Shown here in pieces: positions 1-64,000 of a DNA stretch of 64,000 nucleotides (positions are counted from its first letter, which is position 1; each line of letters opens with the position of its first letter). The stretch lies in the IMG/VR virus record IMGVR_UViG_3300031784_000011, positions 64,001 through 128,000 of that record. One strand, 5' to 3'. Origin of the DNA: a virus (Duplodnaviria; Heunggongvirae; Uroviricota; Caudoviricetes). A model generated the notes under the pieces. That model was not told the origin of the DNA. It was given only the letters and a program-made list of their open reading frames with translations, and did no database searches. The position numbers and the translations under genes were made by a program.

Positions 1-72
1 CGCCCATCCGATGGTCTTGGTTGAAATGTCTAATCCCAAAATTTTGGGTGCATTCTTAAATTTTATACTCAT
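1..72 (-). CDS. RuvC-like Holliday junction resolvase, 5' part only (runs off window)
   Basis: Manual translation from ATG at 72: MSIKFKNAPKILGLDISTKTIGWA. ILGLDIS...GWA is the typical first catalytic strand of RuvC/RNase H-fold resolvases. Not in the ORF track. Confidence 0.75.
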   Translation of the reverse strand, partial: MSIKFKNAPKILGLDISTKTIGWA

Positions 73-78
73 ATAAAA

Positions 79-107
79 ATTATATGAGATATCATTTAAA
101 TTGTAAA
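79..107 (-). promoter_or_regulatory. sigma70-like promoter for the RuvC-like gene
   Basis: Minus strand TTTACA (107-102), 17-nt spacer, TATAAT (84-79). Predicted +1 falls at about 72, the A of the ATG. Confidence 0.65.
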
Positions 108-110
108 GAG

Positions 111-2261
111 TTAGAAATCTATTTTTATTGCGAATACTTGTGTTCCGCTTCTTTTTACAGGATTGGCGGTCTTACCTATTGCCAACACTTCTTTATTTTC
201 GTTCAATAAAGCAACTTCTGTAATTCTCTTATCTTGACCTGTAGTATACGTTGGATTTTGTGTAACATTAAATTGACTAGCCGGTAAGTTCACCAAGAAA
301 TTCATTTTCTCAATATCCGTTGCTCTTACCAATTTAATACTACCAGGAAAAGGTTGTTCATCACCAAACTGTGGTGCTGTTGATGGTTGATTTGGTATCT
401 CACCAATATAAGATTCTAAATCAAATATTGTAGTATCATTATCGTACATGTCAAAAGTAACTTGAAATGAATAATCAACTAAGTTCGCAGGGTTAATTGT
501 GTTACCAACAGTATGATTTGGTATATATTGAGTCATATCCAATAATTTCCAAAGATTTGGTTCAGGTAAATCACCATAATTGGTAACTTGAATTAATAAT
601 TGGAACTGATTAGCTATAAACCCATTTTTAAAATTACAAGTACTACCTGTTACCATATCTGTGAAATAACCATTTGCGAACTTGACATATAACTGACAGG
701 GAGTTGTATAATAGGTACTACCTGTTGTTGTTTCGAATTTAGTATAGTAGTTACAAGGTAATCCATTCATTTGGGTATCACCCGTGTAGTTTAACATGTA
801 TGTTAACCATATAGTCTGTTCAGTTGAACCAGAATAAAAAGATTGTGCGGCTGGTAAATCACTTGGTAATAAGTTTATTTTTGGTGAAGGTAGTGTGTAC
901 TTTCTGTTAGATTTATAATCCATAACAGCAACCAACTCTTGGTCGTCAATGACAACTACTTTATTGTTTACGAAAATTTTACCAACTCTATTTCCAATCT
1001 CATCTAATAGATATCTGTACTTGATTTTTTGGTATGCGTTTTTCTTCGAACTAACAAAGTAATCTGTTGTGTCCATAGTAAGTAAAGCACCTATTGTTGT
1101 ACCAGTATTTCTATGGTATTGAATAAATGGGATATATACTTCAAAATATTCTAAATCTGTTATCGTGTTACCAATTGAGTCTTCTAACAATGCTTGAGAT
1201 TCCGTATTATTTGTGCTTATATAATCGTCGTACTTATAGAATCTTTCAGGGTCATTTTTTAAATCTCCGAGTTCTGAATAATGGATTACAGCAATACATC
1301 TTTGTTCCTCAGGAGTAACTTCAATCACTTCATTATATGAATTTTTATAAGAAGTGGGGTTAGTTACCGTGGTACCTGAACTTGTTGTAAATGTTTGACC
1401 ACTTGATGTTGTATAACCTAAAAATTGTTTAGTTGATACGTGTTTGTTTGATGTAAAACCTGTTATGTTTTCGTCCACACCATTAACGTCAAAACCGATT
1501 GGTTTCATACCCCAAACGACATTCATGGTCCATGAATTTAATTGTTGTGTTGGGTCAATTTCCGCGGGTTTACAGTTTGGATTATATGTTACACTTACAG
1601 GATATTCATTTTCACAAGAATTACATACCACTTGAGCGGGACCTGTACATCCTGAAAAATTAGGTGTCGCTCTATCAAGATAAAGTGTATTTCCTGTTAC
1701 ACCTGTAATTTTATATGTTAAACTGTTTGTTTCACCAGTGATTACAGGATGATTTGGGTCATTACCACAAAATCCACCATAAACTATTGTAATATACTCA
1801 CAGTCATTAAAACTAGCACCTGTTAATACGGTCACACTATTATCACCTGTCATCGCGGATAATGATATTTGTTGAGTTTCACACTCAACACTCGTTCCTG
1901 TACAATTACTACTATCATAATCAATATACTCGGTTACAAAACCGGCAGGACCCATAACGTTTCTTAAAGTATCGGTGGTTGAAGATTGTACGGGAATACC
2001 ATAAACCGTAGAACCCGTGTTACTACTATCTAATTTATAGGGATATTTTACACCCCCTTCTTTATCAAAGGGTGCAAAGACCATTTGAAATGGTTGTGAG
2101 TTTAATCCTGTAAAATTATCAAACGGTGATGTGTAATCAAATTCAGAATCCCCAATTTGAAAATATGCGATGTTAAAACTACCTTTTGCAATAGAATTTC
2201 TACCCTTTTGGGTGATTCTAACTGATAAAAATTCTGAATTATTATTACTTAAAAAACTCAT
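111..2261 (-). CDS. Probable tail fibre-anchor/baseplate protein (DUF3751/P2 gpH N-terminal-like ends with large insert)
   Basis: N-term VRITQKGRNSIAKGSFNIAYFQIGDSE and C-term ITEVALLNENKEVLAIGKTANPVK resemble the two ends of the tail-collar fibre (DUF3751) fold. Lies in a structural cluster with TATTTAT upstream. Confidence 0.5.
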   Translation of the reverse strand: MSFLSNNNSEFLSVRITQKGRNSIAKGSFNIAYFQIGDSEFDYTSPFDNFTGLNSQPFQMVFAPFDKEGGVKYPYKLDSSNTGSTVYGIPVQSSTTDTLRNVMGPAGFVTEYIDYDSSNCTGTSVECETQQISLSAMTGDNSVTVLTGASFNDCEYITIVYGGFCGNDPNHPVITGETNSLTYKITGVTGNTLYLDRATPNFSGCTGPAQVVCNSCENEYPVSVTYNPNCKPAEIDPTQQLNSWTMNVVWGMKPIGFDVNGVDENITGFTSNKHVSTKQFLGYTTSSGQTFTTSSGTTVTNPTSYKNSYNEVIEVTPEEQRCIAVIHYSELGDLKNDPERFYKYDDYISTNNTESQALLEDSIGNTITDLEYFEVYIPFIQYHRNTGTTIGALLTMDTTDYFVSSKKNAYQKIKYRYLLDEIGNRVGKIFVNNKVVVIDDQELVAVMDYKSNRKYTLPSPKINLLPSDLPAAQSFYSGSTEQTIWLTYMLNYTGDTQMNGLPCNYYTKFETTTGSTYYTTPCQLYVKFANGYFTDMVTGSTCNFKNGFIANQFQLLIQVTNYGDLPEPNLWKLLDMTQYIPNHTVGNTINPANLVDYSFQVTFDMYDNDTTIFDLESYIGEIPNQPSTAPQFGDEQPFPGSIKLVRATDIEKMNFLVNLPASQFNVTQNPTYTTGQDKRITEVALLNENKEVLAIGKTANPVKRSGTQVFAIKIDF

Positions 2262-2270
2262 GGTTATAAT

Positions 2271-2277
2271 ATAAATA
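2271..2277 (-). promoter_or_regulatory. TATTTAT putative late-promoter motif
   Basis: 9 nt upstream of ATG 2261. Confidence 0.55.
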
Positions 2278-2298
2278 CTTTAGTTGAGATAATCAATT

Positions 2299-5220
2299 TT
2301 AATTACATGTTCCAGTGCTTGTAAAAGTACCGTCACCATCATTCGTAACTTGAGGTGTTGGTGTTAAATAACCACAGTATGTCTCAGTTGTACCATTCCC
2401 AACAGTAATAAATTGAAGGGTACCGGTACAGTCAGTATAACTAAATGTGGTATGACCTCCTGTTCCTGTCGTTCCTCCATCGAATTCCCATAGTATGTCA
2501 CATGGAGTAGCCGAACTGGTTGGGGTGAGTGTTGGTGTTGGGGTATTTGTTGGTGTTACTGTATTGGTAGAAGTCACGGTCGGTGTTGGTGTTACAGTTT
2601 CAGTTGGTGTAACTGTATTAGTAGGTGTTACAGTATTCGTTGGGGTTACGGTCGGTGTTGGTGTTACAGTTTCAGTTGGTGTAACTGTATTAGTAGGTGT
2701 TATTGTTGGTGTTGATGTGGGCGAACCACCGGGTGATGTTGTAATTGTTGGAGTTACTGTATTAGTAGGTGTTACAGTATTCGTTGGGGTTACGGTCGGT
2801 GTTGGTGTTAAAGTATTGGTGGGTGTGGGTGTTACAAGTGGTATGATTGAATCGGAGCAAATACCCACCCTAGAACCTGAGGCACCACCATTACCTGATA
2901 TGGTCATCGAGATAAATGGTGTTGAATTTGTTATTATGAATTTTCCACCACCATTGACAAAAAGTGGTGCGGTTGAGCCACCAATAATTGTGTTACCTGT
3001 TATTGTTACATAACAACTTAACGGTGAAGATATTGTGGGGGTACCTGTATTTGTTGTAAATGTGAAATCTTCATCACTAGTACCACCCATACCGGTTATA
3101 AAAACAACTAAATCATTTACTGGTGAACTAAAATTGTATCTATATGAGAAAGGTCCTGAATTTCCTAAAAAGTTATGATAGTCGGTCATTACAATAGTGT
3201 CACCAACACAGGATGACGTGTATCCAGATGTATTTTCGGTAACACTACCACTATATGTTGATGTTATAGAAACACCGTTCACTGTCGAGGGGACATAAAC
3301 GCTATCGTTACAAGTATACCCTGTTGATGGTGTACTACTAACAGTTGGTGTTGGGGTAAGTGTTGGTGTATTCGTAGGAGTCGCACTCTGAGTCGGTGTT
3401 ACTGTTGGGGTGGGTGATGATATCGGTGTCGACGAACTATCACAACAATCATCCAAATTAACTCTAAAAACTTGTTCACAACAACCTTCACAATCAATTC
3501 TAACATATATCTCCATTAATGTTGGGTCTATACCTGTAATATCACAAATATCTCCTGTGGACATACTTGTACATGAAGTTATACCTGTTATGTTAGTTGA
3601 AGTTAATCCGGTATAGACCGTACAATTTGTATAATTAGAACCGGAATTAAATGAAATCTTAACGCCTTTTGGGGTGACCAAATCGTTTACACAACCTGAA
3701 GGTGTAACAGTAGGTGTAGGGGTTTTTGTTGGGGTGTTGGTGGGTGTTGGGGTTGGCGAACCACCAGGTGTTGATGTAACTGATGGTGTAACGCTAGGTG
3801 TTAGAGTCGGTGTTGATGTTACTGTAAGTGTAACTGTCGGTGTTAAAGACGGAGTTGTTGAAGGTGTTTCACTTGGTGTATTAGAGGGTGTTGCCGATGG
3901 TGAAGTAGTTGGTGTGGGCGAACCTCCTGGTGATGAAGTAACTGTAGGTGTAACTGTATTTGTAGGGGTTGATGTATTGGTTGGAGTTACTGATGGTGAG
4001 GTAGTTGGTGTGGGTGTAGGTGAATCGCCTGGTGATGAAGTAACTGTAGGTGTAACTGTATTTGTGGGAGTTGATGTATTGGTTGGTGTAGGTGAACCGC
4101 CAGGTGAAGTTGTGACTGTAGGTGTAACTGTATTTGTAGGAGTTACTGTTGGTGTGACAGATACAGTTGAAACCGGCGAACTTGTTGGTGTTACTGTTGG
4201 TGTTACTGTTGGTGTGACAGATACAGTTGAAGCTGGTGAACTTGTTGGTTCAGGAGTGACTGTAGGTGTGACTGTCGGAGTACTAGTTAATGTAGGTGTT
4301 GGGACCGGTAGTGAGTCACAATTTTGGTAGTCCTCACAACCACCATTAGGATTCACAACTATATTAGTTGGGTCACTGAATGTAATTGTTTGATTGTCAA
4401 AACATACACATTGATAAACCGTAGCAAAAGGTGCGATGGTTCCGGAAGTTTGAAGCAAACCATAACAATCAGTATATGAATATGTAATTGTATTTCCATC
4501 TTCACTTATGATTTGTTTACACACACAATCCGTACATATTGATGGTGTTGGTGTTGGGGTGGGGGATAGTGTTGGTGTTACAGTGTTAGTTGGTGTGGGT
4601 GTAACTGTTTTAGTAAGTGTTGGAGTTGGGGTTGGGGTTTCTGTGGGTGTTTCTGAAGGTGTTGGGGTTGGGGTTTCTGTGGGTGTTTCTGTTGGAGTTG
4701 GGGTTTCTGTGGGTGTTTCTGTTGGAGTTGGTGTCGGGGTTGGTGAAGGACATGATGGACACTCACCAGCTGTACAACTTGGTTGTGAAACCCACGTCCC
4801 AGTGTCGTCAACTGTTGCGGTTGAAGGGCCCGACGCAACCGCAATATAACAATCCGTATTGTCAGTGTATACACTACCTACTATATAATTTAATCCACTT
4901 TGTACTTCATAAATAGTGCCTCCTTGTTCACAACATTTTTCAAAAAAAGTGGTTTCTTGACATTGTGAACCACTATCATTTGCAGTACTATTCGATGCGG
5001 TTAATGGAGAATCGTTTTTAAAATAATATAAACTAGGTAATCCATTTTGTATGTCGGTACAAATAGTATAACTACCATTTGAAAAACTTGTTGTTGTAAG
5101 TACACCATTACAGTTGTAATAAGCAACATACACCTTACCATTATTAACAGGGTTAGTGTTACCGGTGGCATTACCGGTATCCAATGAACTTATTGTGACG
5201 TTATATAATTGACAAGCCAT
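2299..5220 (-). CDS. 973-aa Thr/Pro/Ser-rich (mucin-like) protein with Cys modules; putative fibre/decoration protein
   Basis: TPT tracts separate Cys-rich modules and a beta-rich domain (CNDSVYVP...GICSDS). No signal peptide or TM segment visible. Confidence 0.8.
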   Translation of the reverse strand: MACQLYNVTISSLDTGNATGNTNPVNNGKVYVAYYNCNGVLTTTSFSNGSYTICTDIQNGLPSLYYFKNDSPLTASNSTANDSGSQCQETTFFEKCCEQGGTIYEVQSGLNYIVGSVYTDNTDCYIAVASGPSTATVDDTGTWVSQPSCTAGECPSCPSPTPTPTPTETPTETPTPTETPTETPTPTPSETPTETPTPTPTLTKTVTPTPTNTVTPTLSPTPTPTPSICTDCVCKQIISEDGNTITYSYTDCYGLLQTSGTIAPFATVYQCVCFDNQTITFSDPTNIVVNPNGGCEDYQNCDSLPVPTPTLTSTPTVTPTVTPEPTSSPASTVSVTPTVTPTVTPTSSPVSTVSVTPTVTPTNTVTPTVTTSPGGSPTPTNTSTPTNTVTPTVTSSPGDSPTPTPTTSPSVTPTNTSTPTNTVTPTVTSSPGGSPTPTTSPSATPSNTPSETPSTTPSLTPTVTLTVTSTPTLTPSVTPSVTSTPGGSPTPTPTNTPTKTPTPTVTPSGCVNDLVTPKGVKISFNSGSNYTNCTVYTGLTSTNITGITSCTSMSTGDICDITGIDPTLMEIYVRIDCEGCCEQVFRVNLDDCCDSSSTPISSPTPTVTPTQSATPTNTPTLTPTPTVSSTPSTGYTCNDSVYVPSTVNGVSITSTYSGSVTENTSGYTSSCVGDTIVMTDYHNFLGNSGPFSYRYNFSSPVNDLVVFITGMGGTSDEDFTFTTNTGTPTISSPLSCYVTITGNTIIGGSTAPLFVNGGGKFIITNSTPFISMTISGNGGASGSRVGICSDSIIPLVTPTPTNTLTPTPTVTPTNTVTPTNTVTPTITTSPGGSPTSTPTITPTNTVTPTETVTPTPTVTPTNTVTPTNTVTPTETVTPTPTVTSTNTVTPTNTPTPTLTPTSSATPCDILWEFDGGTTGTGGHTTFSYTDCTGTLQFITVGNGTTETYCGYLTPTPQVTNDGDGTFTSTGTCN

Positions 5221-5223
5221 TTA

Positions 5224-5574
5224 TTACGTTATTTGAACAACATTAACATTAAATGCACATGGGTAGTAACAATCACTACATCTTAAATCAACTAATGCTA
5301 ATTGATAACCACCTTGCAATTTTGGTACCGATGATGGTACAGGGTTTATGTGTCCGTCACAGTGTTCCACAAATACAAAAATTTGTGGTATGTTATCCAA
5401 TAAACTTATATTAAACGTATATCCCGTTGATATTGGAATTAAAACTTCAACCCCATTGATATAATTTGCATCATCAATATTATGTGTTAACCCTGTGTAG
5501 ATATAGTACCCGTTACAAGGTGTTTGTCCTGAAAAATTTGATATTGTTACTGAGTATGTTACTAATGACGGCAT
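5224..5574 (-). CDS. 116-aa small Cys-containing beta-rich protein
   Basis: ORF with TATTTAT upstream. YIYTGLT...IFVFVEHC resembles the TVYTGLT...IYVRIDC module of the 973-aa protein. Confidence 0.75.
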   Translation of the reverse strand: MPSLVTYSVTISNFSGQTPCNGYYIYTGLTHNIDDANYINGVEVLIPISTGYTFNISLLDNIPQIFVFVEHCDGHINPVPSSVPKLQGGYQLALVDLRCSDCYYPCAFNVNVVQIT

Positions 5575-5580
5575 TATTTC

Positions 5581-5587
5581 ATAAATA
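5581..5587 (-). promoter_or_regulatory. TATTTAT putative late-promoter motif
   Basis: 6 nt upstream of ATG 5574. Confidence 0.55.
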
Positions 5588-5599
5588 TAAATTCAATGT

Positions 5600-6448
5600 T
5601 TAATTACAATAATCGGGATTTAAATCACAATCTATAAATGCAATACCACAATAGTTAGGGTCTGTTATGGTTCCACTTAAACCGGTTTGTGCAACTAAGT
5701 ATTCACCAGCACTTGGATTGAGTGTAATATTTCCACTATCCTGTGATGAACCAATGAATATTTGCCATTGTGGTGATGTGTATACCGCAATTACCACCCC
5801 TGAACTATTAACCTTATAAAAAGTAATTGGGATATTTGAAGTGGCGGTTGTTACACTACCTAAATTATCTTTTAGTGTCCAAGTAACTTCATATTGTATA
5901 TTTTCATCTATCGTTTCAATACTGTACCATAAACAATATGATGAAGGGGTGTTTTGTGTTGGAGTAGGAGTTGGAGTCTTGGTAACTGTTGGGGTTGGTG
6001 ATAAACCAGGAGTTTTTGTTGGAGTAGGGGTTGGTGTAATTGAAGCGTTCGGTGTCTTAGATGGTGTAGCGGTAACTGTTGGTGTTTTTGTAACTGTAGG
6101 TGTTGGGGTTGGGGTTCTTGTAACTGTAGGTGTTGGAGTTGGACTTATTGGTGGGTCACACTGTACCTCAACACTAAAACATAGTGTATCATAACAAGGA
6201 AACGCTTTACTATCGTGAGTGTAAATATTTTTAATTATATAACGACCTGTAGTGTCGTCTGTCATTTTAACCCAATATTGAGTATTAAAACTTAAGTTTG
6301 TAATTGTAACAGCTGTAAGAGTTAAACCTGTTGCGTAAAGTGTAAATGTTGAATTGTTCGTTTCAGGATACGGGCTATCACCGGACTTGTATCTAATTGA
6401 GTACGTACCATCATTGATTATATTGTATAAACGAACATTTAATCCCAT
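5600..6448 (-). CDS. 282-aa protein: two beta-rich (Fn3/Ig-like) domains joined by a Pro/Thr linker
   Basis: N-domain (...[17 protein letters not shown]) is Fn3-like, followed by about 70 aa of PT linker and a C-domain ending [16 protein letters not shown]. Confidence 0.75.
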
Positions 6449-6474
6449 TTTTTAATTATTGATTTCTATATTTG

Positions 6475-6481
6475 ATAAATA
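6475..6481 (-). promoter_or_regulatory. TATTTAT putative late-promoter motif
   Basis: 26 nt upstream of ATG 6448. Confidence 0.45.
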
Positions 6482-6511
6482 TAAAAAATCCTATTTTATA
6501 GTAAAGTTATT

Positions 6512-9076
6512 TTAACATCCATCACCAATTGTATACTGAGTAGTTACCGAACCAGAAACTACTTCATAAATTACACTTCCAATTTGAAAAAACCCATCAA
6601 ATGTTGTTGTTAAGTTATTATTCGTGTAGATGGTAACACCTGAATCATAAATATTGACCACATTTGGTAATGTGTATAATGTTACACTATACGAACCTGA
6701 ACACAACACAACCCCACTACAGTAATTTGTACATCCAACCATATTCCATTCTTGATATGTCGGACTAGGTGTTGGTGTAACTGATGGAGTTTTAGTTGGG
6801 GTTGGGGTTTTAGTTAAAGTAGGGGTTGGGGTTGGGGAAACCGCTACCAAGGATGAACCACAAATTTCGTATAGAGCATTATCATTTATACCATATATTG
6901 TATTTGTCGGTACATACAAAGGTTTAGAAATACCGTCACCAATAATTTCACTAAATATACCTGTTGTCGGGTCTAGAACACCTAAGAATCCATCTGACAA
7001 TGTTGAATATCTGCTAATATATAATTTACCGTTATCAGGATTATATATCATAGACCTTGTTGAGCCAAAAATCCAAGTTGCTCCCGATATTGAATTTAAA
7101 GTAAGTGTGGTGTTTGTTGCAACATCTATTTTGTATACCGTAGACGCACTAACTAAATAAATAATATTGTTCGTCACATCCAAAGCAATTAAACTTGCTG
7201 AGGTGATTGGTAGTGATGTACCATCTAACGAAATAGTATTACCAGAACAAGAATATATTCTACCACTCTGAGCGAAATATAATTTATTATTATTAGGATT
7301 GTAAACAGTCGCTTCAGGGTTTGATAAAGTTATACCTGTAATTTGGTTTGTAAAAGTATCTGTTGAACCATCTATGACACTAATTTGTGAAACTGAAAAA
7401 TTTCCACCTGTTTGACTAAATGCATAAATTTTATTTAAAACAGAATTATATTCAATTTTTCCTAAACCTGATGTTATTCCCGAAATTGATATTGACGATG
7501 TTGTGTTTGTGTTTAAATTTCTTATTAACATTTTAACAGGAAATGATGATTCCCAACTGTATAATTTGTTGTTAGTTGAGTTATATCCTAATAATAAACT
7601 ACTTCCTGACCATGTAAATTCATTTGTTAAACTTGTTGAATTTGGGACAAAAGATTGTACAACACTTGATGCGTTTAGAACGTATGCTTTGTTATTTGAT
7701 GATGAATAAACCATACCTTGTCTACCAACGGCAGAATATGAATTCGTTGCGGCAAGAGTATTTCTAACTGAATCACTACAACCACCTGATGGTGTTGGGG
7801 TCAGGGTCGGGGTTACGGTATTAGTAGGTGTTACACTTGGGGTCGCAACTGGATTACCGGATGGACTTGGTGTTGGGGTTTTTGTTGGGGTCGGGGTTGG
7901 AGATACAATAGGTACAGGTAATGTAAAATTCACAGAATTAGTACACGTACCAGTACTTTGAACTGTAAATGTTGTTATTGAATAACACACAAGTGCGGTA
8001 TACCCAGATAATAATTGAGATGTTGTCACACCAGTTGCAATTAATACTATAGTTCCTCCTGTTGTTGTTCCCGAAATATTATAAGGTCCGGCTTGCGTTA
8101 AAAAATAAATTGGGTGTAATGAGAATGTATATTGAGTACATCCTGTAGGTACTAGTGAAGGTGATGGGGTTACTGTGGGTGTTACACTAACAGTTACCGA
8201 AGGTGTTAATGAAGGGGTATTTGTGGGTGTATTTGTTGGTGTAACCGAAGGTGTCGAACCTAACGTACTTGACGGTGTATTTGTGGGTGTATTTGTTGGT
8301 GTAACCGAAGGTGTCGGAGTTAGACTTGGAGTTTTTGTTGGAGTTACAGTATTTGTTGGGGTTGGGGTTTCGGAAGGAGTTTCGGAAGGAGTTTGTGTTA
8401 ATGTGGGTGTTGGAGTTGGGGTCACACTCGGACAAACTACAGTACAGAAACCATTGAAAGATATCCCTGCATATGGGTAACTCGGGTCGTAACAAACATA
8501 TGTTGGTGAAAATGAACCACTATGATATACACCACAACAGTCCGTATAATACCAATTTGGTGAATCGGTTATACCTGAGTAACATAAAGTTGGTGTGGGT
8601 GTTGGAGTAGGGGTAGGAGTTGGACTTGGTGGTGTTAAACAGTCAATACAATTTGTAAAAAGAGCATTTTCAGAAATTAATTGTGCAACAGTATAATTGT
8701 AAGTGGTGCTACCAGTGCCTTGTTCATAAACTCCTGTATAGTTGTAACATGTACCATCATAAGAAATTGTTGCACCTGTACTTTGGAAATACTGATTAAC
8801 TTCTGAATTTTTTAAACCAAAGTAAACAAATGCCCCTGGTATTTGGCAATGTTCAAATTGCCACCCATTAAAATCGTCGTTACATTGTTCACAGGTTGTA
8901 TAACCACTAAAAATAACCGTACCTGACGGTCCACCTCCGACATTTCCTGTTGAAGACCAACATTGGTAATCAGCAAAAATCGTGTCACCCGATAATACTA
9001 AACTGTCATCGACGACAAAATCATAGTATGACGCTGGGTCTAAACAATTTTGAAATGTTATTATTTGTGCTGGCAT
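6512..9076 (-). CDS. 854-aa Cys-module/PT-linker protein with YVTN-type beta-propeller; putative adhesin
   Basis: About seven blades of the form xYNxxNNKxYxxx (MVYSSSNNKAYVLN, VYNPNNNKLYFAQ, MIYNPDNGKLYIS), plus ISVIDGSTDT, at about 6855-7785. Cys modules and PT tracts flank it. Confidence 0.75.
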   Translation of the reverse strand: MPAQIITFQNCLDPASYYDFVVDDSLVLSGDTIFADYQCWSSTGNVGGGPSGTVIFSGYTTCEQCNDDFNGWQFEHCQIPGAFVYFGLKNSEVNQYFQSTGATISYDGTCYNYTGVYEQGTGSTTYNYTVAQLISENALFTNCIDCLTPPSPTPTPTPTPTPTLCYSGITDSPNWYYTDCCGVYHSGSFSPTYVCYDPSYPYAGISFNGFCTVVCPSVTPTPTPTLTQTPSETPSETPTPTNTVTPTKTPSLTPTPSVTPTNTPTNTPSSTLGSTPSVTPTNTPTNTPSLTPSVTVSVTPTVTPSPSLVPTGCTQYTFSLHPIYFLTQAGPYNISGTTTGGTIVLIATGVTTSQLLSGYTALVCYSITTFTVQSTGTCTNSVNFTLPVPIVSPTPTPTKTPTPSPSGNPVATPSVTPTNTVTPTLTPTPSGGCSDSVRNTLAATNSYSAVGRQGMVYSSSNNKAYVLNASSVVQSFVPNSTSLTNEFTWSGSSLLLGYNSTNNKLYSWESSFPVKMLIRNLNTNTTSSISISGITSGLGKIEYNSVLNKIYAFSQTGGNFSVSQISVIDGSTDTFTNQITGITLSNPEATVYNPNNNKLYFAQSGRIYSCSGNTISLDGTSLPITSASLIALDVTNNIIYLVSASTVYKIDVATNTTLTLNSISGATWIFGSTRSMIYNPDNGKLYISRYSTLSDGFLGVLDPTTGIFSEIIGDGISKPLYVPTNTIYGINDNALYEICGSSLVAVSPTPTPTLTKTPTPTKTPSVTPTPSPTYQEWNMVGCTNYCSGVVLCSGSYSVTLYTLPNVVNIYDSGVTIYTNNNLTTTFDGFFQIGSVIYEVVSGSVTTQYTIGDGC

Positions 9077-9093
9077 TTATTACTATTCTTTCT

Positions 9094-9100
9094 ATAAATA
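9094..9100 (-). promoter_or_regulatory. TATTTAT putative late-promoter motif
   Basis: 17 nt upstream of ATG 9076. Confidence 0.5.
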
Positions 9101-9120
9101 CTTAAATCATTATTTTATCA

Positions 9121-12100
9121 TTAACATGCTTCTCCACAAAATGTGTTACAATAATCACCACAACCAGTACCGTATGTATATTGCGAAGTATATATTGGTG
9201 GTACGAAGTTTCCTCTAAACAATATAAACACATTTGTCACTCTCATAAGACAAACGCTATAATTACCAGGGGCGTTATAACCTTGTGTTGTGAATGTACC
9301 ATCACAACATTGGTATGCAAAGTATACTTGATTATCATCTGAGGCTGTTAAATCATTAATATCAACAAAAAAGTCTGTACACAAACAATCACCACAAGCA
9401 CCATCATACGTTATCTCCCCACCATAAGGACCTAATACACTTGGAATACTACATGAACATATCTCAATTGTACCACTTGCTGGGTACACATTTGGGTCAA
9501 GTATTTCTGTGGGTGTTCCTCCACCGCAACAAGTGGTATAGTTAACTATATTACCAGGTCCTAATCCTGTAATAATATATGACTCACAAACACATGGTGG
9601 AGTTGGGGTTGGGGTCGGAGTTGGAGTTGGGGTTGGGGTTGATGACGGATTTGAAACCGGAGATGGTGTTGGAGTGTTTGTTGGAGTGTTTGTTGGAGTT
9701 ACAGTCTTGGTTGGTGTATTTGTAGGAGTATTGGTTGGTGTTAAAGTTGGAGTAACTGTCCTTGTTGGAGTATTTGTAGGGGTAAAGGTTGGAGTTACAG
9801 TCTTGGTTGGAGTATTTGTAGGGGTAAAGGTTGGAGTTACAGTCTTGGTTGGTGTATTTGTAGGGGTAAAGGTTGGAGTTACAGTCTTGGTTGGTGTATT
9901 TGTAGGAGTATTGGTTGGTGTTAAAGTTGGAGTAACTGTCCTTGTTGGTGTATTTGTCGGTGTTTTTGTTGGGGTTAAAGTTGGTGTAACTGTTGGTGTA
10001 ACTGTTGGGGTTGGTGAAGGACAAGGGTGATAAGTTTCACATTCAGTACATGTATTGTATGTACCATACGCAGTGATTGCGGAACCAGGTACTCCTGGTC
10101 CGACTGAGTTTGTAACAAAATAACAACAACCATTAATTGATATATAACGGTTTACTAAAAGATTTGGGTTAAATCCATTTTGACAACCAAATTGAATTGT
10201 ATATTGTCCTGTTGTACCACAACATCCACATCTTTGTAAATCGAAAATCCAAGTGGCGCATGGGTTAGCTCCAATACATGTTTCACATGTATCAACACTA
10301 AATGATGATGGTGGATAATACCCGTCAACCCCACTAAAGTTTGGTGGTGAGTAGGTTTGACTATAACCTTCAACAAAATAACAACATCCATTTATAACAA
10401 TAGTTTGACCTTGTGAAATACCGCTTTGAACATAGGTCAAATTAGTTGTTATACTTAAATAAGAAATAGTATTACCTAAAATACCACCATCACAACATGG
10501 TAATAAATAAACATAACCAACCTGTAAGGATGGTGATGGTGTTACTGTGCTTGTTGGTGTTAATGTAGGAGTTAAAGTTGGTGTAACTGTTTTTGTTGGT
10601 GTATTGGTAGGGGTTACGGATGGTGTTCTCGTAGGAGTAACACTATTGGTTGGGGTGTTAGTCGGGGTTAAAGTTGGTGTAACTGTTCTTGTTGGTGTAT
10701 TGGTAGGGGTTACCGTAGGGCTAACAGTGGCGGCTGGAGTTCTTGTTGGAGTAACAGTATTTGTTGGGGTATTGGTTGGTGTGAGAGTTGGTGTAACTGT
10801 TCTTGTTGGTGTATTGGTAGGGGTTACCGTATTCGTAGGTGTAACAGTTCTGGTTGGTGTTGGTGTCGGGGTTGGTGATGGACAAAAATTTAGAGTTTCT
10901 CCTAAACATTGTGCACAACTTGTCTGAACAGTAGTGTAAATCGTACCTCCAGGTCCTACCTGTTGCACATACGTTGCACATAACTGAATGTCTTGTAAAT
11001 AAAATACCGTACCTAACAATGTACCTAATGGTACTTGACCATAATAAACATTGGTGTCACCAGGACAACATGATTCAAATCTAGCAGCAACATACTGAGG
11101 ACTAGCCGTTGGGGTTACTGTTTTGGTTGGTGTCAATGTTGGTGTAACAGTATTTGTTGGAGTGTTAGTTGGTGTTACGGTTGGACTAACTGTGGCAGCC
11201 GGTGTTCTTGTTGGTGTAACAGTATTTGTTGGGGTATTTGTTGGAGTTACCGTAGGACTAACAGTGGCTGCTGGAGTTCTTGTTGGGGTATTGGTTGGGG
11301 TAACAGTATTTGTGGGGGTTACTGTGTTCGTTGGGGTATTGGTAGGTGTATTTGTTGGTGTTAATGTTGGACTAACAGTAGCCGCTGGTGTTCTTGTTGG
11401 TGTAACAGTATTTGTTGGGGTATTTGTTGGAGTTACCGTATTTGTTGGAGTATTAGTTGGGGTGTTAGTTGGTGTTACAGTGTTGGTTGGTGTATTAGTT
11501 GGAGTTAAAGTTGGTGTAACTGTTCTTGTTGGTGTATTGGTAGGTGTAACTGTATTCGTAGGGGTGACTGTATTAGTTGGAGTGTTGGTTGGAGTATTAG
11601 TTGGAGTTAAGGTTGGACTAACAGTGGCAGCTGGTGTTCTTGTCGGGGTTACGGTATTAGTAGGGGTATTGGTTGGAGTTACCGTATTTGTTGGAGTATT
11701 AGTTGGGGTGTTGGTTGGAGTAACAGTGTTGGTTGGGGTGTTAGTAGGGGTGTTGGTCGGTGTAACTGTATTTGTTGGAGTAACAGTATTAGTAGGTGTG
11801 TTTGTTGGTGTGTTAGTCGGTGTTAATGTTGGACTAACAGTAGCCGCTGGTGTTCTCGTAGGAGTTACAGTATTGGTAGGAGTATTGGTAGGAGTAACGG
11901 TGTTTGTTGGGGTGTTTGTAGGAGTATTGGTTGGTGTTACAGTATTGGTTGGAGTATTGGTTGGTGTAAAAGTTGGTGTAACAGTTTTTGTTGGTGTATT
12001 AGTAGGAGTATTGGTCGGTGTGACAGTGTTGGTTGGTGTTACTGTATTTGTTGGAGTATTGGTTGGGGTATTGGTTGGTGTAAGGGTAGGACTAACAGTG

Positions 12101-15100
12101 GCTGCCGGAGTTCTTGTTGGAGTAACAGTATTGGTTGGGGTATTGGTTGGTGTAACAGTATTAGTCGGCGTATTGGTTGGAGTATTTGTTGGTGTGACTG
12201 TATTCGTTGGAGTGTTAGTAGGTGTAAAAGTTGGTGTGACGGTTCTTGTTGGTGTATTGGTTGGTGTAACGGTATTGGTTGGGGTGTTTGTGGGTGTAAG
12301 GGTAGGACTAACAGTGGCGGCCGGAGTTCTTGTTGGAGTCACTGTATTGGTCGGTGTGTTGGTGGGTGTGACTGTGTTAGTAGGTGTATTTGTAGGTGTA
12401 TTAGTTGGTGTGACTGTATTTGTTGGAGTGTTTGTTGGGGTGTTTGTGGGTGTAACAGTATTAGTAGGAGTATTGGTTGGTGTTACAGTTTTGGTTGGAG
12501 TGTTAGTAGGTGTAACAGTATTAGTAGGTGTATTGGTAGGTGTATTGGTTGGTGTAACAGTATTCGTAGGAGTATTTGTTGGAGTATTTGTTGGACTAAC
12601 AGTAGCTGCTGGTGTTCTTGTTGGTGTAACAGTATTAGTAGGAGTATTTGTTGGTGTAACAGTATTGGTTGGAGTATTAGTAGGTGTATTGGTTGGTGTA
12701 ACGGTATTGGTTGGGGTGTTTGTGGGTGTGTTAGTCGGAGTTACTGTATTGGTTGGTGTGAACGTAGGTGTAACCGTTTTAGTTGGTGTGTTGGTTGGTG
12801 TAACAGTATTAGTAGGTGTATTGGTAGGTGTATTGGTTGGTGTAACAGTATTCGTAGGAGTATTTGTTGGAGTATTTGTTGGACTAACAGTAGCTGCTGG
12901 TGTTCTTGTTGGGGTTACGGTATTAGTTGGGGTTACAGTGTTAGTCGGAGTGTTAGTTGGTGTATTCGTTGGTGTAACGGTATTTGTTGGGGTGTTAGTT
13001 GGTGTATTTGTTGGTGTTACTGTATTGGTAGGAGTATTTGTAGGACTCAATGTAGGTGTAACTGTATTGGTCGGTGTTAAAGTTGGTGTAACTGTCTTTG
13101 TTGGTGTATTAGTAGGTGTCTGAGTTGGTGTAACTGTATTAGTCGGAGTATTAGTAGGCGTAACAGTGTTTGTTGGAGTATTGGTTGGGGTATTTGTAGG
13201 AGTTACCGTATTGGTTGGGGTGTTTGTAGGAGTATTGGTAGGGGTGACAGTCTTGGTTGGAGTATTTGTGGGGGTAACAGTATTTGTTGGGGTAACCGTA
13301 TTAGTTGGTGTGTTGGTTGGAGTATTTGTTGGGGTTAGAGTTGGTGTAACAGTTTTTGTTGGTGTATTAGTTGGAGTAACGGTATTTGTTGGGGTATTGG
13401 TTGGGGTATTTGTAGGAGTTACCGTATTAGTCGGGGTATTAGTAGGCGTAACAGTGTTTGTTGGAGTATTGGTTGGGGTGTTTGTAGGAGTTAAGGTAGG
13501 TGTAACAGTCTTGGTTGGGGTGTTGGTTGGTGTAACTGTATTAGTAGGTGTGTTAGTTGGTGTAACTGTATTAGTAGGTGTATTTGTTGGAGTATTTGTT
13601 GGGGTAACAGTATTCGTAGGAGTATTGGTCGGTGTTAATGTAGGAGTAACAGTTCTTGTTGGAGTATTTGTTGGGGTAACAGTATTCGTAGGAGTATTAG
13701 TAGGTGTTAATGTAGGTGTAACAGTCTTGGTCGGAGTGTTTGTAGGAGTATTTGTTGGTGTAACAGTGTTTGTTGGTGTTACCGTGTTTGTAGGAGTATT
13801 GGTAGGAGTGTTCGTTGGAGTATTGGTTGGTGTTAATGTAGGTGTAACAGTATTAGTAGGTGTTAATGTAGGTGTAACAGTCTTGGTTGGGGTGTTTGTA
13901 GGAGTATTTGTTGGTGTAACGGTGTTCGTAGGGGTAACTGTAGGACTCAATGTAGGGGTTACAGTATTGGTCGGAGTATTAGTAGGTGTTAATGTAGGTG
14001 TAACAGTCTTGGTTGGTGTATTGGTTGGGGTAACCGTGTTAGTTGGTGTGTTGGTGGGTGTTACTGTATTAGTAGGAGTAACTGTAGGACTCAATGTAGG
14101 AGTTACAGTCTTGGTTGGTGTATTAGTGGGTGTGTTTGTTGGTGTAACAGTATTGGTTGGGGTAACCGTGTTAGTTGGTGTGTTGGTTGGAGTATTTGTT
14201 GGGGTATTGGTTGGGGTGACTGTCTTAGTCGGTGTATTAGTTGGGGTTACTGTATTTGTTGGTGTAACCGTATTTGTTGGTGTATTTGTGGGTGTATTGG
14301 TTGGAGTTAAAGTTGGTGTTACAGTTTTTGTTGGTGTGTTGGTCGGTGTAACTGTATTTGTTGGTGTATTTGTGGGTGTATTGGTCGGTGTAACTGTATT
14401 TGTTGGAGTATTTGTTGGGGTGTTAGTGGGTGTAACAGTATTAGTAGGAGTATTTGTGGGCGTATTGGTCGGTGTAACTGTATTTGTCGGAGTATTGGTT
14501 GGGGTATTTGTTGGTGTAACGGTGTTCGTAGGGGTAACTGTAGGACTCAATGTAGGGGTTACAGTGTTTGTAGGAGTGTTTGTGGGAGTGTTGGTTGGGG
14601 TAACTGTATTAGTAGGAGTAACTGTAGGGGTGACAGTTTTAGTAGGTGTATTAGTTGGAGTATTGGTAGGGGTTACAGTATTAGTAGGGGTATTTGTAGG
14701 AGTTAATGTAGGAGTTACAGTCTTGGTTGGGGTATTTGTTGGTGTAACGGTGTTCGTAGGGGTAACTGTAGGACTCAATGTGGGAGTCACCGTATTGGTC
14801 GGAGTATTGGTGGGGGTTACTGTATTAGTAGGAGTATTAGTAGGAGTATTGGTTGGGGTTACCGTGTTGGTCGGAGTTAAAGTTGGTGTAACAGTTTTTG
14901 TTGGTGTATTGGTTGGAGTTACAGTGTTCGTAGGGGTATTTGTTGGTGTTAGAGTTGGTGTAACAGTTTTTGTTGGTGTATTAGTAGGAGTTACGGTGTT
15001 AGTTGGAGTGTTGGTAGGTGTGTTAGTTGGTGTTACAGTGTTGGTTGGTGTATTAGTAGGTGTCTGAGTTGGTGTAACTGTCTTGGTTGGGGTATTAGTT

Positions 15101-18100
15101 GGCGTTACAGTATTGGTTGGGGTTACCGTATTTGTAGGAGTTACGGTATTGGTTGGAGTAACAGTATTAGTCGGCGTTACTGTGTTAGTTGGGGTGTTAG
15201 TGGGGGTAACAGTATTAGTAGGAGTAACGGAATTCGTGGGAGTGTTTGTAGGAGTGTTTGTTGGTGTTAATGTAGGTGTTACGGTTTTTGTTGGTGTATT
15301 GGTTGGGGTTACTGTATTTGTAGGAGTATTTGTAGGAGTTAAGGTAGGTGTAACAGTATTGGTTGGGGTATTGGTAGGTGTGTTGGTCGGGGTGACTGTG
15401 TTAGTTGGTGTAACTGTATTAGTTGGTGTATTCGTAGGGGTTTGAGTTGGTGTAACAGTATTGGTTGGGGTATTTGTTGGAGTTAAAGTTGGTGTGACAG
15501 TTTTTGTTGGTGTATTGGTAGGAGTTACGGTATTTGTAGGAGTATTAGTCGGTGTCTGAGTTGGTGTTACGGTGTTTGTTGGAGTATTGGTTGGAGTTAA
15601 TGTAGGTGTTACAGTCTTGGTTGGTGTATTAGTTGGTGTTACAGTATTAGTAGGTGTAACAGTATTAGTAGGTGTAACAGTGTTTGTAGGTGTAACGGTA
15701 TTGGTGGGAGTCACCGTATTAGTTGGTGTGTTAGTTGGGGTTACGGTGTTGGTTGGAGTAACGGTATTTGTTGGGGTGTTTGTAGGAGTGTTTGTTGGTG
15801 TTAATGTAGGTGTTACGGTTTTTGTTGGTGTATTGGTTGGTGTAACAGTATTTGTTGGTGTGTTGGTGGGTGTGTTGGTGGGTGTTACAGTATTAGTTGG
15901 GGTATTAGTAGGACTCAATGTTGGGGTAACAGTATTCGTTGGTGTTACAGTATTGGTTGGAGTGTTTGTTGGGGTATTTGTTGGGGTTACGGTATTAGTA
16001 GGGGTATTGGTTGGAGTTAATGTAGGAGTAACAGTCTTGGTTGGTGTATTAGTTGGCGTAACAGTGTTTGTTGGGGTGTTAGTTGGGGTATTTGTAGGGG
16101 TTACCGTATTGGTCGGAGTGTTGGTTGGTGTTAATGTAGGAGTAACAGTCTTGGTTGGAGTGTTTGTTGGGGTAACAGTATTGGTTGGAGTCACTGTATT
16201 AGTTGGTGTGTTGGTCGGTGTATTTGTTGGGGTTAAAGTTGGTGTGACAGTTTTTGTTGGTGTATTGGTTGGGGTTACTGTGTTAGTAGGAGTGTTTGTA
16301 GGTGTATTAGTAGGGGTATTAGTATTAGTCGGGGTATTGGTCGGTGTAACTGTATTCGTTGGAGTAACGGTAGGAGTTAATGTAGGAGTAACAGTCTTGG
16401 TTGGTGTATTAGTAGGTGTGTTAGTAGGGGTTACCGTATTGGTTGGGGTGTTAGTCGGGGTAACTGTGTTAGTTGGTGTGTTAGTTGGTGTGTTGGTCGG
16501 AGTTACCGTATTTGTTGGAGTATTTGTAGGGGTTAAGGTAGGCGTAACAGTTCTTGTTGGAGTATTGGTCGGTGTAACTGTATTCGTTGGAGTTACAGTG
16601 TTAGTGGGGGTTACGGTATTGGTCGGCGTTACAGTGTTAGTCGGTGTTACCGTATTAGTTGGAGTATTTGTTGGCGTAACAGTGTTTGTTGGAGTTACAG
16701 TGTTTGTGGGGGTATTGGTTGGAGTATTGGTGGGAGTCTGAGTTGGGGTGACTGTCTTAGTTGGGGTATTGGTCGGGGTAACTGTGTTGGTTGGAGTAAC
16801 GGTATTTGTTGGGGTATTGGTCGGGGTATTGGTTGGAGTTAAAGTTGGCGTAACAGTGTTTGTTGGTGTATTGGTAGGTGTTACAGTATTAGTTGGGGTA
16901 TTGGTTGGAGTTAAAGTTGGTGTAACAGTTTTTGTTGGTGTATTAGTTGGCGTTACAGTATTAGTTGGTGTGTTAGTTGGTGTGTTTGTTGGGGTTACCG
17001 TATTGGTCGGAGTTACCGTAGGACTCAATGTAGGAGTTACAGTATTAGTTGGTGTGTTGGTTGGTGTGACTGTATTCGTTGGAGTGTTAGTAGGTGTCTG
17101 AGTTGGGGTAACAGTATTTGTTGGAGTATTGGTAGGAGTATTGGTAGGGGTTACAGTATTGGTAGGAGTATTGGTAGGGGTTACAGTATTGGTAGGAGTA
17201 TTCGTTGGGGTTAGAGTTGGTGTAACAGTTTTGGTAGGAGTATTAGTAGGGGTTACAGTATTTGTAGGAGTTACCGTAGGACTCAATGTGGGAGTCACCG
17301 TATTAGTTGGTGTATTGGTTGGGGTTACGGTGTTGGTTGGAGTGTTTGTAGGTGTATTAGTTGGAGTAACAGTATTTGTAGGTGTATTAGTCGGGGTATT
17401 GGTTGGTGTTACGGTGTTGGTTGGGGTTAAAGTTGGTGTGACAGTTTTTGTTGGTGTATTGGTTGGCGTAACAGTGTTTGTCGGAGTATTAGTTGGGGTG
17501 TTGGTTGGTGTATTAGTTGGAGTTACAGTGTTGGTTGGAGTGTTAGTTGGTGTTACGGTATTGGTTGGGGTTACTGTGTTTGTAGGAGTATTGGTCGGTG
17601 TATTCGTTGGGGTTAGAGTTGGTGTAACAGTTTTGGTAGGAGTATTAGTAGGAGTTATAGTATTCGTTGGTGTGTTGGTCGGTGTAACAGTATTAGTTGG
17701 GGTGTTGGTTGGGGTGTTGGTTGGAGTAACAGTATTAGTTGGAGTATTAGTTGGGGTGTTGGTTGGAGTAACAGTGTTTGTTGGGGTTACCGTAGGGCTC
17801 AATGTGGGAGTTACAGTTTTAGTAGGGGTGTTTGTTGGAGTTACGGTGTTGGTTGGGGTATTGGTTGGTGTGTTAGTTGGTGTAACTGTATTAGTGGGAG
17901 TCACTGTAGGGCTCAATGTTGGAGTTACAGTGTTGGTTGGGGTGTTAGTTGGTGTATTGGTTGGTGTAACTGTATTCGTTGGAGTGTTTGTAGGAGTGTT
18001 GGTTGGGGTTACAGTATTAGTTGGTGTGTTGGTTGGAGTTAATGTAGGTGTAACGGTTCTTGTGGGGGTGTTGGTAGGGGTTACGGTATTAGTTGGAGTG

Positions 18101-21100
18101 TTTGTTGGGGTATTTGTTGGGGTTACGGTATTAGTTGGAGTGTTTGTTGGGGTATTTGTTGGGGTTACGGTATTAGTAGGGGTATTGGTTGGGGTATTTG
18201 TTGGGGTTACGGTATTAGTAGGGGTATTGGTTGGAGTTAATGTAGGTGTAACGGTTCTTGTGGGGGTGCTGGTAGGGGTTACGGTGTTAGTTGGAGTGTT
18301 GGTAGGTGTGTTAGTTGGCGTAACGGTGTTAGTTGGAGTCACAGTCGGACTCAATGTAGGTGTTACTGTATTTGTTGGGGTGTTGGTAGGGGTATTTGTA
18401 GGTGTTACGGTGTTGGTAGGTGTAACTGTTGGACTCAATGTAGGAGTCACAGTATTTGTTGGTGTATTTGTAGGTGTGTTAGTTGGGGTAACGGTATTAG
18501 TTGGAGTGTTGGTTGGTGTATTTGTTGGTGTTACTGTGTTAGTAGGGGTATTTGTGGGAGTATTTGTAGGTGTTACGGTGTTGGTAGGTGTAACTGTTGG
18601 ACTCAATGTGGGAGTCACAGTTTTAGTAGGAGTATTTGTAGGTGTTACGGTGTTGGTAGGTGTGTTTGTTGGGGTATTGGTTGGAGTTACCGTATTCGTC
18701 GGAGTATTAGTAGGGGTGTTAGTTGGAGTTACAGTGTTTGTTGGTGTGTTTGTAGGGGTATTGGTAGGTGTTACTGTGTTAGTAGGAGTATTTGTAGGAG
18801 TATTGGTTGGTGTTACGGTATTTGTAGGAGTTACAGTTGGTGTTAATGTAGGAGTCACCGTGTTTGTTGGGGTATTGGTGGGAGTATTTGTAGGGGTTAC
18901 CGTATTTGTCGGTGTATTGGTTGGTGTTAAAGTAGGTGTAACCGTTCTTGTTGGAGTGTTAGTTGGTGTAACCGTATTTGTAGGAGTATTAGTAGGGGTG
19001 TTGGTAGGGGTTACAGTATTCGTAGGGGTATTGGTTGGTGTATTCGTGGGTGTGACAGTATTAGTTGGTGTTACGGTTGGACTCAGTGTAGGGGTTACTG
19101 TATTGGTTGGAGTGTTAGTTGGGGTATTTGTAGGTGTAACTGTATTTGTTGGGGTGTTTGTAGGTGTATTAGTTGGTGTAACTGTATTAGTTGGTGTATT
19201 CGTAGGGGTTTGAGTTGGTGTAACAGTATTTGTAGGAGTCACAGTCGGACTCAATGTGGGAGTCACGGTCTTAGTCGGTGTGTTAGTAGGGGTAACTGTG
19301 TTCGTAGGAGTTACCGTAGGACTCAATGTAGGGGTGACAGTGTTGGTTGGAGTATTGGTTGGTGTGTTGGTTGGTGTTACGGTGTTTGTAGGAGTTACTG
19401 TATTAGTAGGAGTGTTCGTAGGGGTATTGGTAGGGGTTACTGTGTTAGTTGGAGTGTTAGTAGGTGTATTGGTAGGAGTAACTGTATTGGTTGGTGTATT
19501 TGTGGGTGTAACAGTGTTAGTTGGTGTGTTAGTTGGTGTGTTGGTAGGAGTTACGGTGTTAGTTGGAGTATTTGTAGGTGTCTGAGTTGGTGTAACTGTA
19601 TTCGTAGGGGTTACAGTCGGACTCAGTGTAGGTGTTACTGTGTTAGTCGGGGTAACTGTAGGTGTATTTGTTGGAGTTACAGTGTTGGTTGGGGTGTTGG
19701 TTGGAGTTACGGTGTTCGTTGGAGTATTGGTTGGTGTATTAGTTGGGGTTACTGTATTAGTTGGAGTATTGGTTGGGGTATTGGTTGGAGTTACAGTCTT
19801 GGTTGGTGTGTTGGTTGGTGTTACGGTGTTTGTTGGAGTATTGGTTGGAGTGTTTGTGGGGGTGTTGGTTGGTGTTACGGTGTTTGTTGGGGTGACTGTA
19901 TTGGTTGGAGTGTTTGTTGGGGTGTTGGTGGGAGTATTTGTAGGGGTTACCGTATTTGTCGGTGTATTGGTTGGTGTTAAAGTAGGTGTAACCGTTCTTG
20001 TTGGAGTTACAGTCGGACTCAATGTTGGAGTTACTGTATTGGTTGGTGTTAGTGTCGGGCTTAATGTTGGTGTAACAGTACTAGTTGGGGTATTGGTTGG
20101 GGTGTTGGTTGGAGTTACCGTATTGGTTGGTGTATTCGTCGGTGTATTTGTAGGTGTAACAGTATTCGTAGGTGTTACAGTTGGAGTATTGGTTGGGGTT
20201 ACTGTGTTAGTTGGAGTATTGGTGGGGGTATTGGTTGGAGTAACAGTATTTGTTGGTGTCACAGTCGGACTCAATGTTGGTGTAACAGTTTTTGTTGGGG
20301 TATTTGTCGGTGTCTGAGTTGGTGTTACGGTATTGGTTGGCGTATTGGTAGGAGTATTGGTTGGCGTATTTGTTGGAGTTACGGTATTAGTTGGTGTGAC
20401 TGTATTGGTTGGGGTGTTAGTCGGCGTGTTCGTAGGGGTGTTGGTTGGTGTTACCGTATTTGTTGGTGTATTAGTAGGTGTGTTAGTAGGTGTTACTGTA
20501 TTTGTAGGCGTGTTCGTGGGAGTCTGAGTTGGTGTTACAGTGTTAGTAGGAGTGTTAGTTGGCGTGTTAGTGGGTGTAACAGTATTAGTAGGAGTCACCG
20601 TTGGACTCAATGTAGGTGTAACAGTATTGGTTGGTGTGTTGGTCGGAGTGTTGGTAGGAGTTACAGTATTAGTAGGAGTCACCGTTGGACTCAATGTAGG
20701 TGTAACTGTATTTGTTGGGGTATTTGTTGGGGTATTGGTAGGAGTTACTGTATTAGTCGGAGTGTTGGTCGGGGTGTTGGTTGGAGTAACAGTGTTGGTG
20801 GGAGTATTGGTTGGAGTGTTAGTTGGTGTATTTGTTGGGGTTACGGTGTTGGTTGGAGATACCGTATTTGTAGGAGTATTGGTTGGAGTGTTAGTTGGGG
20901 TTAGTGTTGGGGTTACGGTGTTTGTTGGGGTATTGGTAGGTGTATTGGTTGGTGTAACGGTATTTGTAGGAGTAACAGTGTTGGTTGGAGTATTGGTAGG
21001 ACTTAATGTTGGCGTATTAGTTGGGGTTACGGTGCTGGTTGGAGTCACTGTTGGACTCAATGTAGGTGTAACTGTATTTGTTGGTGTGTTGGTAGGAGTG

Positions 21101-24100
21101 TTTGTAGGAGTCACAGTATTAGTAGGAGTCACAGTTGGACTTAATGTGGGAGTTACTGTATTAGTTGGAGTGTTGGTAGGTGTGTTAGTTGGGGTTACTG
21201 TATTTGTCGGGGTATTGGTTGGGGTATTTGTTGGTGTAACGGTGTTGGTCGGAGTGTTTGTGGGAGTATTTGTAGGAGTTACTGTGTTCGTAGGAGTTAC
21301 TGTAGGACTCAATGTTGGTGTTACTGTATTTGTTGGGGTGTTAGTAGGAGTGTTTGTTGGAGTCACCGTGTTTGTTGGGGTATTGGTGGGAGTATTTGTT
21401 GGTGTAACAGTATTTGTTGGGGTGTTAGTTGGGGTGTTGGTAGGAGTTACCGTATTGGTTGGTGTGTTAGTTGGGGTGTTGGTAGGAGTTACCGTATTGG
21501 TTGGTGTGTTAGTAGGAGTGTTTGTTGGTGTAACAGTATTGGTTGGTGTGTTAGTAGGAGTGTTTGTTGGTGTAACAGTATTGGTAGGAGTTACAGTTGG
21601 GGTGTTGGTTGGAGTTACAGTATTAGTAGGCGTATTGGTAGGAGTATTAGTTGGAGTTACTGTATTTGTAGAAGTATTGGTAGGAGTATTGGTAGGGGTG
21701 ACAGTATTGGTGGGCGTATTGGTAGGAGTATTGGTTGGGGTGACTGTATTTGTTGGAGTATTTGTTGGGGTGTTAGTTGGAGTTACTGTATTTGTAGGAG
21801 TATTGGTAGGAGTATTGGTAGGGGTGACAGTATTGGTGGGGGTGTTTGTAGGAGTATTGGTAGGGGTGACAGTATTGGTTGGAGTATTAGTTGGGGTGAC
21901 TGTATTTGTTGGAGTATTTGTTGGGGTGTTGGTAGGGGTGTTGGTAGGAGTTACAGTATTGGTTGGAGTAACTGTATTGGTTGGAGTGTTTGTCGGGGTA
22001 TTTGTAGGTGTCAGTGTCGGTGTTACGGTATTTGTTGGAGTATTAGTAGGAGTGTTAGTTGGTGTAACCGTATTTGTTGGTGTATTTGTGGGTGTATTGG
22101 TAGGAGTAACTGTATTGGTAGCCGTATTGGTAGGAGTGTTGGTTGGTGTATTAGTTGGTGTGACTGTATTGGTCGGAGTTACCGTCGGTGTATTTGTTGG
22201 GGTTACGGTATTGGTAGGGGTTACTGTTGGTGTATTCGTAGGCGTGTTTGTTGGGGTTACGGTATTTGTTGGAGTATTAGTGGGGGTATTCGTAGGTGTA
22301 TTGGTTGGTGTTACGGTGTTAGTTGGGGTATTTGTAGGGGTTTGAGTTGGTGTAACGGTATTGGTTGGAGTCACTGTTGGACTCAATGTTGGCGTTACCG
22401 TATTGGTAGGAGTATTAGTTGGCGTATTGGTAGGAGTAACTGTGTTGGTTGGGGTGTTGGTAGGAGTGTTAGTTGGTGTTACAGTATTAGTTGGTGTGTT
22501 AGTTGGTGTGTTTGTTGGTGTTACGGTGTTCGTAGGGGTGTTAGTAGGTGTCAGTGTTGGGGATACCGTATTGGTAGGAGTGTTAGTTGGTGTATTTGTA
22601 GGGGTTACCGTATTGGTAGGAGTATTAGTTGGTGTATTTGTAGGAGTAGCAGTATTAGTAGGGGTATTTGTTGGAGTATTGGTCGGTGTTACAGTGTTTG
22701 TTGGAGTGTTGGTTGGTGTTACAGTGTTTGTTGGGGTGTTTGTCGGAGTGTTGGTTGGGGTATTCGTTGGTGTTACAGTATTTGTAGGGGTTACGGTGTT
22801 GGTTGGAGTATTGGTGGGGCTTAATGTTGGGGTATTTGTAGGGGTTACGGTGTTGGTTGGGGTCGCTGTTGGAGTCAATGTAGGTGTAACTGTATTGGTT
22901 GGGGTATTGGTAGGAGTATTGGTTGGGGTAACAGTATTGGTAGGAGTAACTGTTGGACTCAATGTAGGAGTAACTGTATTGGTAGGAGTGTTTGTTGGTG
23001 TATTGGTTGGTGTTACAGTATTAGTTGGAGTATTTGTTGGAGTTAAAGTTGGTGTAACAGTTTTTGTTGGTGTATTAGTTGGGGTGTTAGTAGGAGTTAC
23101 TGTATTGGTTGGTGTGTTTGTGGGAGTATTGGTTAATGTAACGGATGGTGTTACAGTGTTGGTTGGTGTTACCGTTGGAGTATTGGTGGGTGTTGGGGTG
23201 CTCGTTGGAGTTGGTGAGGGTAACATTGTATAATCAATGTCACAAGAAGGTGCTGGTGTTGGTGAAACCGTCACAGTTACACTTGGTGTATTTGTTGGAG
23301 TTACAGTATTGGTTGGAGTTACAGTATTTGTCGGGGTGTTTGTGGGGGTAACTGTATTGGTTGGAGTCACTGTTGGACTCAATGTTGGTGTTACAGTGTT
23401 AGTAGGAGTGTTGGTCGGCGTGTTAGTTGGAGTATTGGTTGGTGTTACGGTGTTAGTTGGTGTTACCGTAGGACTCAATGTAGGAGTCACAGTATTGGTA
23501 GGTGTATTGGTTGGAGTATTGGTTGGTGTTACGGTGTTAGTTGGTGTTACCGTAGGACTCAATGTAGGAGTCACAGTATTCGTTGGTGTGTTTGTAGGTG
23601 TATTAGTCGGAGTTACGGTGTTGGTTGGAGTTACGGTATTTGTGGGAGTGTTTGTAGGAGTGTTGGTAGGAGTGTTTGTTGGAGTTACGGTGTTGGTTGG
23701 GGTATTGGTTGGGGTATTGGTTGGTGTAACGGTATTTGTAGGAGTATTTGTAGGTGTCTGAGTTGGAGTTACTGTATTCGTCGGTGTGTTTGTTGGGGTG
23801 TTGGTAGGAGTTACGGTATTGGTAGGACTTAATGTTGGAGTGTTAGTTGGAGTATTTGTTGGAGTTACTGTGTTGGTTGGAGTATTCGTAGGTGTAACCG
23901 TATTTGTTGGTGTATTAGTTGGGGTGTTTGTAGGTGTATTAGTTGGTGTCACAGTTTCTGTTGGAGTCACTGTAACAGTATTGGTTGGTGTGACTGTATT
24001 GGTAGGGGTTACGGTGTTGGTTGGTGTAAGTGTTGGTGTTTCTGTGGGAGTATTTGTTGGTGTGTTGGTGGGGGTATTTGTTGGTGTTTCGGTTGGTGTA

Positions 24101-25539
24101 TTTGTAGGTGTATTAGTTGGAGCTACCGTATTTGTTGGAGTTACAGTTGGAGTGTTAGTTGGGGTAACCGTTGGTGTAACAGTATTGGTAGGAGTATTGG
24201 TTGGGGTTTGAGTTGGTGTAACGGTTGCAGTATTTGTTGGTGTTAGGGTAGGTGTTTCAGTTTGTGTTACAGTGGGTGTATTGGTTGGAGTTACAGTATT
24301 GGTTGGAGTTACAGTTGAGGTATTAGTCGGAGTGTTAGTTGGTGTTATGGTGTTGGTTGGGGTATTGGTAGGTGTTTCGGTAGGGGTAACGGTTGGACTC
24401 AGTGTTGGTGTTACTGTGTTAGTCGGAGTATTAGTTGGGGTGTTGGTTGGTGTTTCGGTAGGGGTAACGGTTAGGGTTACGGTGTTGGTTGGAGTATTGG
24501 TTGGTGTTTCGGTTGGTGTTTCGGTTGGTGTATTAGTTGGGGTAACAGTATTGGTTGGAGTTACAGTTGGGGTAACAGTTGGGGTAACAGTTGGAGTTAC
24601 GGTGTTGGTTGGGGTATTGGTTGGTGTTTCGGTTGGTGTTTCGGTTGGTGTATTAGTTGGGGTAACAGTATTTGTTGGGGTGTTAGTGGGTGTTTCAGTC
24701 GGTGTATTAGTTGGGGTATTGGTTGGTGTTTCGGTAGGGGTTACTGTATGAGTTGGTGTATTGGTAGGTGTTTCGGTAGGGGTTACCGTATTTGTTGGAG
24801 TTACAGTTGGAGTTTCGGTAGGGGTAACTGTATTTGTTGGGGTGTTGGTAGGTGTTTCAGTTGGTGTATTGGTTGGGGTTACCGTATTTGTTGGGGTTAC
24901 AGTTGGAGTTTCGGTCGGAGTAACAGTTGGTGTCTCGGTTGGTGTAACTGTATTCGTAGGAGTTACAGTAGGTGTGTTGGCTGGTGATTCGGTTGGAGTT
25001 ACTGTGTTAGTTGGGGTAACTGTAGGAGTTTCAGTTGGGGTAACCGTTGGGGTATTTGTTGGGGTATTGGTTGGAGTTACTGTGTTAGTTGGAGTAACTG
25101 TAGGAGTTTCAGTTGGGGTAACTGTAGGCTCGTTTGTTGGAGTATTAGTCGGAGTTACGGTATTCGTAGGAGTATTTGTTGGAGTGATAGTATTGGTTGG
25201 GGTAACAGTAGGTGTTTTTGTAACCGTAGGTGTAACAGTAGGGGTTTTGGTAACTGTTGGGGTTGGGGTATTTGAAGTAAAGGTTGTTGGTGTTGGTGTT
25301 AATGATGGTGTAAGTGTTGGTGAAGGTGTAGGTGAAGGTGTAGGGCAAGGAATCTCAGCCACACAAGTTTTATCAAGTGACGGAAAATAAACTGAGTAAG
25401 TACCTAAGTAGTAGTTTGTGTCGTAATAATATGGCATCACGACAGTACCTAAATTCAAGGTACCGCCAGTACAAGGATAAAATGTGATAACACCAATTTC
25501 ACCATCAAAATTACCTGTGTTTATTTTTATTAATGCCAT
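9121..25539 (-). CDS. Giant 5472-aa Thr/Pro-rich mucin-like protein with short N-terminal domain and five C-terminal Cys modules
   Basis: One uninterrupted 16.4 kb ORF: 65-aa N-domain, about 4750 aa of (T/S)-X array, then Cys modules separated by shorter arrays. Third codon positions vary, which fits a real coding sequence. Confidence 0.9.
11101..25344 (-). repeat. Coding low-complexity array of TPTN / TVTPTN / TLSP / TKTV / TPAATVSP units
   Basis: Every second codon is Thr (ACN), or occasionally Ser/Ala, giving a 6-nt NGT periodicity and strong G+T skew on the plus strand. Interrupted once at about 23218-23256. Confidence 0.95.
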
Positions 25540-25579
25540 TTAAATCTACAGTCTTATCTATATCTATTTTTATTATAAA

Positions 25580-25608
25580 AATATACTCATTTATTCGGGT
25601 ATTGTCAA
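25580..25608 (-). promoter_or_regulatory. sigma70-like promoter upstream of the giant gene
   Basis: Minus strand TTGACA (25608-25603), 17-nt spacer, TATATT (25585-25580), in the 90-nt intergenic gap. Confidence 0.6.
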
Positions 25609-25629
25609 CGTCTATTTTTACAGTTTTTA

Positions 25630-28600
25630 TCATGGACAATCAAAAATGGAACTACTTAATTCCTCATTAGTTGGTTCTGTAGGACAATGGTTGGCATCGA
25701 TATAATATTGACCGAGGTTGAATCCAATATTTGGATGTTTATCGTATTTGTGTTTCATCAGAATTTGGTCGCTGTTATTTCCATTGAAAACAACAACAAA
25801 TTCATCAGTTAGTGGTGTATTGTCTAATTCAAAATTTAGATTGAAGTATAATCCTGTATCGCAATAATTTAAGTCGACATCAATTACTTCTATGGTTTTA
25901 CCATATTTGTTTATTAAATAATCCCCATGGTTATATAATTCTTTCGGATGGTCACAACAAGGTTCAATAAAATCTGTTGGTTTTTTTTGTAATTCCTCTG
26001 GGAACCTATCGTCAAAAAAGTAAACACTATTTGTAGGTGTTCCAAAATTTTCAATGATTCTATTTGTATAAACTCTTAGTTGTGTTGTTGGTAAAACTTC
26101 AAAAACTTCATAAGTATTATTTTGGGTTAATCCTGTAATGATACTTTTCTTGATTGATGCTAAACATTCAATGTCTGTAATTTCAAGTTTTTGATAGTTG
26201 TACGTAAATGAATACCCTGATACAGGTCCATTCACAATTTGTTGGTGACTATATTCTGTACATTGTTTGTAAGATGCAGATAAAACATATTCCCCAACAT
26301 TTAAATCACAAACACTTTTACCACTTATCGTACCACCACTAATATAACTTTCAATATTGTCATCTGTAGTTTGGTTGTCAATGGTTAATCCGCTATCAAC
26401 TACTAAAACTATAGAGTCACATTTTAAACCATAGTTAAAGTTTGATTTGTATTCAACTTTTGGTTGTATTGTGTAACCTGTGTAATTGTCACAATATGTT
26501 GCACCTGAAACAACTGAAATTGGGGATGATATTGTTCCTTGGTAACCAACAATACTAAATAATTCTACGTGACTTTTTCCTGATGGTGTTGGACATGGGT
26601 CATGTTCAATTTTGGGTTGTAGACCTTCAATTTTGAATTTTACTTCTTTATTTGCTGCATCTACAATATTAAAATCTATTACATCATTTTCTGAAAAACC
26701 AGTTAATTTATATACACAATCACTAACTTTTTGAATGTAAACATCCGCATTTTCATTTGTTCCACTTACACAATTAGCATAAATGTTAAATGGCCATGTT
26801 GAACCTTGTTGGATACCTGTTTTGTATCCAATTACTTCAAAAAACACATCACTCACTAATGTACATCCACTGTTTGAGTCGCAATAAACGGTATTATCAG
26901 TATAAACTTTAACACTGATTCCATTTGTATTTTTTGTGATTTTGTAATCGGCATCAAATCGATAATCAAAATAGTCGACCACTGAACATTCGTTTGGACC
27001 TAATTTTACGGATGAAAACTTAACTTTTTCAACACCATTTTCATCAGTGTATGTTGTGTATTTTATTAATGGTATTGTTTCTGAAAAATATGTTTGGCCT
27101 GTGGTTCCCGTGAAAGCAGAATAGGGTTCATACCCTGCACTATTTCTTGTAATAGTTACGTCATCAATCAATACAGATAACGCCGATAACCATAGTTCTT
27201 TAATTTTAGTAACATCAGGTTCAAGATAATCTTTATAATCACATATTAAGGAAAGATTTACCGTATCACCACTGGTGACCCCACTTGTACATCCTGTAAA
27301 TGGTTGTGCATCAAATAATTTTGCACTGTTTGAAGTGTTACTTGTTCCACTAACAATCACATACATAGAGGATGTTAGACCCGTGTAGTCGGCCCCACCA
27401 TAAACTGTTCCATCAATTTCAATTACAGGATAGTAAGTAACACCTGTAAGGTTTATTAAACCTCTAAAATTATTTTCTTCACCTAAAATATTTTCTAAAT
27501 CTTCCTCAATTACATTTTCAAAATCAGGGTATAGTTCCTCAATAAATTCTAATGGTTGACAATCATATCTATATTGATATTTTGGTCTACCAAACACGTT
27601 ATTTTCTATTAAATTACCGCCGGTCCATTGAGTGGTTGATGGTACTAATTGTTCAACTAATTGTGGCCAATAAGGTGATAATTTATTAACAAATTCAATA
27701 ACATTTATTTGATTATATGGTGTAAAACCTGTTGTTTGTGATATATAATCTCTATAGACATCTTCTAATTGAATATAATTTTTTTTGTAACGAATTTTGT
27801 TAGAATTTGTTACAAGTCCATGAATAAAGGTGTCTAAAAATTCAGCAAAAGTTTTACCTGTTTGGGGTAATAAAGTATTTGTACCAAAACTTATTAATAA
27901 TTCTCTACTTTGTCTAAAGATATCATAATCTATACCTCGTGATGGTGAGATATAAATTCCAATGTTTTTTCTATTTAAAATTAATAAATAATCATCCTCA
28001 ATTGGTTTTCCGTCTTTATTATCGACCGCGGAAACCAATTCATAACCGGTATCTAAACCTGGTAATGTTCTATATAAATCAAAGTATTCTTCTCCGTATG
28101 TGTAGTTTTTATTCTTTGTTTTAATTGTTTTGGTGTTACCCGTTAGTATTGAGTTACTACTGTCTAAAACGAGTGGAGTACGGTGTGATAATGTAATATC
28201 GTACCATCCTGAACCTTTACCAAAGAATATGTTTTCAGTTTCGTTATATGCTCTTCTTGGTAGTCCAGTTTTTTCGTCTACAGGGTAACCCTCTCTGTCA
28301 AATGTTGTTGACGCTGAGTAGTAAACTTTAGAATATGTGAAACCTGTACTATCAAAGGTGGCGTAAGAATATCTTTTGTTACCTTGAATCGCATCGTATA
28401 TGTCTTGTTGTAAATTAAAACTAGATGGAATTGACGTTACTTTATAAATGTATTCATCAATCCTAATCAAAGGCTCGGGTGCCCCCAAAAATTTTAAAAA
28501 GAAATCAATAGAGGATTTTGTTCCTTTTGATTTATAAATGTGAGCAAGATTTATAAGTAATCTTCGATAAAACTCATACTCAGCTTCAATTAAATTCGTA

Positions 28601-29874
28601 CCGGTTGATACTCCGTCATAATTTGATTGTAATCTTGAATATAAAACATCATTTAGACTATTTTCATCGAATAAATTTAATGTTGATAAACCTAAATTTT
28701 CTGCTAAGTTTTTTAAAAGTACATCAGGTAAATTATTAATTCCATCATAACTTACGTTTCTCATATAAGCTATGTTGTCTATGTATTTCTTTACACTATC
28801 AAAGCTTTGACCATATAATTGAAATACACTTTCAGCTCTTTTATCTTCGGTGTCAAATTCAAATAACTGTGGTGCGGCTAAAAATCTAACCATTAGATTA
28901 GATTTATACACATCTATCTCATCAGCAATATCTTTTAATTTACCAACATATAAATCGTAATCAAAACCGGTTATTTGTATGTTATAACCATCATTAGATA
29001 TTGGCCAAGTTATTACAACATCAACCAAAGATGTTTTTGAATTGTCTTGAACATCTCTCGGTACTTTAAATGATGAAGTATAAATTGGATTTGTTTCTCT
29101 ATTTAAAAGTGATTCCTCTAAATCGTCTAACCCTTCGAAAAATTCTTCAACTAAACCATCGTTTGGTCTTATCAATAAATTTTCTGAATATGTTGAACCA
29201 GTAAATGGTTGTCCATATACCTTTAAGTAAATTCTATTGTTTGTATTCGGTTCGCTGTATTCTAAAATTGGATATGGTGTGTTATTTGTAACAACAACAT
29301 ATTTTGTATAAGACGAATAAAAATTTCTTAATTCGTTTTCAGTTTCTGGTTTAACTACTGAATTAGGCTCAACAAAAACTAAATCAAAAGGATTGAATAT
29401 TTTACTTCTTTCGATGTAAAAAGTTGTGGTATTGGTGCTATCGTTATATGTTATTCCACTAGCACTGTAATTAGAAACACCTATAGGACTGTCCGATAAG
29501 ATTGAAATTCCACCCGGAAACTTGTTTATAATTCTAGTTAATGAAACTAAAATTCTACTTGTTAACGAACCAAATAAAGATTTATCGGCATATTTTTTGT
29601 TGCCCTTAAACCTTACTTCGTCAGTTCTCTTTTTTCTTGGTGTTGCTGATGTTGTTTGAATACCCTCAACCTCTTTTAACGTATCTAATGTTAAAAATTG
29701 AGAGAATGGGTTACTCGTAAAATTTTTAGAATCTTTGTCAGGGATAGACTTATCAAGCGCAAATACGGTGTTGGTTAGTGCAGATGAACCATCAGTTATC
29801 TGTCTACCAACTAAGAAATCATTAAATGTTTCCGCTCCGCTTGACGCTTGACTCGGTACTTTTCTCCTTGCCAT
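25630..29874 (-). CDS. Baseplate wedge protein, T4 gp7 / P2 gpI-like, with long C-terminal extension
   Basis: LPDVLLKNLAENLGL...YRRLLINLAHIYKSKGTKSSIDFFLKFLG matches the gpI/gp7 KGT motif. Cys-rich C-terminal half. Confidence 0.65.
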   Translation of the reverse strand: MARRKVPSQASSGAETFNDFLVGRQITDGSSALTNTVFALDKSIPDKDSKNFTSNPFSQFLTLDTLKEVEGIQTTSATPRKKRTDEVRFKGNKKYADKSLFGSLTSRILVSLTRIINKFPGGISILSDSPIGVSNYSASGITYNDSTNTTTFYIERSKIFNPFDLVFVEPNSVVKPETENELRNFYSSYTKYVVVTNNTPYPILEYSEPNTNNRIYLKVYGQPFTGSTYSENLLIRPNDGLVEEFFEGLDDLEESLLNRETNPIYTSSFKVPRDVQDNSKTSLVDVVITWPISNDGYNIQITGFDYDLYVGKLKDIADEIDVYKSNLMVRFLAAPQLFEFDTEDKRAESVFQLYGQSFDSVKKYIDNIAYMRNVSYDGINNLPDVLLKNLAENLGLSTLNLFDENSLNDVLYSRLQSNYDGVSTGTNLIEAEYEFYRRLLINLAHIYKSKGTKSSIDFFLKFLGAPEPLIRIDEYIYKVTSIPSSFNLQQDIYDAIQGNKRYSYATFDSTGFTYSKVYYSASTTFDREGYPVDEKTGLPRRAYNETENIFFGKGSGWYDITLSHRTPLVLDSSNSILTGNTKTIKTKNKNYTYGEEYFDLYRTLPGLDTGYELVSAVDNKDGKPIEDDYLLILNRKNIGIYISPSRGIDYDIFRQSRELLISFGTNTLLPQTGKTFAEFLDTFIHGLVTNSNKIRYKKNYIQLEDVYRDYISQTTGFTPYNQINVIEFVNKLSPYWPQLVEQLVPSTTQWTGGNLIENNVFGRPKYQYRYDCQPLEFIEELYPDFENVIEEDLENILGEENNFRGLINLTGVTYYPVIEIDGTVYGGADYTGLTSSMYVIVSGTSNTSNSAKLFDAQPFTGCTSGVTSGDTVNLSLICDYKDYLEPDVTKIKELWLSALSVLIDDVTITRNSAGYEPYSAFTGTTGQTYFSETIPLIKYTTYTDENGVEKVKFSSVKLGPNECSVVDYFDYRFDADYKITKNTNGISVKVYTDNTVYCDSNSGCTLVSDVFFEVIGYKTGIQQGSTWPFNIYANCVSGTNENADVYIQKVSDCVYKLTGFSENDVIDFNIVDAANKEVKFKIEGLQPKIEHDPCPTPSGKSHVELFSIVGYQGTISSPISVVSGATYCDNYTGYTIQPKVEYKSNFNYGLKCDSIVLVVDSGLTIDNQTTDDNIESYISGGTISGKSVCDLNVGEYVLSASYKQCTEYSHQQIVNGPVSGYSFTYNYQKLEITDIECLASIKKSIITGLTQNNTYEVFEVLPTTQLRVYTNRIIENFGTPTNSVYFFDDRFPEELQKKPTDFIEPCCDHPKELYNHGDYLINKYGKTIEVIDVDLNYCDTGLYFNLNFELDNTPLTDEFVVVFNGNNSDQILMKHKYDKHPNIGFNLGQYYIDANHCPTEPTNEELSSSIFDCP

Positions 29875-30791
29875 TATTCTGTTATAGTATCAAAGTTTAA
29901 GGTTTCGTCTACGTCATTTCTTTCTTCACGAATCTCATATAATGTTTCATTAAATTCGTCTTTAACTTCGTAAAGATTGTATTGTCTATAGATGTTATTA
30001 TTATTGTCATAGATGGTATAGATACCTTGTGAAACCGCTTTACTTTGATTACCATAAAGAGCATGTGCCAATGTTGAAGCATCATGTTCAACCATTTCTA
30101 CCTCAATTGTGGTGGGATTTAAATATGTGTTTGTTAATATGATTTTTTGTGATGGTACACCAATAAATGGAACCGTATTTGGTTTATTTGTTGGTGCTGA
30201 AGATGGTGTTACTGTTAAAAACATCAAATTGGTTGCCTGTTCACTATACTGATATCTGATAGCTTTTTGTGATGTACTTGTTAAATTTGAAACAATTGGT
30301 GTACAGTAGAACGAAGATGTTACGATTCTATAAAAATTTGGAATTTTTTTATTGTCAGATGAATTAATGTACTCAATTCTATATCCAACAAGTCCTTGTG
30401 GTGTAAATTTATTTCTATCATCAGCAGGAACATTGGATAAGTCAATGACCAATCCTCTAACTGAAGGTAGAGACGCTAAAATTCCACAATCAGTAATTGA
30501 AGTTCTTATTTGTTTTGGTCTTATATGGAGTGTGTATACACCTAAATCCGCAAAATCGGATGCGGTTAATTTTAAGTTGTACAATCCACCTAAGATTTCA
30601 ACATTAGGTGCTGAAGTATCATCCGTGGTGTTCGAATTATGATAAACAGGGGTTAATACTTCAGCTGAACTTAATTTCTTAAGAGTAACAGTCGAAGTGC
30701 TATTTCTATCCGCAACGTAATGAAAATAAATTTCAACGTCTTCGGGTGACACATCTGATGGTCTAATTATACCGTAACTACCTACTGCCAT
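29874..30791 (-). CDS. Hypothetical, probable virion/baseplate protein (305 aa)
   Basis: Translationally coupled (TAATG) to the gp7-like gene; TATTTAT upstream. Confidence 0.7.
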   Translation of the reverse strand: MAVGSYGIIRPSDVSPEDVEIYFHYVADRNSTSTVTLKKLSSAEVLTPVYHNSNTTDDTSAPNVEILGGLYNLKLTASDFADLGVYTLHIRPKQIRTSITDCGILASLPSVRGLVIDLSNVPADDRNKFTPQGLVGYRIEYINSSDNKKIPNFYRIVTSSFYCTPIVSNLTSTSQKAIRYQYSEQATNLMFLTVTPSSAPTNKPNTVPFIGVPSQKIILTNTYLNPTTIEVEMVEHDASTLAHALYGNQSKAVSQGIYTIYDNNNNIYRQYNLYEVKDEFNETLYEIREERNDVDETLNFDTITE

Positions 30792-30802
30792 GTTTTTTTA
30801 TA

Positions 30803-30809
30803 ATAAATA
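30803..30809 (-). promoter_or_regulatory. TATTTAT putative late-promoter motif
   Basis: 11 nt upstream of ATG 30791. Confidence 0.55.
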
Positions 30810-30815
30810 TGAAAA

Positions 30816-31982
30816 TTATTGTTTTCTAATATTAAAATATCCGTTTCCATAAATTGATAATTCACCTGTGTTGTCAATTTCAGATAATCGTAATGTTTTT
30901 TCCATTACACCTTGTTTTCCTCTTTCAACAAAAATGTCAGAATAGATTACTGGTTCATCAATAAATCCTAAGAAATGTTCATTTCTTGTAATAACCTTAT
31001 TGATGACTTCTTCTTTTGTAAATCCTGATGTTGTACCAGTAATTGTAGTGATTCCATCCTCAAAATCTTGATAATACAAATTATCAATTGTGTATGCACT
31101 GTAAGCCACACCATTTGTTACTCCTGTAGTTACACCTGAGTATGTATTTGAACCGTATAATTTTAATTCGCTAATTTTACTTTTACCAATTGCAGCATAT
31201 GTAAATGTGGTATAACCTGTGTTGGTTCCATTATAGTCTAAATCGTTTAGATAATTTTGACTTTGACCCGATATGTTGGTGTATGGTATTGTGAACCCGG
31301 AGAATGTCCCTAATGGGTTAGAGACAGTGGTATTTGAAGGTACTTGTACTTTCTTTTTAGTTTCAAACTGACTCCATGGTGTGTTGATTGAAATTGATAT
31401 GGTTGTTTCGCCGGTGGATGAATATGTTTTTGTTGCGGTAATTCCAGTTGTTGATAGAATACTTGTAGTCCCGTCTCCCCAACTGACAGTAAAATCGATA
31501 AAATGTATTTCAGAAACTTTACTCGTGTCCACCGTATTGTAAACCTGAACTGTGTTACCGGTCTGAGTATAAGAAAAGTTACAAATTTGTTCAACTTGTT
31601 CAAGTTCCCCATCAAAACCAACCATTACACCCATTTCGTCAACGTGTGTTTCTAAAAATATCGGTAACATGTGTTCACCATACGCCTCCCCTTTTGTAAT
31701 ATTGTTCCAACCATATAGTTCTAAAGTTAAATCACAACCAGCGTCTCCGTAAGAGTTGGTTGGTATGGTGGTTCCCGTCCACATGTAGTATCCATTACTA
31801 ACAGTACCACCAGTGACGTTATACACTATAAAACCATCTAAAGGGTCAAGATATTGAGACTCCGACCACGATATTAAACTACCCAAACTATTGTACCAAT
31901 ATGGACCATCGTTTGAATACAATTTAACATTAGGAATATTTTTCCTAAGTATTTCGTATTTTGTTGGTGATTTAATATCCAT
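30816..31982 (-). CDS. Probable virion protein with PKD/Ig-like domain (388 aa)
   Basis: FTVSWGDGTTS...TKTYSSTGETTISISI resembles the PKD WGDG...Y...G motif. Confidence 0.6.
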   Translation of the reverse strand: MDIKSPTKYEILRKNIPNVKLYSNDGPYWYNSLGSLISWSESQYLDPLDGFIVYNVTGGTVSNGYYMWTGTTIPTNSYGDAGCDLTLELYGWNNITKGEAYGEHMLPIFLETHVDEMGVMVGFDGELEQVEQICNFSYTQTGNTVQVYNTVDTSKVSEIHFIDFTVSWGDGTTSILSTTGITATKTYSSTGETTISISINTPWSQFETKKKVQVPSNTTVSNPLGTFSGFTIPYTNISGQSQNYLNDLDYNGTNTGYTTFTYAAIGKSKISELKLYGSNTYSGVTTGVTNGVAYSAYTIDNLYYQDFEDGITTITGTTSGFTKEEVINKVITRNEHFLGFIDEPVIYSDIFVERGKQGVMEKTLRLSEIDNTGELSIYGNGYFNIRKQ

Positions 31983-32815
31983 TATTGTTTTCTTTCATAA
32001 AAATTTATTGGTGCGGTTACTATTCCTTTTCTTGTACCTAATGAACCATTATACGCATAAACTATGTATGAATAATTTGTTCTATCTATAATTACTTTAT
32101 AGTAGACATCTTCTTCTTCAGCATACGGTGTTGTTGCATTTACATTTTTTGATTTATTTACAAAATCAATAACACTTCCGTCTTTTGCATTATAGTACTT
32201 GGCGGTCATATAAAATGTATTTCCCGTAATATTTGTTTCATCAAATGGTGAATCATCCGCAAACCAAAAAAAGTACATATTTTCCGTATTTCTGTAGTTT
32301 GAACCAGTGAAAACAGGGACATAAACAAAATCGTTTAGAGGTAACGTAGCTCCCGACGGTGTGCCTGTATAATATATTCTTTCACCAAGAGGGAGTGATA
32401 AATTCTTTGCAAAAACCAATCTTCTATTCGTTTGATTTGGTGATGCGTCATTATTAGTTTTGTAAAACTCTAATCTGAAAAAACTTTCTGTTGACTGTTT
32501 TAACATTTTAGAATTTTCTTCCATTGTTATTCCAACGTCTTCATAATTTTGTGAGTAATTACCAAAACTATTCAAAAAATAAAAATTATACCATATGTCC
32601 GTTTGGTTAAAAGTATTATCAGTTACCGGTGAAACTTGGTCATATGCGGTATGTATGTATCTTACAGTTTCATAATTTTCAGTTGGGTTGATGATTTCAT
32701 ATAAAATCTCTTGCTCCATCTGCTCAGCATTATCAGTCCAACCCAAATCTGTTTTAAACATTTGGTTTGATGGAATTATAATTGTTTGGTCATTATTTTT
32801 AGCAAGAATTTTCAT
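31982..32815 (-). CDS. Hypothetical, probable virion protein (277 aa)
   Basis: Coupled to both neighbours within the baseplate operon. Confidence 0.7.
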   Translation of the reverse strand: MKILAKNNDQTIIIPSNQMFKTDLGWTDNAEQMEQEILYEIINPTENYETVRYIHTAYDQVSPVTDNTFNQTDIWYNFYFLNSFGNYSQNYEDVGITMEENSKMLKQSTESFFRLEFYKTNNDASPNQTNRRLVFAKNLSLPLGERIYYTGTPSGATLPLNDFVYVPVFTGSNYRNTENMYFFWFADDSPFDETNITGNTFYMTAKYYNAKDGSVIDFVNKSKNVNATTPYAEEEDVYYKVIIDRTNYSYIVYAYNGSLGTRKGIVTAPINFYERKQ

Positions 32816-32816
32816 A

Positions 32817-34577
32817 TTAACATTTAAACTTGTTTACGTTCTTAACTTTATCTTGTTTATTCCTGTAGATATTTTCGTTTCGTAAATAAAAATCAATATC
32901 ACTTTTTACATAATGTATATTATTAATAAAAGGAAAGTTGGTACCGAAACCATCAGGGTCAATAAATCCATGGTCGTATAAATCTCTCCATTTCCATAAC
33001 GCCTCGTCTTCAAAATATTTTGAATTCTGTGGTAATCCGTATACTTGATTTGTTGTTGAAGTTTCAATATATGGTGACAATTGTCTTAGTTTTACTCTAT
33101 GGTGTGGTTGATAATAAAGACCATACATGTTTGTCATTGAACCACCTGAAAAGGTTACAGTTGTACCCGTTTGTCCATAATCAAAAACAAATAAAGGATT
33201 AGAGAATCTGTGATATGATTCACTTATAATTCTTTCTTTTAATTCTGAACGATTGTATTCAACAAAGGCACCATGTAAAACTGTACCAACAGGTAAATCT
33301 ACACCTGTTGTAAAATTATAGGTTGTTGCACTAATCGTTCTCGAGAAACCACTTGTTAATATGGACGTTTCAGTAGTTCCTGTACCATTAAAATGTTCGT
33401 CAACCCATGTATCATGAAAATTGAATTTCCAACCAACTTTAGGTGGGTATTCAAAATAACCGTTTCTATTGGCCAAAATGGTACTTACATAAACTTCAGT
33501 TGGTAAATAACCTAAATTATTAGTTAATCCCGTAAGAACAAATGGTTCTTTGAAATCATAAATTAATGATTCCATCATATTCCTTTCAACCAAAACATCA
33601 GAAACACCAGCACTATTTTCTAAAAGTAATTTTCTTTCGTTTTCCCAAATAGATGACTCAAATCCAATTTTGTCTAATATATAATCTTCCCTTTCTGTTA
33701 GTGTTTTGTGTTTGTGAACGTAATAATTAGATGTGGAACCTGTTATGTCATTTCTGTCAAGACATCGTTTACCAAAAACAACTGTTGAAAGTGTTGAACC
33801 AGAGGGTAATTCGGATTTAGATATTTCTAAAACATATTTTTCAGAATTATATATTGAGTCACCAACACTTATAATTGTGAATGTTTTACCCGTGACATTT
33901 ACCGCGTTATTAAAACTACCTCCGCTTAGTGTAATAAATTCACCCGATAACATTCCGTGTTCTACAGGACTTGTTAACTTGTATGTGTTACCATTGCTTT
34001 CAACCCTAAAAGGTATTCCATCGCCTGATGTAAAACTAAAATAAGTTCCACCACTTAATGAATATTTCATCGGATAAGCACTGTCTTGACCATAAACATA
34101 TGAAAGGTATATGTTCCAATTGTGATATGGTGCTTGTATGGACGATATTGAGGTGTGTTCAGTTTCTCCTGAATAAGCAAAAATGGGACTGTACGTTGTT
34201 AATGATGAAATAGTTTGTATAGTGTTTATTTGTCTTACCACATCTTTTCTTAAAAAAGCAAATTCTTGGTAGGGTATGAAACCTGTAAAATCATTATTAC
34301 CACCGTCACCAACCAAATACAGTCTTTTTAATAATGGATTATATTCAGATGAACCACTATAAAGATTTCTAAAAACCATTTTTAGTTTACCATGAATTTT
34401 ATAGCTATTACTTTCGTTCCTTTCTTTATTAAAGAGCTCCGCGTTACTTAGAATAATTGTTCTGTCACCTTCTCTTAAAAGATTCTCAGTTTCCTCTAAC
34501 CCAACACGAATTGTTTGGTCTTCATTGATTGAACCAAAAAATTTTTTAGATGGTAATATAATCCTTTTTTTATCCAT
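32817..34577 (-). CDS. Hypothetical, probable virion/baseplate protein (586 aa)
   Basis: Coupled (TAATG) to the upstream gene; beta-rich, with a small insert TSPVEHGMLSGEFITLSGG. Confidence 0.7.
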   Translation of the reverse strand: MDKKRIILPSKKFFGSINEDQTIRVGLEETENLLREGDRTIILSNAELFNKERNESNSYKIHGKLKMVFRNLYSGSSEYNPLLKRLYLVGDGGNNDFTGFIPYQEFAFLRKDVVRQINTIQTISSLTTYSPIFAYSGETEHTSISSIQAPYHNWNIYLSYVYGQDSAYPMKYSLSGGTYFSFTSGDGIPFRVESNGNTYKLTSPVEHGMLSGEFITLSGGSFNNAVNVTGKTFTIISVGDSIYNSEKYVLEISKSELPSGSTLSTVVFGKRCLDRNDITGSTSNYYVHKHKTLTEREDYILDKIGFESSIWENERKLLLENSAGVSDVLVERNMMESLIYDFKEPFVLTGLTNNLGYLPTEVYVSTILANRNGYFEYPPKVGWKFNFHDTWVDEHFNGTGTTETSILTSGFSRTISATTYNFTTGVDLPVGTVLHGAFVEYNRSELKERIISESYHRFSNPLFVFDYGQTGTTVTFSGGSMTNMYGLYYQPHHRVKLRQLSPYIETSTTNQVYGLPQNSKYFEDEALWKWRDLYDHGFIDPDGFGTNFPFINNIHYVKSDIDFYLRNENIYRNKQDKVKNVNKFKC

Positions 34578-37500
34578 TATTCTTGAGATGGGAACGCACC
34601 TTTTGGTCCAAATAATTTTATAAATTTATCAACCGCAGTTGCGCCTGGTCTTAATCCAAAATAAAATAAGAATGGTGTTGATAATATTTGTTTATTACCA
34701 GTATAATTTACTTGTGTTGGTTTTAATATAAAATCAACATCATTATTCCACGGTTTTGAAGCCCATCCCCCCACCTCTCCAACTCTAATCCACAAAGTAC
34801 CTGCATCCGGTGATAAAGTGGTTCCTGATGTTATATGTAAAACAGTAAACCCTTCCTCTTGATTGTTGTAGTTTAGATGCACGTCGTTTGTATCTTCAAC
34901 ATCAAACGAACCATCGTTAACATCAGCACCTGCGATTGTGAATGTATCTCCCGAATATGTTTTTGTCATCGGAAATAAAACATAATTATATGTTGAATCA
35001 CCCGTAAACGCATAATTATACGTCATTCCTTGTAATCTCTGAGAAACAACAGTGGCATAATCCCAAGATTGTCCATATCCTTCACCAAAACCTTGTCCGT
35101 CCTTATCCCAATAAAAAAATGGAACAATTTGTGACGATTCTGTTAACCTACCTGGTTCATTTAGACAAACTCTAACCCTATAACCGTCATCGTCTAAAAC
35201 AAAATTTATCGGCATTGGTCCATTCGTTGTTCCGGATTGTGATTTAAATAATTGAACATAATCATCAGGGTCAAGAATTACAGGACTGTATTGACCATAA
35301 TATCTATTTTGTAAATCAAATTCCTCAATACCGGCTTCATTGTTAATTGATATTAATTGTAAAACGTCACCATTTAATATTTCTTTATTAGTGTTAAACG
35401 GGTAGTATGAAGTGTATCCATTATTAGAGAAAAAATCTTTATAATTATAATTGGCGTTTGTGTCAAGTCTGTAATTAATGTAAAGACCCAACATTTCTTT
35501 AAAATTTTGATACGATGTTGAACCTATACTTCTAACAATAGAGCAATTTGGGTCTAATGTTGGGTCTACACAAATTTCTTTAATAAATTCATCTCTTGGA
35601 CCTAAATCCATTATTGTTGTTGGGTGTCTTAGGGTACTGAATTCAGAACCTGATGCTGTTTTTTGGAAAATCGAGCCGTTCCATTTTGTGGACCTGTAAT
35701 AAAATTTTTTTACTGCGTCATTTGATGTTTTTTCTGAAACTTTATAATATAGTAAATTTTGACAGTAATTGGTCCCTCTGACGTTCAAATCTAAAGTTTC
35801 TTCATTGTCCCATCTCACTCTAGCTTTGAAAGGGAACATATAAAGAGAACCCGCTAACCAGTTGTCAAAAAAGGAATAATTAGCAATACCTTCGCAGAAA
35901 ACTTTATTTACCAATTTTCTTCTTGCATATTCTCTGATTAATTTAAATTGTACATCTCTATTGTCTGTATGAGCCGCGGGAATTACTGTGTAAACACCAA
36001 ATCTAAATTCAGAAAAACCACTTCTCGTGTCACATTTTATCGAACAAGGGTTTTTGGACAAGTCATTAGCTGCTGCTTGTCCAACTACCATTAAGTTTAA
36101 ATTATTACAATTTGTACCAGGGTTTGCCGTTGTTCCACTATAATCGGCAGTAGTACCGCTTGCACAGTAACTTATTTTTACAATACCACTATCGTCATAT
36201 ATTGTATTTTGAGATAAACACCCTTCGGGTAAAGATGTGGAATCAAACGAGCTTGTTGTTGAACCGGTTATCGGGTAATTTGAATCGTATATTTCGTAAG
36301 TGAATCCCGACCAAACATAATCTTTTGGGATTGTTGGGTCGTTCCATTGTAACCACGAATTTGCGGACGCTAAATCTCTACCTAAAACACCTGTTGTTGA
36401 ACCACAAGTATAGTTTCTGTAAAGAAAAGTATAACTATTTCCTGTTGTTAATCCACTTAATGCTGTAATATCGGCCGTTTGTGCACCTGAATGAGCTAGA
36501 TAAGAAGTAACCCTTATGTAATAATTTCTATTAGGATTTACTATTATATTGTTTATAATTGTTGATAATGATTGTCCATACGTGTAACCCGTATAATAAT
36601 AAGATGTTAAACCACTTGAGGGTGATTCACTTAAAAAATATTCTCTTTCAGTTGGGTCATAGTCACATATAAAAATATCTGTCACCGTGGAATCACAGGT
36701 TCCTGTTACCACGGGTACACCATCTCCACCAGCGTAGGACATAGAACCATCTCTAGCGCAAACACCTGTAACTGATGACCCACTAAATGGTATTGATTGG
36801 GATTGAATTGAGTTATTAGTACAATCTCTCCAAGTATAGGTGGTTGTGCCAGTAGTTGGTGGTGGTAAAGTGTATGTTGTACAATTAACCAAAAAAGTAA
36901 GTTTGTCTCGAACCGCGGTACCACTAGCGACTTTTTGATATATGTTAGAAGGGTCGGTGTCAGTCGACGAATCTTCCGTAAAAACTTGAATTTCATCACA
37001 AGATTCACATTCGGGATATATTGTTAAACTTAATCTTACTGTTCCCAATGCTTGTAATGGTTCAATAATTGATTCATCCCACCCGTCAAAAGGTGCCCAA
37101 TAAAAAGTCCATCCTAAAATATTCCAAGGACCAATTCTAACTTTTTCATAAATTAATTGAAATGGAGCAATGATAATTTGAACAGCACCAACAAAGGCGG
37201 TATATATGACTCTTTCGAACGCATTAATAATAATCGCCAAAAGAATTGCAAAACTAAACTTTCTCCACGCATAATTTATTGGTGGGGTGACAACACTTGA
37301 TTCGCAATCTTCTTCCGCTTTTGGTGCAATATCTTTTATACCTAAAAAGTTGTCTTTACCACCTTTAAAATGCCCACCCATGTAAGATGTTACAGTGTAG
37401 ACTTTGTTATATGTAAATCTATAGAAATAATCCTCAGGATAATAACTTCCATAAGTCTGATTGAATATTACTGATGAACTTGTGGCTGAAGTTGGGTAGT

Positions 37501-38701
37501 CGTCCCAATTTAATGAAAACGCATATGAACCATCAACGTCGGAATTGTACTCCCTAATGTTTGGTATCAAATAACTAGCAACATATCTAACCCTACCTAA
37601 AGTTTCATTTTTACCTGATATTCTGAATCTATAACAAGCCGATGTTGGTATTCCTTTGTTAGGGTCATTTGTTGTTTCATTTTCACCAAATTCATTTGTG
37701 TACACAAAATCCATGTTCATGGGTAATGGGACCACAAATGAACCATCGTCCTCGATATCTTCTTGTATTTCGTATCTCTCAAGTATTGGTCGACCACTAC
37801 TGTCTTTATTTGGTGTAAACCTTATTATTTCAATAACAGCATCAAATGTGGTTAAATCACATTTTCGACCCATCTCACCTCTTGGTCTACAATTTTTATT
37901 TATTGTATTTTTACCTTTATCCGAATATATTGAACCTAATAGATACGCTTTTGGCTCTACTTTAACCCCTTTACTTGATAAATCAAAATCAGTTCTGGTT
38001 AATCCAATTTCACATAAATCTTCGTTACCCCAAAAAGGATAAACTTCTATAGTTTGATTAAAAGAAACTATTTGAGGTAAAGTGTCTAAATCATTTGACG
38101 CTTTGTACGAATATGTATTTTTGAATTTGTCAACACCTAAACCTTGTCTAATAAAATCGTCAGGTCTAAGTGAAAAACACCCAATATCAGATAAATCTAC
38201 ATCAACATGAATTGTTTGTGTCCCTACAGGAACACCCCAAATCATGAAGTCACCAGCATCGTTTGTTTTTACAGTGTATTTGTAATATTTTTCATAAACC
38301 TCAAGAACCTCTTCTCTCGTTAAAATATCTTTTTGGTCAGGGAATGTACCGGTTGGTTCGTGTCCACCGTGTTGTTTTCGACTTGGTAAAAGATTATATC
38401 TATATCCTTCATCATTTTTACTATCTACCGTGGTAAATGGATATAACTCAGAAATTACGGGGTCGTTTGAATCTTCTTCGGATATTGGAATGAAAATAGA
38501 AACTCTAGCATTTGGAACACCGAATCCATTGTTTACAAAGATTCTTCCACAAACAACACCATAGTCCGCACACATTGAGGAGTATACCTCCGTCTGTGTG
38601 AATTTAAGGGATAATATTTCCAATAAGTCAAAGTCGTTTTTTAATTCGACAACAACTTTTTGGTCTTTACCTATATTTGTGGAAATTCTGTGTTTCTGCA
38701 T
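34577..38701 (-). CDS. 1374-aa probable baseplate-associated protein with N-terminal carboxypeptidase-regulatory/Ig-like domain and one Cys module
   Basis: VVCGRIFVNNGFGVPNARVSI...TVKTNDAGDFMIWGVPVG is transthyretin/CarboxypepD_reg-like. Directly follows the gp6-like gene. Confidence 0.65.
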   Translation of the reverse strand: MQKHRISTNIGKDQKVVVELKNDFDLLEILSLKFTQTEVYSSMCADYGVVCGRIFVNNGFGVPNARVSIFIPISEEDSNDPVISELYPFTTVDSKNDEGYRYNLLPSRKQHGGHEPTGTFPDQKDILTREEVLEVYEKYYKYTVKTNDAGDFMIWGVPVGTQTIHVDVDLSDIGCFSLRPDDFIRQGLGVDKFKNTYSYKASNDLDTLPQIVSFNQTIEVYPFWGNEDLCEIGLTRTDFDLSSKGVKVEPKAYLLGSIYSDKGKNTINKNCRPRGEMGRKCDLTTFDAVIEIIRFTPNKDSSGRPILERYEIQEDIEDDGSFVVPLPMNMDFVYTNEFGENETTNDPNKGIPTSACYRFRISGKNETLGRVRYVASYLIPNIREYNSDVDGSYAFSLNWDDYPTSATSSSVIFNQTYGSYYPEDYFYRFTYNKVYTVTSYMGGHFKGGKDNFLGIKDIAPKAEEDCESSVVTPPINYAWRKFSFAILLAIIINAFERVIYTAFVGAVQIIIAPFQLIYEKVRIGPWNILGWTFYWAPFDGWDESIIEPLQALGTVRLSLTIYPECESCDEIQVFTEDSSTDTDPSNIYQKVASGTAVRDKLTFLVNCTTYTLPPPTTGTTTYTWRDCTNNSIQSQSIPFSGSSVTGVCARDGSMSYAGGDGVPVVTGTCDSTVTDIFICDYDPTEREYFLSESPSSGLTSYYYTGYTYGQSLSTIINNIIVNPNRNYYIRVTSYLAHSGAQTADITALSGLTTGNSYTFLYRNYTCGSTTGVLGRDLASANSWLQWNDPTIPKDYVWSGFTYEIYDSNYPITGSTTSSFDSTSLPEGCLSQNTIYDDSGIVKISYCASGTTADYSGTTANPGTNCNNLNLMVVGQAAANDLSKNPCSIKCDTRSGFSEFRFGVYTVIPAAHTDNRDVQFKLIREYARRKLVNKVFCEGIANYSFFDNWLAGSLYMFPFKARVRWDNEETLDLNVRGTNYCQNLLYYKVSEKTSNDAVKKFYYRSTKWNGSIFQKTASGSEFSTLRHPTTIMDLGPRDEFIKEICVDPTLDPNCSIVRSIGSTSYQNFKEMLGLYINYRLDTNANYNYKDFFSNNGYTSYYPFNTNKEILNGDVLQLISINNEAGIEEFDLQNRYYGQYSPVILDPDDYVQLFKSQSGTTNGPMPINFVLDDDGYRVRVCLNEPGRLTESSQIVPFFYWDKDGQGFGEGYGQSWDYATVVSQRLQGMTYNYAFTGDSTYNYVLFPMTKTYSGDTFTIAGADVNDGSFDVEDTNDVHLNYNNQEEGFTVLHITSGTTLSPDAGTLWIRVGEVGGWASKPWNNDVDFILKPTQVNYTGNKQILSTPFLFYFGLRPGATAVDKFIKLFGPKGAFPSQE

Positions 38702-38707
38702 TATTCT

Positions 38708-38714
38708 ATAAATA
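38708..38714 (-). promoter_or_regulatory. TATTTAT putative late-promoter motif
   Basis: 6 nt upstream of ATG 38701; second copy at 38738-38744. Confidence 0.55.
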
Positions 38715-38753
38715 GAAAATTATGGATTTCCAGAAAAATAAATAAAAATTAAA

Positions 38754-40586
38754 TTAGAATGTAGTCGTTCCTAATGTTTTTACTCTAACTTTTATATCTT
38801 TCTGAGGAAATCTTATTTGATATATTTGGTTAGATTTCATATAGATAGTCATATCGGATTGAGCAATTTCTTTTGTGGTTGGGTCAATATATGATTGTAA
38901 CACTTCAGAAGATGAATATTCTCCACCTACGTTATTGAAAACTCTTATATCGACAGCGTTTACCACTCCATTTACTTCACCTATTGTTTTATATAAATCA
39001 CCAACAAATAATGGGTCACCCATTTTTCTTTTTTCAATTGAAAAATAACTAACAGTATCCTCGATAATAGTTTTAACAATCTCTGTTTGGTTACCATTTT
39101 TATCAATAACAACGTCAATCTCTAGTGTGAAATCAACCACTTCACCGCTTTGAACTTCTAAAAAGTCATTAACCATTCGGTACTCGGCTAAGTAAGATAA
39201 AATGTTGTTTTTTAATGTGTTTGAAACAGTATCAATAAGATTACCATTCTCATCATATGACAATAATTTAATTTTTATTTTATTGTCTTCTTCCATCACG
39301 TTTACCTTAGCGGGAGCCCCATATGTTGATGGCATTGTCTCAATTAAAGATTTATAATCATTAAGAGTTACCGCCCTATTTTGTGCAGAGAAGTTATATG
39401 CTATCATGTTTCTAACTTCTTCAATTGTGGGTTGGTCCGCACCTCCAACAGCTGGTGTTACGTTGGTTACGGTTAAAGAATTTTGTACTTGAGTGTTCGT
39501 TGATGAGTTAGGTCCATTAATAGAAAATTCAACATTATCTACACTTGTAATAATATCAATACCGAGATTACTATCCTTACCTCCTCCAATTCTATATTTT
39601 ATGAATAACGTTGTATTTGATTTCGGTAAAGCACCTAATGATAGGTTATTCAAATACGTTCCAAGACTTACTCTTAAAGTACCTTGGTTATAGTTGTCCA
39701 AATTATCCAATGGATTAACATTACCAGAACCAAATGTTACCGAAAAATAATTTTCGGGAGTATATTCTGTAATAAATTTATTTGTAACTGGAACGTATGT
39801 TCCCGATATGAAATTATCACTATCAGATGCCGATGTTGGGTCGGGCACAAATACTTTATCTTGTATTAATGATTTTACTTCGTACCATTTATTTTCAGAA
39901 CTTAAAAATTCAGAGTTAGTTGGATTATTTACAAAGTTTGTTCCCTCTTTATGAATTACTCCACTCACCCCTAATATGTTTTGTTCAGGTAAGAATATTT
40001 TTAAGAAAGGTTTTTGGTCAACTTCTGTTATAACTTTTCTATATATTCTTGTTACACCATTTACAACAGCTTCTCTTTTTACAATTGAGTATGATATGAG
40101 TCTATTATTACCATCAAAATTTGGGATTTTTAATCTGTTTGGTTCACCTCTTTTATTGAAGGGATTTGAGAAATCAATATCGTCGATGGTTTCAAAAACT
40201 TGTCCCCCACCCGATACTTGTGCACCTGATTTTATAGTCCCCAAATAACGCTCATCTTCTTTATCTCCTCTAACAGGTACTTGTATTGTAAAATCACACA
40301 AAGAAACCGATGGTCTATTACCTGGTATTCTCATACCATATGTTTTGGCAATATGATACAATGATTGTCTTTGTTGTGCAAAATCTAGCATTGTCTCTTG
40401 CCAAACCCTATCAATGTGAAAATGTAAATTGTCTGTCACAGCGGCATTTAAATCCAATAAAACAGAATAAATTGATGCGTCATTTGTATTCTTAATCAAA
40501 TCGGGATAATATTCCCTTGTGAGATTAACTAGTTCCTGTCTTAAACTCGCAAAGTCTCTGACGGCGTATGATATTTTTTTAGCCAT
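38754..40586 (-). CDS. Baseplate wedge protein, T4 gp6 / baseplate J-like
   Basis: RDFASLRQEL, ETMLDFAQQRQSLYHIAKTYG, YRIGGGKDSN, AVGGADQPTIEEVR and AQNRAVTLNDY are gp6/BppJ motifs; follows gp25. Confidence 0.85.
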   Translation of the reverse strand: MAKKISYAVRDFASLRQELVNLTREYYPDLIKNTNDASIYSVLLDLNAAVTDNLHFHIDRVWQETMLDFAQQRQSLYHIAKTYGMRIPGNRPSVSLCDFTIQVPVRGDKEDERYLGTIKSGAQVSGGGQVFETIDDIDFSNPFNKRGEPNRLKIPNFDGNNRLISYSIVKREAVVNGVTRIYRKVITEVDQKPFLKIFLPEQNILGVSGVIHKEGTNFVNNPTNSEFLSSENKWYEVKSLIQDKVFVPDPTSASDSDNFISGTYVPVTNKFITEYTPENYFSVTFGSGNVNPLDNLDNYNQGTLRVSLGTYLNNLSLGALPKSNTTLFIKYRIGGGKDSNLGIDIITSVDNVEFSINGPNSSTNTQVQNSLTVTNVTPAVGGADQPTIEEVRNMIAYNFSAQNRAVTLNDYKSLIETMPSTYGAPAKVNVMEEDNKIKIKLLSYDENGNLIDTVSNTLKNNILSYLAEYRMVNDFLEVQSGEVVDFTLEIDVVIDKNGNQTEIVKTIIEDTVSYFSIEKRKMGDPLFVGDLYKTIGEVNGVVNAVDIRVFNNVGGEYSSSEVLQSYIDPTTKEIAQSDMTIYMKSNQIYQIRFPQKDIKVRVKTLGTTTF

Positions 40587-40587
40587 A

Positions 40588-41040
40588 TTATATGTTAATA
40601 ATTATAAAATCGGACGAAACAAAAGGTTCGTTATTTATGTCATAGTCAATTCGAACTTTTGCGGTATATGGTTTGGTTGAATAATCAGAAACTCTAAACA
40701 ATCTTGAGTCCTCATCTTCTTGTGGGCTCATAGATTCTTCAGGGTCTTGGTCAGCGGGTGTAACTCTAATTGATTTTATTTCTAAATTAGGTATGTATAA
40801 TTTCACCGCAGTTCTTATTTCATCTTCTATCTGACCCCATGTTACAGCGTCATTTGGTTCAAAAATAAATTCATATAATCTAGTCCCAAAATCAGGTAAA
40901 TAATATCTTGAACCCTTTCTTGTTAATAACAAGTGAATCAAGTTTGCACGAATCTCTCTCTCAGGGGTTTCGGTCATAACCAAAAAATCACCCTTAGGAC
41001 TAATTCTGAATGGAAAATCTATACCATATGTAATCGCCAT
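40588..41040 (-). CDS. Baseplate wedge subunit, gp25/GPW-like
   Basis: IRANLIHLLLTRKGSRYYLPDFGTRLYEFIFEP is the gp25 signature. Confidence 0.9.
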   Translation of the reverse strand: MAITYGIDFPFRISPKGDFLVMTETPEREIRANLIHLLLTRKGSRYYLPDFGTRLYEFIFEPNDAVTWGQIEDEIRTAVKLYIPNLEIKSIRVTPADQDPEESMSPQEDEDSRLFRVSDYSTKPYTAKVRIDYDINNEPFVSSDFIIINI

Positions 41041-41044
41041 ACTA

Positions 41045-41051
41045 ATAAATA
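41045..41051 (-). promoter_or_regulatory. TATTTAT putative late-promoter motif
   Basis: 4 nt upstream of ATG 41040, just downstream of the nrdA terminator. Confidence 0.55.
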
Positions 41052-41076
41052 TAACTAAAGAACAAATACTAATAAA

Positions 41077-41104
41077 TAAAAAAATCCCAACCGAAGTTGG
41101 GATT
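41077..41104 (-). terminator. Intrinsic terminator after nrdA
   Basis: AATCCCAAC-TTCG-GTTGGGATT (9-bp stem, cUUCGg loop) followed by a T tract. Confidence 0.85.
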
Positions 41105-41190
41105 ATATATTGTTTGATTTTTTTGCTCCTGTATAATCAAACAAAGTAGATGTATGGTTAATTATAAAATATCAATGGAGCCACCTACAG

Positions 41191-43623
41191 TTACGAGCCA
41201 CAACCTTCACATTCAAAAGGAGAATCTGTTGGTCTTGATGGTATTGACATCTCCACGACTTCTTCTTCTTTTTGATTATTTTGGTTGTATGAAGTATTTT
41301 GTACTTCTTTAGCTTCAACTGTGGGTTTTGCTGTTGAGGTGTCGATTCCTAAACCCTTTAATGGGTCAACAGCAGCTCTGGTTCGTAAATAATACATACC
41401 CGTTTTTAAACCAAGTTTCCATCCATAAAGATGTGCGGCTAAAACTTTGGTTTTGTTTGCGTTGTCAATAAATAAATTTAAAGACTGTGATTGGTCAATG
41501 TAAATTGACCTGTTTGCCGCCATGGTTAAGATTCTTTTTTGAGACATTTCCCAAACTGTTTTGTAAACTTCTTTCACATCAACAGGTACCTCAGGAATGT
41601 TTTGAACAGAACCATTTTCCATGATTAGTTTTTTCTTTAATTCGTCAGACCACAATCCTCTTTCAAGTAATTCATTTACGAGATGTTTATTGATTACAAT
41701 AAATTCACCTCCTAATGTTCTTCTTGAGTAAAGGTTAGATGTAAATGGTTCAAATGCTTCATTATTACCAAGAATTTGTGCGGTAGATGCTGTTGGCATA
41801 GGAGCAACTAATAGAGAGTTTCTTACACCATGTTTAACAACATCTTTTCTTAGTGACTTCCAATCCCATCTTCCACTTGTGTCCTTGTCTGTTTTACCCC
41901 ATAACTCGTATTGAAATTGACCTTTAGATAACGGAGAACCTTCAAATGAAGAGTACGCCCCGTTTTCAACAGCCAAGTCTTTAGACGATGTGAGAGCCGC
42001 GAAATAAATTGTTTCAAATATTTCTACTTGTAATTTGTCCGAATCCTCACTTTCAAAAGGTAATTTTAACATACAAAACACATCCGCCAATCCTTGTACA
42101 CCTAAACCAACTGGTCTATGTTTCATGTTTGAAAGTTTTGTTTCCTCAGTAGGGTAAAAATTCAAATCAATAACGTTGTTTAGGTTTTTCACAACTTGAT
42201 ATACATTATCATAAAGTAGTTCATGATTAAATTCTTTATTAATGATGTATTTTGGTAATGCGATTGACGCTAAATTACAAACCGCTTGTTCTGTTGGGCT
42301 TGAGTACTCAATAATCTCGGTACACAAATTAGATGATTTAATTGTACCTAAGTTCTTTTGGTTTGATTTGTAATTAGCAGCATCCTTGTACAACATGTAT
42401 GGGGTACCGGTCTCAATTTGTGCCGTTAAAATTGCGTCCATTAATTTTCTCGCTTTAACAACTTTTCTTGCTCGACCCTCTTTCTCATACCTTTCGTACA
42501 ATTCTGTGAATTCTTGAGTAAAAGAAAATGGGTCATCATAAGCGTCTGACAAACCAGGAGCTTCATCAGGTGAAAATAGTGACCACTCCCCGTCTTCCTC
42601 AACTCTTTTCATAAAAAGATTGGGTGTCCACATCGCTAAGAATAAATCACGAGCCCTTAATTCTTCTTTACCGTGATTTTTTCTCAAATCAATAAATTCA
42701 AAAACATCTGCGTGCCATGGCTCAAGATAAATCGCGAAAGAACCTTTTCTTTTACCACCCTGATTAATCCAACGAGCGACTTCATTGTATGTTTTCATCA
42801 TCGGGAGTAGTCCGTCTGATTCACCACCTGTTCCTTTAATATATGAACCCTTGGCTCTAACATCATGAACATGTAGTCCGATACCACCAGCCCATTTTGA
42901 AATTTTAGCAACATCTTTAATTGTGTCAAACAAACCATCAATGTCATCACCTTTATTACCAATTAAGAAACAAGAAGACATTTGTGGTCTACGAGTACCG
43001 GCATTAAACAAAGTTGGAGTTGCGTGAGTGTAAAAATGTTGTGATAAATCGTCATAAATTCTCAAAGCAGTTTCTAAGTCACCATTACAAATACCAACAG
43101 CAACTCTCATGTACATATATTGAGGTCTTTCAACGATTCTTCTTCCGATTTTCAAAAGGTAAGAACGTTCAAGAGTTTTAAATCCAAAATAATCAAAATC
43201 AAAATCTCTCTCTTGAACAATCGCACCATCTAAAGATTCTTTGTTTTGAATCACAAATTGATAAACCTCATCTGATATTAAAGATGAATCTTTTCCTGTT
43301 CTTGGTTCAATAAATGAGTGAAGTTCTTTAATACATTGGGAAAACTTTTTTGGTGTCGTTTTATGTAGATTTGACACCGCCAATCTTCCAGCTAATTTAG
43401 CATAGTCTGAATGTGTTGTTACCATAGACGCAGCCGTCTCGGCTGCTAATGTGTCCAACTCAGTTGTAGATATACCATCGTAAATCCCTTGAGTAACTTT
43501 AAGAGTCACTAATGTTGGGTCAATGTATTCTAAATTCAAATCATCACAGAAATATTGTATTCTTCTGGTGATTTTGTCATATCTCATTTCTTCCAATGAG
43601 CCATCTCTCTTTTTTACTTTCAT
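41191..43623 (-). CDS. nrdA: Ribonucleotide reductase class Ia alpha subunit with ATP cone
   Basis: MKVKKRDG ATP cone, ATPTLFNAG, SSCFL, SNLCTEI, VAPMPTAST, YYLRT and C-terminal CEGCGS; no intein visible. Confidence 0.97.
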   Translation of the reverse strand: MKVKKRDGSLEEMRYDKITRRIQYFCDDLNLEYIDPTLVTLKVTQGIYDGISTTELDTLAAETAASMVTTHSDYAKLAGRLAVSNLHKTTPKKFSQCIKELHSFIEPRTGKDSSLISDEVYQFVIQNKESLDGAIVQERDFDFDYFGFKTLERSYLLKIGRRIVERPQYMYMRVAVGICNGDLETALRIYDDLSQHFYTHATPTLFNAGTRRPQMSSCFLIGNKGDDIDGLFDTIKDVAKISKWAGGIGLHVHDVRAKGSYIKGTGGESDGLLPMMKTYNEVARWINQGGKRKGSFAIYLEPWHADVFEFIDLRKNHGKEELRARDLFLAMWTPNLFMKRVEEDGEWSLFSPDEAPGLSDAYDDPFSFTQEFTELYERYEKEGRARKVVKARKLMDAILTAQIETGTPYMLYKDAANYKSNQKNLGTIKSSNLCTEIIEYSSPTEQAVCNLASIALPKYIINKEFNHELLYDNVYQVVKNLNNVIDLNFYPTEETKLSNMKHRPVGLGVQGLADVFCMLKLPFESEDSDKLQVEIFETIYFAALTSSKDLAVENGAYSSFEGSPLSKGQFQYELWGKTDKDTSGRWDWKSLRKDVVKHGVRNSLLVAPMPTASTAQILGNNEAFEPFTSNLYSRRTLGGEFIVINKHLVNELLERGLWSDELKKKLIMENGSVQNIPEVPVDVKEVYKTVWEMSQKRILTMAANRSIYIDQSQSLNLFIDNANKTKVLAAHLYGWKLGLKTGMYYLRTRAAVDPLKGLGIDTSTAKPTVEAKEVQNTSYNQNNQKEEEVVEMSIPSRPTDSPFECEGCGS

Positions 43624-43630
43624 AATCTAA

Positions 43631-44608
43631 TTAAAAATCTATATCTTCAAATGATGTATCCATATCTTCAATGGAAACGTTATTATTCACACCAGCTTTT
43701 TGATATTCAGCAACTCTTTTTTCAAAGAAATTAGTCTTACCTTGAAGAGCAATATTTTGCATGAAATCAAATGGATTTTCAACATTGTAGACCTTTGAAC
43801 AATTTAATGACATTAATAGTCTATCGGTCACAAATTCCAAATATTGAGACATCAAATCTGAATTCATACCAATTAGTTTAACAGGTAGTGCCTCTAAAAT
43901 AAATTCTTTTTCAATCTCTAAAGCTCCACAGATAATGTCTTTAATTCTCTTCTCACTTAATTTATTTTCAATATGGTGATTAAACAAATGACAAGCAAAG
44001 TCACAGTGCATTCCTTCATCTCTTGAAATAAGCTCATTTGAAAAGGTTAAACCCGGCATTAAACCACGTTTTTTGAGCCAGAAAATAGAACAGAATGAGC
44101 CAGAAAAGAAAATACCCTCAACAGCAGCAAAGGCAATAAGTCTTTCAACGAAGGTACCCTTTTCAATATACTTTAACGCCCATTCCGCCTTTTTCTTAAC
44201 AGCAGGGATTGTGTCAATTGCATTAAATAATCTACCTTGTTCTTGTTTATCCTTGATATATGTATCAATCAACAAAGAATAAGTTTCACTGTGAATATTT
44301 TCCATCATGATTTGGAAACCATAAAACATTTTAGCTTCCGTATATTGTACCGCATTCACAAAATTCATTGCAATGTTTTCATTTACAATACCATCCGAAG
44401 CGGCGAAAAATGCTAATACGTTTTTAACAAAATGTTGTTCATCTTCATTTAGTTTGTTTTCCCAATCATAAATGTCTTGAGCTAAATCAATTTCTTCAGC
44501 AGTCCAAAAACATGCTTCTTGTTGTTTGTAAAGTTTCCAAATGTCGTGGTGTTCGATTGGAAAAAGGACAAAACGTCCTGGATTTTCTTTCAAAATCTTC
44601 TCTGTCAT
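43631..44608 (-). CDS. nrdB: Ribonucleotide reductase class Ia beta subunit
   Basis: [58 protein letters not shown]. Confidence 0.97.
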
Positions 44609-44622
44609 GGTGATAATAATTA

Positions 44623-45999
44623 TTAATTTCTGTTTAAAGTTTCCTGTCTTTTGGTGAAAGCTTCTCTCACCCTGTCAGCAGCGTTTTTTTGTTTCTCCTC
44701 TTTATGACCAAGGAGTGTTGTTTGAGACTCAGTATCAATGACTAACAGTCTATTGTCAAATTTACAATTCTGCCAAATAATTCCGTCACGACCAATTCTT
44801 GACTTAAGTAAAGTCATGGTTGCTAAGTTATGTTCTTTTTGTTCTATGGTTTTACCTATTGATAAAATTACGTGGGCAATTTGCGCTTTTTTAATTGACC
44901 CACCCATTTGGTCACTGTTTACAACTTCAGATGAAATAGATTCTCTGTTACCCTGAGTAGCCGTCCATATAACAATTCCAAATTCACTTGTCATCGCTTC
45001 TAAACTTCTCATTACTGAACCTTCACCTTTCCATTCTTCACCGAAATTAGATTTTTCGGGACTGATACAGTCGACATAATCAATAACTAAAAGGTCAATC
45101 TTTTTACCTTCTGAAATTCTTTTTCTCAATCGAGATTTAATCTCAGATATTGAAACTGAATCACTTGGTAACTTTAAAATATCCAAGGTTCCTTTACTTT
45201 GAGTTTGAACCTCGTTTATCTTTTCTTTTACAAAATCTTTATTTTCAGGTTGTTCATCGGGTGCAATTCCTGACCAAATTGTGTAATGTTTCTTTTTGAT
45301 GTTATCGGGATTGTCTTCAAAAAATATTTGAAGAACATTGTACCCATGTAAGTAAGCAGTATTTGCAAATAATGATAATATGGTCGTTTTACCCGTACCT
45401 GTTGGTGCTAATACAACACCAAGTTCCCCAATACCCAAACCACCTTTTAAAGCGGTGTCAAGACCCTCTATACCTGTTGGTATTGGTTGTCTATTATCTT
45501 TTTCTAAAGCGGCGTCGATATTGTGAAAAACATCCATACATTCTTCAGGTGGTAATCCGACTTGTAGTGCCTTTTGAATAATACCTTCAATCTTATGATA
45601 CTCTTGGAATTTACCATTTTCAATAATGGTTGTTACCATTTTAAGTTCCTTCTTTAAATTTTGTTGTTTACAAAAATTCAAAGCCTCTTCTCTGACCATT
45701 GGGTCATCTACGGTATTTTCTTTGATGTCGTGAATTGTATCTAAATGTATTCTCGCGGTTTCTTGTGAACCCATTTCAAGAATTATAGTTTGACACAAAC
45801 TTTGATAATCAGGAATTTTCCCATATTTCTGATAGTACTCTTTGATATGGGAGGTAATAAATCTAAAAGAACTATTATCAAAATATTTGCTCTCGATTAC
45901 ATCAATAATCTGTTCACCGTACTTTTTATCCTCTACAATTGATTTAATTAACGTTTGTTGAAATGACGCTCCGAGAAAACCAAAATTTTTTTCTGACAT
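44623..45999 (-). CDS. dnaB: Replicative helicase, DnaB / T4 gp41-like
   Basis: Walker [10 protein letters not shown], Walker [21 protein letters not shown]. Confidence 0.9.
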
Positions 46000-46013
46000 A
46001 GTTTTTTATTTTT

Positions 46014-46457
46014 TTATAATTGATAGTTTAAATAAGTTGTTTCCAAATCTCTAGATGATAAAATGTCGGTTAAATCTGACAAATATCTCTTTAAATAAGG
46101 ACGAATGTCTACCGTATATCTAACCTTTGGGTGATAGACTTTAGCGGAAAACATCCTTTGAATAAATACATCGTCACCCATCTTAATCTCGAGCAAAAAG
46201 TACTCTTTTTCATTTTGTTCATCGGTTTCTGCACTATCCAAACCGTAAAAATAATCACGATTTTCATGTAGATAATCCAATGTTTTTGTTTTCAAATCTA
46301 CACCAATATCGTCACAAATATTTTTAACGTAATAGTGTAAATCCATAGAACGTCTCGACTTTGGGTTATGCTCTCTTACATTGAAGAAGCGCTGACAGAT
46401 AATGTTTCCTTCTAATGTCAAAAGGAACTCGAACTTTGTTACTTCTTGATTACTCAT
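46014..46457 (-). CDS. Hypothetical protein (147 aa)
   Basis: Overlaps the exonuclease stop by 8 nt; lies within the replication operon. Confidence 0.75.
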   Translation of the reverse strand: MSNQEVTKFEFLLTLEGNIICQRFFNVREHNPKSRRSMDLHYYVKNICDDIGVDLKTKTLDYLHENRDYFYGLDSAETDEQNEKEYFLLEIKMGDDVFIQRMFSAKVYHPKVRYTVDIRPYLKRYLSDLTDILSSRDLETTYLNYQL

Positions 46458-47472
46458 TGTTTTTGATTTTAATTAATTTTTTATTCTTTTCTTTTCTTGT
46501 TAATCTTAAAAATGGATTGAGGAAGTTTATCCACGCATCATCCGATTTTGGAAGTAATAAAAATATACCATCTTCCATCATCATCTTCATGGTGTTTTTA
46601 TATGACCGACCTTCAGGGTCAATCAAATCGTTTATTAATGAAGTTATAGATTCCCTTGCTTCATCAGTTAAGAAAGGATTATCAAGACTTACAATACGAC
46701 TATTGACATCAAAAAATTCCTCACCTAATATCCCATATTTGGTAACACCTGTCAGAAGATTCTTTACAAGACGATTATCGTTGTCTTCCTCAAATAAATT
46801 GTTAAATCTTTCAAGAATAAATTCAACGGTAATCTCTTCGGTTTTAATTTCAGGAACTAATGAAATTAATCTCCTGACACCTAAATTTTTGATGCCCGCA
46901 ATATTATCCGATGGGTCACCACAAATCATCTTGACCAATTTTATATTCTGTATAAGAATTTGTTCATGGTCATAAACGAACATATCATTTGGTTGGTATA
47001 TTTTACTGTGTGAGGGATTAAAGAGTTTGGTATTTTCTGAAACTAATTGAGTCAAATCACCATCTGAAGAAAAAATTATTTTGTTTTCTTTTGGTGAGTT
47101 TTGAACATAATATGCGATTGAATCGTCTGACTCACAGAATTCATATTCACCTTGTCTAACAAATAGTTCTTCAAGATATTGTTTAATTCTGTTTCTTTGT
47201 TTTCCGTAAGAATGTAATTCTTCTTCAGACCTGATACGAGATTTTCTATTCTCTTTGTATTGATGGTAGAACCTTTTTCTTGTTATAGAACCATCTTGTC
47301 CATCCCAAAAAACGACAATCTTATCCAAATGATGGATTTCAATTGTTCGTCTTAAGGTGTTTATAAAATGATATATCCCACCAATATGTTCCCCCTTATA
47401 AAAGTGATTTTTTAATCCAAAAAAACCAATAGTAAGTAAATTGTCACCATCTACCAATAATACATTAGACAT
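46450..47472 (-). CDS. 5'-3' exonuclease / flap endonuclease (PolI N-terminal, T4 RNase H-like)
   Basis: LLVDGDNLL, ESDDSIA, SSDGDLTQL, GDPSDNIAGIKNLG. Confidence 0.9.
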   Translation of the reverse strand: MSNVLLVDGDNLLTIGFFGLKNHFYKGEHIGGIYHFINTLRRTIEIHHLDKIVVFWDGQDGSITRKRFYHQYKENRKSRIRSEEELHSYGKQRNRIKQYLEELFVRQGEYEFCESDDSIAYYVQNSPKENKIIFSSDGDLTQLVSENTKLFNPSHSKIYQPNDMFVYDHEQILIQNIKLVKMICGDPSDNIAGIKNLGVRRLISLVPEIKTEEITVEFILERFNNLFEEDNDNRLVKNLLTGVTKYGILGEEFFDVNSRIVSLDNPFLTDEARESITSLINDLIDPEGRSYKNTMKMMMEDGIFLLLPKSDDAWINFLNPFLRLTRKEKNKKLIKIKNNE

Positions 47473-47503
47473 TAATCATCACTCTTATAGGGTTAAACAA
47501 AAA

Positions 47504-48502
47504 TTAATCTTCTTCTTCGAAATCGTAAGTTGTTGATTCCGCTAAATCAAAGTCGCTAGACCCTAATTTTTCTTTCCAAAAACTTGAATATTCTTTTTTA
47601 TACGACTCCAAAGCTTCTTTGGTGTCGGCAATATATCCATTATGGACAACGATAACTTTACCGTCTTTGTAACCTAATCCATTAACGTGGTTTTTAAGGA
47701 TTGAAATTTTGGTTCTAACAGCGTAAACAATTTTTCTACCGTCTTTGGTTGCATCAATGTGGTTGATACCTGATTTTTTCTGATTACCAAATAAGAAGAT
47801 AAGTGAAGACGCTAATTTTAATGCTTCACCACCTTTTGGTTTGATTTCAGGTTGACCCATTGGATTGTCAGGTAATTCTACCCATGGTTGATTCACCACA
47901 ACCATTGTCAAATAATATGACGAGTCTTTAGATGGGTAATCTTCTTTTTTTGATTTGGTAATTCTTGAGTGAATACCCATACCAATTTTATCGGATAATG
48001 CACTTGCGTTGTGTTGTTTACCACCTTTACCATCAAAAGTCATCTTACATGGTATTGAACCAATTGAATCCCAACAAAATAAAATGTGTCTTGGGATTTC
48101 ACCTTTTTCATGAGCATCAATGATGTCATTTATAAAATCGGTTGCTTGTTCAATATAGTCAAATGAATCATTGAAAATAAAATCACCTGTCCACTCGCCA
48201 TTCGCATCTTTTTCAGCTTGGAAACCAAGTTCAATTGCGTGTTCCCATTTCCATTTTCTTTCAGTGATAATAAGTACGGGTAAATGGCCTTTCTTTTGTG
48301 CATCAACCGCAGCTAAAATCATTGCGGTTGTTTTTGATGAGTTTGTATGTCCTAAGAACATATTAATACCTCCCATCACGGGTCCTGGTAATCCACATGC
48401 GTTGTTAAACGCCTCACCACAATAATAAAAGTTTTCATCCTTATATTTTGTTTTTGATGAGAATTTGGATATATAATCGAATTCTTTTTTCTTGATTGCC
48501 AT
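47504..48502 (-). CDS. recA: RecA/UvsX-like recombinase (start re-called to MAIKKK at 48502)
   Basis: P-loop GHTNSSKTT, Walker B WDSIGS, VVNQPW, KPKGGEAL. The track's start at 48550 lies inside a terminator hairpin. Confidence 0.85.
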   Translation of the reverse strand: MAIKKKEFDYISKFSSKTKYKDENFYYCGEAFNNACGLPGPVMGGINMFLGHTNSSKTTAMILAAVDAQKKGHLPVLIITERKWKWEHAIELGFQAEKDANGEWTGDFIFNDSFDYIEQATDFINDIIDAHEKGEIPRHILFCWDSIGSIPCKMTFDGKGGKQHNASALSDKIGMGIHSRITKSKKEDYPSKDSSYYLTMVVVNQPWVELPDNPMGQPEIKPKGGEALKLASSLIFLFGNQKKSGINHIDATKDGRKIVYAVRTKISILKNHVNGLGYKDGKVIVVHNGYIADTKEALESYKKEYSSFWKEKLGSSDFDLAESTTYDFEEED

Positions 48503-48527
48503 TGTATATTTTCTATTGTTTTTAATT

Positions 48528-48573
48528 AAAAAAGAAGAACTTGGACACAATGTCTAAGTATGTGTCCAAGTTC
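48528..48573 (-). terminator. Intrinsic terminator after SSB
   Basis: 13-bp stem GAACTTGGACACA / TGTGTCCAAGTTC (48537-48549, 48561-48573) followed by TTCTTTTTT. Confidence 0.75.
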
Positions 48574-48580
48574 ATTTTAA

Positions 48581-49438
48581 TTAGAATGGTAGGTCGTCAT
48601 CCCCCTCCATGTCTTCTTGTGGGTCAACTTGAGGAACTGATGTTTTTGTTGGTGAAGATGGTTTAGACATTTCAATTTCTTGAGTGGAATTTGAAACATA
48701 TTTACCAGTTGTTGTATCCCATCTTGGGACTTCACCTTTAGCAATCATTTCTAAATACTCTTCAGGTTTTTTAGAATATACATCAGACCAAACCAATTCA
48801 TCATTAATCCAAGTATCTGCAATAACTGAATCAGAGTGTAGTGGTGATTGGTCTTCAGGGATGATAGATGTAATTGTTGTGTATTCTCTACCGTTACCCG
48901 CCTTAGTTAGGTTAAGATTAAGAATCAAATCCCTTCCTTTCTGTGGGTCGGTAATATCACCTTTATTTCTGAAAAGAGGTGCAATTTTATCCAAAACACC
49001 TTCACTTTTAGTGTTTCTTTTAAATCTCCAAAATTTAACACCATCTTGTTCTCTATCTCTATCAATAACTTTTACGATATAGAACATTTTAGATTTATAC
49101 TGACGAGCTAAAATAGCATCTTGTTCGTCACCTGTCATTTTTAATCCTTCATGTACTTCGTTCAATGGTGAACGTTTACCTTCTTGATTTGGGTCATACA
49201 GTTTAACCCAATTACCATCAACCTGTACCTCGTGGAAATACACGGGAACAAATGGGCTACTACCATCTTTCATAGGTAGGATTCTAATTCTTCTTTCACC
49301 ACTTCTTTCACCTTTTGGTAGGAGTGTGGTAAAATACTTCTTCATTCTATCCTCTTGGGATACCTTGTTTGTGTTGCCGCTTGCGACCTGTTTGTCTTTT
49401 TCGTACTGTGCCAGTACTGACTCTGTTGTTGACATCAT
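48581..49438 (-). CDS. Single-stranded DNA-binding protein, T4 gp32-like
   Basis: RIRILP, FHEVQV, YIVKVIDRD, GVKFWRF, DITDPQKGRDL and an acidic DDDLPF tail. Confidence 0.85.
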   Translation of the reverse strand: MMSTTESVLAQYEKDKQVASGNTNKVSQEDRMKKYFTTLLPKGERSGERRIRILPMKDGSSPFVPVYFHEVQVDGNWVKLYDPNQEGKRSPLNEVHEGLKMTGDEQDAILARQYKSKMFYIVKVIDRDREQDGVKFWRFKRNTKSEGVLDKIAPLFRNKGDITDPQKGRDLILNLNLTKAGNGREYTTITSIIPEDQSPLHSDSVIADTWINDELVWSDVYSKKPEEYLEMIAKGEVPRWDTTTGKYVSNSTQEIEMSKPSSPTKTSVPQVDPQEDMEGDDDLPF

Positions 49439-49477
49439 ATGTTTGTTTTTTAAAAGTTAGAAAATGTTTCTATGTAA

Positions 49478-49506
49478 AGTATAGACAAAAAAAGTCAGAT
49501 TACAAA
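49478..49506 (-). promoter_or_regulatory. Possible sigma70-like promoter for the replication block
   Basis: TTTGTA-17-TATACT (or TTGTAA-16-TATACT); the -35 sits in the loop of the upstream terminator. Confidence 0.4.
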
Positions 49507-49514
49507 ATCTGACT
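49486..49514 (-). terminator. Intrinsic terminator after the ferritin-like gene
   Basis: AGTCAGAT-TTTGTA-ATCTGACT followed by TTTTTT; a T tract on the other strand suggests it is bidirectional. Confidence 0.75.
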
Positions 49515-49546
49515 CTCTTTTTTTTTAAAATTGTTTTGGGAAGGGG

Positions 49547-49921
49547 TTACTCAAGAGTTAAAAGATACAGTAATTTATTCAATAAACCAAGCATCTCATC
49601 TCTTAAATTTAACAAATCAGTGTCTAATCTATCATCTAAGTCATCTGAGAACTCAACAAGAGCTTCAGTACAAACTTTGACCATGTCAACGGGATTGACC
49701 TCTGAAAGGTTTACTAACTGAATAGTATTTGTATCCTCTTCAAGTGTAAATCTACCATATTTACCCATGGCAACCTCAACAAATTCGTCAATAAGGTCTG
49801 ATAAACCATCATAGGTTTTACCAAAAGCGTCGTGCCTGGCAATACCTTTTGTTTGCCAATGGTTTATTTTCATTTGTAATTGTAAACCTAATAAGAAGTT
49901 TACTTTAGAACTTAAATTCAT
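49547..49921 (-). CDS. Ferritin/Dps-like four-helix protein (DUF5856-like)
   Basis: HWQTKGIARHDAFGKTYDGLSDLIDEFVE resembles the Dps H-W...H...Y...D...E pattern. Confidence 0.7.
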   Translation of the reverse strand: MNLSSKVNFLLGLQLQMKINHWQTKGIARHDAFGKTYDGLSDLIDEFVEVAMGKYGRFTLEEDTNTIQLVNLSEVNPVDMVKVCTEALVEFSDDLDDRLDTDLLNLRDEMLGLLNKLLYLLTLE

Positions 49922-50534
49922 CTTCCTCTGTTTCTGCGTTAAAACTATCTTTTATTGTGTCGTTTGAATAATCTTCAATATCTTGCTTGGTGAGGACGTA
50001 TTCGTTTTTACCTGTTTGTTGCATCTCACCTTGTTTTTGAGCAAAAAACTCTTGGGGATTTAGATTGAAAGGGTATGAATCCAAAGAACGTAACTCCAAC
50101 TTTTCTTGTGGTGATTTTTCTTTCATGGTTTCAACCTTGCTACCTAATTCATCAATTTTGTTCATTACCGCATCCATCTGAGATAATTTTTGTTCCAAAT
50201 CTGTCAGTTTAGTAAATACTGTTTCCATTTTACCAACAACATCATTGTTATTAGATTTGCTATCATCCAAATCCTTTTTAATTGATTTAGTCATATTAAC
50301 TAAATCTGTGATATCGATTTCTTCGGTATCTTCCACGGGTGCTGCCGGTGCTGGTGGGACTTCAGCGGGCATCGGTGCTGCTGGGTCCATAGGTGGTACA
50401 TCACCAGGTGGTGGGGGTGGTACATCTCCAACAGGAGGTGGTACTTCACCTTGTTCCATTAAGGTTTTTGCATATTTGTTAATCGCGTTGTATCTCGCGA
50501 GTTCTTCCATAAGTGATTTTTCTAATTTTTTCAT
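49905..50534 (-). CDS. Hypothetical Pro-rich/coiled-coil protein (209 aa), possibly head-internal or scaffold-like
   Basis: N-term SLMEELARY...LMEQ, Pro-rich linker, coiled coil. Confidence 0.7.
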   Translation of the reverse strand: MKKLEKSLMEELARYNAINKYAKTLMEQGEVPPPVGDVPPPPPGDVPPMDPAAPMPAEVPPAPAAPVEDTEEIDITDLVNMTKSIKKDLDDSKSNNNDVVGKMETVFTKLTDLEQKLSQMDAVMNKIDELGSKVETMKEKSPQEKLELRSLDSYPFNLNPQEFFAQKQGEMQQTGKNEYVLTKQDIEDYSNDTIKDSFNAETEEDEFKF

Positions 50535-50536
50535 AG

Positions 50537-50743
50537 TTAGTCTTGTAAAAGTTGTCTACCGTCTTCGGTTATAAATTTTTTGTTTATTCTTTCTACTATA
50601 CCATCCTTAGACCTGATAACATAACATTCACCGGTTTGAAGGTCGCATTCTTCTGTTTCCATTCCGTCTTTTGAAACGGATTTTACTTGTTTTGGATTTT
50701 TCATGTAGTTATCCAAAGTATTATTCAATTTTTCGTTGTTCAT
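50537..50743 (-). CDS. Small hypothetical protein (68 aa)
   Basis: TATTTAT upstream; stop 2 nt before the next start; CDLQTGEC motif. Confidence 0.7.
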   Translation of the reverse strand: MNNEKLNNTLDNYMKNPKQVKSVSKDGMETEECDLQTGECYVIRSKDGIVERINKKFITEDGRQLLQD

Positions 50744-50756
50744 GGTATTTTCTTTA

Positions 50757-50763
50757 ATAAATA
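50757..50763 (-). promoter_or_regulatory. TATTTAT putative late-promoter motif
   Basis: 13 nt upstream of ATG 50743. Confidence 0.5.
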
Positions 50764-50788
50764 TCTAAAAAAGTGGAAAACTTAAAAA

Positions 50789-53700
50789 TTAATCCATTTT
50801 AAAGTATACAACGTCTCCATCGTATAGTCCTAATTCGGACATAAGTTTCGGTGACATACCCATACCAATCTCGGTAGACTTCGGTCCTCTACTAATTGGA
50901 CCTTCAACCACTATTGAACCAACAGTTTTGTCTAATTGGTAATTAGGATTTACTGTTAATTGAGTATTGTTTTTAGGGTTCTTAAATGTTGTTTTAGCAG
51001 TTTTTATAACATCATTAGTAATGGTTCTTGACAATTGAAAATCCACATTATAGAATTTATAACTTGAATCCTTAACGTCAGACCATGTAATTCCGTTTGT
51101 GAGATTAAATCCTTGTGCGTCATCTATTGGGTATTTTTCTCCACCCATTTTATATACAATAGTTCTAAACCATTCCTCATTACCGTTTCTAACTTTTTGT
51201 ATTAGACGAGTTTCATTATATCCATTATATGGTACACCAAATCTGTTAATACCAACTTCTTGAATAACCGTTTCACCCTGTATATTTTTACCTTGTCTGT
51301 CCGTAACATATGGTATTCCTTGGTATATAACTTCTTGGTCGGTGTCGGTATCGTTAGCGGCTCTCTGTTTGATTTTAGCAATAGCTTTTGCTTGAATTTT
51401 ATCAAATAGAATTCGATAACTTGCAACAAATGAGTCTTTAGGGTCAGGTAATGAAGTATATGGTATTCGTGTTCCTGAAAAACTTGTTGAGATGTTATTA
51501 CCCTTGATTTGATGAGAAACCTCAGTAATCCAATATGAACCCCTAAACATAGGTATGTTTTTTAAGTAAAAGAACATTGTTGGTTGAATCATAACGTTAC
51601 CCATGGCAGTTACACCACATTTATATGATGCTTGTTTATAATAATCGAATAAACTTGTGTCTACATTATGAACACCAGCACCTGAAGCCGACCTTGATAG
51701 ATTTTCTAAAACTTGAAAAGACTCTGATGTATTTTTTAGTGTACTTTGGTCTAATGTAACTCCTTTGAATATACCTTGATTTTGGTCACCAAAACTCACC
51801 TCAAACGCAACTACCCTATTAGATTTTGATAAATCGTTTTGTGAGAAACCTTCTAATGATGTTATTAATAATGGGTTTGGAGTTTGTCCACCAATATAAA
51901 AACTATCGTCAACAAACTTATACGCCTTACTATTGGACATATCAATTCTTTTCGATGTTTGTCCAACTAATTGTATGATAACTTTTGGTGTCGCCTCTTG
52001 ATAATCAACCTCTAAGAATGTACCAAATAAAGTTGATGCCACTTTTTTTGATGGTGTTATTTTATTCTTATTTGTCAAGTTATTACCATAAAAATTTATA
52101 TAGGCAGGTAACGCTCTCATATCTAATCCAGTACCTTGTATTATCATAGAAATGGCGTTGTACAAAGGAAGTTTAGAGTTGTTTGGGTCCAATAAAGGTG
52201 TAAACTTATCTATGTTTAAATAAAATTTATCACCAATGTCTCTATTGGCTTTGTCTAAGAATAAAAATTCCTCAAGTAACAAACGTTGACCAATTGAATT
52301 ACCGGCGGTCCATTTATCGTTAAATGATTTGAAAGTGTTATACAATTCTAACTTTGTTTGAGTTGAATTGTAACCTCTAAACATATCAATACTAGCAGCA
52401 GGATTACCCGTGGCGTTACTCGTTAAATTACCTAATAATGGTAAAAGTGTATTCAAATACAAAGCAAGTCTAGCTTCAGCCCCTTTTGGAACATTTGTTC
52501 CACCTGTATTTTTAAGTATTATTGAATCTTGTAAATAAGTTAAAAACGCGGCTTTGGTGTTGGTTCCTCCCGCTTTTCGATATCCACCATATATTTGAGC
52601 CAACGGCCTATGTTTTTTTATGTTATCTTCAGTTAATTTAACGTCCAATAAACTAAAGAAATTAACATAGTAACTATCAATATCTTCACCAATATATAAT
52701 TTAATAAAATTAAGATTTGGGGTTGTTAAATCTGAAGCACTGAAAGGTTGTGGTTTATAAGTTGTCAAAGACTTATAAGGTTGAACCGCTGTCAAACCAT
52801 ATAAAGAATTGGCATCAATTTCTTTTGGGTTTGCTAACGTAAATTTTATTAAGTTGTTAGCACTTAATATATCTGTAGTGATAGATTCAGCGTTTCTTTT
52901 TTGTCTTTCTTTTAATGTGTTACCAATTAATAAATCAATATCATTACTATCATCGTCTTTCTTTTCAACAACGGATAATTTCTTTAACATATCTTGGAAT
53001 TTAGGATAACTAATATTCCTAAAAATGTTATACGGTATTTCTTCATTTATTTTTTCACTAGCAAAATCAAGAAAGAAACTTTCAAAATACTCAAGTATTT
53101 GAGGGCTAAATGTACCGATTAAATCTAACGCCTTTTTGTAATTAGTTGATATTGAATATGTGTTACCTGTTGTCCTAAAATAATCGTACGGACTTGGGAA
53201 CGTTTGTCCACTAAAACTAGTTGAAAGAGTGTCGTTTAGGTACCAAAGTGTTTTAAATGTCAACTCCTCAGCTACTGTGAATGTGTTACTATTGGATATG
53301 TCACTATTTTTATGTCCCCCAAGAGATGGTAATAAAGTGTAGTTTTTGTCTGAGGTTATGTATTTGGAATTATCCATAACCACGTCCCAATAATTCATAC
53401 CGCTTTTTTGTGTAACCCTATGTAATAATTTACCCGATGTACTTGTGGAAGAATATGAAACATTACCTAAAGTTATATCATAAGTTGCATAGTCATTTAC
53501 TATTTGACTGTACACAGTTTGATAGAACGGTCTAATACCTGCATTAGTGTAACCAGTATATGTAACACCTGAAGTTGAACCTGATGATGTGGAAATTTTT
53601 GGTACTATATCAAAGGTCACATATTCATCATAAACAGCAAATACTGTGGCACCTGTTAGTCCTGTAAGTGGAGTTTGTGAAATTGTAAATCCTGTAGTAC

Positions 53701-56700
53701 TTGTAATATTTGTAATGTACGTATTCGGCGCTGTTTGTCCTGTACCAGCAATAACCGTAACGGTCATTCCTGTTTGTAGTCCTATTGTACTTGGTACATT
53801 AATCGTAGTACCACTACTACTTGCGTTTGTTGATGTGTATGTTATTAGTGCACCATTATTATCAAATAGGGTTTTACCTGTTAATGGTTTTGTAACATAG
53901 CTTGAATTTACACATCCATTCAAAATATCGTAACCATCTATTAAGTGTGTTTTATATCTATGATAAATTGAACCCCATTTTAACATTAAATGATATGGTA
54001 TAAAATGTGTAGACGATACTTCTCTAAATAAAGAAGATGTTAATATTGACTGACCTCCAAATGTTATTTGTTCATCTAAATCAATGAAAGGTAATGAGTT
54101 TAATAACAAATACGATGAACCAGCGTACTTACCTCGTAAAGTTGATTTATTAAAATCATTAAATAATTGATTATGAAAATATGGTGTGTTTAATATTGAG
54201 GTTGTGTTTCCTGTAACATTAATCGTATTTTTAAAAAAGTCAGTGCTGTCTGCTGATGGTTTAACCCATGATTTAGATTCTATTGGTGAACATATAAAAC
54301 CTTGAGAACTGTTAACTTTTAAAATGCCATTAAATTTAAAATTATCTCTTGTGAAATTTGTTTTACCTAAATAATTCAAATATGTTGTTGAATTGAAGGG
54401 GTATATGTCTGTCCTGTATGTTTCAGGTTCGTAATCAATTAAAATTTTATTTAAATCATCTTCTTTTAAATCACCCGTAGGGTTAGTTGCTGTCTCGTCA
54501 TATTTTTCAAATTTAAATGGTTCGTCAATGACTGAAGATATATAATTGGTTGTTGGTAGATGGTCTTTAAAATAATTGAATCTTTCATATGGTGATAATC
54601 CAGGTAGATATCCATCATAAACCGTAGTGGTCTTAGGTGTCCCATCTTCATTTTTTTGAATAACACCGTTTTCTCTTAATTCTGTTTTTGTAACAGGAGC
54701 AATTAATTGGTCTTTATTGGTTATTTTTTTTGCTAACTCAATAATATCGTTATCGTCTTTTATTAATTCTTGAATATTTTTAAATTCTTCATTGGCCAAC
54801 TGTCTAATCATTTGGTCATTAAAAGAATCAAACAATGTTGAATACAGTGCTCTTTCGTACAATTCGTAAACAAATCCCGCGTAACTTTTATCAATAAATG
54901 GTATAGATTCATTTATAACGTCAATACCTGATAAGTCTTCAATTTTTTGATTTTCAGTATTTGAATCAAAAACATAATTTACATCATTTCTTGTGGGTTC
55001 CCCATTTACGTTTGTTTCTACCCTATTGGTTACAATTTTAATATACTCTTCAATAAAGTCAATTTCAGGCCAAAGGGTTTTGTCATAAGATTTTAATTTG
55101 TGAACTAATTCTTCATCACCGGGATACGCAATTACATTTTGTTTACCACCACCTTGGGGTTTTTTTACTTCAGGCCATGGATATATGTTTTCACCTTTTG
55201 ATTCTTTTGATAAATTTGTTAAAGTCTTTTTTCTATTATTAGCAGCATCAAAAGCCTTGTTATGAACATCTTTCATTAACCTAATAAAAACCTCAGCATT
55301 AGCTAATAAAACCGCAAACATATTTCTTACGGTTGGTTCGAATCCAAATCCATATTCTTTACTTTTGATGACCTTATTCATTTCTGATTCAACATCATCT
55401 TCGACTTTTTTTCTTTGTTCCTCAAATGATTTTCTTATTTGAAAAATGTCTTCAAAAATTCCATCAATATGTACAACTACTTTTTTATCATTAAGAACTT
55501 TATAATATGAACTTACGTTTTTAACATTCCTAATTGAAATCCTTTTGAAGTCTCCACTTGTTTGATTTAATAGTTCTTGAGTTAAAAGTTTGGTTTTACC
55601 CATAGCGGCATTGAAACTAGATAAAAGGAGTTCAAGAGCACCCGCTCCGTTACCTAATATATGTTTTGTCTCTGTCTTATCTTTCGCGTTCAAATAAAAC
55701 CATAAATCACTAATTGTTTCATTATTGGTTGCAGTTTTAGTAAATGATGTATATTCTTGTGATAGATATTGTTTACCCCAAGCCTTAATTGAATTTTCAA
55801 AATCATTGAGAAGGGTGTCCATTTCTTTTATACCAGAAAAGACATCCATACTGACTTTACTAAAAATTTGTTGTTCAAGTATTTTATCAAGAGTTTCAGC
55901 GATGTAACCAATTTCTTTTAGGGTACGAACAGGAAAACCTTTTGGGATTAAACCTTTTTGTTCGTATTGTCTATACACCGATTTTAATATCGTATAACCT
56001 CTTGATGATTGTTTTACTCTTTTTTCATATAATCCTGTACTTTCATTAAATTTTGTATTGTCTTTTTCTTCGACCAAAAACATATAAGGGCAGTTGATAA
56101 TTGCAGACAATGGGATATCGTTTAACCATGCAAAAGTTGAACCAACAAACTTTGTTGTTATTTCAAAATTACCATTAGATTCATTAAATCTCGATTTAAA
56201 ATCGGTCATATGTAATCTATAACGAATGGCTTTACCGTAGTAACCTTTAACTGTTAAATAAAAAATTGGCCACGGTAAATGGAAGAAAGCTCGATAAGGT
56301 GAGTTTTCAGAAGATTCGAAAAGAGTTTTACCTCTTACGTCAACAAAGTTTATAGTGATTTGTGGAACAAAGTTGGCACCTTTTACGTCAATATTAATTG
56401 AATCAATACCAAAAGATTGTCCTGTTGGGTCTTTGAATTGGTCCTCACCGAATGTTACGTCATATCCATCTTTATATGTAGATTCTTGACCCTGAATTGG
56501 TTTGGGAACAAAAGCGTCAGTCCATGTGGCATCAAAGTTCCCATCACCACTTGCGTTTCTTAAAAAATTGAGATTACCTTTTGCAACTTGAGTTAGTGTA
56601 TTTCCTACGTTATCGTCAGCAATAAGAGTCGTTCTTGGAATCAAATCAGCTTCCAAGTTCACATACATGACTAAGTTTTCTTGTTTATGTCCTCTTGGTT

Positions 56701-56812
56701 GAACTTCTCCGTTTGCATCAACAACACTATTTGGGTCAACATAAATAAGATTGTTTTGGTCAACTTTTACAAGTATGTTTTCATTATTTGGGTAATCATT
56801 ATTGCTCGCCAT
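50789..56812 (-). CDS. 2007-aa baseplate hub-like protein (gp27/gpD-like ends with large insert)
   Basis: N-term FGIDSINIDVKGANFVPQITINFVDVRG and C-term VTAMGNVMIQPTMFFYL...GSYWITEVSHQI...TSFSGTR are gp27/gpD-like; follows the gp53-like gene. Confidence 0.65.
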   Translation of the reverse strand: MASNNDYPNNENILVKVDQNNLIYVDPNSVVDANGEVQPRGHKQENLVMYVNLEADLIPRTTLIADDNVGNTLTQVAKGNLNFLRNASGDGNFDATWTDAFVPKPIQGQESTYKDGYDVTFGEDQFKDPTGQSFGIDSINIDVKGANFVPQITINFVDVRGKTLFESSENSPYRAFFHLPWPIFYLTVKGYYGKAIRYRLHMTDFKSRFNESNGNFEITTKFVGSTFAWLNDIPLSAIINCPYMFLVEEKDNTKFNESTGLYEKRVKQSSRGYTILKSVYRQYEQKGLIPKGFPVRTLKEIGYIAETLDKILEQQIFSKVSMDVFSGIKEMDTLLNDFENSIKAWGKQYLSQEYTSFTKTATNNETISDLWFYLNAKDKTETKHILGNGAGALELLLSSFNAAMGKTKLLTQELLNQTSGDFKRISIRNVKNVSSYYKVLNDKKVVVHIDGIFEDIFQIRKSFEEQRKKVEDDVESEMNKVIKSKEYGFGFEPTVRNMFAVLLANAEVFIRLMKDVHNKAFDAANNRKKTLTNLSKESKGENIYPWPEVKKPQGGGKQNVIAYPGDEELVHKLKSYDKTLWPEIDFIEEYIKIVTNRVETNVNGEPTRNDVNYVFDSNTENQKIEDLSGIDVINESIPFIDKSYAGFVYELYERALYSTLFDSFNDQMIRQLANEEFKNIQELIKDDNDIIELAKKITNKDQLIAPVTKTELRENGVIQKNEDGTPKTTTVYDGYLPGLSPYERFNYFKDHLPTTNYISSVIDEPFKFEKYDETATNPTGDLKEDDLNKILIDYEPETYRTDIYPFNSTTYLNYLGKTNFTRDNFKFNGILKVNSSQGFICSPIESKSWVKPSADSTDFFKNTINVTGNTTSILNTPYFHNQLFNDFNKSTLRGKYAGSSYLLLNSLPFIDLDEQITFGGQSILTSSLFREVSSTHFIPYHLMLKWGSIYHRYKTHLIDGYDILNGCVNSSYVTKPLTGKTLFDNNGALITYTSTNASSSGTTINVPSTIGLQTGMTVTVIAGTGQTAPNTYITNITSTTGFTISQTPLTGLTGATVFAVYDEYVTFDIVPKISTSSGSTSGVTYTGYTNAGIRPFYQTVYSQIVNDYATYDITLGNVSYSSTSTSGKLLHRVTQKSGMNYWDVVMDNSKYITSDKNYTLLPSLGGHKNSDISNSNTFTVAEELTFKTLWYLNDTLSTSFSGQTFPSPYDYFRTTGNTYSISTNYKKALDLIGTFSPQILEYFESFFLDFASEKINEEIPYNIFRNISYPKFQDMLKKLSVVEKKDDDSNDIDLLIGNTLKERQKRNAESITTDILSANNLIKFTLANPKEIDANSLYGLTAVQPYKSLTTYKPQPFSASDLTTPNLNFIKLYIGEDIDSYYVNFFSLLDVKLTEDNIKKHRPLAQIYGGYRKAGGTNTKAAFLTYLQDSIILKNTGGTNVPKGAEARLALYLNTLLPLLGNLTSNATGNPAASIDMFRGYNSTQTKLELYNTFKSFNDKWTAGNSIGQRLLLEEFLFLDKANRDIGDKFYLNIDKFTPLLDPNNSKLPLYNAISMIIQGTGLDMRALPAYINFYGNNLTNKNKITPSKKVASTLFGTFLEVDYQEATPKVIIQLVGQTSKRIDMSNSKAYKFVDDSFYIGGQTPNPLLITSLEGFSQNDLSKSNRVVAFEVSFGDQNQGIFKGVTLDQSTLKNTSESFQVLENLSRSASGAGVHNVDTSLFDYYKQASYKCGVTAMGNVMIQPTMFFYLKNIPMFRGSYWITEVSHQIKGNNISTSFSGTRIPYTSLPDPKDSFVASYRILFDKIQAKAIAKIKQRAANDTDTDQEVIYQGIPYVTDRQGKNIQGETVIQEVGINRFGVPYNGYNETRLIQKVRNGNEEWFRTIVYKMGGEKYPIDDAQGFNLTNGITWSDVKDSSYKFYNVDFQLSRTITNDVIKTAKTTFKNPKNNTQLTVNPNYQLDKTVGSIVVEGPISRGPKSTEIGMGMSPKLMSELGLYDGDVVYFKMD

Positions 56813-57125
56813 AATATAGGTTATACAATTCTACACTTCTTTTATAATCTTGTAAAGACGTTGTGAGAGGAAAAGGTATTCTAATAACAAAATTATCAGG
56901 TATCTGAAATTCAACACTACCAGCGGTTGGATTTGCTTGTAATATTAACCAACCAAATACTGGTGAACCATAATAATCTTGAGATATCTTATCGAATCTA
57001 TCTCTACCTTTTTTATAAAACATATATCTGTCAGAAGGTTTTATTGGGATTTCAATACCTGGTACAATCCTAAATTTACCATCTTCAACAAAAAACTGAT
57101 ATCTATCAAAATACTGTCTACTCAT
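56799..57125 (-). CDS. Baseplate protein, gp53 / tail protein X (LysM-like)
   Basis: RFDKISQDYYGSPVFGWLILQANP...IPDNFVIRIP. Confidence 0.8.
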   Translation of the reverse strand: MSRQYFDRYQFFVEDGKFRIVPGIEIPIKPSDRYMFYKKGRDRFDKISQDYYGSPVFGWLILQANPTAGSVEFQIPDNFVIRIPFPLTTSLQDYKRSVELYNLYYGEQ

Positions 57126-60100
57126 TATTGTGGTCTATAATAATTTAATTTATCTTTTACTTCGTTTGATGTTGAAAAGATTTGGTTCGCTTCATCTATT
57201 ATTGTTTGGTTTGTTTCATCTGTTGTGGATGAAATTCCAAACTTAATTTCTTTATCACTTTTCCTTTTTTTGAATTTGGTTAATTTAAATTTCTTTTCTT
57301 CTGGTTTTTCAACAAATTTATTTAATCTCTTTTTCAATTGATTTTTTAGAGGGTCTTTATATAACGAAGGGTCTTTTAGCTCTGATATAAATGCATCTAC
57401 TTTATCGTATAACAATTGTTTCATCATAAATTCAAAATCCGCCGATTGTATTGTTGGATTTAAAAATGTAATATTGGTAGATAGACCATCAACTAATTTC
57501 GGTGCATTTGTCTCAATATAATCAATACAGGTACTATATTCATTATATAATAAATCAGAAGTAAATCCACTAATTGCCACAGATTTAACAACACTGTCTT
57601 GTACTGTTGAATCCTTACCATTTTTAATAACGAAATTAACTCTATCTAAATCAGATATTAGTTGGTTTCTTGATTTTTCAAGTTCATCTAATATTTGAGT
57701 GGAAACGGTAAGTTCATTTATTTTATTTTCAATTATCTCTTTAGTTATAAAATCTTTTAATTTAACATTCGTATCTGTAAGTATTGAGCCGGTCATTTCT
57801 TTATTAAAACCAACCATATCAACTAAATAAGTTGATGATGAATTGTTAAGAAAATTAGCTAATCCTGTTTTTAATCCAGTTGTGTAAACTGTTAATTCTT
57901 GTGTCTTTTTATATAAACCAAGTAATGATAATGTTTTACCCGGTGTTGGTGATGTTGAGGTGTAAATGTCGTATTGATTTATTGGTCTATATTCACCCTT
58001 AAATAAAAGAGCGGTAATATCTTTACCGTATTTTGTATAAACTTTGTTATACGTGTCTTGGTACTTATCAAAATAACTTTCTGTTGAGGCGAAGACGGAT
58101 TTAATTATGTCCGTATATTTTATACTGTTACCATCAAGGGCTCCCATATAATTTCCACCTTTTACATTTTTAGTATTTTGAGATTGATTGGTTTTGTTAA
58201 TGGCATTACCATAAGTTTTGTTCAAATCTTCTAAAAATTCACGAGTAAATTCTTCGGCCTTCTTACCACCGATTGTTTCATTTGTTGCAATTGACCTTTC
58301 ATCGTACATTTCGGTGTTGGCATAAAAATTAGATGATAGAGCGTTTTGAAGTCGTTCAACAGGTTTTGAAAGACCTTGACCACCAATAAAGTTTATCGAT
58401 AGTGTGACCGAAGCAATCATTGGTTGTACACCAATACCTTCAGGGTTTAAATCCCACAATATTTGACCTCCGTCATCAAAAGATATGTTCACATCTCTAA
58501 TGACTATTTTTGAATGGTAAAAATCACCGATTCTTAATACACAAACAGGTGGTGGACCAAAAGAGGTATTTCTTGCTCTAACATCCGAATCTTCTGATAT
58601 ACCTTTAATTGGTATGGTATCACCCGGTCTTATACATTGTTGTAAAAATGTAAGTCTCGCATTTAAACCTTCAGGTGTTGTTGAGTGAAACGCGGGATGA
58701 AAATATTTTAATTTTTCTTTAAGTGATGAAAAAACAACAGGGTCACTATCTTCTAATTTTTTAAAGTAAAAACATTCAGATAGTGTTTTTGCAATGATTC
58801 TTTTTAATGGGTCAATTGCCGGTTTCCTTGTTGGTGGATTTACAACAACTTGTCCATTTTCCTCAATTTTTGTTATGGGTGGTTGTGGTGCGGGTGTTTC
58901 GGGTTGTTTCTTCTCTGATTTATTATTGTACTTTAAAGACATTGCAGTTTGTCTACAATAGAACGCAATTGGTGAGTATTGTTTTAATTTTGGTACTCTA
59001 ACGAAATCTTTATTAACACAATCTTTATCAGGTTGGGTTCCAGTTAATGTTTCACCATAATTGACCGATTCTACAATAATTTTAGTATCATGTTCAAAAC
59101 CAAAATCTTTTGTACTATATTCTTTTACAATTACAATAGGTTCTCCTTTTTGAATTATTTCTTTGTCGTTATCAGAATTATTTTTATTTACTAAATTTAA
59201 ATTTGTTGGCCATTTTATTTGCCATTCTTTTTTTCCTCCGACAGCCGATAATCTATCAAAAATATCTTGAATTACGGAGTGACTTCTTCTTAGTGATAAT
59301 CTTTCGTTGTAATCATTGGTTGCAACTGATGAACATGAAGATAAAATTTGAAATCTAATTGTTTCCGCTGTTTTACCAGATATGTCTGATATTAAACTAT
59401 TTAAACTAGATTCATATTTATTAAATGACACATCGGCTTCATCAAAATAATCACCGATTTTTGTTTTTTGAGCATCAATGTCGGATTGTGTTATAACGTG
59501 ATTAGCATCACCAAAAATAAAAGATTTTTCTGTTTTTACTTGAGTGTCTGTTTGAGACAAACCAGTTAAAGTATTTAACGCGGCACCTAATTCATTAATA
59601 TAAGCTTGTTTTTGGTCTTTGTAAGCTTTGTATAATTGTGTATAATTTTGTGTGGTATCAACTTTATCTCTTGGTCCCGGTATATCGTTTTCATACTTTA
59701 ATTTAATTATAACCTCATCAACAGCTTTAGAATCTGCTTCGTTACCTTGTGTTGTTGTGTTTGTTGGTGTTGTTTCTGTTGGATACTCAGTGGTTACCTT
59801 ATATTGTTTGATAGTTTCGGGGTCTTGTCCTTGATTTAAGAAACTTTGAATTAGTTTTATATCGTTTGTATCTAATTGAGCGAATCTTCTGATTAATGCG
59901 TAGAAATCTAATTCCTCACACCCCGCAAAAAATGCGTTGATATAATTTTCCGATTCTTCATCGGACATTCCTTTAAAGTATTCTCTAACCAATAAATTTA
60001 AAATACTTGGGTGGTCCACTACAACCTTAAATGATAATTGACCGCTTCTAGAAGTATCTTGATAAGTATATATTGGTTCAGGTCTACCTAAAAACGTATT

Positions 60101-61960
60101 GTCTTGCCATCTAGCTTGGTTGTTCTCGCTAACTTTCAAATCATACGGAGGAAACCACATAACCCTACCTCCATTATTACCTCTCTCACAGAATGGTAAA
60201 TCATTGTATGTGAAACCAGGTGTATTAGATGTTCTCCATGCTAAGTTCTCAATTGAGAACATATATTTTTTAGCGTAAAATCCATCACCTGTGGGTGATT
60301 CAAATATGTTTGTTGAATTCTTTGCACCAAATGAGTTTTTAAAACTATTTTTTGCATCATAGTTTCCGCTTGACATTGGTGCGATATTAATATTCCAAGG
60401 TCTGCTCTCACCACCCATTACACTATCATCAAATTTTCTGATATTAGCGGTTCTTTTCATTGTGTCTGAATAGTTCATATAAGACCTATCTTTGGTCCAC
60501 ACCCTACAATATTCAGCACCTGTTTCTTGTTTATACTTGTCAACAAATTTAATTGCGGAACCTCGAGACAACATACTGTCACCTTCTTTAAAAATTCTAC
60601 TTGTTTGGTCAATAACATTACCAACGTGTGTTCTTGTGGCTTGACCATCTTTAGGCATTGAATCCAAGATTTCTTGAGTTTTACCCAAAATTGAATCTTC
60701 TCTAAATCCGTATTTTGTTGAAATTGAATTGTTGTACGTATCACTTTCTCTTGATTGGAATTCCTCGTTCCATAATCCAATTTTGTTTTGTGAGTTCTTA
60801 CTAATCCACGTCAGTTTACCACTAATTGGTCCACCTTGGGAAATATTTCTTTGTCTCTCGAATAACGCGGCTTGTACCGGGTCAAACATTAAACTTAAGA
60901 AGTAACTACTTTTAACCATGTTGTCATTAAAGTCTGACATGGTATATTTCACGTCTTCACTTCTATCGTCTCCAATATATGCGACACCTTTTGGTGCTTC
61001 TAATCCTAAAACAGTTTTTACCCCTTGAGCAAAACTATTCGCAAAATTGAAAATTTTTGATGACTGTTGTGACCTCGCTGTTGTTGTATAATTTGGAGCA
61101 TATGTTGAATATGTTAATTGGTCAAATAATATTTGTTTCTGACCCTCTCCCATGTATTCAATCATTAAATCGGAAGGTTTTCTTCCGAGTTTAGGTCTTC
61201 TTTGAATACCAACTAAACTTCCTAAAACACCAGTAACGTCTTGTAAAATAGCGCCGGCTTCTGTTTTTGGTGTTGGTCTATTTTCAATAGGGTTTCTTGG
61301 GTTGGTTAAATAATCGCCAGGTATTTCACTAAAAGGGAATTCAATACCTGCAACTGTTTGAAGAAAATCAACACCCTTTCCTAATAAACTTTTAGCAACG
61401 GTAATCTTATAATTTTTTTCAACTAAAGGTTCTCTACCTGTAACAATATTAATTGCAGTCGCGGTATTTCCACCTAACGCATCTAACGCCCTAACCCTAC
61501 CTAATGTTGCGGATTCCAAATTTTGTTGTAATCTAGCAAAGACAGGTCCTTGTTTGTTTTCTCTAATGTTTTGTGTGGCGAATTTCATTAACCTCGAATC
61601 ACTATCGAAGTTTTGGCCCGCCATAATACTAATTAAATTTGTTGTTTGGGGTTCGAATGAATTTACATATCCAGCTGGATTTATACCACCTAATAATAAA
61701 GCTAAAGACGGTAAAGATGTGTCAGTATATTCTTCAATTGTGTTATTGGGTGGAACATATAAATTGATAAAATTTTGTCCAAAATAAACCGCCCAATTTG
61801 TTTTAACGTCACCGGGGTCGACATTAGCAAAATTATTTAGATTCTGAACACTATAATTCGCATCCGTGAACGTTTGAGGTCCATTCGGTCTATTCAGAGT
61901 TTTTGAAATTAAAAAGTCCCTGAAAGTTTTGGTGTTATTAAAATCTAAATATGTTGGCAT
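57125..61960 (-). CDS. 1611-aa tail tube initiator-like (gp48/gp54-fold) protein with OmpA-like domain
   Basis: Tube-fold segments FPPYDL...FLGRPEPIYTY...LSFKVVVDHP and PPVCVLRIGDF...QPMIASVTLSINFIGG flank DYNERLSLRRSHSV. Confidence 0.6.
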   Translation of the reverse strand: MPTYLDFNNTKTFRDFLISKTLNRPNGPQTFTDANYSVQNLNNFANVDPGDVKTNWAVYFGQNFINLYVPPNNTIEEYTDTSLPSLALLLGGINPAGYVNSFEPQTTNLISIMAGQNFDSDSRLMKFATQNIRENKQGPVFARLQQNLESATLGRVRALDALGGNTATAINIVTGREPLVEKNYKITVAKSLLGKGVDFLQTVAGIEFPFSEIPGDYLTNPRNPIENRPTPKTEAGAILQDVTGVLGSLVGIQRRPKLGRKPSDLMIEYMGEGQKQILFDQLTYSTYAPNYTTTARSQQSSKIFNFANSFAQGVKTVLGLEAPKGVAYIGDDRSEDVKYTMSDFNDNMVKSSYFLSLMFDPVQAALFERQRNISQGGPISGKLTWISKNSQNKIGLWNEEFQSRESDTYNNSISTKYGFREDSILGKTQEILDSMPKDGQATRTHVGNVIDQTSRIFKEGDSMLSRGSAIKFVDKYKQETGAEYCRVWTKDRSYMNYSDTMKRTANIRKFDDSVMGGESRPWNINIAPMSSGNYDAKNSFKNSFGAKNSTNIFESPTGDGFYAKKYMFSIENLAWRTSNTPGFTYNDLPFCERGNNGGRVMWFPPYDLKVSENNQARWQDNTFLGRPEPIYTYQDTSRSGQLSFKVVVDHPSILNLLVREYFKGMSDEESENYINAFFAGCEELDFYALIRRFAQLDTNDIKLIQSFLNQGQDPETIKQYKVTTEYPTETTPTNTTTQGNEADSKAVDEVIIKLKYENDIPGPRDKVDTTQNYTQLYKAYKDQKQAYINELGAALNTLTGLSQTDTQVKTEKSFIFGDANHVITQSDIDAQKTKIGDYFDEADVSFNKYESSLNSLISDISGKTAETIRFQILSSCSSVATNDYNERLSLRRSHSVIQDIFDRLSAVGGKKEWQIKWPTNLNLVNKNNSDNDKEIIQKGEPIVIVKEYSTKDFGFEHDTKIIVESVNYGETLTGTQPDKDCVNKDFVRVPKLKQYSPIAFYCRQTAMSLKYNNKSEKKQPETPAPQPPITKIEENGQVVVNPPTRKPAIDPLKRIIAKTLSECFYFKKLEDSDPVVFSSLKEKLKYFHPAFHSTTPEGLNARLTFLQQCIRPGDTIPIKGISEDSDVRARNTSFGPPPVCVLRIGDFYHSKIVIRDVNISFDDGGQILWDLNPEGIGVQPMIASVTLSINFIGGQGLSKPVERLQNALSSNFYANTEMYDERSIATNETIGGKKAEEFTREFLEDLNKTYGNAINKTNQSQNTKNVKGGNYMGALDGNSIKYTDIIKSVFASTESYFDKYQDTYNKVYTKYGKDITALLFKGEYRPINQYDIYTSTSPTPGKTLSLLGLYKKTQELTVYTTGLKTGLANFLNNSSSTYLVDMVGFNKEMTGSILTDTNVKLKDFITKEIIENKINELTVSTQILDELEKSRNQLISDLDRVNFVIKNGKDSTVQDSVVKSVAISGFTSDLLYNEYSTCIDYIETNAPKLVDGLSTNITFLNPTIQSADFEFMMKQLLYDKVDAFISELKDPSLYKDPLKNQLKKRLNKFVEKPEEKKFKLTKFKKRKSDKEIKFGISSTTDETNQTIIDEANQIFSTSNEVKDKLNYYRPQ

Positions 61961-61967
61961 TTATATT

Positions 61968-61974
61968 ATAAATA
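61968..61974 (-). promoter_or_regulatory. TATTTAT putative late-promoter motif
   Basis: 7 nt upstream of ATG 61960. Confidence 0.55.
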
Positions 61975-61988
61975 GAAACTTTTTAATT

Positions 61989-63944
61989 TTAATTAAATTG
62001 AGGTGGTAAGGTAAAAGATGTGTAATCTAAATCCGATGGTATAAAACTTTGAGACATATCATTAGCCAATGATGGACTATTATTAATCGCCCTAACAACA
62101 TTATCAACAACGGCTCCGTCTGATTTAACAGTATGTGTATGGTTAACATTTACTGTTGAAGTTGTTGGTGTGGTAGATGATTCTTTTCCTTTTAATCTGT
62201 TCTCTAAATCAGATTCACTCACACCCATACTTTTAGCAACTAAAGCTTTAGCAGGTGCAACCGCTTCGCTAACCATTTTGGAAAATAAACCTTCGTCTGT
62301 TTTTTGTAAACCACCTAAACTTGTCTTTTCTTTTAAATTTCTAGATAATTCTAAACCTTCAATGTATTTGTCAAACTCAGCCAGAGGTTTTCTTATTTCT
62401 GCGGCGGCTTGTACTTTAGCAACCGTCAATAACGCACTTATGTCTTTTTGCATATTTTGAGTTACCGTGTATTGGTCTCTCGCAATATCCTCAACAGACA
62501 TTTCTTCAAACGCTTTTTGATTCTCCAATAACCCTTTTGCAATCGTAGGATTTAGTTCATCCAAAGCGACTTTGGTATCTTTTAATCCCATCTTATCTGC
62601 TAAAGATTGAGGAATATCTATAACCATTCTACCACCTTCCATTTTGGAGATATTGGTTAAGAATTCTTTTTCTTTTTCATCTATTTGTAAACCTGAGGAT
62701 AATAACGCGGTAGCCGCCGATGACCTTTCCGCAGCTTTAATTGCGGTTTTGGACATTTCCTCCATACTCATACCCATTTGGTCAGCTAAAGCTTTAGATT
62801 TTCTTAAGTTTGCACCTGTAATTTCAAATCTACCTAATTCGGAATTATATGTCGCTAATGAACCCGCAACACCTATCATCGCATCTTGTAGACCACCGGC
62901 ATCATTTGTTGCCATATACATTAGTTTCAATGGGTCGTTGAAATCTCCAATCGCTCCACCTATAGCTTGTAATTCTGCGGACAACGCAATTGCTTGGTCG
63001 GGGTCAAAAAGTTTCTCCGCCATTGATTTAACCTTTTCAATGTTCATGTTAAATTCAATAGACTTCTGAACCATTCTGGTTAATCCCTCAACACCATTTT
63101 TAAATCCAATAGTGTTTAATTTGTCCATATTAGCACCAACATCTGCTACCACCTTTCTCGCGTTTAAACCAAGAGTTAATGAACTTTTACCCGCCCTGTC
63201 AATTTCTTTGATTGCGTCTTTTGCTCCAATACCTACTTTTTCAAACGAATCCAGTGCAGCTCCCAATTTAGATAAATCACCGTAAAAAGCTCTAGCGGTT
63301 TTTTGTGATTCTTGTAAAACATCACTACCAAATGTTGTCATCTTACCTGTTTGTTCAACCATTTGTACCGCATAATCTTTTACATCCTCAAATCCAAATC
63401 CCATAGCGGTAGCGGCTGGTAATGTTTCAAATATATTGTTTCTAAATTCTCTTGATAATTCACCTGTTAATCCAAGTTCAGAATTAATTTTATTTCTTAA
63501 CTCTACTTCTTGTGTTTGTATTTTTATTAATTCATCACCAAGAAAAGATACCATCTCTTTGGCGCCTTTAACACCTAATTGAACCATAAAATCAGGTAGA
63601 TTTTTTGATTCTCTTGCAATTTTACCTATTGTTTCAGATATGGTACTAAATTGGAATACAGTATCTTTTGATAATGATAATGATGAAACGGGGTTTGAAT
63701 ACCCTAAGTCCGCAATATTTTGAGTTTTAAGTAGGTCTGTAGCAAAAGCGGCTGTTTTACTACCACCACTTCCTGTATTTCCTCCACTTGATGGTTCTTT
63801 TTGATTATAAAATGACCAATAAGTATCTACTTGACCCATTAAAGAACTGTTATTCTTCACGGATTCAAATTTCAAGAACTCGTTTTTGAATTGAGTATAA
63901 TTTAAACCTGCTCTTAATTTGGATACTTCTTCGTTAATTGTCAT
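61989..63944 (-). CDS. Tape-measure-like protein (651 aa)
   Basis: Ala/Gly/Lys/Glu-rich helical sequence immediately upstream of the tube-initiator, gp53 and hub genes. Confidence 0.65.
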   Translation of the reverse strand: MTINEEVSKLRAGLNYTQFKNEFLKFESVKNNSSLMGQVDTYWSFYNQKEPSSGGNTGSGGSKTAAFATDLLKTQNIADLGYSNPVSSLSLSKDTVFQFSTISETIGKIARESKNLPDFMVQLGVKGAKEMVSFLGDELIKIQTQEVELRNKINSELGLTGELSREFRNNIFETLPAATAMGFGFEDVKDYAVQMVEQTGKMTTFGSDVLQESQKTARAFYGDLSKLGAALDSFEKVGIGAKDAIKEIDRAGKSSLTLGLNARKVVADVGANMDKLNTIGFKNGVEGLTRMVQKSIEFNMNIEKVKSMAEKLFDPDQAIALSAELQAIGGAIGDFNDPLKLMYMATNDAGGLQDAMIGVAGSLATYNSELGRFEITGANLRKSKALADQMGMSMEEMSKTAIKAAERSSAATALLSSGLQIDEKEKEFLTNISKMEGGRMVIDIPQSLADKMGLKDTKVALDELNPTIAKGLLENQKAFEEMSVEDIARDQYTVTQNMQKDISALLTVAKVQAAAEIRKPLAEFDKYIEGLELSRNLKEKTSLGGLQKTDEGLFSKMVSEAVAPAKALVAKSMGVSESDLENRLKGKESSTTPTTSTVNVNHTHTVKSDGAVVDNVVRAINNSPSLANDMSQSFIPSDLDYTSFTLPPQFN

Positions 63945-63948
63945 ATCA

Positions 63949-63955
63949 ATAAATA
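63949..63955 (-). promoter_or_regulatory. TATTTAT putative late-promoter motif
   Basis: 4 nt upstream of ATG 63944. Confidence 0.55.
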
Positions 63956-64000
63956 TTATTTAGGAGTGTTTTCTAATTCAATAATGTACTCCACGTAATA
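63956..64000 (-). CDS. 3' end of an upstream gene (…YYVEYIIELENTPK*), possibly a tail assembly chaperone
   Basis: Open frame from the window edge to TAA at 63958-63956; its position before the tape measure gene is typical of chaperones. Confidence 0.45.
   Translation of the reverse strand, partial: YYVEYIIELENTPK

Follow-up and report, generated by a model that had tools for sequence, protein, structure and literature searches.

The receptor-binding loci of tailed phages combine a conserved N-terminal anchor with an exchangeable C-terminal binding domain—an architecture seen in the CBA120- and G7C-like tailspike sets and in the T-even fibre/adhesin cassettes. Phage structural proteins can also bear Ig-like or FN3 decoration, as in T4 Hoc, with which the idea of 'adherence to mucus' is linked, and Caulobacter phage phiCbK bears on its head a filament that works as a flexible capture line, so that hosts are encountered more often. 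PT-box linkers occur in bacterial cellulases and multi-module carbohydrate-binding proteins, and giant viruses have glycosylated fibrils; moreover, Freeman and colleagues reportedly found in 2023 that the capsid and tail tube of mycobacteriophages are O-glycosylated by phage glycosyltransferases. This last observation is echoed in a further paper (PMC11256854), Hoc–mucin binding is mentioned in another (PMC11853027), and the mucin-like glycoproteins of Dictyostelium and Trypanosoma cruzi are protist examples initiated by GT60 polypeptide alpha-GlcNAc-transferases (PMC8724618).

Against this background, we analyzed a window of 64,000 nucleotides from a large, uncultured tailed virus of fresh water (IMG/VR record IMGVR_UViG_3300031784_000011, positions 64,001 to 128,000) that contains five adjacent genes of mucin-like design. 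We put at about 0.6 the probability that these genes form a hypervariable cassette, located distally in the baseplate operon, whose products are adhesins or receptor-binding proteins on long, possibly O-glycosylated tethers. The features of the window are the following:

111..2261, minus strand: anchor B, a conserved 716-aa protein encoded by the final gene of the structural block, adjoining anchor A in cassette-less relatives
2299..5220, minus strand: 973-aa protein made of a beta-sandwich (residues 1-88, window 4957-5220), a Cys module and four more modules, with long PT linkers
5224..5574, minus strand: 116-aa free-standing module, in relatives the N-terminal domain of longer proteins
5600..6448, minus strand: 282-aa protein with an FN3-like N-domain (residues 1-97, window 6158-6448), a PT linker and a C-terminal domain
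6512..9076, minus strand: 854-aa protein that opens with Cys modules, closes with another at the C-terminus and has PT linkers, a 'GPYNISG' module and a beta-propeller in between
6845..7786, minus strand: seven-bladed beta-propeller of the YncE/lactonase type, formed by residues 431-744 of the 854-aa protein (Atlas structural matches)
9093..9100, minus strand: promoter-like motif TATTTATA, 17 nt upstream of the 854-aa gene
9121..25539, minus strand: giant 5472-aa protein in which a 4,757-aa (Thr-X)n tract links a conserved 60-aa N-domain to four or five Cys-rich modules at the C-terminus
9121..11091, minus strand: Cys-rich modules at the distal end of the giant (residues ~4817-5472), with homologues in three related loci (L010, L081 and L084)
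11092..25362, minus strand: (Thr-X)n tract of the giant, residues 60-4816, with scrambled synonymous codons
25363..25539, minus strand: N-terminal domain of the giant, residues 1-59, a candidate docking domain kept in 13 related loci, with a paralogue in the same genome (G000:C1:52194-53120)
25630..29874, minus strand: anchor A, a 1414-aa structural protein just upstream of the cassette, its N-terminal ~800-970 aa kept in 79 related viral loci
38754..41040, minus strand: gp6-like wedge (38754-40586) and gp25-like wedge (40588-41040), PHROG matches at 1.7e-22 and 4.3e-19

The gp6- and gp25-like wedge genes identify the operon as a baseplate operon, and sheath- and tube-like genes, judged by eye from their N-terminal sequences, lie still further upstream. 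The cassette itself consists of five co-oriented minus-strand ORFs (5472, 854, 282, 116 and 973 aa) separated by gaps of 3-63 nt, with the 116-aa gene terminating in TAA TAA, in frame with the ATG of its downstream neighbour; ORF coordinates and translations agree with the sizes and positions in the first-pass annotation. A TATTTAT(A) promoter-like motif is common to the cassette and baseplate genes. The 8-mer TATTTATA also precedes the 716-aa, 1374-aa and 1611-aa genes—each of the four exact copies in the 64 kb lies on the coding strand, just ahead of a start codon—and ATATTTAT stands ahead of the 116- and 282-aa genes. Together with the shared strand, the short gaps and the wedge genes upstream, this common motif upholds the earlier proposal that the cassette is attached to a baseplate operon, and the cassette occupies the distal end of the tail/baseplate block, as a receptor-binding or adhesin cassette does.

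The names first given to the two flanking proteins found no support. The 1414-aa anchor A, labelled 'gp7-like', matched neither gp7 nor any other family in Pfam, PHROG, the PDB (single sequence and 13-sequence profile) or cultured phages; from gene order, our guess is that the 1374-aa gene following gp6 is likelier to hold the gp7 position than the 1414-aa gene. Anchor B, labelled 'DUF3751-like', had no match in Pfam, the PDB (family profile included) or cultured phages, and PF12571 (DUF3751/Phage_tail_fib) was absent from the whole genome at E<=1 and from 13 anchor-B family members at E<=5.

Within the cassette, translations and a linker/module parse confirmed that four of the five proteins share one design, in which Cys- or beta-rich modules of 40-300 aa are joined by Thr/Pro/Ser linkers. 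Linker residues total 5052 (giant), 226, 91 and 481 in these four proteins, and cysteines number 42, 24, 7, 5 and 35 in the 5472-, 854-, 282-, 116- and 973-aa proteins, respectively. The cassette proteins thus display the long Pro/Thr/Ser-rich tandem tract of the mucin type, and they share with mucins and protist mucin-like glycoproteins the Cys-rich flanking domains, alongside two DSH-motif GT60 homologues in the genome. Unlike in mucins, no VWD, cystine-knot or similar Cys-rich multimerisation domain was found by Pfam on the Cys modules of the four proteins other than the giant, and synthesis would take place in a bacterial cytoplasm lacking a secretory pathway; in addition, Thr and X alternate strictly in the giant's tract, where mucins have mixed PTS repeats. 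The resemblance to PT-box proteins lies in alternating Pro-Thr spacers that join small independent binding modules, yet here the spacers reach thousands of residues instead of tens, belong to a phage baseplate operon and accompany no detected catalytic module.

Scans of the same four proteins (854, 282, 116 and 973 aa) returned no Pfam match, and PHROG matches were limited to the linkers of the 973-, 282- and 854-aa proteins. Collagen, beta-helix, tail-collar and intramolecular-chaperone fibre domains were likewise absent from these four, for which the first-pass statement on collagen, beta-helix and chaperone-type signatures holds; nor did the cassette proteins show a TM helix or an N-terminus resembling a signal (highest Kyte-Doolittle 19-residue window <=1.40), also as annotated. 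The sequence of the cassette is real and widespread: 19 runs, drawn from 13 lake or freshwater metagenome studies, contain 97-98% of the words sampled from the stretch between the 973- and 854-aa genes, both included.

Structural comparisons recovered folds for several modules. The ESM Atlas model of the propeller in the 854-aa protein aligns over 282-305 residues to YNCE/Lactonase/NHL clusters (TM 0.54-0.62), and its distant sequence homologues carry PF21783, PF10282 and PF01436; its own Pfam scan being negative, the seven-bladed domain is a divergent YncE/lactonase member at the level of fold. For the N-domain of the 282-aa protein, an AlphaFold model with pLDDT 85-92 over residues 1-70 drew top PDB, viral and Atlas rows that were nearly all FN3 (target TM 0.46-0.60, probability <=0.99), with E-values of 0.09 or worse and no Pfam fn3 match on the protein; the domain would be an FN3-like member of the FN3/Ig-like sandwiches. 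The C-terminal domain of the same protein had no homologue among the related loci compared. The N-terminal module of the 973-aa protein (residues 1-88) adopts a generic beta-sandwich fold; elsewhere, proteins bearing this type of module also have SprB repeats, Fib_succ_major or VWA domains. Most cassette modules showed no detectable mutual homology, the only pair to reach an hhalign probability of 93% being the giant's last module and the first module of the 973-aa protein. The recovered folds—FN3-like, beta-sandwich and YncE-type propeller—are binding scaffolds. As in Hoc-type decoration, small beta-sandwich modules, here presumably displayed on the particle, would suit weak multivalent adhesion; unlike in Hoc, they are encoded by separate genes of the baseplate operon and not placed on the capsid, and they are combined with propeller and Cys-rich modules on very long linkers.

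A broader view of the locus was gained from related IMG/VR viral genomes and loci (G- and L-numbered), compared between anchors A and B. The synteny check suggested at first pass bore out the arrangement: the cassette block sits between the two conserved anchors, with 0, 2, 3, 4 or 5 genes in the interval and, in six loci, anchor A adjoining anchor B directly. In G001, the anchors are 97% (A) and 96% (B) identical in protein to those of this phage and 87-89% identical in DNA, whereas the cassette modules are 44-86% identical and their DNA matches only in patches, at 64-80%. The C-terminal part of anchor A varies among relatives. The N-domain of the 282-aa protein is kept in 10 related loci, on proteins of 125-639 aa with differing C-terminal parts, and in L084 it is joined to the propeller that belongs to the 854-aa protein in this phage. 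The 116-aa gene, described from the outset as a free-standing module, proved to be just that, for the same domain heads proteins of 242 to 1170 aa in relatives (1075-1170 aa in L028 and L032). Moreover, the anchor A homologue of G004 (52% identity over 1-1005) extends into ~890 aa of PT linkers and small modules, and the homologue of a 388-aa baseplate-operon protein in G003 bears 1,024 linker residues. A conserved N-terminal attachment part is therefore combined with an exchangeable distal part that diverges faster than the flanks; as these comparisons indicate, the cassette is fast-evolving, its modules being shuffled onto conserved N-terminal domains. In its distal site, swapped modules, rapid divergence and variable gene number, the locus resembles the modular receptor-binding loci, from which it differs in its beads-on-a-string build, with Thr/Pro tethers of up to 4,757 residues, and in having neither the fibre domains scanned for in the four proteins nor trimeric shafts in evidence.

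The glycosyltransferases sought elsewhere in the genome took the form of two homologues of the protein-O-glycosylation type:

G000:C1:265375-267907: two GT60 polypeptide GlcNAc-transferase homologues (PF11397 scores of 244.4 and 164.3 bits, cut-off 21)

Both exceed the curated cut-off, the DxH metal-binding motif is present (QLDSHH in the translation, along with an HGEE motif) and, by eye, neither protein has a signal peptide or TM segment. Their genes head a glycan operon of about 17 co-oriented genes, in which Pfam matched a HAD/nucleotidyltransferase, a second nucleotidyltransferase, three methyltransferase-type proteins (one fused to GT2/HtrL) and a RuBisCO-like protein; GT60 is also found in three related large phages. 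In protists, GT60 enzymes initiate mucin-type O-glycans on Ser/Thr-rich domains, and one of them works in the cytosol (PMC8724618). The tethers may be sugar-coated by the two phage homologues, which could instead act on another target. As in other cases of virus-encoded virion glycosylation, glycosyltransferases and sugar-nucleotide enzymes are accompanied by candidate structural acceptors; the differences from mycobacteriophages and giant viruses are that the enzymes belong to GT60 and that the acceptors would be dedicated mucin-like appendage proteins. The Erv/Dsb-type thiol oxidases also looked for came up empty: the genome encodes no Erv or DsbA homologue and, as thiol enzymes, only a thioredoxin/glutaredoxin pair, leaving the proposed disulfide chemistry of the Cys modules unsupported.

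The size of the giant calls for scrutiny, since its exact length is taken from one assembly. Its tract comprises 4,757 residues, 48% of them Thr, with Thr alternating in 97% of steps and X being P, N or V. If the ORF were a decaying gene, or an artefact of assembly or of repeat expansion, this size would be biologically meaningless; many related contigs do break within the giant gene, and the versions in the closest relatives are about half as long (2940 and 2737 aa). We nevertheless regard such an origin as highly improbable. The frame is open across 16.4 kb, linking modules that are conserved at the N- and the C-terminal end, and relatives also possess tracts of multiple thousands of residues. 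The underlying DNA is strongly degenerate—its longest self-match is 110 bp at >=90% identity, repeated 71-mers cover 0.8% of positions, and TRF arrays are 63-70% matched. With the open frame and conserved ends, this places the tract far from a product of chance or assembly collapse, and the scrambled codons and short self-matches argue against collapse or duplication and for selection on the tract at the protein level.

Granting that the proteins are real, they might be virion appendages whose Thr/Pro tracts act as unglycosylated, PT-box-type entropic linkers, with GT60 modifying capsid, other tail or host proteins. The GT60 genes do lie in an operon of their own ~134 kb from the cassette, PT-rich ORFs occur near GT60 in 21 of 80 viral loci (not above this genome's rough background of ~26%), and G003 carries GT60 with no cassette genes between its anchors. 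We consider this account somewhat unlikely, however: large PT tracts persist in the baseplate-operon proteins of G003 and G004, a bare 4,757-residue Thr-rich chain would be exposed to proteases, and the GT60 gene of three other viral contigs is immediately preceded by one for a PT-tract protein with Cys end-modules. Furthermore, those GT60 acceptors that have been characterised are mucin-like domains rich in Ser/Thr (PMC8724618). Alternatively, the cassette proteins could be late soluble products set free when the cell lyses—acting, for instance, as decoys or matrix-binding factors and coating debris, particles or nearby cells—as the lack of fibre, collagen and beta-helix domains in the four scanned proteins would allow, their presence in virions being deduced rather than directly observed. 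Synteny and the fusion logic are what point to virion incorporation, neither anchor having a cultured-phage relative; but a cassette embedded between two conserved structural genes of a baseplate operon, the covalent fusion of the same arrays to conserved baseplate-operon proteins in relatives, a conserved N-domain with a variable distal part, as is typical of particle-docking proteins, and the absence of a visible secretion signal together make a soluble role improbable.

We therefore return to the adhesin or receptor-binding cassette, a reading that draws on gene structure, synteny, hypervariability, shuffling, baseplate-protein fusions, module folds and the GT60 genes. In this model, the small conserved beta-rich N-domain of each protein probably docks on the baseplate periphery, and extended Thr/Pro tethers would present swappable binding modules (FN3/Ig-like and Cys-rich sandwiches and the YncE-type propeller) to their putative targets. 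In the host cytoplasm, the two GT60 homologues would plausibly add O-glycans to the tethers and the remainder of the glycan operon would then extend them, which would stiffen and protect the tethers. The giant's distal Cys-rich modules would sit at the tip of its (Thr-X)n tether, spanning about 1.2-1.7 micrometres if extended (from contour-length arithmetic). Long and flexible, this tether may serve as a capture line by which the host is found ahead of baseplate engagement—a role akin to that of the phiCbK filament, which is on the head, whereas the giant is encoded in a baseplate operon and has no sequence or positional relation to it. The term 'undescribed system' was an overstatement: the locus behaves as hypervariable phage cassettes for receptor binding or adhesion do, a kind already known, and what is unusual about it is its mucin-like build.

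The source record is the 288-kb genome of an uncultured phage, estimated to be 92% complete, and the window represents its minus strand. An ORF listing returned five consecutive minus-strand genes, encoding proteins of 5472, 854, 282, 116 and 973 aa, exactly where the first-pass annotation had placed them (window 2299-25539), with 3-63 nt between neighboring genes. Translations and a linker/module parse bore out the common design described there—small modules (40-300 aa), often rich in Cys, carried on Thr/Pro/Ser linkers—together with the reading of the 116-aa protein as one single module and the lack of TM-like or signal-like segments in all five proteins. Scans of the four proteins other than the 5472-aa giant gave zero matches in Pfam, and the PHROG matches fell on linkers only. 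At window 5218-5226, the 116-aa gene closes with two in-frame stops (TAA TAA), directly followed, in the same frame, by the ATG of the 973-aa gene; two related loci (L080 and L081) display the identical 3-nt spacing and a common frame between the 116-aa-type gene and the next one, and in L028 and L032 a homologue of the 116-aa module is joined to a long protein. The TAA TAA/ATG junction thus looks like a conserved split that separates an N-domain from its distal part.

Most of the giant consists of a tract spanning residues 60-4816 (4,757 residues, 48% Thr), in which Thr occupies every second position in 97% of steps, with P (1003), N (745) and V (420) as partner residues. The DNA encoding this tract is strongly degenerate: TRF arrays matched at only 63-70%, the longest self-match at >=90% identity was 110 bp, repeated 71-mers covered only 0.8% of tract positions and all four Thr codons were in use. 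Such degeneracy speaks against both a collapsed assembly and recent expansion by slippage, and favors selection that has long acted at the protein level. If extended, the tether could reach ~1.2-1.7 micrometres (4,757 residues x 0.25-0.36 nm). Homologues of the giant in relatives have 2940 and 2737 aa and many related contigs stop inside the gene, indicating that its length is variable and that the figure of 5472 aa rests on one assembly. Moreover, many IMG/VR contigs of this lineage (L003, L004, L005, L006, L031 and others) end 0.1-3.5 kb past the gene of the conserved 1414-aa protein upstream of the cassette (anchor A), inside the repeat tract of the giant; short-read assemblies thus break systematically in this tract, and the cassette is under-represented in databases as a result. 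Searching viral contigs with the C-terminal part of the giant gave mostly linker matches and no further spanning contigs. The motif D-(S/T)-(A/I/L/V/M/T), used by Bacteroidota hosts in general O-glycosylation, was ruled out for the tract, which contains just 2 Asp, and no N-X-S/T sequons were found in its repeat units by inspection. In metagenomic reads, 97-98% of the sampled words of the stretch from the 973-aa to the 854-aa gene were present in 19 runs of 13 lake and freshwater studies (2017-2024), 3 of these 19 runs being possibly the assembly's own source; one metatranscriptome contained 8% of the sampled words.

Anchor A was found in 79 related IMG/VR loci (48-97% identity), and the conserved 716-aa protein downstream of the cassette (anchor B) in six loci by search, with more copies located downstream of anchor A in other loci. 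The labels initially attached to these proteins found no support. The supposedly gp7-like 1414-aa gene had no gp7 match in Pfam, PHROG, PDB (single sequence and profile) or cultured-phage tblastn, nor a match of any other kind in these searches, and the 716-aa gene, proposed to be DUF3751-like, did not match PF12571 when the threshold was relaxed to E<=1 and lacked robust matches of any other kind. Together with a 1374-aa protein of the baseplate operon, both anchors yielded nothing usable against Pfam, PHROGs, PDB and cultured phages. The block proved syntenic in relatives: in IMG/VR, it again lies between anchors A and B, with a variable number of genes.

Genes between anchors A and B in the window and in related loci and genomes
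Window and closest relatives: five
L038, L043: four
L047: five small genes
L056: three
G004: two
L055, L063/L064, L070, L071, L073, L074: none, anchor A adjoins anchor B

Compared with the related genome G001, protein identity was 97% for anchor A and 96% for anchor B and the flanking DNA was 87-89% identical, whereas the cassette aligned in patches only (64-80%), with its modules at 44-86% protein identity. Ten loci retain the N-terminal domain of the 282-aa protein, each time at the head of a protein within the range 125-639 aa; in one of these loci (L084), it bears the propeller and the C-terminal module found in the 854-aa protein of the window. Additionally, the 116-aa module constitutes the N-terminus of proteins of 1075 aa (L032) and 1170 aa (L028). 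Judged from these comparisons, the cassette modules are reshuffled between relatives. The 60-aa N-domain of the giant, in turn, is conserved in 13 loci. A 308-aa paralogue with this domain is encoded outside the window (G000:C1:52194-53120; L105:2195-3121), ~12 kb upstream of a sheath-like gene. It also contains an 81-residue Pro/Thr-rich (PT) linker, and its F5/8-type-C (discoidin) match is weak, falling short of the cut-off at 24.5 bits; the related genome G004 has a 1106-aa version at a similar off-cassette site.

The genomic context is that of a baseplate operon. Sheath-like and tube-like genes, recognized by eye from N-terminal sequences, are located farther upstream in the genome, and two wedge genes precede the cassette:

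Upstream of cassette, same strand: gp25-like baseplate wedge gene (PHROG E = 4e-19)
Upstream of cassette, same strand: gp6-like baseplate wedge gene (PHROG E = 2e-22)

These are followed by six unassigned structural genes (1374, 586, 277, 388, 305 and 1414 aa) and then by the cassette. The 1374-aa protein (window 34577-38701) contains 26 Cys and a short PT linker (residues 605-625); over 19-residue windows, hydrophobicity in the block peaks in this protein, at residue 486 (Kyte-Doolittle 1.89). The 8-mer TATTTATA occurs in four exact copies in 64 kb, against 9.5 expected by chance. Each copy is on the coding strand and precedes the start codon of a structural gene by 6-17 nt:

Window 2270-2277, coding strand: TATTTATA copy
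Window 9093-9100, coding strand: TATTTATA copy
Window 38707-38714, coding strand: TATTTATA copy
Window 61967-61974, coding strand: TATTTATA copy

The genes behind these copies encode the 716-aa, 854-aa, 1374-aa baseplate and 1611-aa proteins, and a near variant, ATATTTAT, precedes the 116-aa, 282-aa, 305-aa and gp25-like genes. The 8-mer is likely a late-promoter core, and its presence before both gene sets suggests that the cassette shares a regulatory signal with the baseplate genes. Gene fusions were seen in relatives. The G004 homologue of anchor A, 52% identical over residues 1-1005, runs on into ~890 residues of PT linkers and small modules. The related genome G003 lacks a cassette between A and B, but its counterpart of the 388-aa baseplate-operon protein bears modules and 1,024 linker residues. 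The linker/module architecture is thus covalently part of conserved structural-operon proteins in relatives—the strongest argument at hand for regarding the separately encoded cassette proteins as baseplate appendages.

Structure predictions give some indication of what the modules could be. The N-domain of the 282-aa protein was modeled by AlphaFold from small alignments as a confident seven-strand sandwich (pLDDT 85-92), and its best PDB, viral and Atlas matches were almost all FN3/Ig, with weak statistics. Residues 1-88 of the 973-aa protein likewise gave a confident model of a small β-sandwich, for which VIA-align and Foldseek retrieved generic C2, FN3 and lectin-type sandwiches only (Z <= 4.4), and the Atlas phage tail-related and SprB-repeat clusters. 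This first module and the last one of the giant are homologues (hhalign probability 93%). The family of the first module is small (72 clusters among 1.84 billion representatives); its longer members have PT tracts, and some of them add SprB repeats, Fib_succ_major or VWA domains. The gene of one family member immediately precedes a 701-aa gene, probably an anchor B homologue to judge solely from its length and position. Residues 431-744 of the 854-aa protein form a seven-bladed propeller of the YncE/lactonase type (TM 0.54-0.62), with distant homologues bearing PF21783, PF10282 and PF01436. The Cys-rich 'CC...C...CxxC' modules were poorly modeled (pLDDT 35-59 for the second module of the 973-aa protein). 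A single shared family of Cys modules was not confirmed, since BLAST gave no paralogy among the modules of the window and hhalign one convincing pair. A complex prediction with three copies of the N-domain of the giant scored 0.01, giving no answer either way.

The suggested search for glycosyltransferases elsewhere in the genome was positive. Two adjacent homologues of GT60, a family of polypeptide GlcNAc-transferases (PF11397), are encoded at G000:C1:265375-267907, with bit scores of 244 and 164 (cut-off, 21). They display DSH and HGEE motifs, and a signal peptide or TM segment was not apparent by eye. The pair heads an operon of ~17 co-oriented genes. Those with a Pfam match encode two nucleotidyltransferases (one of them a HAD/nucleotidyltransferase), three proteins of methyltransferase type (TylF or Methyltransf_24), of which one is fused to GT2/HtrL, and one RuBisCO-like protein; a second genome island contains additional GT2 genes. 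Two further features outside the window are:

G000:C1:272967-274196 (L104:7968-9197): 409-aa RuBisCO large-chain-like protein, inside the GT60-headed glycan operon (PF00016, E = 1.1e-31)
G000:C1:153133-153601: thioredoxin and glutaredoxin side by side (82.6 and 35.4 bits, respectively), immediately upstream of the first glycan island

The thioredoxin/glutaredoxin pair is presumably tied to ribonucleotide reduction, and the notion of a disulfide-linked coat found no support, with neither an Erv1/ALR nor a DsbA homologue in the genome. Three paralogous proteins of ~270 aa in the glycan operon, starting 'M(R/K)VAVCYSGM...' (L104:5450-6253, 9906-10745 and 10745-11548; G000:C1:270449-276547), had no Pfam match and are candidate novel glycan-modifying enzymes.

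In Dictyostelium and T. cruzi, it is GT60 enzymes that start the mucin-type O-glycans of Ser/Thr-rich domains, and one paralogue works in the cytosol, on Skp1 (PMC8724618). GT60 genes also occur in the relatives G001, G003 and G004 and in 189 viral stretches. In 21 of 80 loci, a PT-rich ORF was located no more than 10 kb from GT60, which shows no enrichment over the rough ~26% background of this genome. In three GT60-carrying viral contigs (L201, L212 and L213), a PT-tract protein with Cys-rich end modules is encoded directly upstream of GT60 on the same strand. The upstream genes at L212:8530-9954 and L201:8981-9943 combine PT tracts with repeated Cys-rich modules of ~35 aa, e.g., CITSGNACIVSGSPVGTCCDGLTCTEVDGNLSTCQ, and that of L201 has a TPTNTP tract in the style of the giant. 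The presence of GT60 and these neighbors, without enrichment, make glycosylation of the Thr/Pro tracts by phage enzymes plausible but unproven.

Taken as a whole, the features of the locus are those of a cassette for receptor binding or adhesion, a reading based on its distal site in the baseplate operon, the conserved N-domains, the swapped binding-type modules, the fast divergence and the variable gene number. As far as sequence can tell, its build is unusual: no recognizable rigid fibre domains in the four proteins scanned, beads on Thr/Pro tethers instead, and a genome with mucin-type initiating glycosyltransferases. A search of the published literature returned no description of such phage proteins. 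We tentatively propose, with a probability of roughly 0.3, that a large freshwater phage lineage makes its own mucins, as GT60-initiated, operon-extended capture lines anchored to the baseplate. The phage GT60 would initiate O-GlcNAc on baseplate-anchored Thr-X proteins in the bacterial cytoplasm, the glycan operon would extend these glycans, and the resulting 'fishing lines', glycosylated, micrometres long and with swappable binding modules at their tips, would enlarge the capture radius of the particle.

The GT60 link makes a long-standing question—what phage glycan operons decorate—directly testable, and the clear borders of the cassette, set by two conserved anchors, offer a practical marker for host-range evolution in metagenomic time series. 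If the reading as an adhesin cassette holds, host recognition in an abundant group of uncultured lake phages would proceed by fast-reshuffled, tethered modules rather than by rigid trimeric fibres. If the mucin proposal is true as well, bacteria would contain a cytoplasmic, virus-encoded system of mucin-type glycosylation, and no longer appendage would be known from any tailed phage.

Follow-up and report, generated by a model that had tools for sequence, protein, structure and literature searches.

An uncultured freshwater phage encodes a 5,472-residue Thr-X repeat protein, a candidate mucin-like tether

The Pro/Thr linkers of bacterial glycoside hydrolases and giant surface proteins resemble the phage protein described here in composition, lack of fold and presumed role as spacers, and they often keep the same Thr-X register with a period of two residues. 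When the C-terminal part of the phage protein was used as the query, giant bacterial proteins were returned, mostly through linker matches, with unbroken alternating runs of up to 668 aa. The phage array is 6-100 times longer than such linkers, makes up 87% of its protein and has fully scrambled codons; moreover, it is specified by a phage gene and its synthesis is cytoplasmic, with no export by a secretion system. The Cys-rich end domains of the phage protein recall the general plan of gel-forming mucins. GT60 enzymes attach alpha-GlcNAc to Thr of mucin-type proteins in T. cruzi and Dictyostelium (PMC3769586); the T. cruzi mucins and Dictyostelium spore-coat proteins likewise possess Thr-rich repeats with flanking Pro, and the enzyme family that initiates their O-glycans is present in the phage in two copies. 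However, the phage protein has no sequence homology to these mucins and its glycosylation is a prediction; in eukaryotes these enzymes work in the Golgi, while the phage reaction would take place in bacterial cytoplasm, and the strict period-2 register is a feature of the phage array, not of mucins. Among phages, the Xanthomonas jumbo phage XacN1 encodes a PF11397 homologue (ORF334, 48% identity to the enzyme of our phage) as well as Thr/Ser-X linkers (e.g., about 130 aa in ORF180), and its virions contain periodate-Schiff-positive proteins, credited by the authors to phage glycosyltransferases (PMC5852040). XacN1 differs in having linkers of ordinary length and another host and lineage, and its stained proteins were not matched to genes. 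In mycobacteriophages, phage glycosyltransferases likewise modify structural proteins in the host cytoplasm (Freeman et al. 2023, cited in PMC12619734); there, the sugars go to short extensions at the C-termini of capsid and tail-tube subunits, the enzymes belong to other families, and no giant repeat protein is involved. The fibrils of Mimivirus and the hair-like appendages of the jumbo phages Tenacibaculum phage PTm1 and Erwinia phage Y3 (PMC13282480) are also long and flexible and are carried by very large virions, with no sequence relation to the phage protein.

The window analysed here, a stretch of 64,000 nt, belongs to the 288,260-bp genome of an uncultured freshwater phage whose hosts are probably Bacteroidota. 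One reading frame of the window occupies 5.7% of that genome and translates, stop-free, into 5,472 aa (T 45.2%, P 20.0%, N 14.5%, V 8.6%); its parts and its neighbours are listed in Table 1.

Table 1. Features of the giant gene and its surroundings (positions in the window)
Feature	Residues	Position	Strand	Remarks
Whole ORF P0001	5,472 codons + stop	9121..25539	(-)	= G000:C1:107949-124367 (+)
N-terminal non-repeat domain, Tyr/Gly-rich, putative virion-docking	65 aa	25345..25539	(-)	
Thr-X array part I	aa 66-761	23257..25344	(-)	
14-aa island	aa 762-775	23215..23256	(-)	APSCDIDYT[M/R]LPSP type
Thr-X array part II	aa 776-4812	11104..23214	(-)	
Cys module A	aa 4813-4886	10882..11103	(-)	homologous modules in L002 and L011, 48-51% identity
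Thr-X linker	aa 4887-5004	10528..10881	(-)	parity opposite to array
Cys modules B and C	aa 5005-5165	10045..10527	(-)	47-62% identity to L011 modules
Thr-X / Pro-Thr linker	aa 5166-5315	9595..10044	(-)	
Terminal Cys-rich all-beta module pair D+E, candidate ligand-binding tip	aa 5316-5472	9124..9594	(-)	
Upstream neighbour, synteny marker	1,414 aa	25630..29874	(-)	79 related IMG/VR loci
gp6-like and gp25-like baseplate wedge genes		38754..41040	(-)	phrog_6, phrog_219 (E 1.7e-22); phrog_261, phrog_43 (E 4e-19)
Downstream paralogue-like protein: Cys modules, Thr/Pro linkers, repeat domain	854 aa	6512..9076	(-)	phrog_15511 match and sequence
Protein with Thr/Pro linker and Cys module	282 aa	5600..6448	(-)	
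Protein with several Cys modules and 351 aa of Thr/Ser-X linkers between them	973 aa	2299..5220	(-)	

An earlier, sequence-only reading of this DNA had described a protein of this length with about 4,750 residues of near-strict Thr-X alternation and had proposed to compute the Thr fraction at alternate positions. This description holds: the frame is open, and over aa 66-4812 (nt 25344-11104) one parity class of 2,373 positions comprises T 2300, S 56, A 12 and 5 others, i.e., Thr, Ser or Ala at 99.8%, while the opposite class consists of P 1001, N 745, V 419, L 85 and others. The register was also said to persist through every unit type, and we found a single parity throughout; it even runs on through the 14-residue non-repeat island, because the island length is even, and the longest uninterrupted T/S/A run spans aa 775-4813 (about 4,040 aa). 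Pro-Pro spacing in the array is always even, mostly 4 (621 times) or 6 (357 times), with 2, 8 and 10 being rare. The initial 475 aa or so of part I contain Glu and have a net charge of -19; part II is built of TNTP (436 copies) and TNTVTP (289 copies) units with K/R variants in zones, and towards its distal end the net charge climbs to +12 per 475 aa. Thr/Ser and Pro thus dominate long tandem repeats (T 45%, P 20%, about 4,750 residues), as in mucins, and no Pfam family matched three array segments at E<=1, nor was homology to known mucin or repeat families found. The Thr-X pattern is far above chance level: searched at the DNA level, it gave 1,929 matches in the source genome, as opposed to zero in ten of 13 other phage genomes and 8-16 in the remaining three (two antisense acidic tracts and one short Ser-X run), none of the 13 having a genuine Thr/Pro-type array by this pattern. 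One 14-residue peptide occurs in 139 copies with 134 distinct DNA versions, and third-position identity (0.39) is at the level expected at random (0.385). Hence, the peptide is under purifying selection, while synonymous sites are fully randomised. There is also a signal of transcription: array 31-mers are found at 0.64 and 0.51 in two metatranscriptome runs, as against 0.16 and 0.10 for the stretch 24000-30000, a difference that uniform DNA carry-over would not yield.

Syntenic homologues retain the 65-residue N-terminal domain (76-95% identity) and the Cys modules, and the 14-aa island is conserved in L011 (aa 612) and L018 (aa 334), with L002 lacking it. Their arrays are composed of other units (TPSV/TSSV, TPTI/TPSV), yet they are 100% hydroxyl-X, and this register is the sole property conserved in the arrays. 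Since the syntenic homologues measure about 850, 2,737 and 2,940 aa, length evolves fast; the suggestion that a gene of 16.4 kb reflects selection for length is thus unsupported. The distant relative L065 is an ordinary protein of about 850 aa with the same N-terminal domain and Thr-X linkers of about 150 aa. This architecture therefore suggests that the giant form was derived through linker expansion. The giant protein is the most extreme form of a kind of linker that is widespread among large aquatic phages with mucin-type sugar transferases.

The sequence-only reading had argued against a beta-solenoid, and our analyses agree. A solenoid or an ice-binding-type TxT repeat was rejected in view of the Pro at every 4 or 6 residues (20%) and the irregular mixing of 4- and 6-residue units; the single-sequence AlphaFold2 model of the array, a low-confidence one (pLDDT about 44), is likewise a coil with no secondary structure. 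A collagen-like or polyproline-II triple helix was also rejected, Gly being 1% of the protein and absent from the array. The length of 1.2-1.5 µm proposed earlier stands as a contour length, but not as a reach of several virion lengths, since the array, treated as a worm-like chain (persistence length 1-10 nm), has an rms end-to-end distance of only about 50-180 nm. On this model the expected reach of a tether would be about 0.05-0.2 µm, roughly one virion dimension.

Both ends of the protein are as claimed before, i.e., a 65-aa non-repeat domain at the N-terminus and five Cys modules at the C-terminus. In an alignment of eleven relatives of the N-terminal domain, ten are 76-95% identical and the distant L065 46%; three Cys (C23, C59 and C65) are invariant. 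The domain has no Pfam match, inspection by eye revealed no hydrophobic stretch resembling a signal peptide, and neither a signal peptide nor a membrane segment is evident at the N-terminus. The terminal pair D+E has only 19 relatives among 1.84 billion representatives and, when complete in a match, always lies at the C-terminus of its protein. AlphaFold2 with the 19-sequence alignment gave a model with pLDDT 89.3 and pTM 0.80, for which Foldseek searches against PDB and BFVD (E>0.05) and VIA-align (best Z 4.1) returned nothing convincing. No match in PHROG or Pfam or, for the terminal module, in the fold searches linked either terminus to a known fibre, baseplate or lectin family.

The gp6-like and gp25-like baseplate genes head a co-oriented, close-packed block that contains the giant gene, seven genes downstream on the same strand, which places it within the baseplate/tail-fibre module; the genes in between belong to no known family. 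The upstream neighbour of 1,414 aa has no match in Pfam, PHROG or Atlas, and no known family was found for a flanking 1,374-aa protein either. Three smaller proteins encoded after the giant gene share its linker type and Cys modules. Gene position and conservation suggest an anchoring role of the N-terminal domain and a virion location of the protein.

Two tandem genes of the phage (G000:C1:265375-266631 and 266642-267907) match PF11397, the GT60-type polypeptide GlcNAc-transferase family, with 244 and 164 bits against a Pfam cut-off of 21 (E 3e-72 and 7e-48) and coverage of model positions 2-45 and 98-351 of 352; 14 control cellular genomes gave zero matches. The stretch L95-D96-S97-H98-H99 is invariant in nine phage PF11397 homologues and fits the GT-A motif D-x-H/D-x-D; we take it to be the catalytic DxH motif, as in GT27/GT60. 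The genome also carries two glycan-synthesis islands, its glycan genes including at least six GT2 genes above the Pfam cut-off, a UDP-GlcNAc 2-epimerase, an NAD epimerase/dehydratase, nucleotidyltransferases and FkbM/TylF methyltransferases. GT60 also includes a cytoplasmic hydroxyproline-specific branch; because no PF13640 prolyl hydroxylase was found in the phage, Thr/Ser are favoured over Hyp as the predicted acceptor. Thr/Ser-X arrays are present in 20 of 23 PF11397-positive phage records (5/5 and 15/18), a set that is small and phylogenetically clustered and in which most positives were found via similarity to the phage's own PF11397 enzyme. In PF11397-negative phage genomes, arrays are absent or spurious in 12 of 13, the remaining genome having only a Ser-X run of about 35 aa. 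The bottle-brush proposed in the sequence-only reading thus gains circumstantial support from the two GT60-type genes, the two islands and the co-occurrence in other phages, and we consider that the array Thr are probably O-glycosylated. The strict period-2 register itself is left unexplained by a mucin-like model, because mucin-type glycosylation needs no such spacing.

Taking these observations together, we postulate, with a probability of about one half, that the giant protein is a virion-attached, mucin-like, probably O-glycosylated tether that holds small binding modules off the particle. The N-terminal domain would attach it to the particle, probably around the baseplate or tail fibres, and the array of about 4,750 residues would form an intrinsically extended spacer that neither folds nor aggregates; its residues, all beta-branched, Pro or Asn, and the Pro at each 4 or 6 positions should prevent helix and sheet. 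Inside the infected cell, the two GT60-type enzymes would probably O-glycosylate the Thr hydroxyls and the enzymes of the glycan islands would then lengthen and methylate the glycans, the product being a hydrated, protease-resistant bottle-brush. The five small distal Cys-rich beta modules may serve as binding tips, and the tether could widen the volume that the particle samples for host cells or surfaces, with the typical reach given above and a stretched maximum near 1.2-1.5 µm. More tentatively, and we would not expect it to hold as a whole, GT60-type enzymes and Thr/Ser-X arrays may constitute a conserved two-part 'phage mucin' system of Bacteroidota/Xanthomonadales jumbo phages that yields megadalton, cytoplasm-made, O-glycosylated bottle-brush appendages, here as one chain with a contour above 1 µm, in which the hydroxyl-X register would be a recognition code for processive glycosylation.

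It is unlikely, in our view, that the same virion-attached modular adhesin has a bare, stiffish, soluble Pro/Thr linker as an unglycosylated entropic spacer, with the phage glycosyltransferases targeting host envelope glycans, DNA or other proteins instead. Thr-X linkers, 100-670 aa long, do occur in many giant bacterial surface proteins that show no obvious enzyme dedicated to them, three PF11397-positive records lack arrays (two of them are 39-54% complete), and the glycan clusters of jumbo phages have also been interpreted as systems that modify host surface polysaccharides (PMC7824862). However, the strong co-occurrence of arrays with PF11397, the action of characterised GT60 members on proteins (PMC3769586) and the glycoproteins in XacN1 virions (PMC5852040) speak against it, and an exposed chain of 4,750 residues would, if devoid of glycans, be a large protease target. 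Still less expected is that many copies form a hair-like glycocalyx on head or tail, which would guard against grazers, proteases, non-productive adsorption and aggregation, or stick the particle to particles or mucus, with Cys modules that cross-link and play no part in host recognition. Mimivirus fibrils, which are heavily glycosylated by virus-encoded enzymes, would be a parallel, and the protein is Cys-rich, with an odd number (three) in the N-terminal domain. The hairs of PTm1 and Y3 (PMC13282480) and the glycan shields reported on mycobacteriophage virions (Freeman et al. 2023, cited in PMC12619734) agree with such a coat. Nevertheless, the gene has baseplate genes at the head of its block and no capsid genes beside it, and receptor-binding tips are typically terminal modules that sit distally and evolve fast, as here. 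Furthermore, pT24, a jumbo phage of Bacteroidota and among isolate phage genomes the nearest DNA match for the RNR genes, has no Thr/Ser-X arrays.

We consider it improbable that the length is partly an artefact, i.e., that a real gene has an array over-extended, under-extended or chimeric through short-read mis-joins. The array length was taken from a short-read assembly; assemblers evidently struggle in such arrays, because at least seven related contigs terminate within their own, 12.8% of array 31-mers are non-unique, and all DNA runs contain only 0.79-0.85 of array words against 0.97-0.99 of the flank. Yet no 151-mer is repeated in the array and exact DNA repeats reach 116 nt at most, hence every repeat can be bridged by 2x150 reads. 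Moreover, the 16.4 kb stay open and in register, repeat variants are smoothly zoned along the array and not shuffled, about 80% of array 31-mers are present in about 11 independent studies, and the homologues of 2,737 and 2,940 aa were completely assembled in other samples. Simple expansion by the assembler does not account for the array, in which one peptide has 134 DNA versions. Most improbable of all would be a non-virion protein with a role inside or around infected cells: a matrix or glue set free by lysis, a scaffold or sink serving the glycan machinery, or a decoy at the surface. The 90-nt gap 5' of the giant gene holds a sigma-70-like TTGACA-17-TATATT motif, and RNA contigs represent the giant gene much more fully than the gene upstream of it; both suggest regulation apart from the neighbouring structural genes. 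Against this stand the N-terminus with its lack of an evident signal peptide or membrane segment, the plan of N-terminal dock, spacer and variable tips common to the neighbouring fibre-like paralogues, and the synteny with the baseplate block, which is kept in relatives.

If the chain is bare, the finding would be less surprising, though the protein would still mark the extreme end of a widespread type of linker and its gene would rank among the largest in phages. If the array is made and glycosylated as the tether reading predicts, a bacteriophage would build a mucin-scale glycoprotein in bacterial cytoplasm, using an enzyme family until now characterised in protists only. This would provide a natural template, with its codons already scrambled, for protein spacers that are very long and do not fold, a concrete substrate for the many unexplained glycan islands of large aquatic phages, and a physical means by which a particle may enlarge its capture volume in dilute water.

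The giant gene runs through 5,472 codons without a stop, and its product is composed of 45.2% Thr, 20.0% Pro, 14.5% Asn and 8.6% Val. As the sequence-only reading had described, a 65-residue N-terminal domain and five C-terminal Cys modules flank an array (aa 66-4812) with Thr at alternate positions: of the 2,373 positions of one parity, 2,300 are Thr, 56 Ser and 12 Ala, and those of the other parity are Pro, Asn and Val with occasional Leu, Lys, Glu and Arg. Parity is constant throughout, including across a 14-residue non-repeat island at aa 762-775, and the longest unbroken alternating run reaches about 4,040 residues. Successive prolines always lie an even number of residues apart, mostly 4 (621 cases) or 6 (357 cases), which makes the array a mosaic of TNTP and TNTVTP units. 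Net charge is -19 over the first, acidic 475 array residues, and the distal part becomes increasingly basic, up to +12 per 475. Pfam gave no match on the array, and N-glycosylation sequons were ruled out by inspection: in the TNTP and TNTVTP units, Asn+2 is occupied by Pro or Val and in no case by Ser or Thr. The non-repeat island is conserved within the fast-evolving arrays of the relatives, at varying distance from the N-terminus, and is missing in the homologue from locus L002; it may serve in docking, cleavage or cross-linking.

Positions of the features discussed. Window genes are in order along the minus strand, from the high-coordinate end; G000:C1 is the whole phage record, L091 a second numbering of some of its sites, and L011, L018 and L065 are IMG/VR relatives.
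Feature	Position	Strand	Description
Three large proteins (1st)		minus	651, 1,611 and 2,007 aa; no PHROG match
Replication/nucleotide-metabolism block (2nd)		minus	Single-strand DNA-binding protein, UvsX-like recombinase, exonuclease, DnaB-like helicase, both ribonucleotide reductase subunits
Baseplate wedge genes (3rd)		minus	gp25-like and gp6-like
Six proteins (4th)		minus	Unknown families
Giant gene (5th)	window 9121-25539	minus	5,472 aa
Three smaller proteins (6th)		minus	854, 282 and 973 aa; Thr/Pro linkers and small Cys modules like those of the giant protein
Promoter-like motif	window 25580-25608	minus	TTGACA-17 nt-TATATT, within the 90-nt gap before the giant gene
Non-repeat island	window 23215-23256; L011 aa 612; L018 aa 334		APSCDIDYT[M/R]LPSP type
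First glycan island	153.7-165.8 kb		NAD epimerase/dehydratase, UDP-GlcNAc 2-epimerase, FkbM methyltransferases, four GT2-type enzymes
Second glycan island	265-282 kb		Starts with two tandem PF11397 genes (E 3e-72, 7e-48); nucleotidyltransferases, TylF methyltransferases, methyltransferase-GT2 fusion
790-aa fusion	G000:C1:279376-281748 (L091:15376-17748)		TylF-type O-methyltransferase, HtrL/YibB domain and GT2 domain
RuBisCO large-chain-like protein	G000:C1:272967-274196 (L091:8967-10196)		PF00016 catalytic domain (E 1e-31); middle of the second glycan/methyltransferase island
tRNA cluster	G000:C1:573-5473		23 genes at one record end, including Thr(UGU), Pro(UGG), Asn(GUU), Val(UAC)
Distant N-terminal-domain protein	L065:2372-4918		46% identity in the N-terminal domain; about 850 aa; Thr-X linkers of about 150 aa between globular domains
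XacN1 ORF180	L117:13436-17215		1,259-aa 'hypothetical protein' of Xanthomonas phage XacN1; Thr/Ser-X linker of about 130 aa behind a short N-terminal domain
Prochlorococcus phage P-SSM2 run	NC_006883.2:20240-20349		About 35 aa of Ser/Thr-X, X = His/Phe/Gly/Asp; no PF11397

The array does not appear to be a product of recent slippage or assembly expansion. As DNA, its repeats match at only 63-70%; exact repeats extend to 116 nt at most, and every 151-mer is unique. One 14-residue peptide occurs in 139 identical copies written in 134 different DNA versions, with a third-codon-position identity of 0.39 (random expectation, 0.385); hence, the peptide repeat is under strong constraint and its synonymous sites are fully randomised, which is the opposite of the pattern left by a recent expansion. 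In 18 DNA runs from about 11 lake and freshwater studies, 0.79-0.85 of the array 31-mers were present, compared with 0.97-0.99 for the flank, about the deficit to be expected in k=31 contigs when 12.8% of the 31-mers are non-unique. The record itself has 288,260 bp (CheckV completeness 92%), of which the giant gene takes up 5.7%. We consider it highly probable that the length is essentially right, and a mis-assembled array length correspondingly improbable. At least seven related contigs (L004, L005, L007, L009, L010, L018 and L032) terminate within the homologous array; genes of this kind systematically break short-read assemblies, leading to under-counting in phage catalogues.

Two metatranscriptome runs contained 0.64 and 0.51 of the array words and only 0.16 and 0.10 of those from the stretch 24000-30000. 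This contrast is not explained by uniform DNA carry-over, so transcription of the giant gene is probable, and at a higher level than for the neighbour upstream. The promoter-like motif, together with RNA contigs that cover the gene far better than this neighbour, suggests that the gene has a promoter to itself; in Bacteroidota, promoters usually deviate from such a consensus. On the plus strand of the window the array shows a GC skew of about +0.73 and an AT skew of about -0.4; thus the mRNA is very C- and A-rich and G-poor, because its codons are ACN, CCN and AAY, and it should be almost without stable secondary structure. Thr, Pro, Asn and Val make up 88% of the giant protein, and each has a tRNA in the 23-gene cluster. 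Thr codons are used more evenly in the array (ACA 0.34, ACC 0.28, ACT 0.32) than in the neighbouring genes (ACA 0.52).

All large ORFs of the window lie on the minus strand. Genome-wide there are only six Thr/Pro-linker ORFs, four of them in the giant-gene cluster. PHROG and Pfam scans of the giant gene's neighbours returned a sole match, to phrog_15511 (function unknown), and ESM Atlas held nothing usable for the 1,414-aa and 1,374-aa neighbours. At the DNA level, the ribonucleotide reductase genes find their nearest matches in phages of Tenacibaculum and Cellulophaga, and no Shine-Dalgarno sequence precedes the giant-gene ATG; both observations fit a Bacteroidota host.

Using the upstream 1,414-aa neighbour as a marker, we found relatives in 79 IMG/VR loci. 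In the close ones, the gene next to the marker starts with the 65-residue domain (76-95% identical, three invariant Cys). The complete homologues, of 2,940 aa in L002 and 2,737 aa in L011, carry arrays built of other units (TPSV/TSSV, or TPTI/TPSV), with Thr or Ser at all alternate positions. The N-terminal-domain gene of L065 lies upstream, not downstream, of the marker homologue. Taken together, the comparison indicates conservation of the N-terminal domain, of the hydroxyl-X register and of the distal modules, and rapid change in unit sequence and length; the giant form resembles a linker that has expanded. Selection for length had been suggested for the gene, and sizes of about 850, 2,737 and 2,940 aa are evidence against any single length being kept by stabilising selection.

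For the terminal module pair (aa 5316-5472), a search of 1.84 billion representative proteins turned up only 19 relatives, and wherever complete among these the module sits at the protein C-terminus. Its model is confidently all-beta (pLDDT 89); searches for similar folds (Foldseek on PDB and BFVD; VIA-align wide) found nothing convincing, with generic beta-sandwiches at Z 4.1 as the best match, and an IMG/VR related-locus search seeded with the module returned no relatives. A word-based search with aa 4813-5472 retrieved mostly giant bacterial proteins, which matched via their Thr/Pro linkers and are not true homologues.

Every array residue is beta-branched, Pro or Asn. Pro at every fourth or sixth residue strips the backbone of NH groups, so that neither helices nor extended sheets are expected, and single-sequence AlphaFold2 modelled aa 66-200 as coil with low confidence (pLDDT about 44; 42 for aa 1-200). 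Given this, along with the missing Pfam match, the array should be an extended, non-collapsing and non-aggregating spacer. The proposed micrometre length holds for the contour (1.2-1.6 µm at 0.25-0.34 nm per residue); the rms end-to-end distance is just 50-180 nm for persistence lengths of 1-10 nm. Glycosylation would move this distance toward the upper end and, by our arithmetic, add about 0.5 MDa at one HexNAc per Thr. The giant protein would thus resemble a virion-sized cloud with sticky tips, stretchable to a micrometre, rather than a rigid micrometre filament.

The phage genome has at least six GT2 genes over the Pfam cut-off and two glycan-related islands. The PF11397 family includes the Skp1 hydroxyproline GlcNAc-transferase and also takes in the CAZy GT60 polypeptide alpha-GlcNAc-transferases; it was not found in any of 14 control cellular genomes. 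An L-D-S-H-H motif is invariant across nine phage homologues, and we take it to be the DxH metal site of the GT60 class; the PF11397 protein has no sequence-related solved structure. Searches for GT8 (PF01501) and prolyl 4-hydroxylase (PF13640) found neither, and GT1 (PF00534) appeared only below its cut-off. Since no PF13640 prolyl hydroxylase turned up, Thr/Ser is a more likely acceptor than hydroxyproline. In Trypanosoma cruzi and Dictyostelium, mucin-type O-glycans on Thr are started by polypeptide alpha-GlcNAc-transferases (PMC3769586). The domain composition of the 790-aa fusion suggests that one polypeptide makes and transfers methylated sugars, and the RuBisCO-like protein is probably an enolase or isomerase recruited for sugar chemistry.

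The PF11397 enzyme is conserved in relatives of the phage. It occurs in at least 189 IMG/VR loci, and the only isolate records with it are XacN1, Xoo-sp13, CM1 and RAS14. A Thr/Ser-X pattern occurred in 5 of 5 and then in 15 of 18 PF11397-positive records, and was missing in 10 of 13 PF11397-negative phage genomes, including pT24 and two 640-kb megaphages. Matches in the PF11397-negative RSL1 and 0305phi8-36 proved to be antisense acidic tracts, and the P-SSM2 run is the only genuine alternating run among the 13. XacN1 virions contain periodate-Schiff-positive proteins, ascribed by the authors to the phage's glycosyltransferases (PMC5852040); ORF180, in which shorter Thr/Pro linkers separate large globular regions, is a candidate for one of them. 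As a case for array glycosylation, the co-occurrence, the glycan genes and XacN1 are suggestive, not conclusive: the positive set is phylogenetically clustered, and glycan islands have alternatively been interpreted as systems that modify the host surface (PMC7824862).

Collectively, the observation made from the sequence alone is confirmed and its interpretation partly supported: we favour, with a probability of roughly 0.5, a mucin-like tether that is attached to the virion, probably O-glycosylated, and tipped with Cys modules for binding. A bare spacer seems unlikely, a protective coat is somewhat more doubtful, and a role outside the virion is the least probable. For the tether, mucin-type glycosylation alone does not account for the conserved period-2 register, which may reflect an enzyme acceptor rule or a requirement that the hydroxyls of an extended chain all sit on alternating faces. 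A bolder and less probable reading is that of a conserved phage mucin system.

Our literature search found no paper describing such Thr-X arrays. Thr-X linkers of 100-670 residues are found in many giant bacterial proteins, and the array's 14-residue peptide was present in at least 93 IMG/VR contig stretches; in these, the longest alternation without a break has a median length of 176 residues and peaks at 1,168. A 12-fold alternation pattern has 1,929 matches in the phage genome versus a maximum of 451 in 23 other array-bearing phage records. Hence, the giant array is the extreme end of a continuum and no unique invention: Pro/Thr linkers and presumed virion glycosylation pushed to an extreme.
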